IMG/VR virus record: IMGVR_UViG_3300027632_000001
Span: 1 to 37,376 of that record
Length of the DNA stretch: 37,376 bases
From: a virus
Strand: one strand, 5' to 3'
Shown here: positions 1 through 37,376 of the stretch, one piece after another
Position numbering within the stretch: position 1 is the first letter of the stretch
Layout: the number at the start of each line of letters is the position of its first letter
Program-made: the position numbers and the translations under genes
Notes under the pieces: generated by a model
What the model was told of the DNA's origin: nothing
Database searches by the model: none
Seen by the model: only the letters and a program-made list of their open reading frames with translations

Positions 1-127
1 CTTTCTCATGTGTCTCTCCACTGTTGGGGCCTTCGGGCCCCTTTTTTTCCCCAGGAGGGAATATGATACGGACAGCACAGCCCGAGCTCTACGCCGGGGA
101 CCACACTGAAGACCCTATACCTTTACA
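1..127. repeat. Terminal overlap, identical to 37250-37376 (circular closure of the contig)
   Basis: Base-by-base identity of 1-127 with 37250-37376 read directly from the sequence. Confidence 0.95.
26..48 (+). terminator. Intrinsic terminator (same element as 37275-37297)
   Basis: GGGGCC-TTCG-GGCCCC stem-loop followed by T7 run. Confidence 0.8.
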
Positions 128-287
128 ACTCGAGCCTCTCGTAGATTGGCTAGATCGAAATTACCCCGAGCAAAGCCTTCGCTCCTCGGAGCCCGCGGCT
201 ATCGATGCCAGCCTTAAGCGGACTGGTGTCCGCGAACTCATCAACGACCTCCGAGGTCACATCGTACATCTAAACAGCGGAGACTAA
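63..287 (+). CDS. Hypothetical protein (74 aa), first ORF after the late promoters
   Basis: ATG at 63 preceded by AGGAGGG (53-59). ORF-track frame 24..287 trimmed because 24-48 is the terminator hairpin. No recognisable motif. Confidence 0.5.
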   Translation: MIRTAQPELYAGDHTEDPIPLQLEPLVDWLDRNYPEQSLRSSEPAAIDASLKRTGVRELINDLRGHIVHLNSGD

Positions 288-290
288 ATA

Positions 291-476
291 ATGTGCACAC
301 CTAATCTTCTCGGTGGAGGCCTGAGCGCCCCCGCTGCTCCTCCTCCTCCCGAGCCGAAGCAGACCGCGCCCGCCTTAGCTGATGACACTAAGCGCCGGTC
401 TCTCCGTATTTCCCGCAAGCCTGCAACGACTGAGCCTAAGCAGTCCTCGTTTGGGTTGCCTACTTTAGGAGTCTAG
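291..476 (+). CDS. Hypothetical Pro/Ala-rich protein (61 aa), N-terminus MCTP
   Basis: ATG 7 nt after GGAGA. Tightly packed between neighbours. N-terminus resembles that of the 8404 gene. Confidence 0.45.
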   Translation: MCTPNLLGGGLSAPAAPPPPEPKQTAPALADDTKRRSLRISRKPATTEPKQSSFGLPTLGV

Positions 477-479
477 TCT

Positions 480-2033
480 ATGGCCAGCGCACGCAAACGC
501 TACGCAGCTATGGTCTCCCTCAGGGAGCCCTTCCTTGATCGAGCTCGAGAGTGCGCCCAGTACACGCAGCCCTACTTGCTGCCGCCCGAAGGCCACTCCT
601 ACTCGCAGAAACTCACAACCCCTTACCAGGGTCTTGGAAGCCGAGGTGTAAACAACCTCGCCTCTAAGTTACTCCTTATTCTTATGCCACCCAACACGAC
701 CAACTTCAAGCTTGATGTCGATGACTATCAAGTGCAGCAGATGGTTGATGAAGGTGGCGACGCTACGCGCGGTGAACTTGAAGACGAGTTCTCCCGTATC
801 GAGCGTGCAGTTGTACGTGACCTCGAGTCCACCACGATCCGTGTGCAGTTATCCGAGGGCCTCAAGCTCTTGCTAGTGACTGGCAACATCGCTGTCGTGC
901 AGGATGATGAGGGATCGGCTCGTGTATTTCGCCTTGACCAGTACGTCTGCCGACGCGACCCAAGTAGTGGGAACGTGTTGGAAGTCATCACAAAGGAGGA
1001 GGTTGTCCCCGAGACCCTCTCGCCTGAGATTCAGATGGCATGCGACGCTGCTCCCAAAGCTGATGGAGACAGCACCAAGGTCACGGAAGTCTACACACGT
1101 TGGTTGCTAGACGGCAACAAGTGGTTGGTGCAGCAGGAGATCAATGATGTCCTGGTGCCCGGCTCTGAGGGTTCCTATCCTAAGGAGAAGACCCCCTTGG
1201 TTGTCCCTGCGACACACCGCCTTGATGGTGAAGACTACGGTCGTGGTTTTGTTGAGATGCTTCTTGGCGATCTCAAGACCTTCGACGGACTTTCTCGCCA
1301 CCTCCTCGACGCCGCCGCTGCTTCAGCGAAGACGTTGATTCTACGTAACCCGAACGGCGTGACTAGAGCTAAGGATCTAGAGCGTCCTAACCTGTCGATC
1401 GTTAACGGCAGTGCGGCCGATGTGACAGCTATGCGTCTCGATAAAGGCGCAGACATGCAGGTCCCATTCGGTCAAGCGCAGAACATCTCAGACAGACTTG
1501 AAGCGCAGTTCCTGCTTCCTTCCTCGATCCAGAGGAGTGGTGACAGGGTAACCGCTACTGAGATTAGAGCCGCCGCGTCAGAGCTAGAAGATGCTCTGGG
1601 TGGGATCTACTCTGTTCTGGCTCGTGAGCTACAGCTTCCTATTGTCGCTTTTCAGCTGGCGCGTCTTCAGCGTCAGAAGCGTATCCCCCAACTCCCAGCA
1701 GGAGTTATCCGCCCACGTATCACGACCGGACTTCAGGCTCTTGGCCGAGGTCACGACCTTGATAAGATTCGTGGATTCATCTCCGACCTATCCCAGTTAG
1801 GTAACCCTCAGGTGACTGAGGCGTTGGGCGTAAAGACGCGTGAGCTTACTGCTCGTGTGGCTGCCGCCTGGGGTGTGGATACTACTGACCTCTTCCTCTC
1901 TGAAGAGGAGCAGGCAGCCGCGTCGCAGCAGGCCCAGATGCAGCAGATGATGCAGCAGATTGGACCGGACGCCGCAAACCAGATGATGGGATCCATACGT
2001 GACCAAGCGAAACAGGAGGCACCCAATGCCTGA
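480..2033 (+). CDS. Portal (head-tail connector) protein, T7 gp8-like
   Basis: 517 aa. N-terminal RARECAQYTQPYLLP...YQGLGSRGVNNLASKLLL matches the T7 gp8 signature as I recall it. Position upstream of scaffold and capsid. Confidence 0.93.
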   Translation: MASARKRYAAMVSLREPFLDRARECAQYTQPYLLPPEGHSYSQKLTTPYQGLGSRGVNNLASKLLLILMPPNTTNFKLDVDDYQVQQMVDEGGDATRGELEDEFSRIERAVVRDLESTTIRVQLSEGLKLLLVTGNIAVVQDDEGSARVFRLDQYVCRRDPSSGNVLEVITKEEVVPETLSPEIQMACDAAPKADGDSTKVTEVYTRWLLDGNKWLVQQEINDVLVPGSEGSYPKEKTPLVVPATHRLDGEDYGRGFVEMLLGDLKTFDGLSRHLLDAAAASAKTLILRNPNGVTRAKDLERPNLSIVNGSAADVTAMRLDKGADMQVPFGQAQNISDRLEAQFLLPSSIQRSGDRVTATEIRAAASELEDALGGIYSVLARELQLPIVAFQLARLQRQKRIPQLPAGVIRPRITTGLQALGRGHDLDKIRGFISDLSQLGNPQVTEALGVKTRELTARVAAAWGVDTTDLFLSEEEQAAASQQAQMQQMMQQIGPDAANQMMGSIRDQAKQEAPNA

Positions 2034-2211
2034 TCTGATACAAGAGATGGAGGAAAAGCTCGCAGCTGTCAAAGCTCCTAAGAAGCGCCGCCGCAAGACT
2101 AAGCCAGAGATCAATTCTGTGGTGAACATCTTGAAGGAGCGCCTCGATAAGCAGGATGAGCTGATTCGTGAAGCCCGAGAGGCGATCGCGAAAGCCCTCA
2201 ACAAACGGTAA
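2026..2211 (+). CDS. Small basic/coiled protein (61 aa)
   Basis: ATG 2026 preceded by AGGAGG (2014-2019) and overlapping the portal stop (ATGCCTGA). ORF-track start 1999 has no RBS. Confidence 0.5.
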   Translation: MPDLIQEMEEKLAAVKAPKKRRRKTKPEINSVVNILKERLDKQDELIREAREAIAKALNKR

Positions 2212-2218
2212 AACATGT

Positions 2219-2234
2219 GGCGCCTTCGGGCGCC
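2219..2234 (+). other. c(UUCG)g GC hairpin at gene junction
   Basis: GGCGCC-TTCG-GGCGCC. No T-run. Confidence 0.6.
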
Positions 2235-2258
2235 CTTACCCTCAAAGGGGAAAAAACA

Positions 2259-3134
2259 GTGGAAATAAAGATTGACGCAGTTGCTGCGGAAGAGATCCCT
2301 ACCCAGTCCGTTGAAGAAGCGAAAGCTGCGGAAGCGGGTCTGCCTTCGGATGCGACTGAAGAATCCAGTGGCTTGCCTGAGTGGCTGCCTGAGCAGTATG
2401 CGGTGAAGAAAGAAGACGGCACCCTTGATATGGCCGCCTCCGCCCAGAAACTGGCTCAAGCCAACAGCGAGCTGAACAAACAGTTCACCCAGACTAAACA
2501 GACAGAAGCTACGGCAGAAGAGCCTAAGGCAGAAGAGCCTAAGGCAGAAGAGCCTAAGGCAGAAGAGCCTAAGGCCGAGACTGAGACCGAGCTGCCTGAG
2601 GTACCTAAGGTAGAGGGAGCGACTCCGCTCACCGCCGAAGACCTCCAAACCTATGCAGACAAGTACGCGCAGAACAGCGGTGAACTCTCTGCCGAAGACT
2701 ATGCCGAACTCGAGAAGCGTGGCTATTCTAAGGAGATAGTTGACACCTACGTGCGTGGCGTGGAAGCGCAGACGCAGGCCTTCTACACCGAAGTCACCTC
2801 CGTTGTACCTGAGACCGTGAAGCTCGACTCGATGGTTGAGTGGGCCAAAGGTGGTGGTGTTGATGCTCAGTTCGCGTCGCAGTTCGATGCCGCTCTGGCT
2901 AGCAACAACGCGATGGTAGCTCAGCAGGCGATGAAAGCCTTGGTTGAGAAGTACACTGCATCGGAAGGAACCGCTCCACAGACCCGCGTCACTGGCGCAG
3001 GTTCGACTAACTCTCAGTCCGCGTATAGCAACCAGGAGGAATTTATCCGCGATATCAAAGACGCTAGGTACATGAGCGATCCTGCCTACCGTAAGTCTGT
3101 CGAAGCTAAGCTGGCCCGGAGTACTAGCTTCTAA
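2259..3134 (+). CDS. Scaffolding protein, T7 gp9-like (start uncertain, 2217-2259)
   Basis: Acidic protein. C-terminal ...LSAEDYAELEKRGYSKEIVDTYVRG... and ...ARYMSDPAYRKSVEAKLA..SF parallel T7 gp9. GTG 2259 follows AAGGGG. GTG 2217 lies inside the 2219-2234 hairpin. Confidence 0.75.
   Translation: MEIKIDAVAAEEIPTQSVEEAKAAEAGLPSDATEESSGLPEWLPEQYAVKKEDGTLDMAASAQKLAQANSELNKQFTQTKQTEATAEEPKAEEPKAEEPKAEEPKAETETELPEVPKVEGATPLTAEDLQTYADKYAQNSGELSAEDYAELEKRGYSKEIVDTYVRGVEAQTQAFYTEVTSVVPETVKLDSMVEWAKGGGVDAQFASQFDAALASNNAMVAQQAMKALVEKYTASEGTAPQTRVTGAGSTNSQSAYSNQEEFIRDIKDARYMSDPAYRKSVEAKLARSTSF
2514..2573 (+). repeat. Perfect 4 x 15-bp tandem repeat (GCAGAAGAGCCTAAG) encoding (AEEPK)4 in the scaffold gene
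   Basis: Four identical consecutive 15-mers read from the sequence. Confidence 0.95.
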
Positions 3135-3335
3135 CCCTTTAGCTCTGCACGTGGCCACGTGCGGGGCTCCCCCATAGGCTCGGCCAAGCCTGTGGTTTGC
3201 TGTAACCGCCCGACTTCAAGGGGCATGTGTTGAAACCAATTCCCCTAAGGGGGAGCACCTGGTGGATACACTGCCCCGAGAGACGGCGTAGACTCTACCC
3301 CAAAACTCTCTCAAAACCCCTTATAGGTAACTCAA
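3135..3335 (+). promoter_or_regulatory. 200-nt structured untranslated leader upstream of the major capsid gene
   Basis: No plausible ORF. Hairpins at 3147-3162, 3172-3195 (9 bp) and 3241-3254. Alternative pairing of CCCC 3242-3245 with GGGG 3220-3223 or 3250-3253. Confidence 0.5.
3147..3162. repeat. Perfect 16-bp palindrome GCACGTGGCCACGTGC
   Basis: Self-complementary 16-mer 13 nt after the scaffold stop. Confidence 0.9.
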
Positions 3336-4262
3336 ATGGCGAATTTCACTATCCTCGGTCACGGTCAGGTCAATGGCGCTGGCGCGTCCGACGCTCTGTT
3401 CCTGAAACAGTACAGTGGCGAAGTCCTGGCTGCCTTCGAGCAGACCAATGTTATGATGCCTATGCATTCCGTGCGTAGCATTAACTCCGGTAAGAGCGCG
3501 CAGTTCCCCGCGACCTCGCGTGTATCTGCCGGCTACCACACTCCTGGTGCGACCCTGGTCGGCCAGCAGGTGAACCACGCTGAGCGTGTCATCACCATCG
3601 ACGACATGCTGGTCGCCGATGTCTTCATTCCTGAGATTGACGAAGCCAAAGAGCACTTTGACGTGCGTTCGACCTACAGCATGGAGACCGGCCGTGAGCT
3701 GGCCTCTGAGCTAGACAAGCACGTCCTTCAGACTGCTGTCCTCGCGGCCCGCGCTTCCGCTACCATCACTGGTGGTGACGCTGGTTCTAAGCTGGTTGAC
3801 GCTGGTTATGCGACGACTGGTGCTACCATTGCTGCTGGCATCTTCGCTGCTGCCCAGAAGATGGACGAGAAGAACATTCCTGAGAATGATCGTTATGCCG
3901 TCCTGCGTCCTGCTCAGTACTACCTGATGGCTCAGACCACCGACGTGCTGAACCGCGATTGGGGTGGCAGTGGCGTGTACTCGGAGGGTTCCGTACTGAA
4001 GGTTGCTGGTATCAGCATCGTGAAGTCGAACAACCTGCCTTCGACCAACATCACCACTGGTCCTGCTAAGTATCAGGGTAACTTCGCCGCTACTCAGGGT
4101 CTTGTGTTCCACAAGAGCGCTGTTGGTACGGTGAAGCTGAAGGACATGAGCGTCCGTATGGACTATCAGCCCCGCGAGCTTGGCACCTTGATCGTTGCCA
4201 AGATGCTTGTAGGTTCTGGTATCCTGCGTCCTGAAGCTGCCGTTGAACTGGCGAGCGCCTAA
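3336..4262 (+). CDS. Major capsid protein, T7 gp10A-like
   Basis: 308 aa. ALFLKQYSGEVLAAFEQT...VRSINSGKSAQFP...ERVITIDDMLVADVF parallels T7 gp10 (LALFLKVFGGEVLTAF...VRSISSGKSAQFP). Confidence 0.94.
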   Translation: MANFTILGHGQVNGAGASDALFLKQYSGEVLAAFEQTNVMMPMHSVRSINSGKSAQFPATSRVSAGYHTPGATLVGQQVNHAERVITIDDMLVADVFIPEIDEAKEHFDVRSTYSMETGRELASELDKHVLQTAVLAARASATITGGDAGSKLVDAGYATTGATIAAGIFAAAQKMDEKNIPENDRYAVLRPAQYYLMAQTTDVLNRDWGGSGVYSEGSVLKVAGISIVKSNNLPSTNITTGPAKYQGNFAATQGLVFHKSAVGTVKLKDMSVRMDYQPRELGTLIVAKMLVGSGILRPEAAVELASA

Positions 4263-4271
4263 ACCCAACAT

Positions 4272-4296
4272 GGGGGCCTTCGGGCCCCCCTTTTTT
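4272..4296 (+). terminator. Intrinsic terminator after the capsid gene (T-phi-like position)
   Basis: GGGGGCC-TTCG-GGCCCCC stem-loop plus C-TTTTTT. Confidence 0.85.
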
Positions 4297-4311
4297 ACTA
4301 AGGATGAACGT

Positions 4312-4911
4312 ATGAGCCAGCTAAATACTTTTACTACTCTAACCACTAACGGCAGCACTGCCGGCTTCCAGCTCGACAGGGTTGGTACTGACCTGAATAT
4401 CTTTCTAACAGGTACTGTAAACTTCGGTTCCGGCGGTGTCCTTACGATGGAGACTTCTCCTGATGGCGGGACTACCTGGGTTGCTTACCCAACAGGCATC
4501 TGGTCTACTGCCGCTGCTGGTTTAATTGGTAAATTCATGCTCTCCGCGCCTCTGGTGCGTTTTACACTGAGTAATGCCACGGCTGCTGCTAGCATCACTA
4601 TCCAGGTCCAAGGTAGGGACCGCTCTGTCAGCCTTGACAATTATAAAGCTTTCACCGCTAACGGTAACGCGGATGTCCATCTACCACGCCCGACCAGCAC
4701 CGTAGAGGTCTATGCCTACGGCACATGGGATGGGGCTACCGTAGCTGTGAGTTACTCCCCGGACGCGCTCACTACGCTGTACTCCGTGGGGTCTGCAACA
4801 GCAGACGGCATCATCGCTGTGGATAACGTAGCTGATCTACGCGACTTCCGTGTCGCCGTATCCAGCGCAGGAGCAAGCACAGACCTAAAGGTGCGGACCT
4901 TCGCACACTAA
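4312..4911 (+). CDS. Hypothetical two-domain protein (199 aa), candidate minor capsid/decoration protein
   Basis: ATG 4312 after AAGGA. Internal duplication of a beta-rich domain of about 90 aa. Lies behind the capsid terminator. Confidence 0.65.
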   Translation: MSQLNTFTTLTTNGSTAGFQLDRVGTDLNIFLTGTVNFGSGGVLTMETSPDGGTTWVAYPTGIWSTAAAGLIGKFMLSAPLVRFTLSNATAAASITIQVQGRDRSVSLDNYKAFTANGNADVHLPRPTSTVEVYAYGTWDGATVAVSYSPDALTTLYSVGSATADGIIAVDNVADLRDFRVAVSSAGASTDLKVRTFAH

Positions 4912-4917
4912 CCTAGA

Positions 4918-4935
4918 GGGAGGCTTCGGCCTCCC
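4918..4935 (+). other. c(UUCG)g GC hairpin at gene junction
   Basis: GGGAGGC-TTCG-GCCTCCC. No T-run. Confidence 0.6.
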
Positions 4936-4953
4936 CTCACGTGGAGAATTCTC

Positions 4954-5547
4954 ATGGCTCTCACTTTGACTACTGAGCTTGAAGCTGTAAACATGATGCT
5001 CGAGACTATCGGCGAGCAACCTGTAAACACCTTGACCGTCTCAGGTTTGGCTGATGTAGCCATGGCTAAGCAACGACTCAAGGTAGAATCCCGAAAGGTC
5101 CAAGCCAGCGGCTGGGACTTTAACACTGACATCAAATTCAGATTGGTTCGGGACACCAACAACCAGATCCCCCGCCCCACCGATGCGCTTCGCATTGATG
5201 TGGTAGGCTCCTCCGTTGACATCGTCGAGCGTGGTTCGTTCCTCTACAATAGAGACACGAACAGCTTCACGTTCACTGAGGATTACGACTTTGACATCGT
5301 ACGGTTCCTCAACTTTGAGGACCTGCCCGAAGCTGCTCGCTTCTACATCGCTGTTCGCGCGTCGCGTGTGTTCCAGCGTAGAGTGCTGGGCGACGATGCG
5401 ATCGAAGCATTCACGCAGGACGAGGAGTTCGAGGCGCGGATTCTGCTAGAGGACGCCGATAGCGAAACAGCAGACCGCTCACTTCTAAACGATCCTGTTA
5501 CAGCACACCTGGCACGAGCAAATCGTAGCCGCGAGTTGAGGTGGTAA
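4954..5547 (+). CDS. Tail tubular protein A, T7 gp11-like
   Basis: 197 aa. ELEAVNMMLETIGEQPVNTL...SGWDFNTD parallels T7 gp11 ([20 protein letters not shown]...RGWTFN). Confidence 0.9.
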   Translation: MALTLTTELEAVNMMLETIGEQPVNTLTVSGLADVAMAKQRLKVESRKVQASGWDFNTDIKFRLVRDTNNQIPRPTDALRIDVVGSSVDIVERGSFLYNRDTNSFTFTEDYDFDIVRFLNFEDLPEAARFYIAVRASRVFQRRVLGDDAIEAFTQDEEFEARILLEDADSETADRSLLNDPVTAHLARANRSRELRW

Positions 5548-5548
5548 T

Positions 5549-7900
5549 ATGGCCCTTACAACCCAAGCGATACCCTCCCTGCTTAACGGCGTGAGCCAGC
5601 AGCCACCTTCCGTGAGGCACCCCACGCAAGCTGAGGAGCAAACAAACGCGCTTAGTTCGCTGTCGTCTGGGTTAGAGAAAAGACCTCCCACCCAGCACGT
5701 CGCTAAGCTGATCAACACTCCGCTACCTGCGGCTGACCCAGGGGTACACCACATCCAGGTGTCCTCCGCTAACCAATTCGTAGCGCTGTTTAACAAGAAC
5801 AACGTGTCTGTGTTTGATGTAAGCACAGGCGCGGCGCAGACCGTAGCATACTCAGACTACACAGAGAAGCTCCTGAAGAAGACGGCCGCTGCTGAACTAG
5901 CTCGGGTACGTCTCGTGTACATCCCTGACGCTGCGAGCACGATCTTGCTCGCATCGCAGGTAGGCTCGGGAACTGTGGTTTGGGAGAAAGCGGATGATGC
6001 TGCTTTCACAACCAACGTGGTTGAGCTACGTTCCGACACTACCACAACTTCAGCTACCGTAGCCTGGGCTCCGGGAACTGACAATGGGAAGTACATCCGA
6101 GCTCGCGTCACTGGGTACACCTCAGGTACAGTCGAGGCGGATGCTACGTGGAAAGCTACTAACTACCTTCAGGCCGCCGCGCCTAGGGGTACCTTCAAGG
6201 CTATATCCATAGCCGACACGACCTTTGTCCTCAACACCGACATCTCTGTCCAGCTGGACGAGGAGACGGGTTACGCCGCTGTTACGGGAACGTCGCAGAC
6301 GTTCGCTGCTCTGCCTGCTGCGAGCGAGGGTGAGATCTACGAGGTTGTAGGAGATCAGGCCACCAAGTTCGACAACTACCACGTGAAGTTCACGGGCGGT
6401 ATCTGGCGTGAGACCTACGGCCCTGGACTGAAGAATGGGTTCAACCAGCTGACGATGCCTCATATCCTGACGTATGATGGCACTACCTTCACCTTTGGTG
6501 TTGGCCAGTGGGACGGTCGTTCGGTAGGGGACAGTGACTCTGCTAAGGAGCCGCCCTTCGTTGGTAAGGAGATCCAGGATGTATTCTTCTTTAGAGATCG
6601 CCTGGGTATCTGTGCCGGAGAGTCGGTTGTACTAAGTCGCGTAGGGACAGCCCCCGGAGGTTACTTCAACTTCTGGCCTGAGACTGTCACCGCGATCTTA
6701 GATAGCGACCCCGTCATTCGCAGCGCACCCCATAGACGCATCTCCAAGTATGACAACGCAGTACCTTTTGACAAGTCTCTGCTGTTGTTCTCCGAGGAGG
6801 CGCAGTTCGTGATGAACGCGGGAGCGTTGCTTACGCCTGAGACCGCAAGGGTTGATATCGCCACGGAGTTTAACTCCTCGGCTTCTGTGAAGCCTTTCGG
6901 TATCGGACAGAACGTCTACTTCGCGGAGGACAAAGGAAGCTTCACTGGCGTCCGGGAATACTTCGTGGAGCCTGAGACCGTTACGAACGACGCTGCGGAT
7001 GTGACAGCACACGTACCTACCTACATACCGACGGGAGCCTTCAGGCTTACAGGTTCGTCCAACGAGGACATCATGTTTGCGTTGACTAGTGGTGCGGCGA
7101 GCACGCTGTTCGTCTACAAGTTCCATTGGCGAGGGAGCGAGAAGACTCAATCCTCCTGGTCGCGGTGGGAGCTGGGTACGGAGGAGACCTTACTGGGCGC
7201 TGAGATGCGCGCATCGACTCTACACCTCGTGAGTAAACGGTCAGATGGGATCCACCTGCTGAAGATGGAGCTAGCTTCGGATGCCTCTACCGCCGTTGTA
7301 GGTGAGAGAGTTCATCTAGATAGACGAGCGACGCTGACTGGCGTGTATAACTCTGGCTCAGATCTGACTACGTGGACGCTGCCTTACGAGACTTCCTCAG
7401 CTGTAACTGTTGTACAAGGAACAGGCTTCACCTCCCCTGGTCATGAACTGACCACATCGAAGCCTACTTCCACGACCGTTACCGCCTCAGGAGACTACAG
7501 TGGTGGGGCCTGCTTGGTCGGTACTGAGTACACAACCAGCTACACCTTGAGCGAGCAGTTCATCCAGACGCAGACCTCTAGCGGCTCTCCGACAGCGACG
7601 TTAGGCGGGAGACTACAGTTGCGTCAGATGTCTGTACGACACTTCGAGACCGGTAACTACCAAGTTACGGTGAAACCTAAGGCTAGGGACACCCAGACAT
7701 ATACCTTCAGTGGTAAGGTGCTGGGCGACTCGACGTTAGTTCTAGGTCAGCTGAGTAGAAACACGGGGACCTTTAAGGTTCCGCTTCTAGGGCGATCCTC
7801 GCAACTAGACATCACCCTACTCAACGATACCTGGCGCGCGTCTAGCTGGCTGAGTGTCGAGTGGACTGGTCTGTTTAGCGGACGTTCCGTGATCCAATAA
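5549..7900 (+). CDS. Tail tubular protein B, T7 gp12-like
   Basis: 783 aa. MALTTQAIPSLLNGVSQQPPSVRHPTQ...GLEKRPP parallels the T7 gp12 N-terminus. Confidence 0.93.
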   Translation: MALTTQAIPSLLNGVSQQPPSVRHPTQAEEQTNALSSLSSGLEKRPPTQHVAKLINTPLPAADPGVHHIQVSSANQFVALFNKNNVSVFDVSTGAAQTVAYSDYTEKLLKKTAAAELARVRLVYIPDAASTILLASQVGSGTVVWEKADDAAFTTNVVELRSDTTTTSATVAWAPGTDNGKYIRARVTGYTSGTVEADATWKATNYLQAAAPRGTFKAISIADTTFVLNTDISVQLDEETGYAAVTGTSQTFAALPAASEGEIYEVVGDQATKFDNYHVKFTGGIWRETYGPGLKNGFNQLTMPHILTYDGTTFTFGVGQWDGRSVGDSDSAKEPPFVGKEIQDVFFFRDRLGICAGESVVLSRVGTAPGGYFNFWPETVTAILDSDPVIRSAPHRRISKYDNAVPFDKSLLLFSEEAQFVMNAGALLTPETARVDIATEFNSSASVKPFGIGQNVYFAEDKGSFTGVREYFVEPETVTNDAADVTAHVPTYIPTGAFRLTGSSNEDIMFALTSGAASTLFVYKFHWRGSEKTQSSWSRWELGTEETLLGAEMRASTLHLVSKRSDGIHLLKMELASDASTAVVGERVHLDRRATLTGVYNSGSDLTTWTLPYETSSAVTVVQGTGFTSPGHELTTSKPTSTTVTASGDYSGGACLVGTEYTTSYTLSEQFIQTQTSSGSPTATLGGRLQLRQMSVRHFETGNYQVTVKPKARDTQTYTFSGKVLGDSTLVLGQLSRNTGTFKVPLLGRSSQLDITLLNDTWRASSWLSVEWTGLFSGRSVIQ

Positions 7901-7945
7901 ACTAGGGGCGTCCTGGGAAACCAGGGCGTCCTTCAGGAGAAACCA

Positions 7946-8443
7946 ATGACTACTGAGACAAAAGATCTCAAGGTCGTAGAAACAGTGGAACTAGATTTCA
8001 AGCACTTCGCCGAGAACATAAGACCGTGGGACGCCCGAGAGGTCGCCGCTTCTTATCCTGGCGTGGAGCTAGAGGATGCCCTGCGCTTGTGCGTGGAGGC
8101 CTCCCGCCGAACATGGGTAGGCTTCGTAGATGGCCTTCCTGTCCTGATGGCGGGCGTAGCGGATATCGATGGAGCGCCTCATGTCGGCTGCCCTTGGTTC
8201 CTCGCTACCACCAAATTCCCAGTCGTGTCCTTTTCGAAGGTCGCACCTTATTACATAGGCCTCATGGCCGAGGGGAAGACTCTCCTCTACAACTACGTCG
8301 CCTCGGGCAACAAGCTAGCTCACCGCTGGCTACGTCGCACAGGCTTCACTTTATCTGACCAGCCGTTCAACCACGGCGGCACACAATTCGTGGAGTTCAA
8401 ATTATGTGTACCCCAGCCATCCTCCCAGCCCTCGGCTCCTTGA
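7946..8443 (+). CDS. Internal virion protein A-like (gp13 position), possibly acetyltransferase-like fold
   Basis: 165 aa in the gp13 slot. C-terminal ...NKLAHRWLRRTGF resembles GNAT-type motifs. Assignment is mainly positional. Confidence 0.45.
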   Translation: MTTETKDLKVVETVELDFKHFAENIRPWDAREVAASYPGVELEDALRLCVEASRRTWVGFVDGLPVLMAGVADIDGAPHVGCPWFLATTKFPVVSFSKVAPYYIGLMAEGKTLLYNYVASGNKLAHRWLRRTGFTLSDQPFNHGGTQFVEFKLCVPQPSSQPSAP

Positions 8444-8940
8444 CAGGGTCGAGTGCTCTAGCTACAGGCTTGTCCGTTGGCGGCGGTCTCCTCGGAGCCA
8501 TCGGCCAGAATCAAGCCATCAAAGCAGCGCAGCGTGCCGACGTTGAAGCGACGCAGCGCCAGCAGTTACAGATTCAACAACAGCAGACCGCACGCGAAGT
8601 AGACGTCAACCGTGAGGCGCGTAAGGAAGCGGCACGTCGGCGCGTAGCATCTGGTGAGGCGGGTCTTGGTGGGCTCACTACAGACAGACTCCTCCGTGAC
8701 GTTGGTTTCCAGGCGGGACTAGACACCGCCCGCTCCCGGCAGACCGCGGAACAGCGTGTTTCGGAAGCTCAAGGCGGCCTCGAGGGTCGTACTTCCCAGC
8801 GTTCTTCCCAGATCATCTCGCCTCTAGAGATGGGCCTAACTGCTGCAACCCAATTACAAGGCCTCAAGCTAGGCCGCAAAGGAGCATCCAATGCCTCAAA
8901 AGGTAACAAGAAGGGTAAGCGCCCAACCGGTCGCTCGTAG
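8404..8940 (+). CDS. Internal virion protein (gp14 position)
   Basis: 178 aa. Gly/Ala-rich hydrophobic N-terminus, then a Q/R-rich coil. Overlaps neighbours by 40 and 50 nt. Positional call. Confidence 0.55.
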   Translation: MCTPAILPALGSLTGSSALATGLSVGGGLLGAIGQNQAIKAAQRADVEATQRQQLQIQQQQTAREVDVNREARKEAARRRVASGEAGLGGLTTDRLLRDVGFQAGLDTARSRQTAEQRVSEAQGGLEGRTSQRSSQIISPLEMGLTAATQLQGLKLGRKGASNASKGNKKGKRPTGRS

Positions 8941-10864
8941 CTTCGTCCAGCCTTCGGGCCTGGCTGTGACTGCGCAGCCTGTTCGAGCGCTGACAGATCC
9001 TAGTGCTGGCACTAAGCTCACACGCCTAGCGGGCGCTTTCGGTAAAGCAGGTGGCGCCCTCCAAACTCTCGTGGCAAAGCAAGACGAGAGGGAAGAAGCC
9101 CGTGGTCGTACCGCGGCGCAGGAAGGCACCAGCTTGGCTGATATCGAAGACGTCAGTGAGCGTTTCCGGGTAGGCTACCGTGCTGCCCAGGGGAAGCTTC
9201 AAGCTAACGAGAAGCTCCGTGAGCTTCGCGCCGAACTTCAGACCAACAAACACGACCCTGACTACGACTTTGAGTCCGCGGCCCAGGCTGCTTTCAAGTC
9301 AGTTCAGGATATGGAGGGCTACGCTGAGTCCCCCGAAGAGTATCAATTCACCCTAGCCAACCAGCTGAACGCTGGTATCGAGAACCTGCGTAGTTCTGCA
9401 TCTGCTGTTAAGGCTGAGGCCACGCAGGAGCAGGCGTTGCAGACCACCCTCACCAACGCTAGCGCTGCGCTGCGGAACCTCGGTTCTGCTGGCGAGCTCA
9501 ACGCTGCGTTCCAGGGGATCTTCTCTGAAGCTAGGTCCTTAGGAATAGACCCCGCCGAGTTTAACCGCTGGCGCGTAGGTCAGTTGGAAGTACTAGCCGA
9601 AGAGCGGAACGACCCTGGTGTCTTCCAGGCTGCGGAGCTAGCGGATTCCAACGGAGCCAAACTTTCAGACCATCCCACGTTTGGTCCCCGCATCCGTGCG
9701 GCGCAGGCTCAGGCGAAAGCTCGGGCAGCGTCGAGAGCGGCTTCGGCTCGACTGAGCGATGTGGGCTTCCGGCTCAAGCTTCAGAGGGAGCAGCTGGAAG
9801 GTACACTGACGACAGACAAGGTAGAGGCATACAGCGAGGCAGGCTTCATCACTGAGAAGGAGCAGCTCCGCTATATGCTGGACATCCAAGAGAGTGGCAT
9901 CCGACAGGAGAAGGCAGCGCAAAGAGCTGAGACCCTGCTGTCTGGCGCCTACGGCTTGCCTACCAAAGAGTATGATGCTGACTTTGATCTGCTCTTGCAG
10001 AACACCCCGCCGGAGGAAAGGACCCAAACGCAGCTTGCGTTGTTGGCTACTAATGGTAGAATGCCTACCTCACTGAAGAAGCGTCTGGCTAATCAGGCGG
10101 CCTCGACTAACCCTGAAGCTGTGCAGACCGCGTACTCAGAGTACAAGGCGATGCAAGCCCAGGTGCCGGCTGTTGCTTCTCAACTAGATGAGAAGACGCG
10201 AGGACGTATGGAGGTACTGGACGTACTGCTCTCCGCGCATGATGGTTCGTTTGACGCTGCCTATGGTGATCTGGACAAGGTTCAGGAGAACCTGCCTACC
10301 GCTCGTAAGGAGGTAATGGGTAGGGACGCTCGCCGGAAGATAGGGAAGACTGTGCGCAGCTTTAAGGGCGGCGACAACATCGAGACGAGGAAGTACATCG
10401 AAAGTCGGGCTACACAGCTCATCGCCACTGGGCGGTACGGAGCTGACGAAGCGATCGAGAAGGCTGAAGAGATGTACGAGGCAAGTACTACGGTAATAGG
10501 AGGCCGTGTGGTGCCTAATTCTGATATCTACCCGCTCTGGCAGGACAAGGATATCGAGAGGTATACTGTCCGCAAAGTAGTCCCCCGGCTCCTAGCGGAG
10601 AAGGGACTGTCTGTGGATCCTGACGTATACTCGTATCAACCAGAGACCCTAGGCGGACAGCAGACCATAGCTGTCTACACTGATGAAGGTAGGTTCGTGA
10701 TGCGCCTAGACGCTGAGGCCCTGACTAGAGAGGGCGCAGAGAAGCAGGCGAGTAAGCGGAGGGCTGCCGAGCGCAAGCGGCGGGAAGCTTTTGAAGAAGA
10801 GCGAGCCCGGTTAGAAGACAAGCGTAAGCGCGATGCGTTCACACGTAGACGTGGCCCACGTTAG
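8891..10864 (+). CDS. Internal virion/core protein (gp15 position)
   Basis: 657 aa, alpha-helical and charged. AAAGGAG RBS before ATG 8891. Positional call. Confidence 0.65.
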   Translation: MPQKVTRRVSAQPVARSFVQPSGLAVTAQPVRALTDPSAGTKLTRLAGAFGKAGGALQTLVAKQDEREEARGRTAAQEGTSLADIEDVSERFRVGYRAAQGKLQANEKLRELRAELQTNKHDPDYDFESAAQAAFKSVQDMEGYAESPEEYQFTLANQLNAGIENLRSSASAVKAEATQEQALQTTLTNASAALRNLGSAGELNAAFQGIFSEARSLGIDPAEFNRWRVGQLEVLAEERNDPGVFQAAELADSNGAKLSDHPTFGPRIRAAQAQAKARAASRAASARLSDVGFRLKLQREQLEGTLTTDKVEAYSEAGFITEKEQLRYMLDIQESGIRQEKAAQRAETLLSGAYGLPTKEYDADFDLLLQNTPPEERTQTQLALLATNGRMPTSLKKRLANQAASTNPEAVQTAYSEYKAMQAQVPAVASQLDEKTRGRMEVLDVLLSAHDGSFDAAYGDLDKVQENLPTARKEVMGRDARRKIGKTVRSFKGGDNIETRKYIESRATQLIATGRYGADEAIEKAEEMYEASTTVIGGRVVPNSDIYPLWQDKDIERYTVRKVVPRLLAEKGLSVDPDVYSYQPETLGGQQTIAVYTDEGRFVMRLDAEALTREGAEKQASKRRAAERKRREAFEEERARLEDKRKRDAFTRRRGPR

Positions 10865-10890
10865 AAACAAACCCAAAGAGGAAACTTCCC

Positions 10891-13800
10891 ATGCCTGCAA
10901 ATCCCTTCGGTATAATTACCGACATCCCCGAAGACGTGGGAATCCTCACTCCGACAGAAACTGATGCACCACTCTCCGCCGATCCTGCTATGAGAGCTAT
11001 CCAGCTTGAGCAGGGTCGGGGAGTGGGGCAGCGGGCGGAGGATGCCTTCAAACTCGAAAACACATTAGCGGCAGGATACCGCTACCTAACAACCCCCCAA
11101 GCAAAGGAAGACCCCGAGTGGGGGATCACGTCGGACCGCGTGGCTGAGGATGCTAAATCCTTGGACGTGCCGTCCGGCCAACTTGATTATTTCTGGGAGC
11201 AGGCAGGCGATGCCGTCTCAGAGGAAGACTATCAGACTAAGCTGGATCGCTACGTAGAGATGAGCGAAGCTGAGTCGCGTATGTCTGAGTTGGGTCTAGG
11301 CGCCAACATTGCCCTTCGGGGTGGTGCGGCTATCCTTGATCCCGCCATGCTAGTAGGCGGCGCTGCGGCGTACAAAGCTTTCCGTATCGGGAAGATCGCT
11401 GATCGCATGCGTAGGGCCCAGGCCACTGCGGTAGTTGCGGGCACCGAGTCCGGTATCCAGGAAGCTATCGTAGGTTCGGACAACCCGACCCGCTCCATCG
11501 CTGATGTGGCACTAGCCACGGCAGCTGGGGCAGCCTTAGGTGCAGCCGGAGAAGCAGCCGCTGGGCTCTTCCGCTCGGCCCGCCAGTCAGCTGACGCAGC
11601 TACGGACCAGCTTGGGGAGATTGCCTCCACCGAGAACATCTACAAGCTAGTAGACGAGGTTCCCTCTGAGCAGACCGGCCCGCGTTACGTGGACTTGTCT
11701 GAGGATGGGACACCGGTAGTCACCACTGCGAAGCTTGAGGACGTACCTGAGGCCACCCCCTTAGGTCTTGAGGAGTTACCTGAGGGCAGCCAAAAGATCC
11801 TTGGGGCTATCCCTGAGGCGCCTATGGCTCGCTTCACTGGTGCGCGCTTCGACAGTCTTCGGCATCTCCTTGGGTCGCCTTCGGGTGCCGTAAGGGGCCT
11901 TGGGTCCAGGCTCTTCCCTGAGCACATTGGATTCAAGGATGCTGGCTACGCTCAACGCGGTACTGCTACAGAGCTTCAGAACCAGATGTTCGCCCAGTTC
12001 GCTGTGCCTGCTAACCGTGCCTACAAGGCTGGTTGGCGTGTATTCGCAGAGAACAACGGCATCAAGCGCCCGGCCCTAGCTCTGAAGGCTAGGAACGACT
12101 TCGCCTCTCGCGTGACTAACGCCGTACGTGGCATCGCTGAGACCGACCCGAGCGTTAATGCTGTCGCTAAGACTGTCCGGACCCAACTGTCGGACATGCT
12201 TGCTGAAGGCAAGAGGGCTGGCATCTTCGATGACGGCATACCTGACAACCCTAACTACATCCCCCGTCTGTTTGACGGGACAAAGATCAACCGCTTCCGC
12301 TCCGAGTTCGGCGATGCAGGACTCATCAACATGGTGCGCAACGCACTGAATGAAGGGAGCCCAGAGCTCGCCACCCTGACAGCCAAGATTCGACAGGCTG
12401 ACGGAACTATGGTAGACGTGTCCGTCTTGGACAAAGTCGCCCGTGGCTACGTCCGCTCGATTTCGCGTAGGGCTGAAGGCTTGGACTCTGGTCTAGCACA
12501 TGGCTTGCCCGTTGACGATGTGGACATCATGGCTGATGTCTTGCGTCAGGCAGGCATCACTGACGAAGAGACGATCGATGGTCTGCTCCAAGGGATCAAG
12601 AAGAACATCGCGAAGGAGTCCCGCATCTCTAACGCCAAGCGTAGGCTTGACATCAGCGAGACCTCTGCCCTGACGATGAAGGATCTTACAGGAGCCGAAC
12701 GTCGTGTCTCCATGGCCGACATCCTCGAGAACAACATCGAGGTAGTCATGCAGCGCTACGGCCGACGCGTCTCTGGTGCGATCGCACTGAAGGATCGTAT
12801 CGGTATCACTGGCACATCCGCGGACCTGTCGCGCCTCTCTGATGAGGTACGTGAGTCTGCCCTGCGTGCTGGCGCCAAGGACAAGGAAGCCGACAATGCA
12901 GCCGTGACGGCCGACGCTCTGGTACGCAACATAGCTGGTCTGCCTCAGAAGAACGAGGACCTGACGAGCATCGGAGCCAAATCCTCTTCCGCTATCCGAG
13001 GGCTTAACTTCCTGCTCTACATGAACCAGGTAGGTTGGGCTTCTGTTGCGGAGTTTGGCATGGTCGCTGCACGCGGAGGGCTTGGTGTCCTCTGGCACGG
13101 CGTGGCTGACTACCGTAAGTTCATCAGGAACGCGAAGACCGGTAAGGTAGAAGACGACGTAGTCGAGTACTTCGAGGAAATGCTTGGTGTTGGTGCAGAT
13201 GATCTGCTCCGCCCATCCAGCAGCTTCTCTCGGTGGGATTCCGCCGGCGATGAGCTGGTCCCCGATGGTCGCTTGGAAGCAGGCTTGCAGGCTGCTCAGA
13301 AGTTCTCCGCCGAGAACATCTCCCTGTTGGGCCGCATGACGCGGTTCCAGCGTAGGCTGTCTTCGTTCGCTATTATCAAGCGCTTCGAGGATCTGGCTCA
13401 CAAGGGTGATGCGCTGGGACGAGGTGAGATCGAGCGACTGGCCACTCAGGGTATCAGCCTTGAGGACGTGGCGAACATCTCTTCTGCTATGAAGAAGCAT
13501 GGGATTACGCTGAAGTCTGGCTACAGGGAGCGGACGTTCCGACGCACGGACCTTGAAGCTTTCGCTAAAGCTTCTCCGGACCTGCACTCGAAGTTCATGA
13601 CGATGGTTCAGCGGGAATCGAACAGGCTTATTCAGGAGTCTGCGGCAGGCAACGTACCCCTATGGGCACACACGAAGCCTGGCTTGTGGAAGCTGATGAG
13701 TCAGTTCATGACCTTCACCGTCAACGCCTACAACATCCACACCCTGTCTGGGGTAGCACGTCGTGACATGCAGACTGCACTAGCGTTCATGTACTCCGCG

Positions 13801-14214
13801 ATGTTTGGGAGCATGGCGTGGGCGATCAGGGAGTCTCTCAACGGGAGAGGTGATCAGATCACGTTGGAGGAGATGGCGAAGCAATCAGTCGCCCGCTCAG
13901 CCTACTCATCTATCGCTCCTCAGGTCGTAGATATGGCGGCGGACCTCACCGTAGGTGAGCCTGTGTTCAACTCAAGGACTACGGGACTGCCTTCTGGTGC
14001 CATAACATCAGTGCCTTCGCTGAAGACTCTGGACAACTTATCCATAGGAGCACAGGGTGCCTTCCAGGCGCTACGTGGCGACGGGTATTCCAGGGAAGCG
14101 TTCCGCGCTTCGGTCGGGAGTGTCCCGTTCCTGAACCAGATATACGGACTCAACTCCGTATTCAACGAGATGGCTGACGACTTACCCTCGCAGAAGGCTT
14201 TGGAGGGGTTCTAG
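10891..14214 (+). CDS. Large internal core/ejection protein (gp16 position)
   Basis: 1107 aa, the largest ORF, directly upstream of the fiber module. No obvious transglycosylase motif seen. Confidence 0.7.
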   Translation: MPANPFGIITDIPEDVGILTPTETDAPLSADPAMRAIQLEQGRGVGQRAEDAFKLENTLAAGYRYLTTPQAKEDPEWGITSDRVAEDAKSLDVPSGQLDYFWEQAGDAVSEEDYQTKLDRYVEMSEAESRMSELGLGANIALRGGAAILDPAMLVGGAAAYKAFRIGKIADRMRRAQATAVVAGTESGIQEAIVGSDNPTRSIADVALATAAGAALGAAGEAAAGLFRSARQSADAATDQLGEIASTENIYKLVDEVPSEQTGPRYVDLSEDGTPVVTTAKLEDVPEATPLGLEELPEGSQKILGAIPEAPMARFTGARFDSLRHLLGSPSGAVRGLGSRLFPEHIGFKDAGYAQRGTATELQNQMFAQFAVPANRAYKAGWRVFAENNGIKRPALALKARNDFASRVTNAVRGIAETDPSVNAVAKTVRTQLSDMLAEGKRAGIFDDGIPDNPNYIPRLFDGTKINRFRSEFGDAGLINMVRNALNEGSPELATLTAKIRQADGTMVDVSVLDKVARGYVRSISRRAEGLDSGLAHGLPVDDVDIMADVLRQAGITDEETIDGLLQGIKKNIAKESRISNAKRRLDISETSALTMKDLTGAERRVSMADILENNIEVVMQRYGRRVSGAIALKDRIGITGTSADLSRLSDEVRESALRAGAKDKEADNAAVTADALVRNIAGLPQKNEDLTSIGAKSSSAIRGLNFLLYMNQVGWASVAEFGMVAARGGLGVLWHGVADYRKFIRNAKTGKVEDDVVEYFEEMLGVGADDLLRPSSSFSRWDSAGDELVPDGRLEAGLQAAQKFSAENISLLGRMTRFQRRLSSFAIIKRFEDLAHKGDALGRGEIERLATQGISLEDVANISSAMKKHGITLKSGYRERTFRRTDLEAFAKASPDLHSKFMTMVQRESNRLIQESAAGNVPLWAHTKPGLWKLMSQFMTFTVNAYNIHTLSGVARRDMQTALAFMYSAMFGSMAWAIRESLNGRGDQITLEEMAKQSVARSAYSSIAPQVVDMAADLTVGEPVFNSRTTGLPSGAITSVPSLKTLDNLSIGAQGAFQALRGDGYSREAFRASVGSVPFLNQIYGLNSVFNEMADDLPSQKALEGF

Positions 14215-14219
14215 CAGGG

Positions 14220-14246
14220 AGGAGACTCCAAGGATGGAGTCCTCCT
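14220..14246 (+). promoter_or_regulatory. GGA-loop hairpin (CCAAGGATGG core), CsrA/Rsm-type site
   Basis: Stem of 7 bp, a 1-nt bulge, then 4 bp around loop AGGA/AAGGAT. 6 nt after the gp16-like stop. Confidence 0.6.
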
Positions 14247-14262
14247 TCCAACAGGAGACTTA

Positions 14263-14793
14263 ATGAATACGATAATTGAAACCAAGGTCCTCACGTCCAA
14301 CGGCGTAGAGCACCTAACGCCTAACCGGCGTGAGATTGCTCCGGACGTCACTGCGTCTGCGGATGGCCTACCTTCGACCTTCCCGGCAGAGACGGCGCTT
14401 ATCCAAGGATCGGCCTCCGGGCTCCAATACACTACGGGTGGTGGCAACTTCTTAGTGCAGCTAGGCTGGGATGGCGGCTTCCAAACTACAGGATATAGCT
14501 CAGTATGCGTTCTCACCAACGCCACCGGCGTCTTCGCTGAGACAATGACTACGGGTATGCACGTCCATATGAATGTAGCCACGCGGGTGCTTACAGCTAG
14601 TCTGCTAATTATCAAAGTTGACGAGACCACGAACACCTACGTCTTCCGTATCAACTGTTTCTACGAAGATGGGGAGTGGGCTGGTGTATCTGCAGGAAGC
14701 GTGGCCTTAGCGCAGCCTGCGTCTAGGGTTCGTCTGCTCGGATCAGGAGGATCCACTTACAACCATACCTCGCTTAGTCTCACCTACCAATAG
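14263..14793 (+). CDS. Fiber-tip-domain paralog A (176 aa)
   Basis: Shares LG..(F)QTTGY ... RVRL ... L.L.Y-stop pattern with 14807 gene and the tail fiber C-terminus. GGAGA RBS. Confidence 0.7.
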   Translation: MNTIIETKVLTSNGVEHLTPNRREIAPDVTASADGLPSTFPAETALIQGSASGLQYTTGGGNFLVQLGWDGGFQTTGYSSVCVLTNATGVFAETMTTGMHVHMNVATRVLTASLLIIKVDETTNTYVFRINCFYEDGEWAGVSAGSVALAQPASRVRLLGSGGSTYNHTSLSLTYQ

Positions 14794-14806
14794 AAAGGAA
14801 TACGTA

Positions 14807-15313
14807 ATGCCTAACTCTGTAATCATTAATACTATCTATACTCCTAATCACCAGGAGAAATACAAGCCTACATCTGAGTCACCCATCAATGTCGCGGGAC
14901 TCACCGAGGCTGACTTCCTTCACATCCCTGCATATGCTCAGCGAATTTACCTGGCCTACCACAGTATCGTCTCCACGGACGCCTTTACGGTTACCTTGGG
15001 GGACGAGGACTCGTTCAAGACCACGGGGTATAACTGGAACTCCGCTAGGCTCACTGCCACAATCACCATGGCAGCGTCCACGGCAGGGTTCGAGATCCCG
15101 ACGGAAACCCCACCTCTCTTCAGTAACGGAATCCTCGAACTACAGCGGGCGACCGCGTCTAACATCTGGGTAGCTAGCCTAGTAAGTAGCTCTAATGTTG
15201 GCATGGTTAGGCAGGGGGCGGGCTCCTTAGATATCGCTAAGCCGTTGACTCGGATTAGATTCTCGAGCACCACCGCACTGACTAGCGGAACGGTGAACAT
15301 CATGTACAGCTAA
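14807..15313 (+). CDS. Fiber-tip-domain paralog B (168 aa)
   Basis: LGDEDSFKTTGY...NIWVASL...GAGSLDIAKPLTRIRF...GTVNIMYS aligns with the fiber C-terminus ...IKTTGY...NNWVSAH...GAGRVTLTGAIDRVNV...GLVKLYYR. Confidence 0.7.
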   Translation: MPNSVIINTIYTPNHQEKYKPTSESPINVAGLTEADFLHIPAYAQRIYLAYHSIVSTDAFTVTLGDEDSFKTTGYNWNSARLTATITMAASTAGFEIPTETPPLFSNGILELQRATASNIWVASLVSSSNVGMVRQGAGSLDIAKPLTRIRFSSTTALTSGTVNIMYS

Positions 15314-15334
15314 CCATAACCCAGGAGACTCTCC

Positions 15335-16714
15335 ATGGCCGTAACCACTCTAGAGACCAAGCTCGCGGAGGTCTCCTATCAAGCTGACGGAGTTGCAACT
15401 AGCTTCTCCGTCACCTTCCCCTACATCGCAAAGACCCACGTCAGTGTGAAGATCAATGGTGTGGTTGACGCCACCTTCACCTGGCCTTCAGACAGCACAG
15501 TCCAACCGACCAGCACCCCCGCCAACGGCGCGGTCGTGCGTATCGAGCGGACCACACCGACAGCTGCCCGGCTGGTAGACTTCCAGGACGCCACTGTCCT
15601 TGACGCCGCTACCCTAGACCTAGACAGCAACGACACGTTCTACGTAGCCCAGGAAGTTGTAGACGAGCTAGAGAACAACCTTGGCCTCACCACCGCTGGC
15701 ACCGAGTGGGACGCAGACAGCAAGCGCATCTCCAATGCAGCTGCCGGCACCGCCAGCACAGACCTAGTCACCAAGGCACAGCTCGACGCTGTCGTGGTTA
15801 CTAGCGGCAACGTCCCTACTCCTGGTAACCCTGCGGATAACGGCAAGGCTCTCGTGGCTTCTGCTGGTTCCTACTCGTGGACTCAGCTGTCCACAGCTAG
15901 CCTGAGCGAAACCTTCTCGGCTTACTCGTTGACCGTCCTTGACGACGCTGATGCGAATGCCGCCAAGGCTACCCTTGAGGTCACCACAGCTTCCACAGGT
16001 TCCATGGTTCTGCCCGTAGGTACCACAGCTCAGCGTGATGCCACGCCTGCTGAGGGATACCTCCGGCTCAACTCGACCACCAACGAGCTCGAAGTCTATG
16101 AGAGTGCCGCATGGCGCAACGTTAGGCGGGATCAGCTTTCCACAGGTTCCACAGGTTCTATCACCACACCTTCAGGTACCACAGCTCAGCGTGACGGTTC
16201 GCCTGCCAACGGCTACCTCCGGTACAACACCGACAACTCCATCTTCGAAGGATACGATGGTAGCTGGCGTGAGCTTCCGATGCGCTCTGAGGTTGCCGCC
16301 GAGGACCTTAGTGTATCCACTGGTGGTGTTACTTGGGCTGGCATTCCTGCCGGCACGAAGGAGATCAGTGTTGTCTTCTACGCTGTCAGCACCACGACAG
16401 GTGTAGACCCTCAGGTTCGCCTGGGTACGGGTGGTGTGATTAAGACCACAGGCTACGAGAGTCGCTCAACTGGCGTGAACTCGACAGGCGGCTTCGTAAT
16501 CAACTCCGACTCCTCGGGCAACACCATCAACGCCATCATGGACTTAAAGCTCGTGAGCGGCAACAACTGGGTATCGGCGCACTCCGCTTACGATGGCGAT
16601 GCGACCGACTTCACAGGAGCCGGTAGGGTTACCCTGACTGGTGCGATTGATCGTGTCAACGTGTACACCTCCGCGGCCTTCGATAACGGCCTCGTTAAAC
16701 TCTACTACCGATAG
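15335..16714 (+). CDS. Tail fiber, T7 gp17-like N-terminal adaptor domain
   Basis: 459 aa. SFSVTFPYIAKTHVSVKINGV...RLVDFQDATVLDAATLDLD...DADSKRISNAA...DLVTKAQL parallels the T7 gp17 N-terminal domain. Confidence 0.88.
   Translation: MAVTTLETKLAEVSYQADGVATSFSVTFPYIAKTHVSVKINGVVDATFTWPSDSTVQPTSTPANGAVVRIERTTPTAARLVDFQDATVLDAATLDLDSNDTFYVAQEVVDELENNLGLTTAGTEWDADSKRISNAAAGTASTDLVTKAQLDAVVVTSGNVPTPGNPADNGKALVASAGSYSWTQLSTASLSETFSAYSLTVLDDADANAAKATLEVTTASTGSMVLPVGTTAQRDATPAEGYLRLNSTTNELEVYESAAWRNVRRDQLSTGSTGSITTPSGTTAQRDGSPANGYLRYNTDNSIFEGYDGSWRELPMRSEVAAEDLSVSTGGVTWAGIPAGTKEISVVFYAVSTTTGVDPQVRLGTGGVIKTTGYESRSTGVNSTGGFVINSDSSGNTINAIMDLKLVSGNNWVSAHSAYDGDATDFTGAGRVTLTGAIDRVNVYTSAAFDNGLVKLYYR
15991..16227 (+). 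repeat. Two tandem 52-codon fiber repeats (...GTTAQRD..PA.GYLR.N...)
   Basis: 20-mer GGTACCACAGCTCAGCGTGA at 16019 and 16175 (156 nt apart) within longer similar blocks. Confidence 0.85.
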
Positions 16715-16725
16715 GAGTACAGACC

Positions 16726-17163
16726 TTGACCCTACGCACCAAAACCATTGACCTGAGTCTAGCCGCGGCCGACCCAAGGCGTGTTGTGATCGTCGAGGAG
16801 ACTGCCGAAGAAGAGTCCGCTCGTCTGCTCGCAGAGTCTATCGACCGAGCACCTGGCGGCGTTCTCCGCGAACAGCTAAAGGCCAACCTCAAGACAGCCG
16901 CAGCTGACATCCTGCTCGCCTCGTTCCCTGCATGGAAGCAGCGCAACTTCACCTTCCGGTACTTCGAGTTGACTCAGCTGGCCACTAGGACCGCCTCTGA
17001 GGAAGCCGAGCGTAACCACATCGCTGCCTGTTGGCAGTGGGCGAAGGACGTAGTAGCTGTAGGCAACGCAGCTGAGGAAGCTGTAGATGTCGCGGCCTCC
17101 TATGAGCTGGCTGCCGCTATCAAACTAACATGCCCTGGCTTCCCTGAGCCGGCATCCTTCTAA
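16726..17163 (+). CDS. Hypothetical protein (145 aa), TTG start
   Basis: TTG 8 nt after AGGAG (16713-16717). Follows the fiber gene. No motif recognised. Confidence 0.5.
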   Translation: MTLRTKTIDLSLAAADPRRVVIVEETAEEESARLLAESIDRAPGGVLREQLKANLKTAAADILLASFPAWKQRNFTFRYFELTQLATRTASEEAERNHIAACWQWAKDVVAVGNAAEEAVDVAASYELAAAIKLTCPGFPEPASF

Positions 17164-17170
17164 CCCTAAC

Positions 17171-17186
17171 GAGCCCTGAGGGGCTC
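17171..17186 (+). other. Hairpin GAGCCC-TGAG-GGGCTC
   Basis: 6-bp stem 8 nt after the stop of the 16726 gene. Confidence 0.5.
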
Positions 17187-17248
17187 TCTAAGACGCCTTT
17201 GGATTCCTTAGCTGTCTTAGACAACCCCTCAACCCTAGGTACAACACC

Positions 17249-17497
17249 ATGACACCCTCTCCCCCGACCCCTGGGTATCAGACCGACCCCGAGGTCGTCC
17301 GCTCTCTTGGACGCATCGAGGGTCAGCTGGTAGCCATGAATGAAGCAACCAAGCGCGTAGCTATGGTTCTACAGAATCACGACACGGACATCTCCCAGCT
17401 ACAGGTATTCCGAGGAAGAGTCTTCGGGCTGGCCGCTGCGCTCCCCATCATCGCCACACTGGCCGGTATCATCGCCGACATGGCAGGACTATTCTAA
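17249..17497 (+). CDS. Small protein with C-terminal transmembrane segment (82 aa)
   Basis: C-terminal VFGLAAALPIIATLAGIIADMAGLF. TAATG overlap with the next gene. Confidence 0.6.
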   Translation: MTPSPPTPGYQTDPEVVRSLGRIEGQLVAMNEATKRVAMVLQNHDTDISQLQVFRGRVFGLAAALPIIATLAGIIADMAGLF

Positions 17498-17799
17498 TGA
17501 GTATCAAGGATAAGGCAGTTGACGCCCTAGACAACATGAAGGCCAACCGTGAGGCAGACGCCAAGCGTGACTCCCTCTGGGAGATGCAGGCCCTCAAGGA
17601 TGCCGCAGCTTCCTGGAAGGATGAGCTGTTCACCGTCGCTTTCATCGTAATCCTCCTGGCTCCCCTCGTGGTATCCGAGAGTCAACTTCAGGTGGCCGTA
17701 GCTTTCTATGGTGGTCTTCCGCTGTGGCTGTCCGGCTGCATAGGTGGCGCCGTTAGTGCTAGCTTTGGCATCAGCGTGTGGAAGAAATTCAAGAGGTAG
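17497..17799 (+). CDS. Holin candidate (100 aa, two predicted TM segments)
   Basis: LFTVAFIVILLAPLVV and LPLWLSGCIGGAVSASFGISVW followed by KKFKR. T7 17.5-like position. Confidence 0.5.
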   Translation: MSIKDKAVDALDNMKANREADAKRDSLWEMQALKDAAASWKDELFTVAFIVILLAPLVVSESQLQVAVAFYGGLPLWLSGCIGGAVSASFGISVWKKFKR

Positions 17800-17802
17800 A
17801 CC

Positions 17803-18063
17803 ATGTCCAAAGCCGCAACACAAGAACAGATCGAAGCCTTGCACGGTGAGATCGCCAAAGCCCTGATGGTACAGCTCCGGGAGAATCCCACGGGCAGCAT
17901 CATCACGTCCGCCATCAACTTCGTCAAGCTCCACACTGTGGAAGTAGAAGACGAGGAGCCTGAGGAAGAGCCCGCAGCTCCCAAAGCTCCTAAGCGTAAA
18001 CCGAAGAAGCAGTCCATGGCAGGACTTGCAGACGAGCTAGAGGCAGCCTTAGGCGCCCGCTAG
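17803..18063 (+). CDS. terS: Putative small terminase subunit (gp18 position)
   Basis: 86 aa, directly upstream of the large terminase. Size is like T7 gp18. Positional call only. Confidence 0.45.
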   Translation: MSKAATQEQIEALHGEIAKALMVQLRENPTGSIITSAINFVKLHTVEVEDEEPEEEPAAPKAPKRKPKKQSMAGLADELEAALGAR

Positions 18064-18072
18064 CCAACCCCA

Positions 18073-18109
18073 GGCTAACTCACGGGTTCGACTCCCGGGT
18101 TAGCCACCA
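18073..18109 (+). ncRNA. tRNA-like acceptor/T-arm minihelix with encoded ACCA 3' end
   Basis: GGCTAAC (18073-79) pairs perfectly with GTTAGCC (18099-105). CGGG/CCCG stem with canonical 7-nt T-loop TTCGACT (18087-93). Then A-CCA (18106-09). No D or anticodon arm. Confidence 0.6.
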
Positions 18110-18158
18110 GATTCCTATGCTCTCCTGAGCTCCCTTCAACACAGCCCCGAGGTGATCC

Positions 18159-19871
18159 ATGGCTACCAAGAAGACCGAACCTCAAGTGGACCCTAGGTTC
18201 ACCAAGAGCTTCCAGCTGTTCCTCGCCTACATGTGGAAGGAGCTAGGACTCTCTCTACCCACCCCAGTCCAGCTAGACATCGCTGAGTTCCTACAGGATG
18301 GCCCTAAACGCCGCATGGTGAAAGGCTATCGAGGTGTAGGCAAGAGCTGGATCACAGCGTCGTACGTACTGTGGCGGCTCCTTAAGGACCCCCAGGAGCG
18401 TATCCTGGTGATCTCTGCGTCTAAGGACAGGGCTGACAGCTTCACGCGCTTCACGCGTAGGCTGATCGAAGACATGCCTATGCTGCATCACCTGAAGCCT
18501 CGCCCCGGGCAGGCCGATAGTGTCGTCAGCTTTGAGGTAGGACCTGCCGAGGCTAGCCAAAGCCCCTCGCTGAAGTCCGTAGGTATCGGTGGCCAGATCA
18601 CTGGCTCACGTGCCTCCATCATTATCGCCGATGACATCGAAGTCCCCAGCAACAGCCTGACCACCATGATGCGTGATCGCCTGGCTGAAGCTGTCAAGGA
18701 GTTCGACGCCATCCTAGTCCCCGGTGAGAACAGTGAAGTAATCTACCTAGGGACAGATCAGACAGAAGCTAGCCTGTACAAGCGTCTCCCTGAGCGTGGC
18801 TACGAGGTCAAGGTTTGGCCTGTACGTGTGCCCCGCGCAGATAAGGTACGTTCGTATGGCGACACCCTGGGACCCTACGTACGGCGTCTTATTGAGGACG
18901 AGGCAGAGCCTTGGTCGCCTGTGGACCCTGAGCGTTTCGACGAGGAAGACCTCCTGGAACGTGAAGCATCCTATGGTCGCTCCGGGTTCGCACAGCAGTT
19001 CATGCTTGATCCTGCCCTATCCGACATGGAGCGCTTCCCGCTTAAGTGTAGCGACGCCATGGTCCTGGATTCCGTGGACGTAGACCAGGCACCTACTGGA
19101 CTACAGTGGTCCACCAGGAAGGACGAGCGCCTTGAGCTGACTAACTATGGCCTCACAGGTGACCGCTGGCACAGAGCACTGATGCCTTCAGGAAGCGGCC
19201 TCGCACCCTTCACTGGCTCCGTCATGTTCGTTGACCCCTCAGGTAAGGGTTCGGATGAAACCGCCTGGGCCGTCGTTAAGATCGCCCTGGGGCGTCTCTT
19301 CGTGACAGCCATTGGGTCGTCTCGGGCTGGGTACGACGATGAGGTCCTCGACCAAATCGTAGCTACAGCCAAGGAGCACAAGGTCAACGTAGTCTCTGTT
19401 GAGCCTAACTTCGGTGGTGGACTCTTCAACAAACTCCTTCAGGGTGCCTTTGCTGCCCGTGGCTATGCCTGTGCGATCGAAGATGCACCTTGGGCTAAGG
19501 GTCAGAAGGAGATCCGTATCATCGAGACTATGGAGCCTCTACTGAACCAGCATCGTCTCGTCTTCTCGAGGGATGTGATCAACAAGGACGAACGTGTCCT
19601 ACATGACGACAGCATCCCGCCTCAGAAGAGGAAGGACTACATGCTGTTCCACCAACTCACCCGTATCACCAAGGAGCGTGGGAGCCTACGACACGATGAC
19701 CGTCTGGACGCGCTAGCAGGCGCCTGTGCCTACTGGACAGATCAGATGGCCCGTAGTGAGGCCCAAGCCGAGATGGACCACAGAGCGTCTCTTATGGACG
19801 CTGAGGTCGAAGCCTTCTTGGAAGAGATAGGTTCCGGCTCTGGTGGCCCTACCTGGAACAACCCTTGGTAA
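18159..19871 (+). CDS. terL: Terminase large subunit, T7 gp19-like
   Basis: 570 aa. ATPase-like region (...ILVISASKDRADSF..., IIIADDIEVP) and nuclease region (VMFVDPSGKGSDETAWAVV). Typical position and size. Confidence 0.92.
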   Translation: MATKKTEPQVDPRFTKSFQLFLAYMWKELGLSLPTPVQLDIAEFLQDGPKRRMVKGYRGVGKSWITASYVLWRLLKDPQERILVISASKDRADSFTRFTRRLIEDMPMLHHLKPRPGQADSVVSFEVGPAEASQSPSLKSVGIGGQITGSRASIIIADDIEVPSNSLTTMMRDRLAEAVKEFDAILVPGENSEVIYLGTDQTEASLYKRLPERGYEVKVWPVRVPRADKVRSYGDTLGPYVRRLIEDEAEPWSPVDPERFDEEDLLEREASYGRSGFAQQFMLDPALSDMERFPLKCSDAMVLDSVDVDQAPTGLQWSTRKDERLELTNYGLTGDRWHRALMPSGSGLAPFTGSVMFVDPSGKGSDETAWAVVKIALGRLFVTAIGSSRAGYDDEVLDQIVATAKEHKVNVVSVEPNFGGGLFNKLLQGAFAARGYACAIEDAPWAKGQKEIRIIETMEPLLNQHRLVFSRDVINKDERVLHDDSIPPQKRKDYMLFHQLTRITKERGSLRHDDRLDALAGACAYWTDQMARSEAQAEMDHRASLMDAEVEAFLEEIGSGSGGPTWNNPW

Positions 19872-19874
19872 CCT

Positions 19875-19910
19875 GAGGACACCTCTCACCCTTCGGGCCG
19901 AGGTGTCCTC
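19875..19910 (+). other. Long stem-loop (11-bp perfect stem) between terminase and endolysin
   Basis: GAGGACACCTC ... GAGGTGTCCTC with a 14-nt loop containing CCCTTCGGG. Confidence 0.65.
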
Positions 19911-19924
19911 TCTTGGAGTACACC

Positions 19925-20452
19925 ATGCACCACTCTCACTCGAACAAAGCCCTGGCTATCATCGCCGGGCTGTCCATGGCACTGGCAGTACTGTCCCTCA
20001 CAGATAGGGTTGTACAGGCAGCAGCCGAACGGACTTTTGTGTCAATGACTTTAACGGAGCAGCTGATGCTGCATGAGGGCGTAAGACTTAAGCCCTACAA
20101 GGATAGTGTAGGTAAGTGGACGATAGGAGTAGGACGTAACCTTAGTGACGTAGGGATAACCATGGGCGAGGCAGAGGTACTGCTCGAAGCGGACATTAAA
20201 CGGGCCCGCGGCGCAGCTGCTGAGTACACATGGTTCGAGAGCCTAAACGATACCCGACAAGATGTCGTGGTTGACATGATCTTTAACTTAGGCCCTCGTG
20301 GATTTGCTAGATTTAAAGCTACCCACAGGAAGATCGAGGCAGGTGATTACGCTGGCGCAGCCAGAAACATGCTGAGATCAAAGTGGGCTACGCAGGTTGG
20401 TACCCGTGCCACGCGATTGGCCCGCTGGATGGAGGAAGGAGTTAAGGGATAG
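19925..20452 (+). CDS. SAR endolysin, T4-lysozyme-like (GH24) muramidase
   Basis: LHEGVRLKPYKDSVGKWTIGVGRNL (Glu/Asp/Thr catalytic pattern). N-terminal weakly hydrophobic ALAIIAGLSMALAVLSL signal-anchor. ATG 19925 after GGAG. Confidence 0.88.
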   Translation: MHHSHSNKALAIIAGLSMALAVLSLTDRVVQAAAERTFVSMTLTEQLMLHEGVRLKPYKDSVGKWTIGVGRNLSDVGITMGEAEVLLEADIKRARGAAAEYTWFESLNDTRQDVVVDMIFNLGPRGFARFKATHRKIEAGDYAGAARNMLRSKWATQVGTRATRLARWMEEGVKG

Positions 20453-20495
20453 AGACAGAAGGCCACAAATACTCTAGCAAGGAGCCTAGGGAACA

Positions 20496-20608
20496 CCCCA
20501 AGGCATAGCCAAGGATGGCACACCGCAGGCCCAGTACAGGGCAATTCTCGCAGTCACACACCCCAAGGCCTCCCAAGGCCACCACAGGCCTCCCCAAGAA
20601 CCCCAAGG
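20496..20608. repeat. Array of CCCAAGG motifs (5-6 copies, partly about 10-bp phased)
   Basis: CCCAAGG at 20497, 20562, 20572, 20602. CCAAGG at 20509. CCCAAGA at 20593. Confidence 0.8.
20537..20557. repeat. 21-bp direct repeat, copy 1 (CAGGGCAATTCTCGCAGTCAC)
   Basis: 18/21 identical to 20642-20662. Confidence 0.8.
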
Positions 20609-20641
20609 CAAAGCTAGGGGTACCTCTCCGCATGCCCACTG

Positions 20642-20662
20642 CAGGGCAGTTCTCGAGGTCAC
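20642..20662. repeat. 21-bp direct repeat, copy 2 (CAGGGCAGTTCTCGAGGTCAC)
   Basis: 18/21 identical to 20537-20557. Confidence 0.8.
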
Positions 20663-20664
20663 CC

Positions 20665-20703
20665 GGAGGGAGCGAGGCGGAACGCCGAGCGAGTACCCTT
20701 AGG
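20665..20703 (+). repeat. GC-rich 40-bp element, copy A (GAGCGAGGCGGAACGCCGAGCG ... CCTTAGG)
   Basis: 22-mer core identical to 20998-21019 and reverse-complementary to 25132-25153. Confidence 0.85.
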
Positions 20704-20710
20704 TACCTCA

Positions 20711-20751
20711 GCTTTATTTTGTTACTAAAATTCGAGCACCTTTTATATATA
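20711..20751. other. AT-rich island flanked by inverted GC-element copies A and B
   Basis: GCTTTATTTTGTTACTAAAATTCGAGCACCTTTTATATATA in an otherwise GC-rich non-coding region. Confidence 0.6.
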
Positions 20752-20802
20752 GGAGGAAGGCGCGAACCCCCCGTATACCCTTAGTCTACGAAGCCCAGGC
20801 CA

Positions 20803-20841
20803 CCATAGGCCACCGCTCGCCTTCGGCTCGCTCGCTCCGCG
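20803..20841 (-). repeat. GC-rich 40-bp element, copy B (variant, inverted)
   Basis: CCATAGGCCACCGCTCGCCTTCGGCTCGCTCGCTCCGCG aligns with copy D. Central hairpin changed from GGCG/CGCC to GCC/GGC. Confidence 0.75.
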
Positions 20842-20879
20842 CAGCACACACCTACACACACGAGGCTCACACGAGCTCT

Positions 20880-20963
20880 CCTTCAGGTTGCCTCAGGGTT
20901 CCTTAGCTAAGGTAGCCCTAGACACCGCAGGCCTGCTCAAGGGGACCTCAGGGCGTCCTCAGG
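20880..20963. repeat. Cluster of CCT(N)AGG short motifs
   Basis: CCTTCAGG 20880, CCTCAGG 20891, 20946 and 20957. More copies at 21024 and 21035. Confidence 0.7.
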
Positions 20964-20992
20964 TGGGTGCGGGTACTCCTTATAAGATAGGC

Positions 20993-21030
20993 GCGAGGAG
21001 CGAGGCGGAACGCCGAGCGGGTTCCTTAGG
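20993..21030 (+). repeat. GC-rich 40-bp element, copy C
   Basis: GAGCGAGGCGGAACGCCGAGCG at 20998-21019 followed by CCTTAGG 21024-21030. 45 bp upstream of the first early promoter. Confidence 0.85.
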
Positions 21031-21074
21031 TTTTCTTTAGGCGTAGGAGAGGACTACGCTCTGGCTTTTTGCAC

Positions 21075-21103
21075 TTGACTTCTCTGTCTAGGTGGTGTAG
21101 CCT
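21075..21103 (+). promoter_or_regulatory. Sigma70-like promoter P1 (TTGACT-N17-TAGCCT)
   Basis: First promoter-like site upstream of the early gene block. Weak -10. Confidence 0.45.
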
Positions 21104-21170
21104 ACGCACTCCGATAACACAGAGGCCAGTGAGGGATGCCGCAGGCGGCCCGAGGTGGCCTCAGGAGACC

Positions 21171-21419
21171 ATGACTATGCAGACCAACATTAACCGCTAC
21201 GATATGATCGATGTGATGGAAGGACAGGGACACGCCTGTGCTGACTGCTCTAAGCAGGTAGACTCAGCCTGGTTCGCACCGTGGGACTACCGAGCCTTCG
21301 TGATGTACGATGCTGGACAAGACGCACTGGGTGACATGGTGTGTGGTCCATGCCTAGAGGAGCGAGGTGAGGTGGAGGGTACGTACAGGGCAGTGGAATA
21401 CTTTCTGCTGAAAGACTGA
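21171..21419 (+). CDS. Early protein, CxxC...CxxC zinc-ribbon-like (82 aa)
   Basis: ATG 21171 after AGGAG (21163-67). CADC ... CGPC pairs. Confidence 0.6.
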   Translation: MTMQTNINRYDMIDVMEGQGHACADCSKQVDSAWFAPWDYRAFVMYDAGQDALGDMVCGPCLEERGEVEGTYRAVEYFLLKD

Positions 21420-21428
21420 AAATAAATG

Positions 21429-21457
21429 TTGACAAGCTACACAAGGACGTGTAGACT
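21429..21457 (+). promoter_or_regulatory. Sigma70-like promoter P2 (TTGACA-N17-TAGACT) with A-rich upstream tract
   Basis: Intergenic. Followed 9 nt later by the CTGAACGAA box. Confidence 0.7.
21437..21454 (+). promoter_or_regulatory. GGA-loop hairpin CTACAC-AAGGAC-GTGTAG inside the P2 spacer
   Basis: 6-bp perfect stem, hexaloop AAGGAC. Confidence 0.6.
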
Positions 21458-21502
21458 GTACCCACGCTGAACGAAACGAAACACCAACCAGAGAGAAAGA
21501 CC

Positions 21503-21730
21503 ATGGAAAACATCTTCAAAGCAATAGCACGCACCTCCTTCGGCCGCTGGGCCAGTACGCGAGGAGACTCAGGCGGCGTGGTGCTCTTCTTCATCAGTGT
21601 CTCCATCTACGCGATAATGGACCTGCCCCATGCTGAAGTACCTGGATACGTAGACCTATTCTTCATCGCCCCAATTGTTGGCTGGGTGTGGTTCGTAACC
21701 CAGATTGGTTACCACTTACCACGCAAGTAG
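21503..21730 (+). CDS. Early membrane protein (75 aa, two hydrophobic segments)
   Basis: ORF downstream of P2. VVLFFISVSIYAI and LFFIAPIVGWVWFV. Confidence 0.6.
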   Translation: MENIFKAIARTSFGRWASTRGDSGGVVLFFISVSIYAIMDLPHAEVPGYVDLFFIAPIVGWVWFVTQIGYHLPRK

Positions 21731-21751
21731 ATGACAAACAGGAGAAGCCAG

Positions 21752-21943
21752 ATGCTCATCGAGACTGCCAAACGCGAAGCCTTAGAGAAGAAACTCATCG
21801 GACAACGTGCAGAACTACGACGCCTCGAGACCCTCTACCTAACTGAAGACTACTACACACTACTCCGCGAAGTGTACCTAGGTGAACGGGAGTACGGACT
21901 AGCTAAGGTAGAGGAGTGGAAGGCTAAGGCAAAAGAGTTGTAA
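21752..21943 (+). CDS. Early coiled-coil protein (63 aa; alternative start 21731)
   Basis: ATG 21752 lies 6 nt after GGAGA. ATG 21731 abuts the upstream stop but has no RBS. Confidence 0.55.
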   Translation: MLIETAKREALEKKLIGQRAELRRLETLYLTEDYYTLLREVYLGEREYGLAKVEEWKAKAKEL

Positions 21944-21949
21944 ATAAAG

Positions 21950-21967
21950 GTTGACAAGGACGTCAAC
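21950..21967 (+). promoter_or_regulatory. GGA-loop hairpin GTTGAC-AAGGAC-GTCAAC overlapping the P3 -35
   Basis: 6-bp perfect stem, hexaloop AAGGAC. Confidence 0.6.
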
Positions 21968-21979
21968 ACCAGATAGACT
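21951..21979 (+). promoter_or_regulatory. Sigma70-like promoter P3 (TTGACA-N17-TAGACT)
   Basis: AAATAAAGG upstream tract. CTGAACGAAC box at 21989-21998. Confidence 0.7.
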
Positions 21980-22015
21980 AGCTCCACACTGAACGAACAC
22001 ACAGAGACCAAGACC

Positions 22016-22174
22016 ATGATCGACTTCCTACTAGCAGCACTACCCTTCATCCTCCTGCCCTTCGTGTTCGTGTTCGGCTTCATCTACCCGATGGCCCTAC
22101 TAGGAAGCGTGATGGAGTACGGGTGGAAGGAGAGACTGACGATGCGAGAGTTCCTCGCTGACCTACGACGCTAA
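22016..22174 (+). CDS. Early membrane micro-protein (52 aa)
   Basis: ATG after the CA/GA-rich leader of P3. MIDFLLAALPFILLPFVFVFGFIYPMALLG... Below the ORF-track size cut-off. Confidence 0.5.
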   Translation: MIDFLLAALPFILLPFVFVFGFIYPMALLGSVMEYGWKERLTMREFLADLRR

Positions 22175-22192
22175 CACACACACACACACACA
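22175..22192. repeat. (CA)9 microsatellite
   Basis: Starts immediately after TAA 22172-22174. Confidence 0.95.
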
Positions 22193-22207
22193 TAGAGAGA
22201 CAAGACA

Positions 22208-22333
22208 ATGCTTACCTATATCTTCTGGTTCTTTCTGATCGGTCTGGTTCTCGGAGGACGCCCGATCCACGCAGCAGGCCTAGCCTTTGGGTGGTACGTA
22301 GTAGGCCCAGCCCTCATCAACATGCTCGGCTAA
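22208..22333 (+). CDS. Early membrane micro-protein (41 aa)
   Basis: MLTYIFWFFLIGLVLGG... Flanked by the two (CA)n tracts. Confidence 0.45.
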   Translation: MLTYIFWFFLIGLVLGGRPIHAAGLAFGWYVVGPALINMLG

Positions 22334-22347
22334 CACACACACACACA
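22334..22347. repeat. (CA)7 microsatellite
   Basis: Starts immediately after TAA 22331-22333. Confidence 0.95.
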
Positions 22348-22356
22348 GGTACCTAC

Positions 22357-22545
22357 ATGAACACACTCATCGCAGCGGCCTACCTCTCAGCAACCTTAGC
22401 GGTACAGTTCGATGGTGGGTTCAACTTCCAGGGTACACAGGTAACCCTGAGTGCCGAAGCCTACTCGATCCAAGCTGACGTGAAGATAAAGGTTGACAAG
22501 CAAGGCAGGGTCGGGTACAGTAGACCACAGATCAACACCAACTAG
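22357..22545 (+). CDS. Early hypothetical protein (62 aa)
   Basis: In-frame ATG 22357 of ORF-track 22291..22545, just after the (CA)7 tract. Confidence 0.5.
   Translation: MNTLIAAAYLSATLAVQFDGGFNFQGTQVTLSAEAYSIQADVKIKVDKQGRVGYSRPQINTN
22493..22521 (+). promoter_or_regulatory. Sigma70-like promoter P4 (TTGACA-N17-TACAGT), embedded in the 22357 gene
   Basis: Good hexamers and spacing, located within coding sequence. Confidence 0.45.
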
Positions 22546-22557
22546 GAGAAGAGAGAC

Positions 22558-22713
22558 ATGATCGACAAAGCAGCATTCGAAGCAGCCTTTGCCAAGTGGA
22601 TGCGAGGCGAGGAGCTCAACGAACTAGAGGCACTTGAGGTGATGGAAGGCTCCCGCTGGGAAACACCCAAGGAAGTCTTCGCCAGAGCCAAGGCCACCCG
22701 AGGAGACACCTGA
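22558..22713 (+). CDS. Early hypothetical protein (51 aa)
   Basis: ATG after AGGAGAAGAGAGAC. Stop overlaps the next start (ATGA). Confidence 0.5.
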   Translation: MIDKAAFEAAFAKWMRGEELNELEALEVMEGSRWETPKEVFARAKATRGDT

Positions 22714-22877
22714 TGACAGCAGCACAGAAAGCCACCAACTACCGCAAGCTACTAGAGCAAGGCATCAAGGCTCTGAAGAACGACCCACAGGCTGACCCAA
22801 GGATCCTCAAGGAAGCAAAGGACGAACTCTGGGTAGCACGACGAGAAGAACGAGAGGAACTACTGAGACAGACATGA
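22713..22877 (+). CDS. Early hypothetical protein (54 aa)
   Basis: ATGA overlaps at both ends (22711-22715, 22874-22877), indicating translational coupling. Confidence 0.5.
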   Translation: MTAAQKATNYRKLLEQGIKALKNDPQADPRILKEAKDELWVARREEREELLRQT

Positions 22878-23260
22878 AGACCATCGACTACACAACTGAA
22901 GACTACGGGCTTGACCTTCAAGAGTCCATGTTCAACCTCGAAGGGATGCTCTACTCAAGCGACAAGGAGGAGATGAAGGAAGCCTTAGGTGAAACCTCAA
23001 GAGCCTTAGGTATGGTCTACGGCAAGGTCGAAGTTACCAACGAGTCGCTACGGGTAGGTGCCTACGACATACAAGAGGACGGAGTGTACGTGACGGAAGG
23101 GAGGCCCCGTGCGAGGCAGAGGTTGCAGATCAGGGAGGTTCCTCAGGTTGTCCTTAGGTTTCGTTCGGTGATCTTTAGCTTGGAGAGCAGGGCACTGAAC
23201 GTACGTGAAGCAACGCCTACCATCGAAGAGATCCAGGAGTGGGCGACCTCGCTAGTCTAA
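22874..23260 (+). CDS. Early hypothetical protein (128 aa)
   Basis: ORF-track ORF. Coupled start. No motif recognised. Confidence 0.65.
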   Translation: MKTIDYTTEDYGLDLQESMFNLEGMLYSSDKEEMKEALGETSRALGMVYGKVEVTNESLRVGAYDIQEDGVYVTEGRPRARQRLQIREVPQVVLRFRSVIFSLESRALNVREATPTIEEIQEWATSLV

Positions 23261-23267
23261 CCATAAG

Positions 23268-23285
23268 GTGGCCAAGGATGGCCAT
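23268..23285 (+). promoter_or_regulatory. GGA-loop hairpin (GTGGCC-AAGGAT-GGCCAT)
   Basis: 5 bp plus one G-U around hexaloop AAGGAT. 8 nt after the stop of the 22874 gene. Confidence 0.6.
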
Positions 23286-23309
23286 CAAAATGTTTGATTG
23301 AAATAATTG

Positions 23310-23338
23310 TTGACTTCCCCTGAACCTGCCGCTATATT
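23310..23338 (+). promoter_or_regulatory. Sigma70-like promoter P5 (TTGACT-N17-TATATT)
   Basis: Intergenic, AT-rich upstream (GAAATAATTG). Confidence 0.65.
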
Positions 23339-23378
23339 ATATCCAACGCAGGCAGAAACACAGACACCCGGAGCAGAC

Positions 23379-23582
23379 ATGAACATCATCCAACACATCG
23401 ACCACATGGTTCACTACTCCGCACGCAAAGCCGAAGCCAACGCCAAGTACAACCCCAAACTACAGACGAGCAAAAGCACCACCGACATCATCACCATCGC
23501 GACCCTTGACGTTATCGCACTCGGCCTGGCAGTAGGTGCCTTCGCTAAAGTGTACGCAGCCATCATAGCAGCAGTGATCTAA
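23379..23582 (+). CDS. Early protein with C-terminal TM segment (67 aa)
   Basis: In-frame ATG 23379 downstream of P5. ...IATLDVIALGLAVGAFAKVYAAIIAAVI. Confidence 0.55.
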   Translation: MNIIQHIDHMVHYSARKAEANAKYNPKLQTSKSTTDIITIATLDVIALGLAVGAFAKVYAAIIAAVI

Positions 23583-23585
23583 GAG

Positions 23586-23597
23586 AAAAAAAAAAAA
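23586..23597. repeat. A12 homopolymer immediately upstream of the P6 -35
   Basis: 12 consecutive A. Confidence 0.9.
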
Positions 23598-23599
23598 GC

Positions 23600-23628
23600 T
23601 TGACACACTGCCTGAACTGCGATAGACT
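23600..23628 (+). promoter_or_regulatory. Sigma70-like promoter P6 (TTGACA-N17-TAGACT)
   Basis: CTGAACGAAC box at 23638-23647. Confidence 0.7.
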
Positions 23629-23676
23629 AACCCCACACTGAACGAACACAGACAGAGACACACACAGAGACACACC

Positions 23677-23832
23677 ATGAACACTACATTCACTACACAT
23701 GCAGAAGACTCCGCCATCCTCCGCACCATGACCGAAGCCCTGAGGGAGATGGAAGAGCAACGCAAGGCCAACGAGATGTTCGGTAACTGGGCCTCCGCGA
23801 TGAACCGCAACAGCAACAACGAAGAGGGATAA
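23677..23832 (+). CDS. Early hypothetical protein (51 aa)
   Basis: ATG after the CA/GA-rich leader of P6. Below the ORF-track cut-off. Confidence 0.5.
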   Translation: MNTTFTTHAEDSAILRTMTEALREMEEQRKANEMFGNWASAMNRNSNNEEG

Positions 23833-23837
23833 GACAG

Positions 23838-24008
23838 ATGCGATACACACAGAAGCAGATCATTGAGCAGGGTGAGTACGTACACAACGTGTCCCTCTCC
23901 CTCAGTAAGCCAGGCCTAAGCGAAGACGAGAAGACTAGACTGAGTCAGGTGTACATCGGGATGTACCGACGCCTCCTCATCAACATGAAACGAGTGAGAC
24001 AGACATGA
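23838..24008 (+). CDS. Early hypothetical protein (56 aa)
   Basis: ATG 23838. Stop overlaps the next start (ATGA at 24005). Confidence 0.5.
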   Translation: MRYTQKQIIEQGEYVHNVSLSLSKPGLSEDEKTRLSQVYIGMYRRLLINMKRVRQT

Positions 24009-24220
24009 TCAAGAACATCATCATCGCAGTGCAGGCAGTCGTCATCGCAGTCGCCCTCGGCATAGGTATCTACGGATACACAGAGTACCAGTTCGCATAC
24101 GAGTACGGTGAGTACATCCACGGTGAGTACTCCCAGATAGTGGACGAACTGGAAGCAGCCGAGTCCAAGTACGAAGAACTCAAAGACCGCATCGAAAGCG
24201 CCATCCCCTTCACCTTCTGA
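24005..24220 (+). CDS. Early protein with N-terminal TM segment (71 aa)
   Basis: MIKNIIIAVQAVVIAVALGIGIYGY... Confidence 0.6.
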   Translation: MIKNIIIAVQAVVIAVALGIGIYGYTEYQFAYEYGEYIHGEYSQIVDELEAAESKYEELKDRIESAIPFTF

Positions 24221-24230
24221 GGAAGACACA

Positions 24231-24413
24231 ATGAAACAACGTATCAAGTACTACTGGTTTATGGCCCGACTGTTCGCACCCTTGCTGGTCCGGCCCTCCT
24301 TCTGGAAGAAACTCGGAGCCTTCCTGGCAGTAGAAGCTACCCACCTAGTGGTAAGCAACGCCAAGCACATCGCCGGCATCAGCTTCTTCCTCGTAGTCCT
24401 AGCCCTGATCTAA
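24231..24413 (+). CDS. Early membrane protein (60 aa)
   Basis: Hydrophobic C-terminus ISFFLVVLALI. Followed by a terminator. Confidence 0.55.
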   Translation: MKQRIKYYWFMARLFAPLLVRPSFWKKLGAFLAVEATHLVVSNAKHIAGISFFLVVLALI

Positions 24414-24420
24414 ACCAACA

Positions 24421-24453
24421 AGCCCTGCTCGAAAGAGTGGGGCTTTTTCTTTT
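24421..24453 (+). terminator. Intrinsic terminator (10-bp stem, GAAA tetraloop, T5CT3)
   Basis: AGCCCTGCTC-GAAA-GAGTGGGGCT then TTTTTCTTT. Confidence 0.8.
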
Positions 24454-24463
24454 GTGAAAGGGG

Positions 24464-24492
24464 TTGACATCCCACCATCCTGCCTCCATACT
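24464..24492 (+). promoter_or_regulatory. Sigma70-like promoter P7 (TTGACA-N17-CATACT)
   Basis: Directly after the terminator. Weaker -10. Confidence 0.5.
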
Positions 24493-24529
24493 ATACCCAT
24501 CGCACGACAACACCAGATGGAGACACACC

Positions 24530-24838
24530 ATGTACCTACGCATCAACAAGACGAACCTTACTGAAGACCAACGCACTGAACTGGATCGACGTAAGGAACT
24601 GGTCAACCAACGTGAGGAACGTACCATCCGTAGACGGGTGTGGGTTGACGACCTAGAGGTTACTGCCCTGTTGGGTGGTGAGGTGAGCGAGGAACTAGAG
24701 GCAGCTAAGGCCGACCTAAACCGACATGAAGAACGCCTGACGCAGGCTCGAGTCCACCTCCAAGAGTACCTCCTGTCCATCGCATCCATCGGTAGTCGCC
24801 TCGGGTGGCTCGTGAGGTGGGCCCTGGGTAGCCGCTAA
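24530..24838 (+). CDS. Early hypothetical protein (102 aa), charged coiled region
   Basis: In-frame ATG 24530 after GGAG (24519-22). Confidence 0.6.
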   Translation: MYLRINKTNLTEDQRTELDRRKELVNQREERTIRRRVWVDDLEVTALLGGEVSEELEAAKADLNRHEERLTQARVHLQEYLLSIASIGSRLGWLVRWALGSR

Positions 24839-24854
24839 GTCACTGATAGTAGGT

Positions 24855-24870
24855 GGGAGAGGGACCTCCC
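24855..24870 (+). promoter_or_regulatory. GGA-loop hairpin GGGAG-AGGGAC-CTCCC
   Basis: 5-bp stem, hexaloop AGGGAC. Confidence 0.6.
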
Positions 24871-24894
24871 TAAGTGTATGTCTAGAAAGGGAAT

Positions 24895-24916
24895 AGTTGG
24901 AGGCCCTCCTATAGAT
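24895..24916 (+). promoter_or_regulatory. Phage RNAP promoter candidate phiA (AGTTGGAGGCCCTCCTATAGAT)
   Basis: One of four near-identical 22-mers. ...CTATAGA core resembles T7/SP6-group promoters. Confidence 0.7.
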
Positions 24917-25050
24917 ACAAGATAGGATAAGGCTTAGGTACCTGAAGTACTAAAGACTATCTTAGGTTCTCTCCTCAGTCACACATACCTACAGAATATA
25001 TACCTTTAGATATAGGATCTGTAGGTGTGGGTAATGTAGGCAGAACCATA

Positions 25051-25082
25051 GACACCTAAGGACACCTAAAGATACACCTAAG
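25051..25082. repeat. Three tandem 10-11-bp repeats GACACCTAAG
   Basis: GACACCTAAG GACACCTAAA GATACACCTAAG. Confidence 0.85.
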
Positions 25083-25120
25083 ACTAGGACGTAGACTCCT
25101 ACTTAGGATGTAGATCCCAA

Positions 25121-25161
25121 CCTAAGGCCACCGCTCGGCGTTCCGCCTCGCTCGCTCCGCC
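25121..25161 (-). repeat. GC-rich 40-bp element, copy D (inverted)
   Basis: CCTAAGG...CGCTCGGCGTTCCGCCTCGCTC is the reverse complement of copies A and C. 16 bp upstream of the -35 of P15. Confidence 0.85.
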
Positions 25162-25176
25162 CCACCAAGAAAACCC

Positions 25177-25205
25177 TTGACACCTGAAGACACCTAAGCT
25201 ATCAT
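25177..25205 (+). promoter_or_regulatory. Sigma70-like promoter P15 for the RNAP gene (TTGACA-N17-TATCAT)
   Basis: Spacer consists of two more GACACCT(G/A)AG repeats (25179-25198). Confidence 0.65.
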
Positions 25206-25237
25206 CTCCCGGTCAGACAGAAGAACATAAGGAACAC

Positions 25238-27595
25238 ATGAAGATGAACACACTTATCGAACGGCAGATGGAACTTGAAGATCAAGCCATGGCCCTGACC
25301 CAAGGGAAGATTGGCGATCAAGAGTACATCGACGGGCCCATCGGGCAGGTGGTTACCGGCAGGCTGATCCCTGAGGTGGCCTTGAGTATCGAAGCTACGA
25401 TAGCTGAGGGCTGGTCTAAGAAGAAACCCCGAGAGGACACACCACACTTTGTCCTTAAGGAAGCCAAGCCTGCTGACCTCGCCTTGCTTGCTATCCGCAC
25501 GCTACTGGCTGCGAGCCGGATGGATACCACAGCCCTCACCACTGTGAGTGGGCAGCTTGGAGGGTACGTAGAGGAGCACCTCGGGTGGTCTGAGCTACAC
25601 CGAGGGGAGAACAAGGAGTACGTGAAGTTCATGGAGAAGGTACTCAAGCGCTCCACCTCTGAGAGACATGGTCGTGGTGTGATGAGGCACGTGATCCACG
25701 ACAAGTTTGAGGTCGAGCCTTGGTCCATGGGGATGAAGCTGAAGGTTGGGATGCTGCTGGCCTACGCTGTTGCTGATGCTAGCTCCTGGTTTGAGATCGT
25801 TACCCTGCCTCACAACAGGGAGAAGTGGATGCACCACATCAAACCTACGGCTGAGCTACTGGCTGTGATGGACGAGCAAGCGGACGTGCTAGCCCACCTC
25901 CGACCTAACCGCCCCGTCATGATCTCGAAGCCGCTGCCTTGGGAGGATGACATCCAAGGTGGGTACTATAAACTACGCACCCCTCTCGTAAGGAAGGGGC
26001 ACGTGATTGGAGGTGACAAGACTAAACTGTATGAGTCCCTTAACCGCATCCAGGAAACACCCTGGACTATCAACACCTATGTACTGGATGTGTTGACTAC
26101 GCTGAGGGATGATGGCTCCAAGGTAGGAGGCATACCACAGGCAGACGCTATGCCTATGCCGGCCAAGACCTGGAACGATGACGCCACGCCTGACCCTGAG
26201 GAGCTTAAGGCCTGGAAGCAGAGAGCTAAGGAGGTACACGAGACCAACGGACGAGCCCGCTCCAAGCGGTTAGCATTCCTGATGGCACTCAACGAAGCGG
26301 AGAAGCTGACGAAGGAAGAGGAGTTCTTCTTCCCACACAACGTAGACTTCCGAGGCAGGGCCTACCCTCTGCCAGCTACGATCAGCCCGCAAGGAGACGA
26401 CATCAGTAAGGCGCTGCTTCAGTTCAAGGAAGGCAAGCGAGTAGGTGAACGTGGTCAGTACTGGCTGGCTGTGCACACGGCGAATAGTTTTGGCTACGAC
26501 AAGGATAGCTTGGACGGACGGGTAGCCTGGTGCAACGAGAACCTGGATGAGATATACGCAGCGGTTGAGGATCCGCTGAACAACACAGAGTTCTGGTCGA
26601 AGGCGGACAAGCCCTTCACCTTCCTGGCTGCGGCACGTGAGTTCATCGGTGCCCTGATCGGAGGCCCGGACTACATCAGCCACCAGCCTATCGGTATGGA
26701 TGGTAGCTGCAACGGCATCCAGCATTTCAGTGCGCTGCTGAAGGATCCTAAGGGTGGAGCTGAGGTCAACCTAATCCCAGCTGAGAAGCCCGGAGACATC
26801 TACTCTCTGGTCCTTCGGGAGACCGAGGCACTACTACAGGATAAGGTAGAGACAGGTACTGCTGAGGAATCTACGGCCGCTAAGGCCTGGTTGGACAGCG
26901 GGCAGGTGAACCGGAAGCTAGTCAAGCGGCCGACCATGACCACACCTTATAGTGTGAGTGCTTATGGAATCCGTGACCAGCTGATGGAAGAGCTGAACAG
27001 CAGGGACGTTGACCCTAAGACCCTGGACTGCGGGTTGCTGGGGAAGGTGGTAGCTGAGGGCATCGGGATTGCGGTGCGCGCTGCACGTGACGGCCAAGGC
27101 TGGCTCATCCAGATGGCTGAGGTACACACGCAGCACGAGAAGGATCTAGTGTGGACTACACCGCTGGGCTTGGAGATCACCCAGTCGAACCGGAAGATTA
27201 AGGCAGAGCGTGCGCAGGTGACGATCGCCGGGCAACGGAGGAGGCAGCTCTTCAACAAGGCAGGTGATAAGCTGGATGTGCGGGGCCAGAAGAACGGGAT
27301 CTCGCCTAACATGATTCACTCGCTTGATGCGGCGCACATGCACTTGACCTTGGCTGCACTGCCTGAGGACATAAGCTTCGCTGCTGTCCACGACAGCTTC
27401 GGGACACACGCTGGTGATGTCGATGTACTGAACGCTGCGTTACGTGAGGAGTTCGTAGCGATGTACTCAGAGGACGTACTGGCCAGGCTGCACGCTGAGT
27501 TCGAAGAGAGACTTGGTTGCGCAGTGGAGGCACCACCTGAGGCGGGAAGCCTAGACATAGAAGGAGTACGCGAGTCCTTGTACTTCTTCGCCTGA
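25238..27595 (+). CDS. T7-like single-subunit DNA-directed RNA polymerase
   Basis: 785 aa. PIGMDGSCNGIQHFSALL, KRPTMTTPYS, AVHDSFGTH and C-terminal ...YFFA parallel T7 RNAP motifs. Confidence 0.95.
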   Translation: MKMNTLIERQMELEDQAMALTQGKIGDQEYIDGPIGQVVTGRLIPEVALSIEATIAEGWSKKKPREDTPHFVLKEAKPADLALLAIRTLLAASRMDTTALTTVSGQLGGYVEEHLGWSELHRGENKEYVKFMEKVLKRSTSERHGRGVMRHVIHDKFEVEPWSMGMKLKVGMLLAYAVADASSWFEIVTLPHNREKWMHHIKPTAELLAVMDEQADVLAHLRPNRPVMISKPLPWEDDIQGGYYKLRTPLVRKGHVIGGDKTKLYESLNRIQETPWTINTYVLDVLTTLRDDGSKVGGIPQADAMPMPAKTWNDDATPDPEELKAWKQRAKEVHETNGRARSKRLAFLMALNEAEKLTKEEEFFFPHNVDFRGRAYPLPATISPQGDDISKALLQFKEGKRVGERGQYWLAVHTANSFGYDKDSLDGRVAWCNENLDEIYAAVEDPLNNTEFWSKADKPFTFLAAAREFIGALIGGPDYISHQPIGMDGSCNGIQHFSALLKDPKGGAEVNLIPAEKPGDIYSLVLRETEALLQDKVETGTAEESTAAKAWLDSGQVNRKLVKRPTMTTPYSVSAYGIRDQLMEELNSRDVDPKTLDCGLLGKVVAEGIGIAVRAARDGQGWLIQMAEVHTQHEKDLVWTTPLGLEITQSNRKIKAERAQVTIAGQRRRQLFNKAGDKLDVRGQKNGISPNMIHSLDAAHMHLTLAALPEDISFAAVHDSFGTHAGDVDVLNAALREEFVAMYSEDVLARLHAEFEERLGCAVEAPPEAGSLDIEGVRESLYFFA

Positions 27596-27603
27596 GAGAG
27601 CAC

Positions 27604-27619
27604 GGCCCAGGGACGGGCC
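27604..27619 (+). promoter_or_regulatory. GGA-loop hairpin GGCCC-AGGGAC-GGGCC
   Basis: 5-bp stem, hexaloop AGGGAC. 8 nt after the RNAP stop. Confidence 0.6.
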
Positions 27620-27620
27620 A

Positions 27621-27642
27621 AGTTGGAGGCCCTCTTATAGAC
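27621..27642 (+). promoter_or_regulatory. Phage RNAP promoter candidate phiB (AGTTGGAGGCCCTCTTATAGAC)
   Basis: 21/22 match to phiD. Confidence 0.7.
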
Positions 27643-27667
27643 CCCGGAAACCTACGAAAATAAATGC

Positions 27668-27695
27668 TTGACTTCTCCCTGGCTCTGCGTATAAT
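27668..27695 (+). promoter_or_regulatory. Sigma70-like promoter P8 (TTGACT-N16-TATAAT)
   Basis: Perfect -10. No ORF before the next promoter. Confidence 0.65.
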
Positions 27696-27761
27696 GCATC
27701 ACACAGTCAGGGAGCAGGAGGCACCCACCAAACAGACCAAGAAAAAAGATTAAAAAAAGTG

Positions 27762-27790
27762 TTGACAAGGAAAGCGGACTGAGATAGAAT
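27762..27790 (+). promoter_or_regulatory. Sigma70-like promoter P9 (TTGACA-N17-TAGAAT)
   Basis: A-rich upstream tract. CTGAACGAAC box 27800-27809. Confidence 0.7.
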
Positions 27791-27839
27791 GTACACACAC
27801 TGAACGAACGCAGACACACAACAGAGAGAGACAGAGATC

Positions 27840-27980
27840 ATGACCACCACCACCACCGAGATTTTTGAAGGCCTTGAGTTTGCTGCTGATTTCCTGAAGG
27901 CCCTCGACGAAGCTGATGCTGATCAGATCCTACTTGGCGAAGAGATCGCCGCCTCCTTAGCCACCGAGCTGAGCCTGTAA
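27840..27980 (+). CDS. Small acidic protein (46 aa)
   Basis: ATG after the CA/GA-rich leader of P9. 11 D/E and 1 K. Confidence 0.5.
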   Translation: MTTTTTEIFEGLEFAADFLKALDEADADQILLGEEIAASLATELSL

Positions 27981-27995
27981 CAACGAGACATACAC

Positions 27996-28070
27996 ATGAC
28001 AACGATCTACGCCTTCCCACAAGACATCGAAGATGCAGTGGAAGACAACCAGAACAGCGACGAGACATAG
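27996..28070 (+). CDS. Possible acidic micro-protein (24 aa)
   Basis: GAGACATACAC-ATG context like other early genes. Very short. Confidence 0.25.
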   Translation: MTTIYAFPQDIEDAVEDNQNSDET

Positions 28071-28081
28071 GAGATAGAGAC

Positions 28082-28270
28082 ATGTACTACGATATCGAAA
28101 CCCCCGAGATGAACCTGATGGAACTTGAGTTCGACGCTGACTTCCGCGCCGACTACGAAGACGAAGGGCCTGAGGCCAGCTTCGAAGAGGAATACTACAT
28201 GGACACGGACGTTGGATGGTTTGACTTCACGGATGAAGAGATCGCGATGATGTACACCGACGTAGCCTAA
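28082..28270 (+). CDS. Highly acidic protein (62 aa), DNA-mimic candidate
   Basis: 22 of 62 residues are D/E, with a single basic residue. Confidence 0.65.
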   Translation: MYYDIETPEMNLMELEFDADFRADYEDEGPEASFEEEYYMDTDVGWFDFTDEEIAMMYTDVA

Positions 28271-28286
28271 CACTGAGAACAGAGAG

Positions 28287-28730
28287 ATGAAGAACAACGA
28301 AACCGAAGTTGAAGCCTTCACCGAGGCAGAGTACGCGGAGTTCATGAGCGAGATGCGAGAGTTAGCCGACGAGCTAGGGTATTCCCCGGAGCTCGACCTA
28401 AGTGAAGGGCAGCTCGATGTTCTGTTGGAAGACGAGCCCACACTAGAGAAGCTTGAGGAAGCCGGATGGGAAGACTTCTTTAAGTTCTTGGATGAAGTGG
28501 CTGAGTCCGTAGGCTACTACGCCTCAGCTCCTTACACCGAAGAGCAAATCGACATCCTGCTGTCGGACAAACCCACCTTGGAACAGCTCGAGGATGCTGA
28601 CTACAAGGCTTACCTGAGGGTACTTGACTTCCTCCACTTTGATCGTCGAGGTTTCGTCATCGAAGACCTGACGGAAGAAGAGTACGACGCCCTGTACATA
28701 GGTGATGTCGCCGGACGCTTTACCAAATAA
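28287..28730 (+). CDS. Acidic protein with internal duplication (147 aa)
   Basis: 42 of 147 residues are D/E. Duplicated GY..(E)Q(L/I)D(V/I)LL.D.PTLE.LE module. Confidence 0.7.
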   Translation: MKNNETEVEAFTEAEYAEFMSEMRELADELGYSPELDLSEGQLDVLLEDEPTLEKLEEAGWEDFFKFLDEVAESVGYYASAPYTEEQIDILLSDKPTLEQLEDADYKAYLRVLDFLHFDRRGFVIEDLTEEEYDALYIGDVAGRFTK

Positions 28731-28786
28731 CTGACGGGGCTGCGGCCCCTTACCCAGACAACGCACAACATCAATCGGAGATTAAC

Positions 28787-29410
28787 ATGCCTAAGAACAA
28801 GACCTATGCTACCCCTAAGTCCACCGCCGTCTTCCCTTGGATCACCAAGCCTGACACTCGGTTCGACGCAGCCGGCACCTACAAGACTGGGCTGGCTTTC
28901 GAAGAGGACGCACCCTTCCTGGCTGAGCTGGAAGAGATCGTAGAAGCAGAGAAGGTTAAGCTCCGGAAGTCCGGCAAGCTGACGAAGGCGAAGGAGGGTC
29001 GGTTCCACATGCCGATCAAACCTGAGACCACCAAGAATGCTGAGGGAGAATACGAAGAGACAGGCCGCCTAGTCGTGACCTTCAAGTCGAAGGCTCAGTG
29101 GCCAGATGGTAGCCCGAAGGAGATGAAAGTCTTCGACGCTAAGGGCAAGGCGATGAAGGGAGTTAACGTCTTTGGTGGTGCTGAGATCAAGGTAGCCTTT
29201 AGTGCTAGCGGATACAGCCATGGTGCTAACGTAGGTGTCGCCCTCTACATGAATGCGGTACAGGTTATCAACCTGGCTAGCAAGCAGGACACCGGAGAGT
29301 CCTTCGGGTTCGGAGTAGAGGAAGGTGGGTACGAGTTCAAGGAAGCAGATGCCGAGGACGAATCTGCTGAGGACATCATCACCACTGAAGCTGACGACGA
29401 GGAGTTCTAA
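28787..29410 (+). CDS. ssDNA-binding protein, T7 gp2.5-like
   Basis: 207 aa. N-terminal ...AVFPWITKPD... and acidic C-terminal tail ending ...EADDEEF (gp2.5-type tail with terminal Phe). Confidence 0.8.
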   Translation: MPKNKTYATPKSTAVFPWITKPDTRFDAAGTYKTGLAFEEDAPFLAELEEIVEAEKVKLRKSGKLTKAKEGRFHMPIKPETTKNAEGEYEETGRLVVTFKSKAQWPDGSPKEMKVFDAKGKAMKGVNVFGGAEIKVAFSASGYSHGANVGVALYMNAVQVINLASKQDTGESFGFGVEEGGYEFKEADAEDESAEDIITTEADDEEF

Positions 29411-29417
29411 CTCAACC

Positions 29418-29445
29418 GGCCCCAAGGATGGGGCCTTTCTTATTT
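29418..29445 (+). terminator. Intrinsic terminator that is also a GGA-loop hairpin (GGCCCC-AAGGAT-GGGGCC + T-rich tail)
   Basis: 6-7-bp GC stem, then TTTCTTATTT. Confidence 0.75.
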
Positions 29446-29455
29446 GGAGAGCACT

Positions 29456-29845
29456 ATGATAGAGTTCACACTGAACACTAAGCCAGTCCCCTGCCCCCGC
29501 CCTCGCGTCACACGCTATGGCCGGAGCTACTACCCCAAGACCTACACAGCCTGGAAAGCTGAGGCCACCAAAGACCTACCAAAGAACCCAGAGTTCTTCT
29601 CCGACCCAGTCCGGGTCACCATCTCAAACGTCATCCCCCAGTTCAAGACCAAGGCAGCCGCCGCTAAGAACAAGCAACCCAAGGGAGACGTTGACAACTA
29701 CGCCAAGTCTGTACTAGACTTGATCACCTCAGCGAAGTCCCCGATCTGGGACGACGACGACCAGGTAGTAGAGCTGCTGGTGACCAAGCGATTCGCAGCT
29801 GACGGCGAGGAACCACACACCGAAGTCACCATCGAAAATATTTAG
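29456..29845 (+). CDS. rusA: RusA-family Holliday junction resolvase
   Basis: ...KPVPCPRPRVTRYG.SYYP..Y..WK... and KGDVDNYAKSVLDLIT...IWDDDDQVV typical of RusA. ATG 29456 after GGAGAG. Confidence 0.8.
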   Translation: MIEFTLNTKPVPCPRPRVTRYGRSYYPKTYTAWKAEATKDLPKNPEFFSDPVRVTISNVIPQFKTKAAAAKNKQPKGDVDNYAKSVLDLITSAKSPIWDDDDQVVELLVTKRFAADGEEPHTEVTIENI

Positions 29846-29853
29846 GAAAACCC

Positions 29854-29882
29854 TTGACACGGACGTCACCTTCCATTATCAT
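29854..29882 (+). promoter_or_regulatory. Sigma70-like promoter P10 (TTGACA-N17-TATCAT)
   Basis: CTGAACAAAC box 29892-29901. Weak hairpin TGAC-ACGGAC-GTCA at 29855-29868. Confidence 0.65.
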
Positions 29883-29916
29883 AATCCCGAGCTGAACAAA
29901 CACCGAGGAAAACAAA

Positions 29917-30027
29917 ATGTCCAAGATCAAGACTACCGTTGAGTTCACCATCCTTCTTCTCGCCAGCGGCACCTTCGCCTACAGCGTGGCCGTCCTGGCC
30001 GAGGCCCTCTACCGCACCTTCGGGTAG
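29917..30027 (+). CDS. Membrane micro-protein (36 aa)
   Basis: ATG after GAGGAA. ...FTILLLASGTFAYSVAVLAEAL... Confidence 0.4.
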   Translation: MSKIKTTVEFTILLLASGTFAYSVAVLAEALYRTFG

Positions 30028-30039
30028 GAGACACACACA

Positions 30040-30672
30040 ATGAACAAGCCAAAGCTCTGGCAAGAGAAAGACCTGAAGGGAATCTGGGACGTGACCCGCA
30101 AGCTGGACGGAGTCCGGATGCTGCGGGACGAGGACGGCAACCCCGTCAGCCGCAACGGCAAACCTCTGTACAATCTAGAAGGTATACCCGCTGACATCAC
30201 CGACGCGGAGATCTTCATCGACAACTGGGAGACCACGGTGTCCCGAGTCCGGAGCCACAACGGCGAGCCGGTACCAGCTGAGGCAGCCTACACTATCGAG
30301 CCGCTCGACCCCAGGCTATACCTCAAGCGCTTAGCTAACCCGACGGTCACCACCATCAAGGAAGAATTGACCCTGGCCCTGGCCCGAGGAGAGGAAGGGC
30401 TGGTGCTGAGGCAGGGAGACAAGTGGTTGAAGGTCAAGCCGAAGGAGACCTACGACGTTGAGGTGACAGGTGCAACGGAAGGCAAGGGTAAGTTCGCTGG
30501 TCAGATCGGCGCGCTCATCACACCGATGGGCAATGTCTCCGGGTTCAACGACTACCTTCGCCGTGAGTTCACGAAGGAACTCCCGAAGCTGATTGAGGTA
30601 GAGGCCATGGGCCTGACGCCTCGAGGTAAGTTCCGCCATCCCCGCTTCGTGCGAGTGAGGTTCGACAAATGA
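30040..30672 (+). CDS. ATP-dependent DNA ligase, unusually small (210 aa)
   Basis: Motif I RKLDGVR (Lys21), EGLVLR (IV), WLKVKP (V), RHPRFVRVRFDK (VI). Confidence 0.8.
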   Translation: MNKPKLWQEKDLKGIWDVTRKLDGVRMLRDEDGNPVSRNGKPLYNLEGIPADITDAEIFIDNWETTVSRVRSHNGEPVPAEAAYTIEPLDPRLYLKRLANPTVTTIKEELTLALARGEEGLVLRQGDKWLKVKPKETYDVEVTGATEGKGKFAGQIGALITPMGNVSGFNDYLRREFTKELPKLIEVEAMGLTPRGKFRHPRFVRVRFDK

Positions 30673-32345
30673 GTATACATGGAGATGTCACCCGCCGGGC
30701 CGAGTGCCCGAGCTGCGGCAGCACAGACAACGTCGCGGTCTATGAGGATAACTACGAGAAGTGCTTCGGCTACGGCTGCGAGTACTTCAAGATGCCGGAC
30801 GGAGAGAGACCAATGGAACAGAAGAGTAAGCCAGGAAGTAAGGCACACGAGCGTAGTCAGGTAGAGGATCCCATCATCGAGGACCTGCCGGCACGCGGAC
30901 TGACTGAAGAGACAGCGAAGAAGTGGAGCTACGAGAAAGCAACTGTGCACGGGAAGAAGGCGCAGGTAGCGAACTACTACAAGGACGGGAAGTGGGTATG
31001 CGCGAAGGTCCGCTTCAAGGGTAAGGAGTTCCGGATGATCGGCGATGGCGGCGACGCCCCACTGTACGGACAGCACCTCTGGCGCGACGGAGGCAAGCAC
31101 CTCGTGATCGTCGAGGGAGAGATCGATGCGATGTCGGTGTCCCAGATACAGGGACATAAGTGGCCGGTCGTGAGCCTACCCTCTGGTGCTGGCGGAGCAG
31201 TCCGCTCCGTACAAAAGAACTTAGAGTTCGTCGAAGGATACGACAGGGTTGTGTTGATGTTCGACGGGGACGAGCCGGGCCAGCAGGCAGCTCGTGACGT
31301 AGCTGAGCTACTCACACCGGGCAAGGCGCACATAGCCCAGCTCCCCTTGAAAGACGCGAATGAGATGTTGAAGGCAGGCCGCAGCGCTGAACTTATCTCA
31401 GCGTTCTGGGATGCGAAAGTGCACAGGCCTGATGGCATAGTGTCGGGTGCAGACTTATGGGATGACATCGTAGCAGAGCAGCCCGGTGCGGGGATCGAGT
31501 ACCCTTGGTCTGGTCTCAACGAGAAGCTGCTGGGCATCAGGCCTGGTGAGTTGGTCACGGTGACAGCTGGTTCGGGCATCGGTAAGTCCACGTTCGTACG
31601 GCAGTTGGCTCACCACCTTGGTACCAACAACGGACAGACCATAGGATACATCGGGCTAGAAGAGTCAACGCGGAAGACAGCGCTTGAGTTGATGAGCGTT
31701 CACGCCAAGAAGAGATGGAGCGTAGACTTCAGGCAGCACGCCGACCTCACCAGTGAGGAGCAGGCTGAGCGGAAGCAGGTGTTCGACGAGGTACTGGGTA
31801 CCGGAAGGTTCCACCTTTACGATCACTTCGGCTCAACCAACTCTGATAGTCTGCTGGCTAAGATACGCTACCTCATCAAGGGATGCGGCGCTCGGTTCGT
31901 AGTCCTAGACCACCTCAGTATCGTGGTCTCAGCGATGGACGACGACAGCAAGCTGGACGAGAGGAAGCTCCTGGACAAGACGATGACAAAGCTTCGGACC
32001 TTGGTGGAGGAGACAGGCGCAGGACTCATCCTGGTGTCGCATCTCCGTCGGCCAGGCGGAGAAGGCAAGGGTTGGGAGCGCGGCCGAGAGGTAGCACTGT
32101 CTAGCCTACGTGGGTCCGCCGCCATCGAGCAGCTCTCAGATGTGGTGCTCGGGTTGGAGCGGGATCAGCAGCAGGAAGGAAGCCCGGTCGCTCTTCGAGT
32201 GTTGAAGAACAGACCTATAGGTAGGACAGGCATCGCCACCTACCTGAAGTATGATGAGGAGACGGGGCTATACGAGGAGACGGAGCCCCCTGGTGATAGC
32301 GACGCGGCGGTCTTCATGGAGGAGAAAGATAGCGGCGACTTCTAA
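30669..32345 (+). CDS. Bifunctional DNA primase/helicase, T7 gp4-like
   Basis: Zn-ribbon CPSCGS...CFGYGC, TOPRIM LVIVEGEIDAMS, Walker A GSGIGKST and DnaB-like C-terminal region. Confidence 0.93.
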   Translation: MSIHGDVTRRAECPSCGSTDNVAVYEDNYEKCFGYGCEYFKMPDGERPMEQKSKPGSKAHERSQVEDPIIEDLPARGLTEETAKKWSYEKATVHGKKAQVANYYKDGKWVCAKVRFKGKEFRMIGDGGDAPLYGQHLWRDGGKHLVIVEGEIDAMSVSQIQGHKWPVVSLPSGAGGAVRSVQKNLEFVEGYDRVVLMFDGDEPGQQAARDVAELLTPGKAHIAQLPLKDANEMLKAGRSAELISAFWDAKVHRPDGIVSGADLWDDIVAEQPGAGIEYPWSGLNEKLLGIRPGELVTVTAGSGIGKSTFVRQLAHHLGTNNGQTIGYIGLEESTRKTALELMSVHAKKRWSVDFRQHADLTSEEQAERKQVFDEVLGTGRFHLYDHFGSTNSDSLLAKIRYLIKGCGARFVVLDHLSIVVSAMDDDSKLDERKLLDKTMTKLRTLVEETGAGLILVSHLRRPGGEGKGWERGREVALSSLRGSAAIEQLSDVVLGLERDQQQEGSPVALRVLKNRPIGRTGIATYLKYDEETGLYEETEPPGDSDAAVFMEEKDSGDF

Positions 32346-32350
32346 AGCAA

Positions 32351-32387
32351 AAAGCCTTGGCCTTCGGGTCAGGGCTTTCTTGCGTTT
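32351..32387 (+). terminator. Intrinsic terminator (12-bp stem with UUCG loop, A-tract/T-tract flanks)
   Basis: AAAGCCTTGGCC-TTCG-GGTCAGGGCTTT then CTTGCGTTT. Confidence 0.7.
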
Positions 32388-32392
32388 AGGGC

Positions 32393-32421
32393 TTGACAAC
32401 GGCGGGGTGACCTAGTAGTAT
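32393..32421 (+). promoter_or_regulatory. Sigma70-like promoter P11 (TTGACA-N17-TAGTAT)
   Basis: Between the terminator and the DNA polymerase gene. Confidence 0.65.
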
Positions 32422-32449
32422 CTGCCCTACCCAAAGAGGAGAGAGACAA

Positions 32450-34342
32450 ATGAGACACACAATCAAAGATAAGGTGGTTCGGGTTTACGATCTCGAGACA
32501 TCGAGTGGCCAGTTTGATAAGCCCAACGCCGTGGACTTGATCGAGAAGATTCACTGTATAGTAGTAGATGACTTCCTGGCGGTGACGCCGGAGGAGCAGA
32601 AGGAAGCGGTGCGTCTGCTGAACGAAGCTGACGTGGTGGTTGCCCACAACGGGGCAGCCTTCGACTACCCAGTACTCAAGCGGTTCTTCCCTGAGTTCGC
32701 TCCGAAGGAGCAGCTTGACACGAGGATCATAAGCGAGGTGGTGTACGGAGGAGAGCTGCGCTTTAAAGATATCCATGCTTCGCGTAAGTACAACGGCGAC
32801 TGGATTGATCCCAAGCTGTACGGCCGCCACAGCCTGCAAGCGTGGGGCCAGCGTCTGGGAGTGAGCAAGCTTGACTACTCCGACAAGGCGAAGGCTGGTG
32901 AGTATGGGGAGGAGCTGAAGGAGGATCCGTTTGCTAGGTACATCCCTGAGATGGGGACCTACTGTATCGTTGACGTGGAAGTGACACGCGCTCTGCTGAA
33001 TCGCTTTGATAAGCTAGGCGCATTGGATACTCGTGCAGCTTGGGACGAGAGCCAACTGGCTATCCACTTGGCAGCCATGATGCGACGCGGGGTGGGCTTC
33101 GACGAGAAGGCAGCGCAGCGGTTACATGCTACGTTGGCGGGTCGGCTCGAGGAGCTACGCACTGAGATCGCCCCCTACTTCAAGTCATGGTACGAGCCTG
33201 ATGGTGCAACCGCAGCGAAGGCGCTGTTCACACCGAAGAAGGACAACGTCAAGCGTGGGTACACCGGAGGCGCAGAGCTGACGAAGGTACGGCGTGTGAC
33301 ACTGAACCCGGCATCTGATGCACAGCTTGCTGGTCAGTTGCAGAGGCAGTATGGCTGGAAGCCTGAGGTGTTCACCGAGAGAGGCCAACCTGTGGTCAGT
33401 GCTGAAGTATTACGCACGCTACCTTATGAGCCCATCAAGCTGCTAACTGAGTTCGCTGTCGTAGCCAAGCGGCTGTCGCAGCTGAGTGAAGGGAGGCACG
33501 GATGGTTGAAGGTTGCCAACGAAGGTAACATCTACGGGAAGATCAACTCTAATGGTACGCGGACAGGACGAGCCACGCACTATGGGCCTAATCTAGCGCA
33601 AGTCCCTGCGGTCGGAGCGCCTTATGGTAAGGCTTGCCGTCAGCTGTTTAAGCCACGACCTGGCTACGTACTGGTCGGCGCGGATAGCAGCGGCGTGGAG
33701 CTACGGATGTTGGCACACTACGCAGCCCGCATCGACGGCGGTGCACTGGGTCGCACTATATTACAGGGCGACGTGCATACCGAGAACCAGAAGGCTGCTG
33801 GACTCAAGACGCGAGGCGCAGCTAAGACCGTAGCTTACGCTATGCTCTACGGCGCAGGCGACGCCAAGTTAGGGGAGACCTATCTGGCTGATTTGGGTAA
33901 GCAAGGCAACGCTACTAAGGCAGGCAAGCTGGTACGGCGTGGGCTTGACAGCGTACTGAAGTCTGGTATACTGTCGAAGCAGTTAGTGGAAGCCCTGACC
34001 AAGCGTGGGTACATCAAAGCTATTGATGGGCGGAAGCTGCTGGGTGTGTCGAAGCGCGTTGCGCTGAACTCGCTGCTACAATCGGCCGGATCAGTCGCCA
34101 CGAAGGTAGCGATAAATATCATGCATCGGAAGTTTGAAGCTGCCGGGCTGGTTGAGGATCGAGACGTAGGCCTACTGCTATTCGTCCATGACGAGGTACA
34201 AGTGGAAGCTAAGCCTGAGCATGCTGAACTCGTGGCCAAGATAGCGGTCGAGTCCATCCGCGAGGCGGGCAAGGAGCTGGGCCTGAGGGTTCCCCTCGAT
34301 GGGGAAGCAAAGGTTGGTTCCTCTTGGGCTTCCACCCACTAA
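32450..34342 (+). CDS. Family A DNA polymerase with 3'-5' exonuclease, T7 gp5-like
   Basis: VYDLETS (ExoI), HNGAAFDYPVL, RTGRATHYGPNLAQVP, LLFVHDEVQVE. Confidence 0.93.
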   Translation: MRHTIKDKVVRVYDLETSSGQFDKPNAVDLIEKIHCIVVDDFLAVTPEEQKEAVRLLNEADVVVAHNGAAFDYPVLKRFFPEFAPKEQLDTRIISEVVYGGELRFKDIHASRKYNGDWIDPKLYGRHSLQAWGQRLGVSKLDYSDKAKAGEYGEELKEDPFARYIPEMGTYCIVDVEVTRALLNRFDKLGALDTRAAWDESQLAIHLAAMMRRGVGFDEKAAQRLHATLAGRLEELRTEIAPYFKSWYEPDGATAAKALFTPKKDNVKRGYTGGAELTKVRRVTLNPASDAQLAGQLQRQYGWKPEVFTERGQPVVSAEVLRTLPYEPIKLLTEFAVVAKRLSQLSEGRHGWLKVANEGNIYGKINSNGTRTGRATHYGPNLAQVPAVGAPYGKACRQLFKPRPGYVLVGADSSGVELRMLAHYAARIDGGALGRTILQGDVHTENQKAAGLKTRGAAKTVAYAMLYGAGDAKLGETYLADLGKQGNATKAGKLVRRGLDSVLKSGILSKQLVEALTKRGYIKAIDGRKLLGVSKRVALNSLLQSAGSVATKVAINIMHRKFEAAGLVEDRDVGLLLFVHDEVQVEAKPEHAELVAKIAVESIREAGKELGLRVPLDGEAKVGSSWASTH

Positions 34343-34348
34343 CTGATA

Positions 34349-34364
34349 GGGAGCTTCGGCTCCC
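34349..34364 (+). other. c(UUCG)g GC hairpin at gene junction
   Basis: GGGAGC-TTCG-GCTCCC. Confidence 0.6.
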
Positions 34365-34383
34365 TTACCTTTCGGAGATTGAA

Positions 34384-34932
34384 ATGAGTGATGAAACCAC
34401 GAAGACCTGCACCAAGTGCGGGAGTGAGAAACCAACGGAGGATTTCCCGAAGAACAGGGCAGGGGTAGCAGGGCGCTACAGCCTGTGCCGGGAGTGTAAG
34501 AACAGTGGAGCCCGCGCCCGGACAGTCAGTGGAGACACGAGGAGAACCAGAGAAATCCGCTGGGCTACCGACCCGCACCGAGAGCTAGCCGAGAGGATGC
34601 GTAGAGCCGCCGTCGCGAACTCCAAACGCCGCGGCCACGGGCCTCCCGAGTTCACAGCGAAGCAGCTTGCGGGCTACCTCCGGACCCACCCAGTCTGCCC
34701 AGCCACAGGCAAGAGGTTCGACCTCAGCTTCGAAGGCAACAGGTGGTTCCGCCCTAGCCTAGATAGGATCGACGGCGACAAGGGATATGTCAAAGGCAAC
34801 CTAGTTGTGGTGTGCTTTGACGTGAACAACCTACGGAGCCACCGCTCACCGAAGGAAGTTGCTAGCCTAGTAGCCGGTTCGAACATAGCCACCTACTACG
34901 CTAACATCGCCACAGCAGAACGCTTCATTTAA
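34384..34932 (+). CDS. HNH-family (His-Me finger) endonuclease-like protein, possible homing endonuclease
   Basis: N-terminal CTKCG...CRECKN zinc ribbon. PSLDRIDGDKGYVKGNLVVVCFDVNNLRS motif. ATG 34384 after GGAG. Confidence 0.6.
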   Translation: MSDETTKTCTKCGSEKPTEDFPKNRAGVAGRYSLCRECKNSGARARTVSGDTRRTREIRWATDPHRELAERMRRAAVANSKRRGHGPPEFTAKQLAGYLRTHPVCPATGKRFDLSFEGNRWFRPSLDRIDGDKGYVKGNLVVVCFDVNNLRSHRSPKEVASLVAGSNIATYYANIATAERFI

Positions 34933-34935
34933 CCC

Positions 34936-34964
34936 TTGACAACCCACACGGAAGTGGGTATCAT
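34936..34964 (+). promoter_or_regulatory. Sigma70-like promoter P12 (TTGACA-N17-TATCAT)
   Basis: Intergenic, 4 nt after the HNH stop. Confidence 0.65.
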
Positions 34965-35003
34965 TACTCCCGCATTGAGAACAACCCAACCAGGAGACTC
35001 ACC

Positions 35004-35192
35004 ATGTACGAAGAGATTAACGTTGACGGAGCCCAGGAGATCGTTGACCGCTGGAACAAAGCGAACCCCGGAAAGGCCGTCGCGAAAGTCCTCTACTACC
35101 CCATGAAGGCAGCCGCCATGTACGGCACAAGCCTTGACACCGCCGACATAGAGTACTATACTGACGGCCTCTTCGAACCCATCGCCAACTAA
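35004..35192 (+). CDS. Hypothetical protein (62 aa)
   Basis: ATG after CAGGAGAC. ORF-track ORF. Confidence 0.6.
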   Translation: MYEEINVDGAQEIVDRWNKANPGKAVAKVLYYPMKAAAMYGTSLDTADIEYYTDGLFEPIAN

Positions 35193-35203
35193 GAACACAC
35201 TCA

Positions 35204-35219
35204 GCCACAGGGACGTGGC
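35204..35219 (+). promoter_or_regulatory. GGA-loop hairpin GCCAC-AGGGAC-GTGGC
   Basis: 5-bp stem, hexaloop AGGGAC. Intergenic. Confidence 0.6.
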
Positions 35220-35233
35220 ATCAGGAGACACAC

Positions 35234-36013
35234 ATGCCTAAGAAAATAAGAACCGCACTTATCGATGCTGATGCGTACTGCTACGCGGCAGCCTTCAGCG
35301 CCGAGTCGAAGTACAACTTCGGTGGTGAAGACATTGTGGAGGTAGACGAGGACGCAGCTATCGCTAAGGCTGAGAGCCTAATCGCTGACTCCGTCGCTGA
35401 GGTGGAGGCAGATGAGCTTATCCTCTGCCTGAGTAGCCCACGATCTGATGTTGACCTTTGGCGCTTTGAGGTGCTGCCTTCTTATAAGAGTAACCGCAAA
35501 GCTAAGCCTAAGCCGGAGGCCTACCCCGCAGTCCGACGCCACCTAGAGGCCACTTATGACTGCTACATGGAACCTCGACTAGAAGCTGACGACATCATGA
35601 CTCTGCTCAGCTCCGACCCGACCATGATTCCCGGTATCAAAGTCGTGGTCTCGCAGGACAAAGACCTGCTGCAAACCATAGGCAGGTACTATAACCCGCG
35701 GACTCGCGAGAAGAGGATCATCAAGGCCGACGAGTCGAATCGCTGGCACATGATGCAGACCTTACAAGGCGACACCGTTGACGGATACAAAGGTATCCCC
35801 GGAATAGGCCCGAAGAAAGCTGAGAAGATCCTAGAGGATGTAGCCTGGGGCGACCGATGGGCAGCTGTGGTCGAAGCCTACGAATCCAAAGGCCTCACCG
35901 AGGAAGACGCGCTGGCTCAAGCCCGCGTAGCCTACATGATGCAGACTCCCAGCTACGACTGGACAACCAAAGAGGTAACCCTCTGGACACCTGACCTACA
36001 CCCGCCGAAATAA
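35234..36013 (+). CDS. 5'-3' exonuclease (FEN family), T7 gp6-like
   Basis: LIDADAYCY, SYKSNRK, EADDIM, SQDKDL, GDTVDGYKGIPGIGPKKAEKIL. Confidence 0.88.
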   Translation: MPKKIRTALIDADAYCYAAAFSAESKYNFGGEDIVEVDEDAAIAKAESLIADSVAEVEADELILCLSSPRSDVDLWRFEVLPSYKSNRKAKPKPEAYPAVRRHLEATYDCYMEPRLEADDIMTLLSSDPTMIPGIKVVVSQDKDLLQTIGRYYNPRTREKRIIKADESNRWHMMQTLQGDTVDGYKGIPGIGPKKAEKILEDVAWGDRWAAVVEAYESKGLTEEDALAQARVAYMMQTPSYDWTTKEVTLWTPDLHPPK

Positions 36014-36025
36014 ACCTCAAATAAA

Positions 36026-36047
36026 AGCTTGACAAGGACGTCGAGCT
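36026..36047 (+). promoter_or_regulatory. GGA-loop hairpin AAGCTTGAC-AAGGAC-GTCGAGCTT overlapping the P13 -35
   Basis: 8-bp stem (one G-U), hexaloop AAGGAC. Confidence 0.6.
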
Positions 36048-36057
36048 CAGATAAGAT
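36029..36057 (+). promoter_or_regulatory. Sigma70-like promoter P13 (TTGACA-N17-TAAGAT)
   Basis: AAATAAAAGC upstream. TTGAGCGAAC box 36067-36076. Confidence 0.65.
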
Positions 36058-36103
36058 AGACCCACATTGAGCGAACAACACAACAGAGAGAGAGACACAG
36101 ACC

Positions 36104-36343
36104 ATGAACAACCTTGAAGCCCAGATCGCCGCCATCACCGCCGAGAACTTCTCCCAGGAAGAACTCATCCAAGCCCTCGCTGCTAGCATGCAGGTCCGCA
36201 GCGAACTTGAGGATGGCCTCGAGATTGCCAACGGCCACATCGAAGCGCTGGCCACCACCGCAAACAACCTGAACGAGACCATCACTAACCTGCGGGCCAG
36301 CAATGACATCCTTCAGGGGATCGTAGCCGAGGTGCTCGCGTGA
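36104..36343 (+). CDS. Hypothetical coiled-coil protein (79 aa)
   Basis: ATG after a CA/GA-rich leader. ORF-track ORF. Confidence 0.6.
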   Translation: MNNLEAQIAAITAENFSQEELIQALAASMQVRSELEDGLEIANGHIEALATTANNLNETITNLRASNDILQGIVAEVLA

Positions 36344-36492
36344 ATCTAGAAGCCTACACACCAGTAGCTAAGGACGACGCCTACGTCGCTAAGCTAGAAG
36401 CAGAGAACCGGGAGCTTCGGGACCAGCTCGAACTCCTAGAGGAATCCAACCGCACCTACCAGGTTCAGTACTGGAAGTTGCTCAACAAATAA
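36340..36492 (+). CDS. Hypothetical coiled-coil protein (50 aa), GTG start coupled by GTGA overlap
   Basis: GTG 36340 overlaps the upstream TGA. ...AKLEAENRELRDQLELLEESN... Below the ORF-track cut-off. Confidence 0.4.
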   Translation: MNLEAYTPVAKDDAYVAKLEAENRELRDQLELLEESNRTYQVQYWKLLNK

Positions 36493-36505
36493 AATCAAAA
36501 ACTGC

Positions 36506-36534
36506 TTGACAAGGACGTCTCGCAGCAATACTAT
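36506..36534 (+). promoter_or_regulatory. Sigma70-like promoter P14 (TTGACA-N17-TACTAT)
   Basis: TTGACAAGGACGTC as in P3 and P13. A-rich upstream. Confidence 0.65.
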
Positions 36535-36575
36535 AGTCTCGAACTTAGACGAACCCCGCACACAGAGACACCCCG

Positions 36576-36785
36576 ATGAAACTTAAGACCATCATCACCA
36601 CCACCTACGAGCTAGCCTTCAACGGCCTGACCTCCTGGGTACTGAGCTACTACGTCATCTCCGGGATACTCGGCGCCGACCCTAGTGCTTACAAGAGTCT
36701 CGTAGTTTCAGTTTGTGTCACCCTATTCGCCTACTTCCGTCGTAAGATCTGGACGGCCACCATACTTAAGGAGTTGAAATCGTGA
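36576..36785 (+). CDS. Small membrane protein (69 aa)
   Basis: Two hydrophobic segments. ORF-track ORF. Confidence 0.6.
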   Translation: MKLKTIITTTYELAFNGLTSWVLSYYVISGILGADPSAYKSLVVSVCVTLFAYFRRKIWTATILKELKS

Positions 36786-37105
36786 ACGCCACCCGCCACA
36801 ACCAAGGCAAACCCCAACTCAGCATGGTCCTCGAAGCCCGCAAGGGCCTAGAGGCAGCGGCTCGGGCCCTCGAGTTTGGCCAACGCAAGTACGACAGGGC
36901 CAACTGGAAGAAGGGTCTCAAGACCACGCAGATACTGGACTCCCTGCTGAGGCACACCACTAAGCTGCTCGACCCGCAGAGCCCTGACGAGGACGACGAG
37001 TCCGGCCTGAACCACGTAGACCACATCGTGGCGAACGCGCTGTTCCTCGCTGAGTACGTTGGTACGGAGTTCGACGACCGGGCAAAGTTGGAGGCCCCCC
37101 TATAG
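36782..37105 (+). CDS. dATP/dGTP-pyrophosphohydrolase-like (MazG-related, DUF5664-type) protein
   Basis: GTG start after AAGGAG with GTGA overlap. KYDRANWKKGL...SLLRH...DDESGLNHVDHIVANALFL pattern, as I recall for this family. Confidence 0.5.
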   Translation: MNATRHNQGKPQLSMVLEARKGLEAAARALEFGQRKYDRANWKKGLKTTQILDSLLRHTTKLLDPQSPDEDDESGLNHVDHIVANALFLAEYVGTEFDDRAKLEAPL

Positions 37106-37107
37106 AC
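37086..37107 (+). promoter_or_regulatory. Phage RNAP promoter candidate phiC (AGTTGGAGGCCCCCCTATAGAC)
   Basis: 21/22 match to phiD. Its TATAG contains the TAG stop of the 36782 gene. Confidence 0.7.
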
Positions 37108-37123
37108 ACAGGAAGCCTCACCA

Positions 37124-37145
37124 AGTTGGAGGCCCTCCTATAGAC
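37124..37145 (+). promoter_or_regulatory. Phage RNAP promoter candidate phiD (AGTTGGAGGCCCTCCTATAGAC)
   Basis: In tandem, 38 bp after phiC. Last promoter before the structural genes. Confidence 0.7.
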
Positions 37146-37297
37146 AGGGGAAGCCCTGTACCTTTTTCTGAGAAGCAGGAGCCCAGCCCTTCCGCCAGTT
37201 GCGCGAGCAACGGTAACATCACTAGCGGCAACCCTCCTGCTTCTCCCCACTTTCTCATGTGTCTCTCCACTGTTGGGGCCTTCGGGCCCCTTTTTTT
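37143..37297 (+). ncRNA. Structured leader/candidate small RNA (about 155 nt) from phiD to the intrinsic terminator
   Basis: No plausible ORF. Hairpin ACAGGG-GAAG-CCCTGT plus T5 (37144-37167). 12-bp perfect long-range stem 37170-81 / 37234-45. GTTGC-GCGA-GCAAC (37198-37211). Terminator 37275-97. Confidence 0.45.
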
Positions 37298-37376
37298 CCC
37301 CAGGAGGGAATATGATACGGACAGCACAGCCCGAGCTCTACGCCGGGGACCACACTGAAGACCCTATACCTTTACA
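37250..37376. repeat. Terminal overlap, identical to 1-127
   Basis: Direct comparison of both ends. Confidence 0.95.
37275..37297 (+). terminator. Intrinsic terminator (same element as 26-48)
   Basis: GGGGCC-TTCG-GGCCCC plus T7. Confidence 0.8.

Follow-up and report, generated by a model that had tools for sequence, protein, structure and literature searches.

Cistron-end hairpins with a conserved GGA loop resembling CsrA/RsmA sites in a T7-like phage genome

The 37,376-nucleotide stretch of viral DNA analyzed here (the window) belongs to a T7-like phage and carries, on its + strand, about 12 hairpins in which one GGA-containing loop recurs on stems of differing sequence. Their enrichment was confirmed to be real and far above chance. 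From the sequence, we tentatively favor the reading that these hairpins are cistron-end RNA elements carrying a loop recognized by a trans-acting protein; because the motif equals its optimal site, the CsrA/RsmA family is the leading candidate reader.

All hairpin sequences listed in an earlier note on this DNA were found at their positions. Perfect N5-ANGGAN-N5' hairpins (stem of at least 5 bp) numbered nine on the + strand and one on the − strand. The shuffled-genome count that the note had proposed gave 0.18 ± 0.41 such hairpins (200 dinucleotide shuffles, maximum 2), and unrelated viral contigs (3.35 Mb of strand-bases) gave 0.29 per 37-kb strand, in line with its estimate of well under one per strand by chance. 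The strict form, C-ANGGAY-G, was observed seven times versus 0.045 per 37-kb strand in the unrelated contigs. Against that background, the Poisson probability is ~3e-11 for the nine perfect hairpins, ~7e-14 for the seven strict ones, and still ~6e-7 for the free-standing hairpins alone, with all promoter-overlapping copies dropped. The 10-mer CCAAGGATGG, which the note had counted four times on the + strand only, does occur four times there (0.04 expected), and all seven occurrences of ACANGGACGT (0.29 expected) are likewise on the + strand. A covariance model scan of both strands of the window returned 12 matches above 17 bits on the + strand and one on the − strand, with no further strong copies. 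Two assemblies made independently, L016 and L017, agree at 100% identity across 15313-31276, and so the hairpins are not an assembly artifact.

The stem sequences are all distinct, whereas the loop and two closing pairs are constant, reading ACA-N-GGAC-GT in seven copies and CCAAGGATGG in four. The invariant CA[A/G]GGA[T/C]G proposed earlier is not strict, failing for the hairpin at 24855 (closing pair G-C), 29855 (loop ACGGAC), or 34942-34959 (loop ACGGAA). When folded as RNA with ±46 nt of context, 9 of the 13 hairpins had a closing-pair probability of at least 0.99 with the GGA unpaired (P ~1); weaker closing pairs were predicted at 24860 (0.70), 35209 (0.76), 29859 (0.57), and 27609 (0.32). 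In the hairpin alignment, which had been selected for pairing, 92% of cells were paired versus 24 to 46% in slid controls. GGAG was present in 0 of 13 loops versus 24 of 33 Shine-Dalgarno (SD) sequences (p = 5e-6); the loops are not SD copies. The earlier claim that both fold and loop sequence are under selection was supported.

Six members are clear of overlapping promoters (all coordinates refer to the + strand). The long bulged hairpin at 14217-14249 (loop AAGGAT at 14230-14235, core CCAAGGATGG, closing pair P = 1.00) begins 3 nt past the stop codon of the gp16-like gene at 14214 and is the sole late-region member; the SD sequence of gene 14263 has its GGA 22 nt downstream of the loop GGA. 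A free-standing hairpin at 23267-23286 (core CCAAGGATGG, outer G·U pair) begins 6 nt past the stop at 23260, and its end lies 24 nt ahead of the promoter at 23310-23338. Two further free-standing 5-bp hairpins with AGGGAC loops abut phage-RNAP promoters: that at 24855-24870 (GGGAG/CTCCC) begins 16 nt past the stop at 24838 and stops 25 nt short of the promoter at 24896-24915, and that at 27604-27619 (GGCCC/GGGCC), for which an alternative fold competes, begins 8 nt past the RNAP stop at 27595 and ends 2 nt ahead of the promoter at 27622-27641. This phage-RNAP promoter, GTTGGAGGCCCTCCTATAGA, has four copies (0 expected), the other two being at 37087 and 37125. The 6-bp hairpin at 29418-29435 (GGCCCC/GGGGCC, core CCAAGGATGG) begins 7 nt past the SSB stop at 29410 and is followed by TTTCTTATTT; it is the sole member with an intrinsic-terminator tail, and 20 nt separate its loop GGA from the downstream SD GGA of gene 29456. 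Finally, the free-standing 5-bp hairpin at 35204-35219 (GCCAC/GTGGC, loop AGGGAC, ACAGGGACGT) begins 11 nt past the stop at 35192, and the exonuclease gene (ATG 35234) has its SD GGA 13 nt beyond the loop GGA; being downstream of the promoter at 35134-35162, the hairpin falls in that promoter's 5' UTR.

Six other hairpins (21437, 21950, 29855, 34942, 36026, and 36508) occupy the −35/spacer of σ70-type promoters (TTGACA-N17-TAnnnT), an overlap absent from the earlier account. The 6-bp hairpin at 21437-21454 (CTACAC/GTGTAG, loop AAGGAC) lies entirely in the spacer and −10 of the promoter at 21429-21457, its loop starting 24 nt past the stop at 21419, while the 5' arm of that at 21950-21967 (6 bp, GTTGAC/GTCAAC, loop AAGGAC) is the −35 TTGAC of the promoter at 21951-21979, with the loop starting 13 nt past the stop at 21943. 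At 29845-29874, a 4-bp stem (TGAC/GTCA, 29855-29868, loop ACGGAC), whose 5' arm is the −35 of the promoter at 29854-29882, is extended by an outer GGAA/TTCC helix, and its loop starts 14 nt past the stop at 29845. The previously unlisted 6-bp hairpin at 34942-34959 (ACCCAC/GTGGGT, loop ACGGAA) fills the spacer of the promoter at 34936-34964 (loop start 16 nt past the stop at 34932). The 8-bp hairpin at 36026-36047 (AGCTTGAC/GTCGAGCT, one G·U pair, loop AAGGAC) holds the −35 of the promoter at 36029-36057 within its 5' arm (loop start 21 nt past the stop at 36013). The copy at 36508, described earlier as weak, is weak by itself (a 3-bp GAC/GTC helix around AAGGAC; 17.1 bits for 36502-36525), but gains pairing from a second helix outside it (4 bp, CTGC/GCAG), set off by a 2x2 internal loop; it overlaps the −35 of the promoter at 36506-36534. 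The other weak copy, at 20505-20522, is probably not a member, because its 3-bp stem around CCAAGGATGG (20508-20519, + strand, 11.8 bits) sits in a CCAAGG-rich repeat, within a 0.7-kb noncoding region rich in CCCAAGGC repeats, whose paralogous sister repeat (20600-20662) lacks the motif.

Four of the six promoter-overlapping hairpins belong to paralogous promoter cassettes and are therefore not independent, and they would be present in RNA only upon read-through. That so many copies occupy the −35/spacer of strong promoters, with TTGACAAGGACGTC common to three and TTGACACGGACGTC in a fourth, and that two more abut phage promoters, raises the alternative that the element acts as DNA: the ACAAGGACGT / CANGGAYG core would form part of σ70-type promoters or an operator overlapping them, for example one bound by a phage repressor to silence the promoters used by host RNAP. 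We consider this very unlikely. The register of the core relative to the −35 is inconstant (0, +6, and +8 nt), at least seven other strong promoters lack the core, and the clear members at 14217, 23267, 24855, 27604, and 29418 have no promoter over them, with 35204 downstream of one. Stems of 5 to 8 bp with 6-nt loops would also make poor cruciforms. Moreover, in the paralogous promoter copies, changes ahead of the −35 are matched by compensating changes in the spacer (G:C/C:G, A:T/T:A), which shows that the hairpin is retained beyond promoter needs; a duplex site explains neither this covariation nor inverted repeats of unrelated sequence.

The placement at gene junctions reported earlier was borne out: the loop starts 13 to 24 nt past a stop codon in 11 cases (mode 14), whereas the next start codon lies anywhere between 14 and 367 nt away. 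The hairpin therefore belongs to the upstream gene. UUCG/GAAA hairpins fill the same post-stop position at other junctions of this genome. We doubt that the GGA-loop hairpins are likewise plain intercistronic stabilizers or terminators with no specific reader, their loop shared by descent through intragenomic copying of a hairpin/promoter cassette, perhaps with a mild preference for purine-rich loops. Their position and stem strength do equal those of the UUCG/GAAA hairpins, 29418 is itself a canonical terminator, paralogy is clear for four copies, and syntenic elements in phage LUZ100 carry unrelated loops. However, copying should not erase all stems and flanks yet keep 8 to 10 loop and closing positions in at least eight independent copies; the bias is significant for free-standing copies alone and absent from unrelated viral DNA; and ANGGAY is not known to be among the specially stabilized loops of the Turner 2004 nearest-neighbor set.

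Ten of the 11 hairpin junctions lie in the early/middle region transcribed by host RNAP, where 10 of 31 genes have one, versus 1 of 22 in the late region (p = 0.017), and the hairpins end predicted transcription units, mostly just ahead of or overlapping the next promoter. Because only 29418 has a U tract, termination elsewhere would need a factor. It is thus possible, if on balance unlikely, that the same cistron-end RNA hairpins have a different reader, a phage-encoded early protein or a non-CsrA host factor, acting in host-RNAP termination or antitermination, as λ N and HK022 Nun do on boxB, or in site-specific RNA processing. No family was assigned to about 20 small early proteins (none at Pfam E ≤ 0.01 or PHROGs E ≤ 0.001), and several of them are basic (24530-24838 with 15 Arg; 23838-24008 with pI 10). 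λ boxB offers a parallel in its variable 5-bp stem, conserved purine-rich loop, location on host-RNAP early transcripts, and recognition by a protein that alters termination, for which any phage counterpart here is putative. Unlike λ nut, however, the phage has a GGA hexaloop instead of a GNRA-like pentaloop and ~12 sites instead of two; no boxA-like conserved flank was seen beside the hairpins, and no recognizable RNA-binding domain or N-like arginine-rich N terminus was found among the early proteins searched. With such a reader, it would be coincidental that the motif matches the CsrA optimum exactly.

The RsmE-hcnA consensus is A/U-CANGGANG-U/A. In the CsrA SELEX consensus, RUACARGGAUGU, ACA and GGA are invariant and the GGA lies in a hairpin loop (PMC4347634), and the earlier identification of the phage motif with the CsrA/RsmE optimum agrees with it: ACA-R-GGA-Y-GU fits the ACARGGAUGU core at 9 of 10 positions, and CAAGGAUG fits exactly (PMC4347634, PMC7366521). 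Like CsrA/RsmA/RsmE hairpins, the phage copies have a short stem that a C-G pair closes and that is capped by a hexaloop containing GGA, with ACA preceding the GGA (seven ACA-N-GGAC-GU, four C-CAAGGAUG-G). They differ in lying in a phage genome, in being anchored to the upstream stop codon and not a downstream ribosome binding site, and in their final loop base, for which 8 of 13 copies have C where SELEX has U. Three resemble dual-site CsrA leaders, with an SD GGA 13 to 22 nt downstream, but most copies lack a partner site (a second GGA is in bridging range in only 3 to 4 of 13). The phage genome encodes no CsrA gene, and we found no literature report of CsrA-type hairpins of this sort in a phage genome.

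We infer that the elements function at the RNA level, that their loop is recognized by a protein, and that this protein is CsrA-like. The stem-loops may mark 3' ends, both of single cistrons and of units transcribed by host RNAP, standing where ordinary terminator or stabilizer hairpins would, with the C-A-N-G-G-A-Y-G loop and closing pairs as the recognition element for a putative trans-acting RNA-binding protein. The candidate, a host CsrA/RsmA-family protein, would bind phage early and middle mRNAs, capping and stabilizing the hairpin at the 3' end of the preceding cistron, and at genes 14263, 29456, and 35234 it could bridge the loop to the downstream SD GGA, thereby tuning translation. 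Sequestration of CsrA would then be a by-product, not the design.

Known Csr/Rsm sponges carry many GGA hairpins within one small RNA of a few hundred nucleotides. The earlier note had preferred such a CsrB/RsmZ-like role, in which phage transcripts mainly titrate host CsrA/RsmA and switch off its regulon. The multiple GGA motifs presented by sponge RNAs (CsrB, CsrC, RsmX/Y/Z; PMC7366521, PMC8545117) do have a counterpart in ~12 near-optimal, SELEX-like sites on transcripts expected to be abundant in infection. The sites are nevertheless unclustered, one per junction at intervals of 0.4 to 6 kb over 22 kb of mRNA, and the window has no match to the Rfam Csr/Rsm families. The fixed stop-codon offset instead points to a cis role on each mRNA, and titration as the main function is therefore improbable.

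The phage has no close relative (best identity, ≤37% for RNAP and ≤58% for terminase). The conservation in related phages that the note had proposed as a check did not emerge: the hairpins were found in 0 of 16 distant relatives and not in LUZ100, whose host has RsmA. This absence counts against a CsrA-type reader, and a lineage-specific reader would account for it. The hosts of the closest cultured phages also weigh against CsrA. Alphaproteobacteria are not known to have CsrA; the closest cultured phages have mostly Alpha- and Betaproteobacteria as hosts. Among Betaproteobacteria, CsrA was found in two species only, and it is absent from some proteobacterial classes (PMC7366521). Like the RNase III sites of T7, the phage hairpins are intercistronic in a T7-like genome and would set the ends of mRNAs, but their 5- to 10-bp stems are too short for RNase III, and the loop, not the helix, is conserved. 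Mapped transcript 3' ends of LUZ100 (ONT-cappable-seq) fall at syntenic junctions after SSB and after gp47, the gene in the gp16 position; taken together, its T5, T16, and T19 occupy junctions that match those here (downstream of SSB, downstream of the gp16 equivalent, and beside the promoter following the RNAP gene), and they share with the phage hairpins a short distance to the stop codon and, in most cases, the lack of a U tract. The LUZ100 loops are mutually unrelated (UUCG and others), in contrast to the one loop at ~12 sites here, and only 5 of its 22 mapped transcript ends are predicted intrinsic terminators.

The window contains nine perfect N5-ANGGAN-N5′ hairpins on the + strand and one on the − strand, against an expectation per strand of 0.18 ± 0.41 in shuffled sequences (maximum, 2) and 0.29 in natural viral DNA (3.35 Mb of unrelated viral contigs). 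The strict C-ANGGAY-G form occurred seven times against 0.045 expected in the natural DNA (Poisson P ~ 3e-11 for the perfect hairpins and ~ 7e-14 for the strict form). The underlying sequences were likewise overrepresented, with seven copies of ACANGGACGT (0.29 expected) and four of CCAAGGATGG (0.04 expected), all on the + strand. The hairpin set is highly nonrandom, and the excess over chance claimed in an earlier note on this DNA held against both controls. Three or four weaker hairpins accompany the nine perfect ones, whose stems are at least 5 bp, and a covariance model trained on 11 of the copies recovered one additional + strand copy (36503), one − strand match, and no more. Every sequence listed in the earlier note was found at its position; however, the list overlooked a member with the loop ACGGAA (34942-34959), the copy it placed at 20505 is probably a mere part of a CCAAGG-rich repeat, and the motif that it described as constant is not perfectly so. 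The lone − strand hairpin of the ANGGAN type (gcgacACGGAAgtcgc, 4841-4856, 17.5 bits) lies within a coding region and fits chance, at an expectation of ~0.3.

When folded in the native RNA context, 9 of 13 hairpins formed with a probability of at least 0.99 and with GGA unpaired (P ~ 1), so that each short stem exposes GGA in its apical loop, as in CsrA/RsmA sites. Stems are 5 to 8 bp long, except at 14217, where the stem reaches 13 to 14 bp with a one-base bulge. The asymmetry between G·U and A·C pairs, a test of RNA sense, comprised just 2 versus 1 cases. Plain stabilizing hairpins without a reader are an improbable explanation, given that simple descent does not account for a conserved loop with two conserved closing pairs in copies whose stems and flanks are unrelated. 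Because the stem varies while the loop is fixed, the hairpin is probably read single-stranded by a trans-acting factor.

The window is a complete T7-like podophage genome. Bases 1 to 127 recur exactly at 37250-37376, which gives a unit length of 37,249 bp. The 127-nt end repeat would fit either a circular assembly overlap or a terminal repeat; 127 is a common maximum k-mer. All genes lie on the + strand, including those for the portal (480-2033), capsid (3336-4262), nozzle (5549-7900), a gp16-position protein (10891-14214), terminase (18159-19871), and a single-subunit RNAP (25238-27595), together with SSB, RusA, ligase, primase-helicase, DNAP, and exonuclease. The gp16-position protein matched no Pfam family at E ≤ 0.001; size and gene order are the grounds for calling it gp16-like. 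Judged by sequence comparison, the phage is an orphan. A megablast search of the RNAP gene against phages gave no match, the top RNAP match among 5.8 billion proteins was 37% identical, and the top terminase match was 58% identical. The nearest cultured phages (LUZ100 and phages of Ralstonia, Rhizobium, Roseobacter, Caulobacter, and Pelagibacter) showed ~35% (RNAP) to 53% (capsid) identity. Fragments in two other assemblies (L016 and L017) are 100% identical and represent the same phage; they confirm that the sequence is real yet show no microdiversity. When IMG/VR was scanned for TTGACAAGGACGTC, for the phage promoter, and for the conserved leader, the patterns gave zero or single chance matches. 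A search with the tail-fiber receptor domain for host inference returned no named organisms, and the C-terminal receptor-binding part of the tail fiber had no homologue in cultured phages. The tail-fiber gene also carries an 84-nt internal direct repeat (16018-16101 and 16174-16257, 71% identical), and within the scaffold-position gene a 15-nt tandem repeat, AGAGCCTAAGGCAGA, present in ~5 copies (2504-2578), encodes an EEPKA-like repeat peptide.

A catalogue of stable intergenic hairpins showed that most junctions bearing noncoding sequence have one that starts 3 to 17 nt after the stop codon. These hairpins fell into two main loop classes, namely UUCG/GAAA tetraloops, several with U tracts, and ANGGAY. 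In 11 cases the ANGGAY loop starts 13 to 24 nt (mode, 14) past the stop codon, and the next start codon follows at a distance of anywhere between 14 and 367 nt, which ties the element to the upstream gene. ANGGAY hairpins follow 10 of 31 early/middle genes versus 1 of 22 late genes (P = 0.017). A U tract right after a G+C-rich hairpin, the mark of an intrinsic terminator, was found only at 29418-29435, whose tail is TTTCTTATTT; the other ANGGAY members have no U tract and are followed by mixed sequence. In LUZ100, a distant cultured relative, transcript 3′ ends have been mapped by experiment at the syntenic junctions (T5 after SSB, T19 after gp47, the gp16-position gene, and T16 after the capsid gene), and predicted intrinsic terminators make up only 5 of the 22 mapped ends. 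A phage promoter lies directly 3′ of the LUZ100 RNAP gene. On the basis of position and synteny, we infer that the ANGGAY hairpins are cistron-end or transcription-unit-end elements. The tetraloop hairpins, C(UUCG)G or GAAA, lie 3 to 9 nt after stops (26-41 [=37275-37290], 4272-4289, 4918-4935, 32351-32378, and 34348-34365; 7904-7933 and 24420-24445). Those with U tracts include examples after the capsid gene, after the primase-helicase gene, and before the structural module, and the class appears to comprise the phage's canonical terminators or stabilizers.

We next consider the promoters. Across the early/middle region (21.4 to 36.5 kb), 21 σ70-like matches (TTGACA-like and TATAAT-like hexamers 16 to 18 nt apart) were detected, all on the + strand, against 6.5 expected from shuffles, and many match 10 to 11 of 12 positions. 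The late region contains no + strand promoter of this kind and only four weak matches, three of them on the − strand, fewer than the 6.3 expected in shuffles. Six hairpins lie inside σ70-type promoters (21429, 21951, 29854, 34936, 36029, and 36506; each 10 to 11 of 12 positions), an overlap missed in the first account of the motif; no such promoter lies over the hairpins at 14217, 23267, 24855, 27604, 29418, and 35204. In the hairpins at 21950, 29855, 36026, and 36508, the −35 TTGAC forms the 5′ arm and the loop opens with the final A of TTGACA; those at 21437 and 34942 take up the promoter spacer. The first four are in-register, paralogous promoter cassettes and are therefore not independent. 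Within these cassettes, bases upstream of the −35 element covary with spacer bases (G:C, C:G, C:G; A:T, T:A) and the stem is extended differently in each copy, so the hairpin is maintained beyond promoter needs. A role at the level of DNA or the promoter, as the overlap might suggest, is very unlikely: variable inverted repeats would be superfluous for a site in duplex DNA, the register relative to the −35 element is not the same in all promoters, and five clear members are not overlapped by any promoter.

The σ70-type promoters include a repeat family (21424-21477, 21946-21999, 23595-23648, 27757-27810, 29849-29902, and 36024-36077) whose members have in common an A-rich tract upstream and, in the transcribed part, a conserved leader, CCACACTGAACGAACA, with CA/GA-rich sequence from there to the start codon; host-RNAP transcripts may thus carry a second cis-element, separate from the hairpins, in this leader. 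The 20-nt phage-RNAP promoter, GTTGGAGGCCCTCCTATAGA, occurs in only four copies (24896-24915, 27622-27641, 37087-37106, and 37125-37144; 0 expected). Hairpins 24855 and 27604 stand just upstream of two of these, and, as in LUZ100, one phage-RNAP promoter precedes the RNAP gene itself. The structural genes are preceded by two tandem phage-RNAP promoters, the second running directly into a hairpin, ACAGGGGAAGCCCTGT, with a T run (37144-37168).

For CsrA, SELEX gave the consensus RUACARGGAUGU, in which ACA and GGA do not vary and a hairpin loop holds the GGA (PMC4347634; PMC7366521). Compared with (RU)ACARGGAUGU, seven of our copies have ACA-N-GGAC-GU and four have C-CAAGGAUG-G; the seven ACANGGACGT and four CCAAGGATGG copies match the consensus, bearing out the original assignment to the CsrA/RsmA type. 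Departures consist of C for U after GGA (8 of 13 copies) and CC/GG for AC/GU (4 copies). To our knowledge, the CsrA/RsmA family is the only known reader with such loop specificity. A second GGA lies downstream of the loop at 14230 (+22), 29424 (+20), 35209 (+13), and 27609 (+14), and is absent or distant at the other copies. At three junctions the loop GGA is 13 to 22 nt upstream of the Shine-Dalgarno (SD) GGA of the next gene, a geometry that suits bridging by a CsrA dimer, for which distances of 10 to 63 nt were reportedly found by Mercante et al. in 2009; the SD is the usual partner site. We tentatively propose, as a possibility falling somewhat short of an even chance, that the hairpins stand at the 3′ ends of cistrons and host-RNAP transcription units and that the loop recruits a candidate CsrA/RsmA-type protein, which would protect the end of the mRNA by stabilizing it and would also occupy the downstream SD at three genes.

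Several observations count against a CsrA reader. Partner GGAs accompany only three or four copies, and the hosts of most related phages are Alpha- or Betaproteobacteria. CsrA is patchy across the Proteobacteria: a published survey found it in only two betaproteobacterial species and states that some proteobacterial classes lack it (PMC7366521). No such hairpins were found in 16 distant relatives (L001 to L015 and L018) or in LUZ100, whose host has RsmA. The phage itself encodes no detectable CsrA (Pfam search; phmmer --max, best E = 1.7). Another loop-reading factor, for example a termination, antitermination, or processing protein, is a rather unlikely alternative; no RNA-binding domain was found among the phage-encoded proteins. 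A dedicated Csr/Rsm sponge, the CsrB/RsmZ-like architecture put forward in the earlier note, seems to us quite improbable even with near-consensus sites, since these are dispersed over coding transcripts, one per gene junction and 0.4 to 6 kb apart, whereas CsrB/RsmZ-type sponges gather many GGA hairpins in one small noncoding RNA, and Rfam gave no match at E ≤ 1; a tRNA scan was also negative.

Other known elements were rejected. A G comes directly after GGA in 24 of 33 SDs versus 0 of 13 loops (P = 5e-6), and because GGAG occurs in most SDs and never in the loops, the hairpins are neither SD copies nor anti-SD or ribosome-binding elements. T7-type RNase III sites were dismissed on stem length (5 to 8 bp versus about two turns of double-stranded RNA, often with an internal loop). 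Unlike nut/boxB sites, the elements have a hexaloop rather than a pentaloop and no conserved flank corresponding to boxA; an arginine-rich, N-like N terminus was absent from the early proteins. Restriction, Chi, or uptake sequences were excluded because none would need variable inverted repeats.

For this lytic T7-like phage as a whole, we regard it as a fair possibility, though less likely than not, that near-optimal CsrA/RsmA hairpins at about a dozen early/middle cistron 3′ ends recruit the host's global posttranscriptional regulator onto phage mRNAs, which would partly drain it, or else that a new RNA-binding factor, encoded by the phage, reads the loops and thereby sets host-RNAP transcript ends. 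If the reader is of the CsrA/RsmA type, this would be, as far as our literature search shows, the first phage to wire its own mRNAs into the host Csr/Rsm network via an array of optimal sites; neither a virus-encoded cis-regulatory use of Csr/Rsm nor phage hairpins serving as CsrA sites were found described in the literature. Such wiring would affect when phage genes are expressed and how the host's physiology changes in the course of infection, and the signature could help to predict CsrA-bearing hosts of uncultured phages. With a reader other than CsrA, the family would mark a loop-specific factor at the ends of host-RNAP transcription units. Under either reading, the element is short and modular.

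Inverted repeats flank the whole early-gene block, ~4.1 to 4.4 kb apart (20649-20691/25132-25174, 43 nt, 81% complementary; 20998-21032/25119-25153, 35 nt, 91% complementary). A direct repeat, GGAGCGAGGCGGAACGCCGAGCG, is present at 20669 and 20997, and the noncoding regions 20452-21170 and 24916-25176 are rich in CCTAAG/CTTAGG and CCCAAGGC short repeats. These repeats could be genome-end, origin, or recombination features. Identical GCTAACACACACACACACA leaders, consisting of (CA)n tracts, occur directly after two stop codons (22170-22188 and 22329-22347) and precede two tiny hydrophobic open reading frames of 41 and 62 amino acids.

Follow-up and report, generated by a model that had tools for sequence, protein, structure and literature searches.

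A tRNA-like acceptor/T-arm minihelix between the terminase genes of a T7-like phage: a candidate RNase P processing element of the late operon

Background

tRNA-like processing elements inside mRNA are already known as a kind. The principle of tRNA punctuation is known from mitochondria, from plant t-elements and from MALAT1, and tRNA mimics within longer transcripts, such as MALAT1 mascRNA, MEN-beta and the viral 3' tRNA-like structures, undergo RNase P processing and either acquire CCA or already contain it. The t-elements of plant mitochondria are non-cloverleaf structures defined by the motif GGTTCRANYCC; they are probably vestiges of tRNA genes, and they direct the RNase P and RNase Z cuts that make mRNA ends (PMC1920247). 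Bacterial RNase P efficiently cleaves hairpins that combine an acceptor stem, a T stem and a T-loop with a 3' RCCA, which pairs with the GGU of P15 (PMC11143913). Precedents are the processing by RNase P of the phage P1/P7 C4 RNA and of the his operon mRNA (references in PMC11143913). In phage T7, the strong RNase cleavage site R18.5 is located after gene 18 (PMC5592923). Fragments of tRNA genes are also found at att sites, where one acceptor strand, belonging to the 3' portion of the tRNA, is retained (PMC9897764).

Here we describe a 37-nt element with the shape of a tRNA acceptor/T-arm minihelix and a genomically encoded ACCA end, located between the small and large terminase genes (terS and terL) of a T7-like phage. 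The search of literature and sequence collections revealed no description of a minihelix of such kind in the late operon of a T7-like phage, and no second example.

Phage genome and late operon

The window analysed is the whole 37,376-nt stretch of IMG/VR virus record IMGVR_UViG_3300027632_000001, and it represents a complete T7-like phage genome, circularly assembled with a 127-bp terminal overlap. All of its genes are on the + strand, and include those for RNA polymerase, SSB, exonuclease, portal, scaffold, capsid, tail tube, tail fibre, a gp18-like TerS, TerL and endolysin, as well as ORFs of primase/helicase size and DNA polymerase size. The gene annotation agrees with the initial annotation, which had been made from the letters of the DNA alone, in that no integrase gene is present in the window; nor is there any unassigned ORF of integrase size. 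The terS-like ORF (17803-18063, + strand) encodes 86 aa, ends in a TAG codon at 18061-18063 and occupies the same position as the PF11123 genes of relatives. Its product has a weak match to Pfam DNA_Packaging_2 (T7 gp18) with an E value of 1.5e-4, which is below the curated cut-off. The terL gene (18159-19871, + strand) was assigned by its match to the PHROG terminase large subunit (E = 2.8e-114) and is preceded by the Shine-Dalgarno sequence GAGGTG at 18149-18154. The spacer between the two genes is 95 nt long, and the minihelix lies within it, in sense orientation relative to the late operon.

Four phage-type promoters (AAGTTGGAGGCCCTCCTATAGAC) were found, at 24894, 27620, 37085 and 37123, and the late region is without any. 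Since all genes are on the + strand and promoters lie only outside the late region, the minihelix is internal to a late transcript of approximately 20 kb; the originally proposed placement, between the two terminase genes and inside the late polycistron, is borne out by ORFs, strands and promoter positions alike. A phage promoter in the spacer was also considered and was rejected by the promoter scan. Strong hairpins are located at almost all late intercistronic junctions, at 3141-3277, 7902-7936, 14217-14249, 17177-17231, the minihelix itself and 19875-19910. Genuine terminator hairpins of the window are located at 26-48 and 4273-4295. The minihelix is followed by ACCAGATTCC, which contains no T-run, and is absent from the terminator-scan list; because no U-run follows, it is not an intrinsic terminator of the rho-independent or T7 class I type.

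Sequence and predicted fold of the minihelix

The element occupies positions 18073-18109 on the + strand and was read directly from the window sequence as GGCTAAC, TCA, CGGG, TTCGACT, CCCG, G, GTTAGCC and ACCA, in that order. GGCTAAC (18073-18079, corresponding to tRNA positions 1-7) is the exact complement of GTTAGCC (18099-18105, positions 66-72), giving a 7-bp acceptor stem. This helix is exactly 7 bp long, because A18072, at position N-1, is unable to pair with the discriminator A73 (A18106). The discriminator and the encoded CCA (18107-18109) together form an RCCA motif that is unpaired in all folds. The T arm (18083-18098) consists of CGGG, the 7-nt loop TTCGACT and CCCG(G), with the loop satisfying the T-loop pattern T54-T55-C56-R57-A58-N-Y and closed by the pair G53-C61. 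The acceptor 5' strand is joined to the T arm by the junction TCA (18080-18082), which in the minimum free energy (MFE) structure supplies a U8-like U, a C (C18081) forming a fifth T-stem pair with G18098, and a bulged A (A18082). Upstream is a C/A-rich leader, CCAACCCCA (18064-18072), which is unpaired in both the MFE and the centroid folds, and the remainder of the spacer downstream is predicted to contain a small hairpin, GCTC-TCCT-GAGC (18119-18130).

The 37-mer has a predicted MFE of -18.5 kcal/mol (z = -4.1), and none of 200 shuffled sequences folded equally well. The hairpin also dominates the predicted folds of the 121-nt and 95-nt contexts. Twelve pairs are present in the MFE structure: the 7 of the acceptor stem, C18081-G18098, and those of CGGG/CCCG, with U18080 and A18082 bulged on the 5' strand. 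The 3' strand, CCCGG followed by GTTAGCC, is a continuous run of 12 nt matching tRNA positions 61-72, and the irregularity on the 5' strand is located at the exit point of tRNA positions 8-48. The fifth T-stem pair, which completes an arrangement of 7-bp acceptor, 5-bp T stem, TTCRANY loop, discriminator and CCA, is present only with the bulged A. The helix of 12 bp given in the initial annotation is correct as a count of MFE pairs, but the pairs of uninterrupted type number 11 (7 + 4) and the twelfth, C18081-G18098, demands two bulges. The distance from terS to the helix had been given as 10 nt and is corrected here to 9 nt, counted from the TAG codon at 18061-18063 to G18073.

ARAGORN called no tRNA and no tmRNA in the window, as had been expected beforehand, and Rfam gave nothing at gathering thresholds and no tRNA match even at E <= 10. 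A local, sub-threshold match to the Rfam family mascRNA-menRNA (RF01684) was obtained, with 13.5 bits against the 42.5 needed (E = 6.9). Just 3 nt separate the acceptor 5' strand from the T stem. A tRNA or tmRNA gene was ruled out by the ARAGORN and Rfam scans, and the description of the element as an acceptor/T-arm minihelix with an encoded ACCA end that is not a tRNA gene agrees with sequence, fold and ARAGORN. Two recoding functions were also rejected: readthrough of the terS TAG would gain 4 codons in frame before a TAA at 18076-18078, and there is no slippery site for a frameshift to be stimulated.

Chance occurrence of the motif was dismissed by simulation. A scan of both strands of 400 first-order Markov genomes gave 0 occurrences of the strict minihelix+CCA motif, and our own analytic estimate of its chance occurrence is approximately 5e-6 per genome. 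Because the motif is absent from the simulated genomes and the estimate is so low, the minihelix is regarded as tRNA-derived or a tRNA mimic and no coincidence. The related motif GGTTCRANTCC occurs once in the window, as GGTTCGACTCC at 18085-18095, against an expectation of 0.14. An independent JGI contig, L029, contains the identical sequence; since this contig is separate, a one-off assembly error is excluded.

The acceptor end had originally been likened to that of an elongator tRNA-Met. A comparison with the E. coli gene (GGCTACG...CGTAGCCACCA) showed that base pairs 1-5 and A73 are indeed common to both, while the rest differs, and a phage tRNA-Phe (L062) has 6 of the 7 acceptor pairs in common with the minihelix. 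A specific tRNA-Met identity was therefore rejected, and no isotype can be inferred since the likeness to tRNA-Met is limited and the tRNA-Phe shares more pairs.

The terS-terL junction in related phages

Among 5.8 billion proteins, the closest TerL other than the phage's own is 58% identical, and the IMG/VR relatives are approximately 50% identical. The T-loop motif and any tRNA are absent from all 30 relatives fetched. Every one of the 27 IMG/VR relatives that have a spacer between terS and terL (L001-L027) carries a G+C hairpin in it, the spacers being 47-134 nt long. In 23 of these 27 the hairpin is of terminator type, with a T-run (seven T) approximately 20 nt ahead of the terL ribosome-binding site; the other four have long plain hairpins, and none of the 27 is tRNA-like. 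The spacer hairpins of the relatives show compensatory changes in their stems between variants. In the two closest relatives, L030 and L031, terS overlaps terL. The junction has also received insertions. L069 has a lipase gene of 435 aa there, L070 an ORF of 66 aa, and T7 its genes 18.5 and 18.7.

In T7, gene 18 is followed by a structured spacer of 94 nt, as seen from the RefSeq record and its fold, and we place R18.5 there on the basis of this fold together with the published location (PMC5592923), the RefSeq T7 record itself being without an R18.5 annotation. The terS-terL junction is a conserved hairpin slot in T7-like phages, and in the phage described here this slot is occupied by a tRNA-shaped hairpin, in place of the terminator hairpin of its relatives and the RNase III site of T7.

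Scans of IMG/VR for further copies gave 0 matches for the 26-mer, 0 for the identical acceptor with any T stem, and 0 for a Met-type GGCTA/TAGCC acceptor. A generic scan for GGC...GGTTCGANTCC...GCCACCA returned 58 loci, every one of which proved on inspection to be an ordinary tRNA. The strict motif was then scanned against 1.04 Mb of fetched loci, where L029 was the sole match; a relaxed version allowing G-U pairs and one mismatch was unspecific. For the patterns tried, the minihelix is unique among 2.9 million viral contigs. It is a singleton, in that the only other copy is identical, the nearest TerL is 58% identical, and no relative with a minihelix was found. Such rarity is as compatible with an accident of evolution as with a function.

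Proposed processing by RNase P

We tentatively favour the reading, to which we give a probability of roughly 0.45, that the element is a phage "t-element", that is, a tRNA-derived minihelix at which an RNase P cut 5' of G18073 and trimming to CCA would separate off the terL-lysin mRNA. The minihelix would be transcribed within the ~20-kb late polycistron and would fold so that the acceptor and T-arm helices stack over 12 bp, capped by a canonical T-loop and ending in a 3' ACCA. Host RNase P would take this fold for a pre-tRNA and cut between A18072 and G18073, a position proposed because of the RNase P rules for acceptor/T-arm hairpins (PMC11143913). On the 3' side, the trailer GATTCC (18110-18115, + strand) is a candidate single-stranded entry site for a putative RNase E-type endonuclease; a cut in this GAUUCC, followed by exonuclease trimming to CCA, may free a 37-nt RNA. 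The upstream mRNA would then end 9 nt past terS, and the terL-endolysin mRNA would start either with a fully paired 5' helix or downstream of the helix. Such an outcome would amount to tRNA-type punctuation, with the fate of the terL-endolysin mRNA uncoupled from that of the upstream structural-gene/terS mRNA. Plant mitochondrial t-elements follow the same logic, and so does T7, which attains this result at the equivalent junction through R18.5; most relatives deal with it by means of a terminator-type hairpin. Transcription through the site, cleavage by RNase P, 3' trimming and an effect on terL expression or fitness would all belong to this reading.

The predicted fold has all the features of the RNase P model hairpins, namely a coaxial helix of approximately 12 bp, a T-loop, an unpaired RCCA and a single-stranded leader. 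An earlier suggestion had been that RNase P or RNase Z might process the site. The first enzyme is favoured by the hairpin slot, by the position of R18.5 and by these substrate features, whereas action of RNase Z is unlikely because CCA is an anti-determinant for it. The accompanying statement that such minihelices are minimal RNase P substrates is in agreement with the literature (PMC11143913). An RNase III site of the R18.5 type spans some two turns of double-stranded RNA (approximately 20 bp at least), and at 12 bp the minihelix falls short; because of this length and its tRNA shape, RNase P rather than RNase III is to be expected.

A processing signal is the function best supported by context, in that the junction is both the hairpin slot of the relatives and the position of R18.5 in T7. 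Also in favour of RNase P is the preservation of the two strands, the T-loop and the CCA in a compact 37-kb genome. Several points speak against it. After the cut no 3' hairpin would protect the upstream mRNA, contrary to the effect of the relatives' terminator hairpins, which makes a benefit doubtful. Two bulges are predicted on the 5' strand of the helix. The singleton status, and the failure of the IMG/VR scans to reveal a comparable minihelix, also count against this reading. The claim rests on one genome, and the minihelix may equally be an evolutionary accident.

Origin of the minihelix and alternative explanations

The exact 3' 22-mer of the minihelix had 0 matches in 185,579 GTDB species genomes, and no exact donor was found in JGI data either. 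A degenerate pattern had 30 matches in the same 185,579 genomes, none of them called as a tRNA and nearly all within coding sequence resembling aminoacyl-tRNA synthetase (DVWFDSGVSH). Because the matches are few and nearly all coding, the acceptor stem is rare among cellular tRNAs. A scan of JGI metagenomes, which missed even the window's own contig, revealed one cellular family (L063-L065, L067, L068 and the Acidobacteriota MAG L035) together with members of phage tRNA arrays. The cellular gene is 113 nt long and scores 48.8 bits as an Rfam tRNA, with a 42-nt insert that makes the anticodon arm a long rod. An origin of this gene as a tRNA-Sec was rejected, its helix being 7/5 and not 8/5 and its D stem an ordinary 4 bp.

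At its 5' end the minihelix agrees with the 113-nt gene at 8 of 8 positions (GGCTAACT, U8 included). At the 3' end the agreement is 30 of 32 over GGTTCGACTCC[C/A]GGGTTAGCCACCAG[A/G]TTCC, a stretch that includes the 6-nt trailer; there, GATTCC compares with GGTTCC (5/6), at bases that lie outside the mature RNA. Allowing for the bases fixed by the search pattern, the probability of this extra agreement is estimated at approximately 1e-3. As a sign of descent the agreement is suggestive, not conclusive, and judged from the alignment the minihelix is probably a tRNA or tRNA-like gene minus positions 9-48. The initial annotation had suggested comparing the 3' 27 nt with candidate host tRNA genes; no exact match was obtained, and the best is the 30/32 match to the Acidobacteriota-type gene, trailer included. 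Tetranucleotide usage was uninformative as to the host, the top matches being homologous prophage regions. In three genomes, transposases, a resolvase, a group II intron RT or Gabija-like genes lie in the 3' flank of the 113-nt gene, which marks it as a mobile-element hot spot and is what an integration hot spot would be expected to show.

These comparisons also bear on the first alternative, that the element is a relic not under selection. Either a piece of a cellular, possibly host, tRNA-like gene or a later rearranged att-type core would have lodged in the plastic terS-terL junction and undergone an internal deletion; it would have no adaptive role, although RNase P may still cut it as a side effect. 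The matching ends and trailer speak for such a relic, as do the hot spot flanking the 113-nt gene, the insertions at the junction of L069, L070 and T7, and the singleton status of the element for the patterns tried among viral contigs. A random deletion that spared a 7-bp acceptor, T arm, discriminator and CCA undamaged is however improbable unless it was recent or selected, compactness is typical of T7-like genomes, and in the relatives the slot has a functional occupant. The att version encounters further difficulties. An att core has one acceptor strand, and a 7-nt complement located 0-5 nt before the T arm would be expected by chance at approximately 4e-4; the minihelix has both strands, with the 5' strand and U8 lying 3 nt before the T arm. 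In T7-like prophages of Bradyrhizobium and Xanthobacter, the attP lies beside the integrase and a tRNA-Leu, 8-9 kb downstream of terL. The initial annotation had raised an att-like tRNA relic as one possibility, and of this an origin from a tRNA-like gene is partly supported by the resemblance of the ends, trailer included; a simple att remnant is rejected because both acceptor strands are present, no exact match exists in GTDB or JGI, the integrase is absent and the att of temperate relatives is far from terL. We consider an unselected relic unlikely overall, yet deserving of serious attention.

The second alternative is that the element serves as a generic intercistronic hairpin, acting as a barrier to 3' exonucleases, an mRNA stabiliser or an attenuator, with its likeness to tRNA a by-product of origin and RNase P insignificant. 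Plain strong hairpins are located at five other late junctions of this genome, plain or terminator hairpins fill this slot in the relatives, and the ΔG of -18.5 kcal/mol equals the stability of the other late-operon hairpins. Against this, we estimate that a hairpin of this set would combine a TTCRANN loop with both a 7|5 helix break and an NCCA by chance at approximately 3e-5, so canonical a substrate is unlikely to evade RNase P, and the T-run of the relatives' hairpins is missing. We therefore judge the generic hairpin to be improbable.

The weakest alternative, a trans-acting mimic, whereby an excised 37-nt ACCA minihelix would accumulate late and act as a decoy or inhibitor of host factors that recognise acceptor/CCA ends (EF-Tu, CCA-adding enzyme, an aminoacyl-tRNA synthetase or defence toxins that modify the CCA end), can point to the intact acceptor-end features, to an acceptor stem that is very rare in cellular tRNAs and coincides with one peculiar family of tRNA-like genes, and to the existence of toxins acting on tRNA acceptor ends, such as MenT (PMC7450476), but it is very improbable given expression from the late and not the early operon, the need for a stoichiometric decoy to outcompete the whole tRNA pool against catalytic toxins, the lack of a partner gene in the phage and the singleton status of the minihelix. 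The related conjecture that a free 37-nt minihelix copies the acceptor/T domain of the host's 113-nt rod-armed RNA, and is a trans decoy, an inhibitor or an aminoacylatable cofactor, is just as remote.

Returning to cleavage by RNase P, if it occurs, the element would provide a natural dsDNA-phage example of tRNA punctuation of mRNA, by way of a minihelix nearly identical to the synthetic minihelix substrates long used in the study of this enzyme. Any of three devices, interchangeable with one another, could then fill the processing slot after terS in T7-like phages (an RNase III site, a terminator hairpin or a tRNA mimic), and the minihelix would represent a compact, portable module for RNase P-dependent mRNA cleavage. 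The link to a peculiar cellular tRNA-like gene is a lead to the host and to the recycling of tRNA fragments by phages. Were the trans-acting mimic instead correct, it would be the first phage-encoded tRNA-acceptor mimic RNA.

Comparison with known systems

The synthetic RNase P model hairpins (McClain, Guerrier-Takada & Altman 1987, in PMC11143913) share with the minihelix a 7-bp acceptor stacked on a T stem, a 7-nt T-loop, a leader and an ACCA end. The minihelix differs from them in being natural and located within a phage mRNA, in its long 3' extension, and in the 2-3 extra nt that bulge from its 5' strand at the 7/49 junction. With the t-elements of plant mitochondria (Forner et al. 2007, PMC1920247) it has in common the GGTTCRANYCC motif and a non-cloverleaf, tRNA-like predicted fold between cistrons, but it is located in a phage late operon where the RNase P would be the bacterial, RNA-based enzyme, it has an encoded CCA, and most t-elements retain more of the cloverleaf.

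The minihelix and R18.5 of T7 have equivalent positions within the late polycistron, directly downstream of the small terminase gene (gene 18 in T7) and ahead of the genes leading to terL. As a substrate of RNase III, R18.5 is long and double-stranded, whereas the minihelix is 12 bp and tRNA-shaped. It shares with the spacer hairpins of the relatives the slot and a G+C-rich stem, and it has a T-loop and ACCA with no T-run where the terminator hairpins have a tetraloop-type loop and a run of seven T.

Compared with the 113-nt cellular gene, the acceptor stem, U8, the TTCGACT loop, A73 and CCA are identical, and 4 of the 5 T-stem pairs are also identical, the fifth having changed on both sides from U-A to G-C. 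The cellular gene has a D arm and a rod of approximately 20 bp replacing the anticodon arm, whereas the minihelix is without anything between positions 8 and 49. The mascRNA of MALAT1, MEN-beta and the viral 3' structures are eukaryotic or belong to RNA viruses, unlike the element described here, and mascRNA retains an analogue of the anticodon arm. Finally, the minihelix has in common with the tRNA 3' fragments of att sites that it includes a T arm, the 3' strand of the acceptor and a short trailer, and that these resemble a tRNA-like gene of cells. It is distinguished from such fragments by the presence of the 5' acceptor strand, by the lack of an integrase and of an exact match, and by a location that is wrong when compared with temperate relatives.

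Genome ends, repeats and promoters

The ends of the contig overlap by 127 bp (1-127 and 37250-37376), and the contig is therefore a complete genome, circularly assembled and 37,249 bp long. Its physical ends probably lie in a non-coding stretch of approximately 600 bp (20453-21068), which follows the endolysin gene and contains internal repeats at 20495-20662 and at 20678/21006. The scaffolding-protein gene contains five tandem 15-nt repeats (AGAGCCTAAGGCAGA, 2504-2578), which code for a repeated pentapeptide.

The window also carries a family of sigma-70-like promoters with the arrangement TTGACA-17-TAGACT/TAAGAT and a conserved downstream box, CCACACTGAACGAACA. These are located at 21424-21477, 21946-21999, 22484-22523, 23595-23648, 27757-27810, 29849-29902, 36024-36077 and 36497-36536. 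They occupy not only the early region but also gaps between the middle (replication) genes, and the phage encodes an RNA polymerase of its own.

The terS-terL spacer

Most of the minihelix is bracketed by a direct repeat of TAGCCA (18061-18066 and 18101-18106), the first copy of which overlaps the terS stop codon. This repeat may be a footprint of the mode of insertion of the minihelix fragment, and GGCTA (18073-18077) could alternatively pair with its upstream TAGCC in a hairpin of 5 bp.

In related T7-like phages (L001-L027), a terminator-type hairpin of conserved structure, for example AGGGGTCCCTTAGGGGACCTCTTTTTTT, is found between terS and terL, approximately 50 nt upstream of terL, and its variants are separated by compensatory stem changes. 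With such a hairpin in place, terL would be expressed by read-through in these relatives. Loci L018-L021 differ, having in common long hairpins and a AATCGTAAGAGATACGCC-like motif in the spacer. T7-like prophages are integrated in the chromosomes of Bradyrhizobium and Xanthobacter (L069, 20432-21665; L070, 18661-19864), with accessory genes, a GDSL lipase gene and a 66-aa ORF, between terS and terL; 8-9 kb downstream of terL, a tRNA-Leu gene directly adjoins the tyrosine integrase gene.

tRNA-like genes and strings in other genomes

Acidobacteriota-type genomes contain a 113-nt tRNA-like gene, located at 6155-6267 of L063, 3714-3826 of L067 and 5093-5205 of L035 (all on the minus strand), and at 3168-3280 of L064, 379-491 of L065 and 1240-1352 of L068. 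Its acceptor stem, D arm and T arm are normal and ACCA is encoded, with a 42-nt insert forming a rod of approximately 20 bp, in which CUUCAG pairs with CUGAAG, in place of the anticodon arm. Rfam identified the gene as a tRNA (48.8 bits), and ARAGORN made no call for it. Its 3' flank carries genes for transposases, a resolvase, a group II intron RT or Gabija-like OLD-ATPase/UvrD.

Another tRNA-like gene, also with no ARAGORN call, is found in two phage-like tRNA arrays (L047, approximately 3250-3347; L066, approximately 834-930, minus strand), one of which belongs to an Acutalibacteraceae MAG. The sequence CTTTAAA, which resembles an anticodon loop, and the GTTAGCCACCA end of the gene point to a possible suppressor tRNA, whose anticodon, UUA, would read UAA stop codons.

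Matches to the tRNA-like 22-mer pattern GGTTCRANTCCNNNGTTAGCCA (L032-L061) fall mostly in a coding motif, ..LDVWFDSGVSH.. (for example in L033, L036, L037, L043 and L049), that is conserved in class I aminoacyl-tRNA-synthetase-like genes, a reminder that coding DNA can contain T-arm-like strings.

Hairpins at late-operon junctions

Nearly all intercistronic junctions of the late operon in the window carry a strong G+C-rich hairpin without a U-run (3141-3277, 7902-7936, 14217-14249, 17177-17231 and 19875-19910; z down to -5.45), which suggests extensive processing or stabilisation of the mRNA of this phage. The hairpin at 17177-17231, which is long and has internal loops, resembles an RNase III site.

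Follow-up and report, generated by a model that had tools for sequence, protein, structure and literature searches.

Tandem phage promoters, a structured non-coding leader and an intrinsic terminator ahead of the late genes of a T7-like phage

The late genes of the T7-like phage analysed here lie behind two tandem promoters for the phage's own single-subunit RNA polymerase (RNAP), phiC and phiD, followed by a strongly folded, non-coding leader and an intrinsic terminator placed directly ahead of the first late gene. This layout of tandem late promoters, structured RNA and terminator had been put forward in an earlier note on the same DNA and is confirmed. The parts, their order, the fold statistics and the absence of both other promoters and a competing structure are properties of the sequence itself, and we read the element, at a probability of roughly 0.55, as a constitutive leaky terminator which, placed behind tandem phage promoters, acts as a valve and as an insulator against the host RNAP, the structured leader being processed or stabilised.

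According to this reading, the element would control the passage from the middle to the late class of genes, as a constitutive and leaky transcription valve. Transcripts started by the phage RNAP at the tandem promoters would open with a non-coding, folded stretch of 155 nt (193 nt from phiC). A portion of the phage polymerases would halt at the U7 terminator and free a stable small RNA composed of a 5' hairpin, a long hairpin and the 3' terminator hairpin, and the remaining polymerases would read through to produce the sole mRNA covering the virion, packaging and lysis genes, about 20 kb in all. Host RNAP arriving from the host-type promoters of the early and middle genes would be stopped by the same terminator, which would make the late genes depend on the phage enzyme. 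The long hairpin would most likely serve RNA processing or stability, like the RNase III sites behind T7 promoters.

Genome context and fold of the leader

The window, that is, the whole stretch of DNA analysed, comprises 37,376 nt and is the complete IMG/VR-type virus record IMGVR_UViG_3300027632_000001; the phage is uncultured and known as a metagenomic contig only. Positions 1-127 are identical to 37250-37376, an exact end overlap of 127 bp, and the true circle is 37,249 bp. Because 127 is a common maximum k-mer of assemblers, the repeat is taken as a circular-assembly overlap rather than as physical ends. Owing to this overlap, part of the leader element is repeated at 1-127, with a copy of the terminator at 26-48, and the first late gene runs across the junction (Table 1). 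All recognised genes lie on the + strand, and a domain search of the genome found no T7-lysozyme-type amidase.

Table 1. Positions of the leader parts, the promoters and the surrounding genes in the window
Feature	Position	Strand	Details
Single-subunit RNAP	25238-27595	+	
5'-3' exonuclease	35234-36013	+	
Small dATP/dGTP-diphosphohydrolase-like gene	36782-37105	+	
Phage-RNAP promoter phiC	37087..37108	+	inferred start G37105; copy of the 22-mer
Phage-RNAP promoter phiD	37125..37146	+	inferred start G37143; 38 bp 3' of phiC
5'-terminal hairpin	37144-37159, then ACC and U5 (37163-37167)	+	6 bp, GAAG loop; +2 to +17 of the phiD transcript
Irregular hairpin, 76 nt	37170..37245	+	perfect basal helix of 12 bp; GCGA loop
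Pyrimidine-rich linker	37246..37274	+	29 nt, 23/29 pyrimidines
Intrinsic terminator	37275..37297	+	6-bp all-GC stem (37275-37290), UUCG loop, U7 without spacer
SD of first late gene	37302-37308	+	
First late gene	ATG 37312; 63-287 across the overlap	+	74 aa, no family
Second small late gene	291-476	+	61 aa
Portal	480-2033	+	
Scaffold	2217-3134	+	
Major capsid protein	3336-4262	+	
Twin terminator	4272..4296	+	near-identical hairpin core: 7-bp stem, UUCG loop, C then U6
Tail tube	4954-5547	+	

From the phiD start to the end of the terminator, the transcript spans 37143-37297 (about 155 nt, 57% G+C; 193 nt if started at phiC). The earlier note had described this RNA as highly structured and free of any credible open reading frame (ORF), and both descriptions are borne out: its minimum free energy (MFE) is -61.5 kcal/mol with z = -4.5, none of 200 shuffled sequences folding equally well, and the three ORFs that overlap it (37059-37358 on the + strand, 36960-37250 and 37118-37327 on the - strand) have no Pfam match and implausible starts. 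The note had also called the RNA unexplained and suggested a search of Rfam. When run on the leader RNA at gathering thresholds, this search gave no match, and a permissive search returned chance-level hits only (E ~2-9); no tRNA- or tmRNA-like element was found in the leader.

Each structural element named in the earlier note is recovered at the same position. The 5'-terminal hairpin forms with pair probabilities of 0.89-0.95; it is probably an end-protecting stem and would be at most a weak terminator. In the 76-nt hairpin, a 4x4 internal loop separates the 12-bp basal helix from a bulged helix of 5 bp, and a 3x9 loop separates the latter from an 8-bp tip, which carries a one-base bulge below the GCGA loop; on its own, the hairpin reaches -34.5 kcal/mol with z = -5.5. 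Among the perfect inverted repeats of the genome whose arms lie within 120 nt, the basal helix (37170-81 with 37234-45) is the longest; it has a pair probability of at least 0.98, and the value for the GCGA-capped hairpin at 37198-37211 is 0.98. A CCGC/GCGG pairing, proposed tentatively before, is not supported, with a probability of about 0.002 and a cost of 5.4 kcal/mol, the fold model favouring 37186-88 paired with 37227-29. The linker that follows is mostly unpaired, with the exception of a short central GUG, and the terminator ends 4 nt upstream of the ribosome-binding site (RBS) of the first late gene.

By analogy with T7, the hairpin at 37170-37245 is a candidate for an RNase III-type element that serves processing or stability. 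In the phi6.5/R6.5 region of T7 the order is the same, with small genes, the first late promoter, a hairpin that in T7 is a processing site and further small genes lying between exonuclease and portal; transcription there starts upstream of the cleavage site R6.5 (PMC6938266). The tandem promoters resemble phi1.1A and phi1.1B of T7 with R1.1. In contrast to the R sites of T7, the hairpin is longer and more branched and has a perfect 12-bp base, its cleavage being putative; T7 furthermore has no terminator between phi6.5 and gene 6.5. RNase III substrates typically comprise two helical turns, which are at times achieved by stacking, and internal loops restrict cleavage (PMC1540722). The separation of the 12-, 5- and 8-bp helices by 4x4 and 3x9 loops is compatible with such a substrate but not diagnostic of one, and the length of the basal helix speaks against processing by RNase III, as 12 bp would fall short of the two turns of E. 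coli substrates unless the helices stack. Long hairpins also occur behind phiA (24981-25032) and phiB (about 27665-27720) and in a gap between genes at 17177-17231, and the capsid gene leader (3135-3335), too, folds strongly (z = -3.2).

Promoters, terminator and obligatory read-through

The phage promoter motif, a 22-mer, occurs four times in the genome, always on the + strand (24896, 27622, 37087 and 37125), where none would be expected by chance, and the hexamer TATAGA is confined to these four sites genome-wide. phiC and phiD are copies of a duplicated 38-bp unit that includes the first transcribed bases, and the stop codon of the upstream gene falls within phiC; the two start positions in Table 1 follow the layout of the promoters in the T7 record. 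No copy lies downstream of 37125, and no additional promoter-like site for the phage RNAP was found on the + strand even when 3 mismatches to the 14-mer core were allowed.

Promoters for the host RNAP show an equally clear boundary. Strong sigma70-type promoters, defined by at least 10/12 matches, number 17; all are on the + strand between 21.4 and 36.5 kb, mostly with a perfect -35 hexamer and a 17-bp spacer, the last one is located at 36506-36534, and no strong one was found beyond it. In total, 21 promoter-like sites were found compared to 6.2 expected, and the late 20 kb hold four weak sigma70-like matches, one of them on the + strand, compared to 7.0 expected. As the late 20 kb contain neither another phage promoter nor a good sigma70 promoter, read-through past 37297 is obligatory, and the virion, packaging and lysis genes (~20 kb) all depend on transcripts that cross this position. 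The dilemma raised by the earlier note, that every late transcript must either stop at the terminator or read through it, is a real one, and with the next 20 kb lacking a promoter of their own, both outcomes would have to occur.

In the phiC, phiD and read-through forms of the transcript, the terminator stem pairs with probabilities of 0.85-1.0, mostly 1.0, and the fold model shows no structure competing with it in any transcript form. The lack of a competitor points to a constitutive leaky valve and not to a classical attenuator or riboswitch. The description of the leader as attenuator-type consequently does not hold in its classical sense, since a rival structure to the terminator is missing and no riboswitch or leader family is matched; what stands of the earlier interpretation as a whole is a non-coding, structured RNA between late promoters and a terminator.

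T7 RNAP stops stochastically at hairpins adjoining at least 5 U, which yields terminated and read-through isoforms (PMC8783025), and the leader terminator, a hairpin with U7, agrees with this criterion for T7 RNAP (PMC8783025). An argument that the polymerase of this phage responds to the hairpin comes from the twin terminator, which starts 10 nt past the stop codon of the capsid gene and leaves 15 nt between the end of its U run and the next ATG. No host-type promoter feeds this twin, so that the phage RNAP is its likely reader, and given the near-identity of the two hairpins the leader terminator should act on the phage RNAP too. On these grounds of sequence, the phage RNAP probably senses the leader terminator. 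A terminator after the capsid gene that acts on the phage RNAP is a conserved feature of T7-like phages such as LUZ100 (PMC10134795, PMC6938266). The twin at 4272-4296 occupies the position of T-phi, which is ~95% efficient in vivo and leaves the promoter-less genes behind it in need of read-through (PMC2952870). The leader terminator resembles T-phi and the engineered "transcriptional valves" of T7 RNAP in its predicted stochastic stop at a hairpin with a U-tract (PMC2952870, PMC8783025) and in the reliance of essential, promoter-less downstream genes on read-through. Unlike T-phi, however, the valve would here precede all late genes, and its terminated product would be a non-coding RNA instead of an mRNA.

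With respect to the host enzyme, the leader hairpin with its U7 tract is the first strong terminator met by transcripts from the sigma70-type promoters, and as the 17 strong ones all lie upstream, the leader terminator also ends the territory of the host RNAP. An insulator role alone, however, leaves the position of the promoters upstream of the terminator unexplained. The efficiency with which the phage RNAP terminates at the leader hairpin could lie near zero, making the element a pure host insulator, or be high, in which case antitermination would be needed.

The pyrimidine-rich linker and translation starts

A further function has been considered for the RNA that would be released at the terminator. 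The terminated leader, produced in large amounts from the tandem late promoters, might act as a trans-acting small RNA (sRNA) that shuts off translation of the early and middle mRNAs late in infection, its tail pairing with their Shine-Dalgarno (SD) sequence, spacer and AUG; we consider this possible though not probable. This role would add to the valve reading and would not replace it. The early and middle genes share a stereotyped start made up of an SD and a spacer rich in GA/CA, with GAGAGACA as the type, and the late genes have an SD with mixed spacers. The region 37230-37274 contains the most pyrimidine-rich 29-mers of the + strand, with up to 25/29 pyrimidines, and the reverse complement of the linker is an ideal early/middle start, comprising an SD, a CA-rich spacer and an AUG. 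Such a stereotyped start is absent from four whole related records (G001-G004).

Perfect complements of at least 8 nt were counted between -25 and +6 of the gene starts, for 24 early/middle and 19 late genes. The linker complements nine of the early/middle starts, among them those of the RNAP, ligase, DNA polymerase and exonuclease genes, and none of the late starts. As many as nine matches are reached by 0.04% of mononucleotide-shuffled and 0.9% of dinucleotide-shuffled linkers, and among all 29-mers of the + strand the linker is the unique maximum, the runner-up, within a coding region, reaching six. Mean duplex energies likewise favour the early/middle starts (-15.6 kcal/mol) over the late starts (-10.8 kcal/mol), a difference that in an earlier, cruder gene set gave a Mann-Whitney p of 1e-4. 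Compared to dinucleotide shuffles (-13.5 kcal/mol), however, the energy for early/middle starts reaches only P = 0.04, and the early/middle-minus-late contrast only P = 0.11. All P values for the linker are optimistic, several features having been examined beforehand, and the duplex scan was confined to translation starts. Composition accounts for part of the signal, a pyrimidine tract being set against purine-rich starts (purine fraction 0.60 compared to 0.51).

Bacterial base-pairing sRNAs usually end in a 3' module in which an unpaired seed precedes a GC hairpin and a U7 tract. The 3' end of the leader fits this module: the linker seed is mostly unpaired in the terminated RNA, is complementary to translation starts and is followed by a hairpin with a U tail. 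StxS, the terminator-ended by-product of a late promoter, acts as a regulatory sRNA (PMC7547250) and thus provides a precedent for a terminated by-product with a function of its own. Against a role in trans, the mRNA species that a single RNA would need to titrate number more than 20. With considerable reservation, the terminated leader of 155/193 nt might then be described as a class-switch riboregulator, made in great abundance by the phage's own RNAP once the late promoters fire, that silences early and middle mRNAs as a group through its anti-RBS tail; it is similarly doubtful whether the fraction that leaks through would complete the switch by expressing the virion genes, one element turning the late class on and the earlier classes off. 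If true, a stopped RNA that masks a shared RBS would represent a simple and portable shut-off for a whole gene class.

The linker may also pair within its own transcript. In the MFE structure of the read-through RNA, it forms a 13-bp helix with the first late gene's SD and AUG; the RBS of this gene is the ninth least accessible of 54. Composition-preserving shuffles do equally well in 14% of cases (P = 0.14), and masking of the first late gene in cis was accordingly rejected as a finding and is mentioned as a possibility.

Known systems, other accounts of the terminator and relatives

Returning to the terminator itself, it might act on the host RNAP alone, as an insulator of the T7 TE type that the phage polymerase ignores, with the 155 nt forming a structured 5' UTR and no discrete small RNA being made. 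In the T7 record, TE is found at 7588, 3' of phi1.1A, phi1.1B and phi1.3 and 20 nt before gene 1.4, and its fold is a hairpin with a UUCG loop, behind which an RBS follows. The likeness is close, in that each is a UUCG-looped intrinsic hairpin with a U-rich tail, lies behind phage promoters and against the next RBS, and stands where host-RNAP transcription should end and the phage RNAP must pass. The leader terminator stands exactly where the host-type promoters cease, and two hairpins in series are crossed most easily if the phage enzyme ignores both. In contrast to TE, the terminator of this phage has a perfect U7 tract and a duplicate of its hairpin behind the capsid gene, it lies at the middle/late instead of the early/middle boundary, and it is preceded by a dedicated structured non-coding RNA of 130 nt. 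An effect on the host enzyme alone is rendered unlikely by the twin hairpin, which would be left without a reader in a late block that has no host-type promoter, by the consistent termination of T7 RNAP at hairpins beside at least 5 U (PMC8783025), and by the action of post-capsid terminators on the phage RNAP in T7-like phages (PMC10134795, PMC6938266). 

At the other extreme, the terminator could be efficient and be overcome by regulated antitermination, conveyed by a phage factor, by the nascent structured RNA or by abortive transcripts; we regard this as very unlikely. The lambda PR'-tR' region shows the order of promoter, structured RNA, terminator and long promoter-less operon, and the put RNA of phage HK022 acts on the host RNAP as an antiterminator. 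To our knowledge, RNA-based antitermination has no example among single-subunit RNAPs, which argues against such a role for the leader RNA. The order of elements in the leader nonetheless matches PR'-tR' (PMC7547250): a terminator follows the late promoter within ~200 nt and the late operon behind it has no other promoter, the arrangement that in lambda gives rise to 6S RNA and elsewhere to StxS, the terminated by-product of which can be a regulatory sRNA (PMC7547250). Lambda, however, uses the host RNAP with Q loaded at the promoter, whereas this phage has a single-subunit RNAP and no Q-like domain; the Q-type families PF06530 and PF03589 are absent from the six-frame translated genome, and Q-type factors act on multisubunit RNAPs in any case. 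T-phi is antiterminated by abortive transcripts complementary to the 5' half of its hairpin (PMC2952870), and the initial bases of the phiB transcript hold a C4 run able to pair with the G4 in the 5' arm of both terminators. This C4:G4 pairing, the sole candidate for a mechanism of the T-phi type, comprises four GC pairs plus wobbles, would arise by chance in about 5% of cases (an estimate) and was judged too weak.

Most improbable is that the signal reflects a DNA-level site such as a replication origin, or a 46-codon gene on the minus strand, instead of an RNA read from the + strand. The primary origin of T7 consists of the tandem promoters phi1.1A and phi1.1B and an AT-rich stretch, and an origin of this type was rejected because, despite the tandem promoters, the transcribed stretch is 57% G+C and not AT-rich and the GC skew has no turning point there. 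The minus-strand frame is open and would have, in the reverse complement of the linker, a start that is textbook by the standards of this phage, but it has no family match, its length is common for open frames at such G+C, and neither a phage promoter nor a good host promoter was found close to it on the minus strand; all recognised genes are on the + strand. Such a gene would be the only one on the minus strand of the genome.

A bacterial parallel to the leaky leader terminator is provided by GraL, the leader of E. coli greA, where two closely spaced promoters drive transcripts that mostly end at the leader terminator as small RNAs, and the remainder, as proposed for the valve, continues past it to form mRNA (PMC2836576). 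GraL differs in belonging to a bacterial gene read by the host RNAP, in its much shorter RNAs, and in having neither a long hairpin nor an anti-RBS tail.

T7-like phages serve as the textbook example of how a phage RNAP times gene expression, and their promoters and terminators are standard tools. Sole late promoters that fire into a terminator lie outside the T7 paradigm. The parts of the element are known ones (terminators like TE and T-phi, a hairpin like that of phi6.5/R6.5, a gate like PR'-tR' and a by-product like StxS), and no description of their arrangement here was found for a phage with a single-subunit RNAP. If the valve reading is true, promoter-proximal valves, which are known from lambdoid phages that use the host RNAP, would have evolved for single-subunit polymerases as well, and the RNAP, promoters and terminators of this phage would constitute a set orthogonal to T7 and usable as defined parts.

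Relatives of the phage are distant. A blastn search against the phage collection found none; the best RNAP match in that collection is 35% identical, and portal matches reach 53% identity among 5.8 billion proteins and at most 45% in viral and metagenome contigs. Scans of other genomes for the exact promoter patterns returned nothing or single chance matches. A pattern scan for both arms of the 12-bp helix through 185,579 genomes gave a single match, in a Candidatus Electronema genome (L032), which was dismissed as chance, being located within a coding sequence without any other similarity at an expectation of about 0.06 (an estimate).

Four relatives could be compared at 40-45% portal identity. 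L008 has a strong hairpin with T5 directly before the first small late gene and a pyrimidine-rich tract ahead of it, and L003 a hairpin with T6 directly before the first small late gene. In L018, there is a promoter-like repeat and no terminator, and in L001 the order is opposite to the one described here, a terminator-like hairpin coming first and a promoter-like repeat after it. These differences show that the layout is not uniformly conserved, and the order in L001, with the terminator before the promoter repeat, counts against the reading as valve and insulator. The portal itself recurs in identical form on a second contig.

Translation starts and the leader region

Early and middle genes (window 21500-36800) share a stereotyped translation start, in which a Shine-Dalgarno (SD) sequence is joined to a spacer rich in GA/CA (GAGAGACA type), found in at least 15 of them, whereas in the late genes (290-20000) the spacers behind the SD are mixed. 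The peak of cumulative AT skew lies at 37231, which places the shift of compositional regime exactly at the structured leader RNA ahead of the first late gene. The linker of this leader, the pyrimidine-rich tract between its long hairpin and its terminator, is antisense to the early and middle starts; the second-best antisense match to these starts, at 12683-12704 (6 of 24 genes), sits within a late gene of 1107 amino acids and is probably a compositional accident. Read on the minus strand, the reverse complement of the linker provides a perfect phage-type ribosome-binding site ahead of an open frame of 46 codons (37257-37118). Both a promoter and a family match were sought for this frame and neither was found, and for that reason it is probably not a gene.

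Other folded RNAs and the genome ends

Long hairpins also occur behind phiA and phiB, two further promoters of the phage RNA polymerase, and within the late operon, and all three are candidate RNase III-type sites. The one behind phiB overlaps a near-consensus sigma70 promoter (27668-27695). The major capsid gene, whose product is the most abundant protein of the virion, lacks a promoter of its own, and the 201-nt gap on its 5' side (3135-3335) folds strongly (-78 kcal/mol, z -3.2); this gap may serve as a processing or translation-control leader of the gene.

Folded elements elsewhere in the window
Feature	Position	Setting
Long hairpin	24981-25032	Behind phiA
Long hairpin	27665-27720	Behind phiB
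Long hairpin	17177-17231	Intergenic gap, late operon
12-bp hairpin	3141-3168	Capsid-gene leader
Long-range pairing	3163-3178 with 3244-3259	Capsid-gene leader

Positions 1-127 are an exact copy of 37250-37376, which leaves a unique genome of 37,249 bp. IMG/VR labels the overlap 'direct terminal repeats'; as assemblers commonly have a maximum k-mer of just this length, the overlap is probably an artefact of circular assembly rather than the physical genome ends.

Distant relatives

L001, a provirus record whose portal protein is 45% identical, has a stretch of 600 bp without genes preceding its late genes, a tandem 18-mer with copies 23 bp apart (1897-1937), and a promoter-like repeat of 27 bp that resembles T7 promoters, one copy (2758-2784) lying 5' of the first late gene and the other (6896-6922) about 4.1 kb further downstream. 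In L008 (portal 40% identical; region 1137-2030), the same GAGAGACA-type start is found at an exonuclease-like gene, a single instance on a contig carrying only one middle gene. Immediately 5' of its first small late gene, L008 has a 10-bp hairpin followed by T5, itself preceded by a pyrimidine-rich tract.
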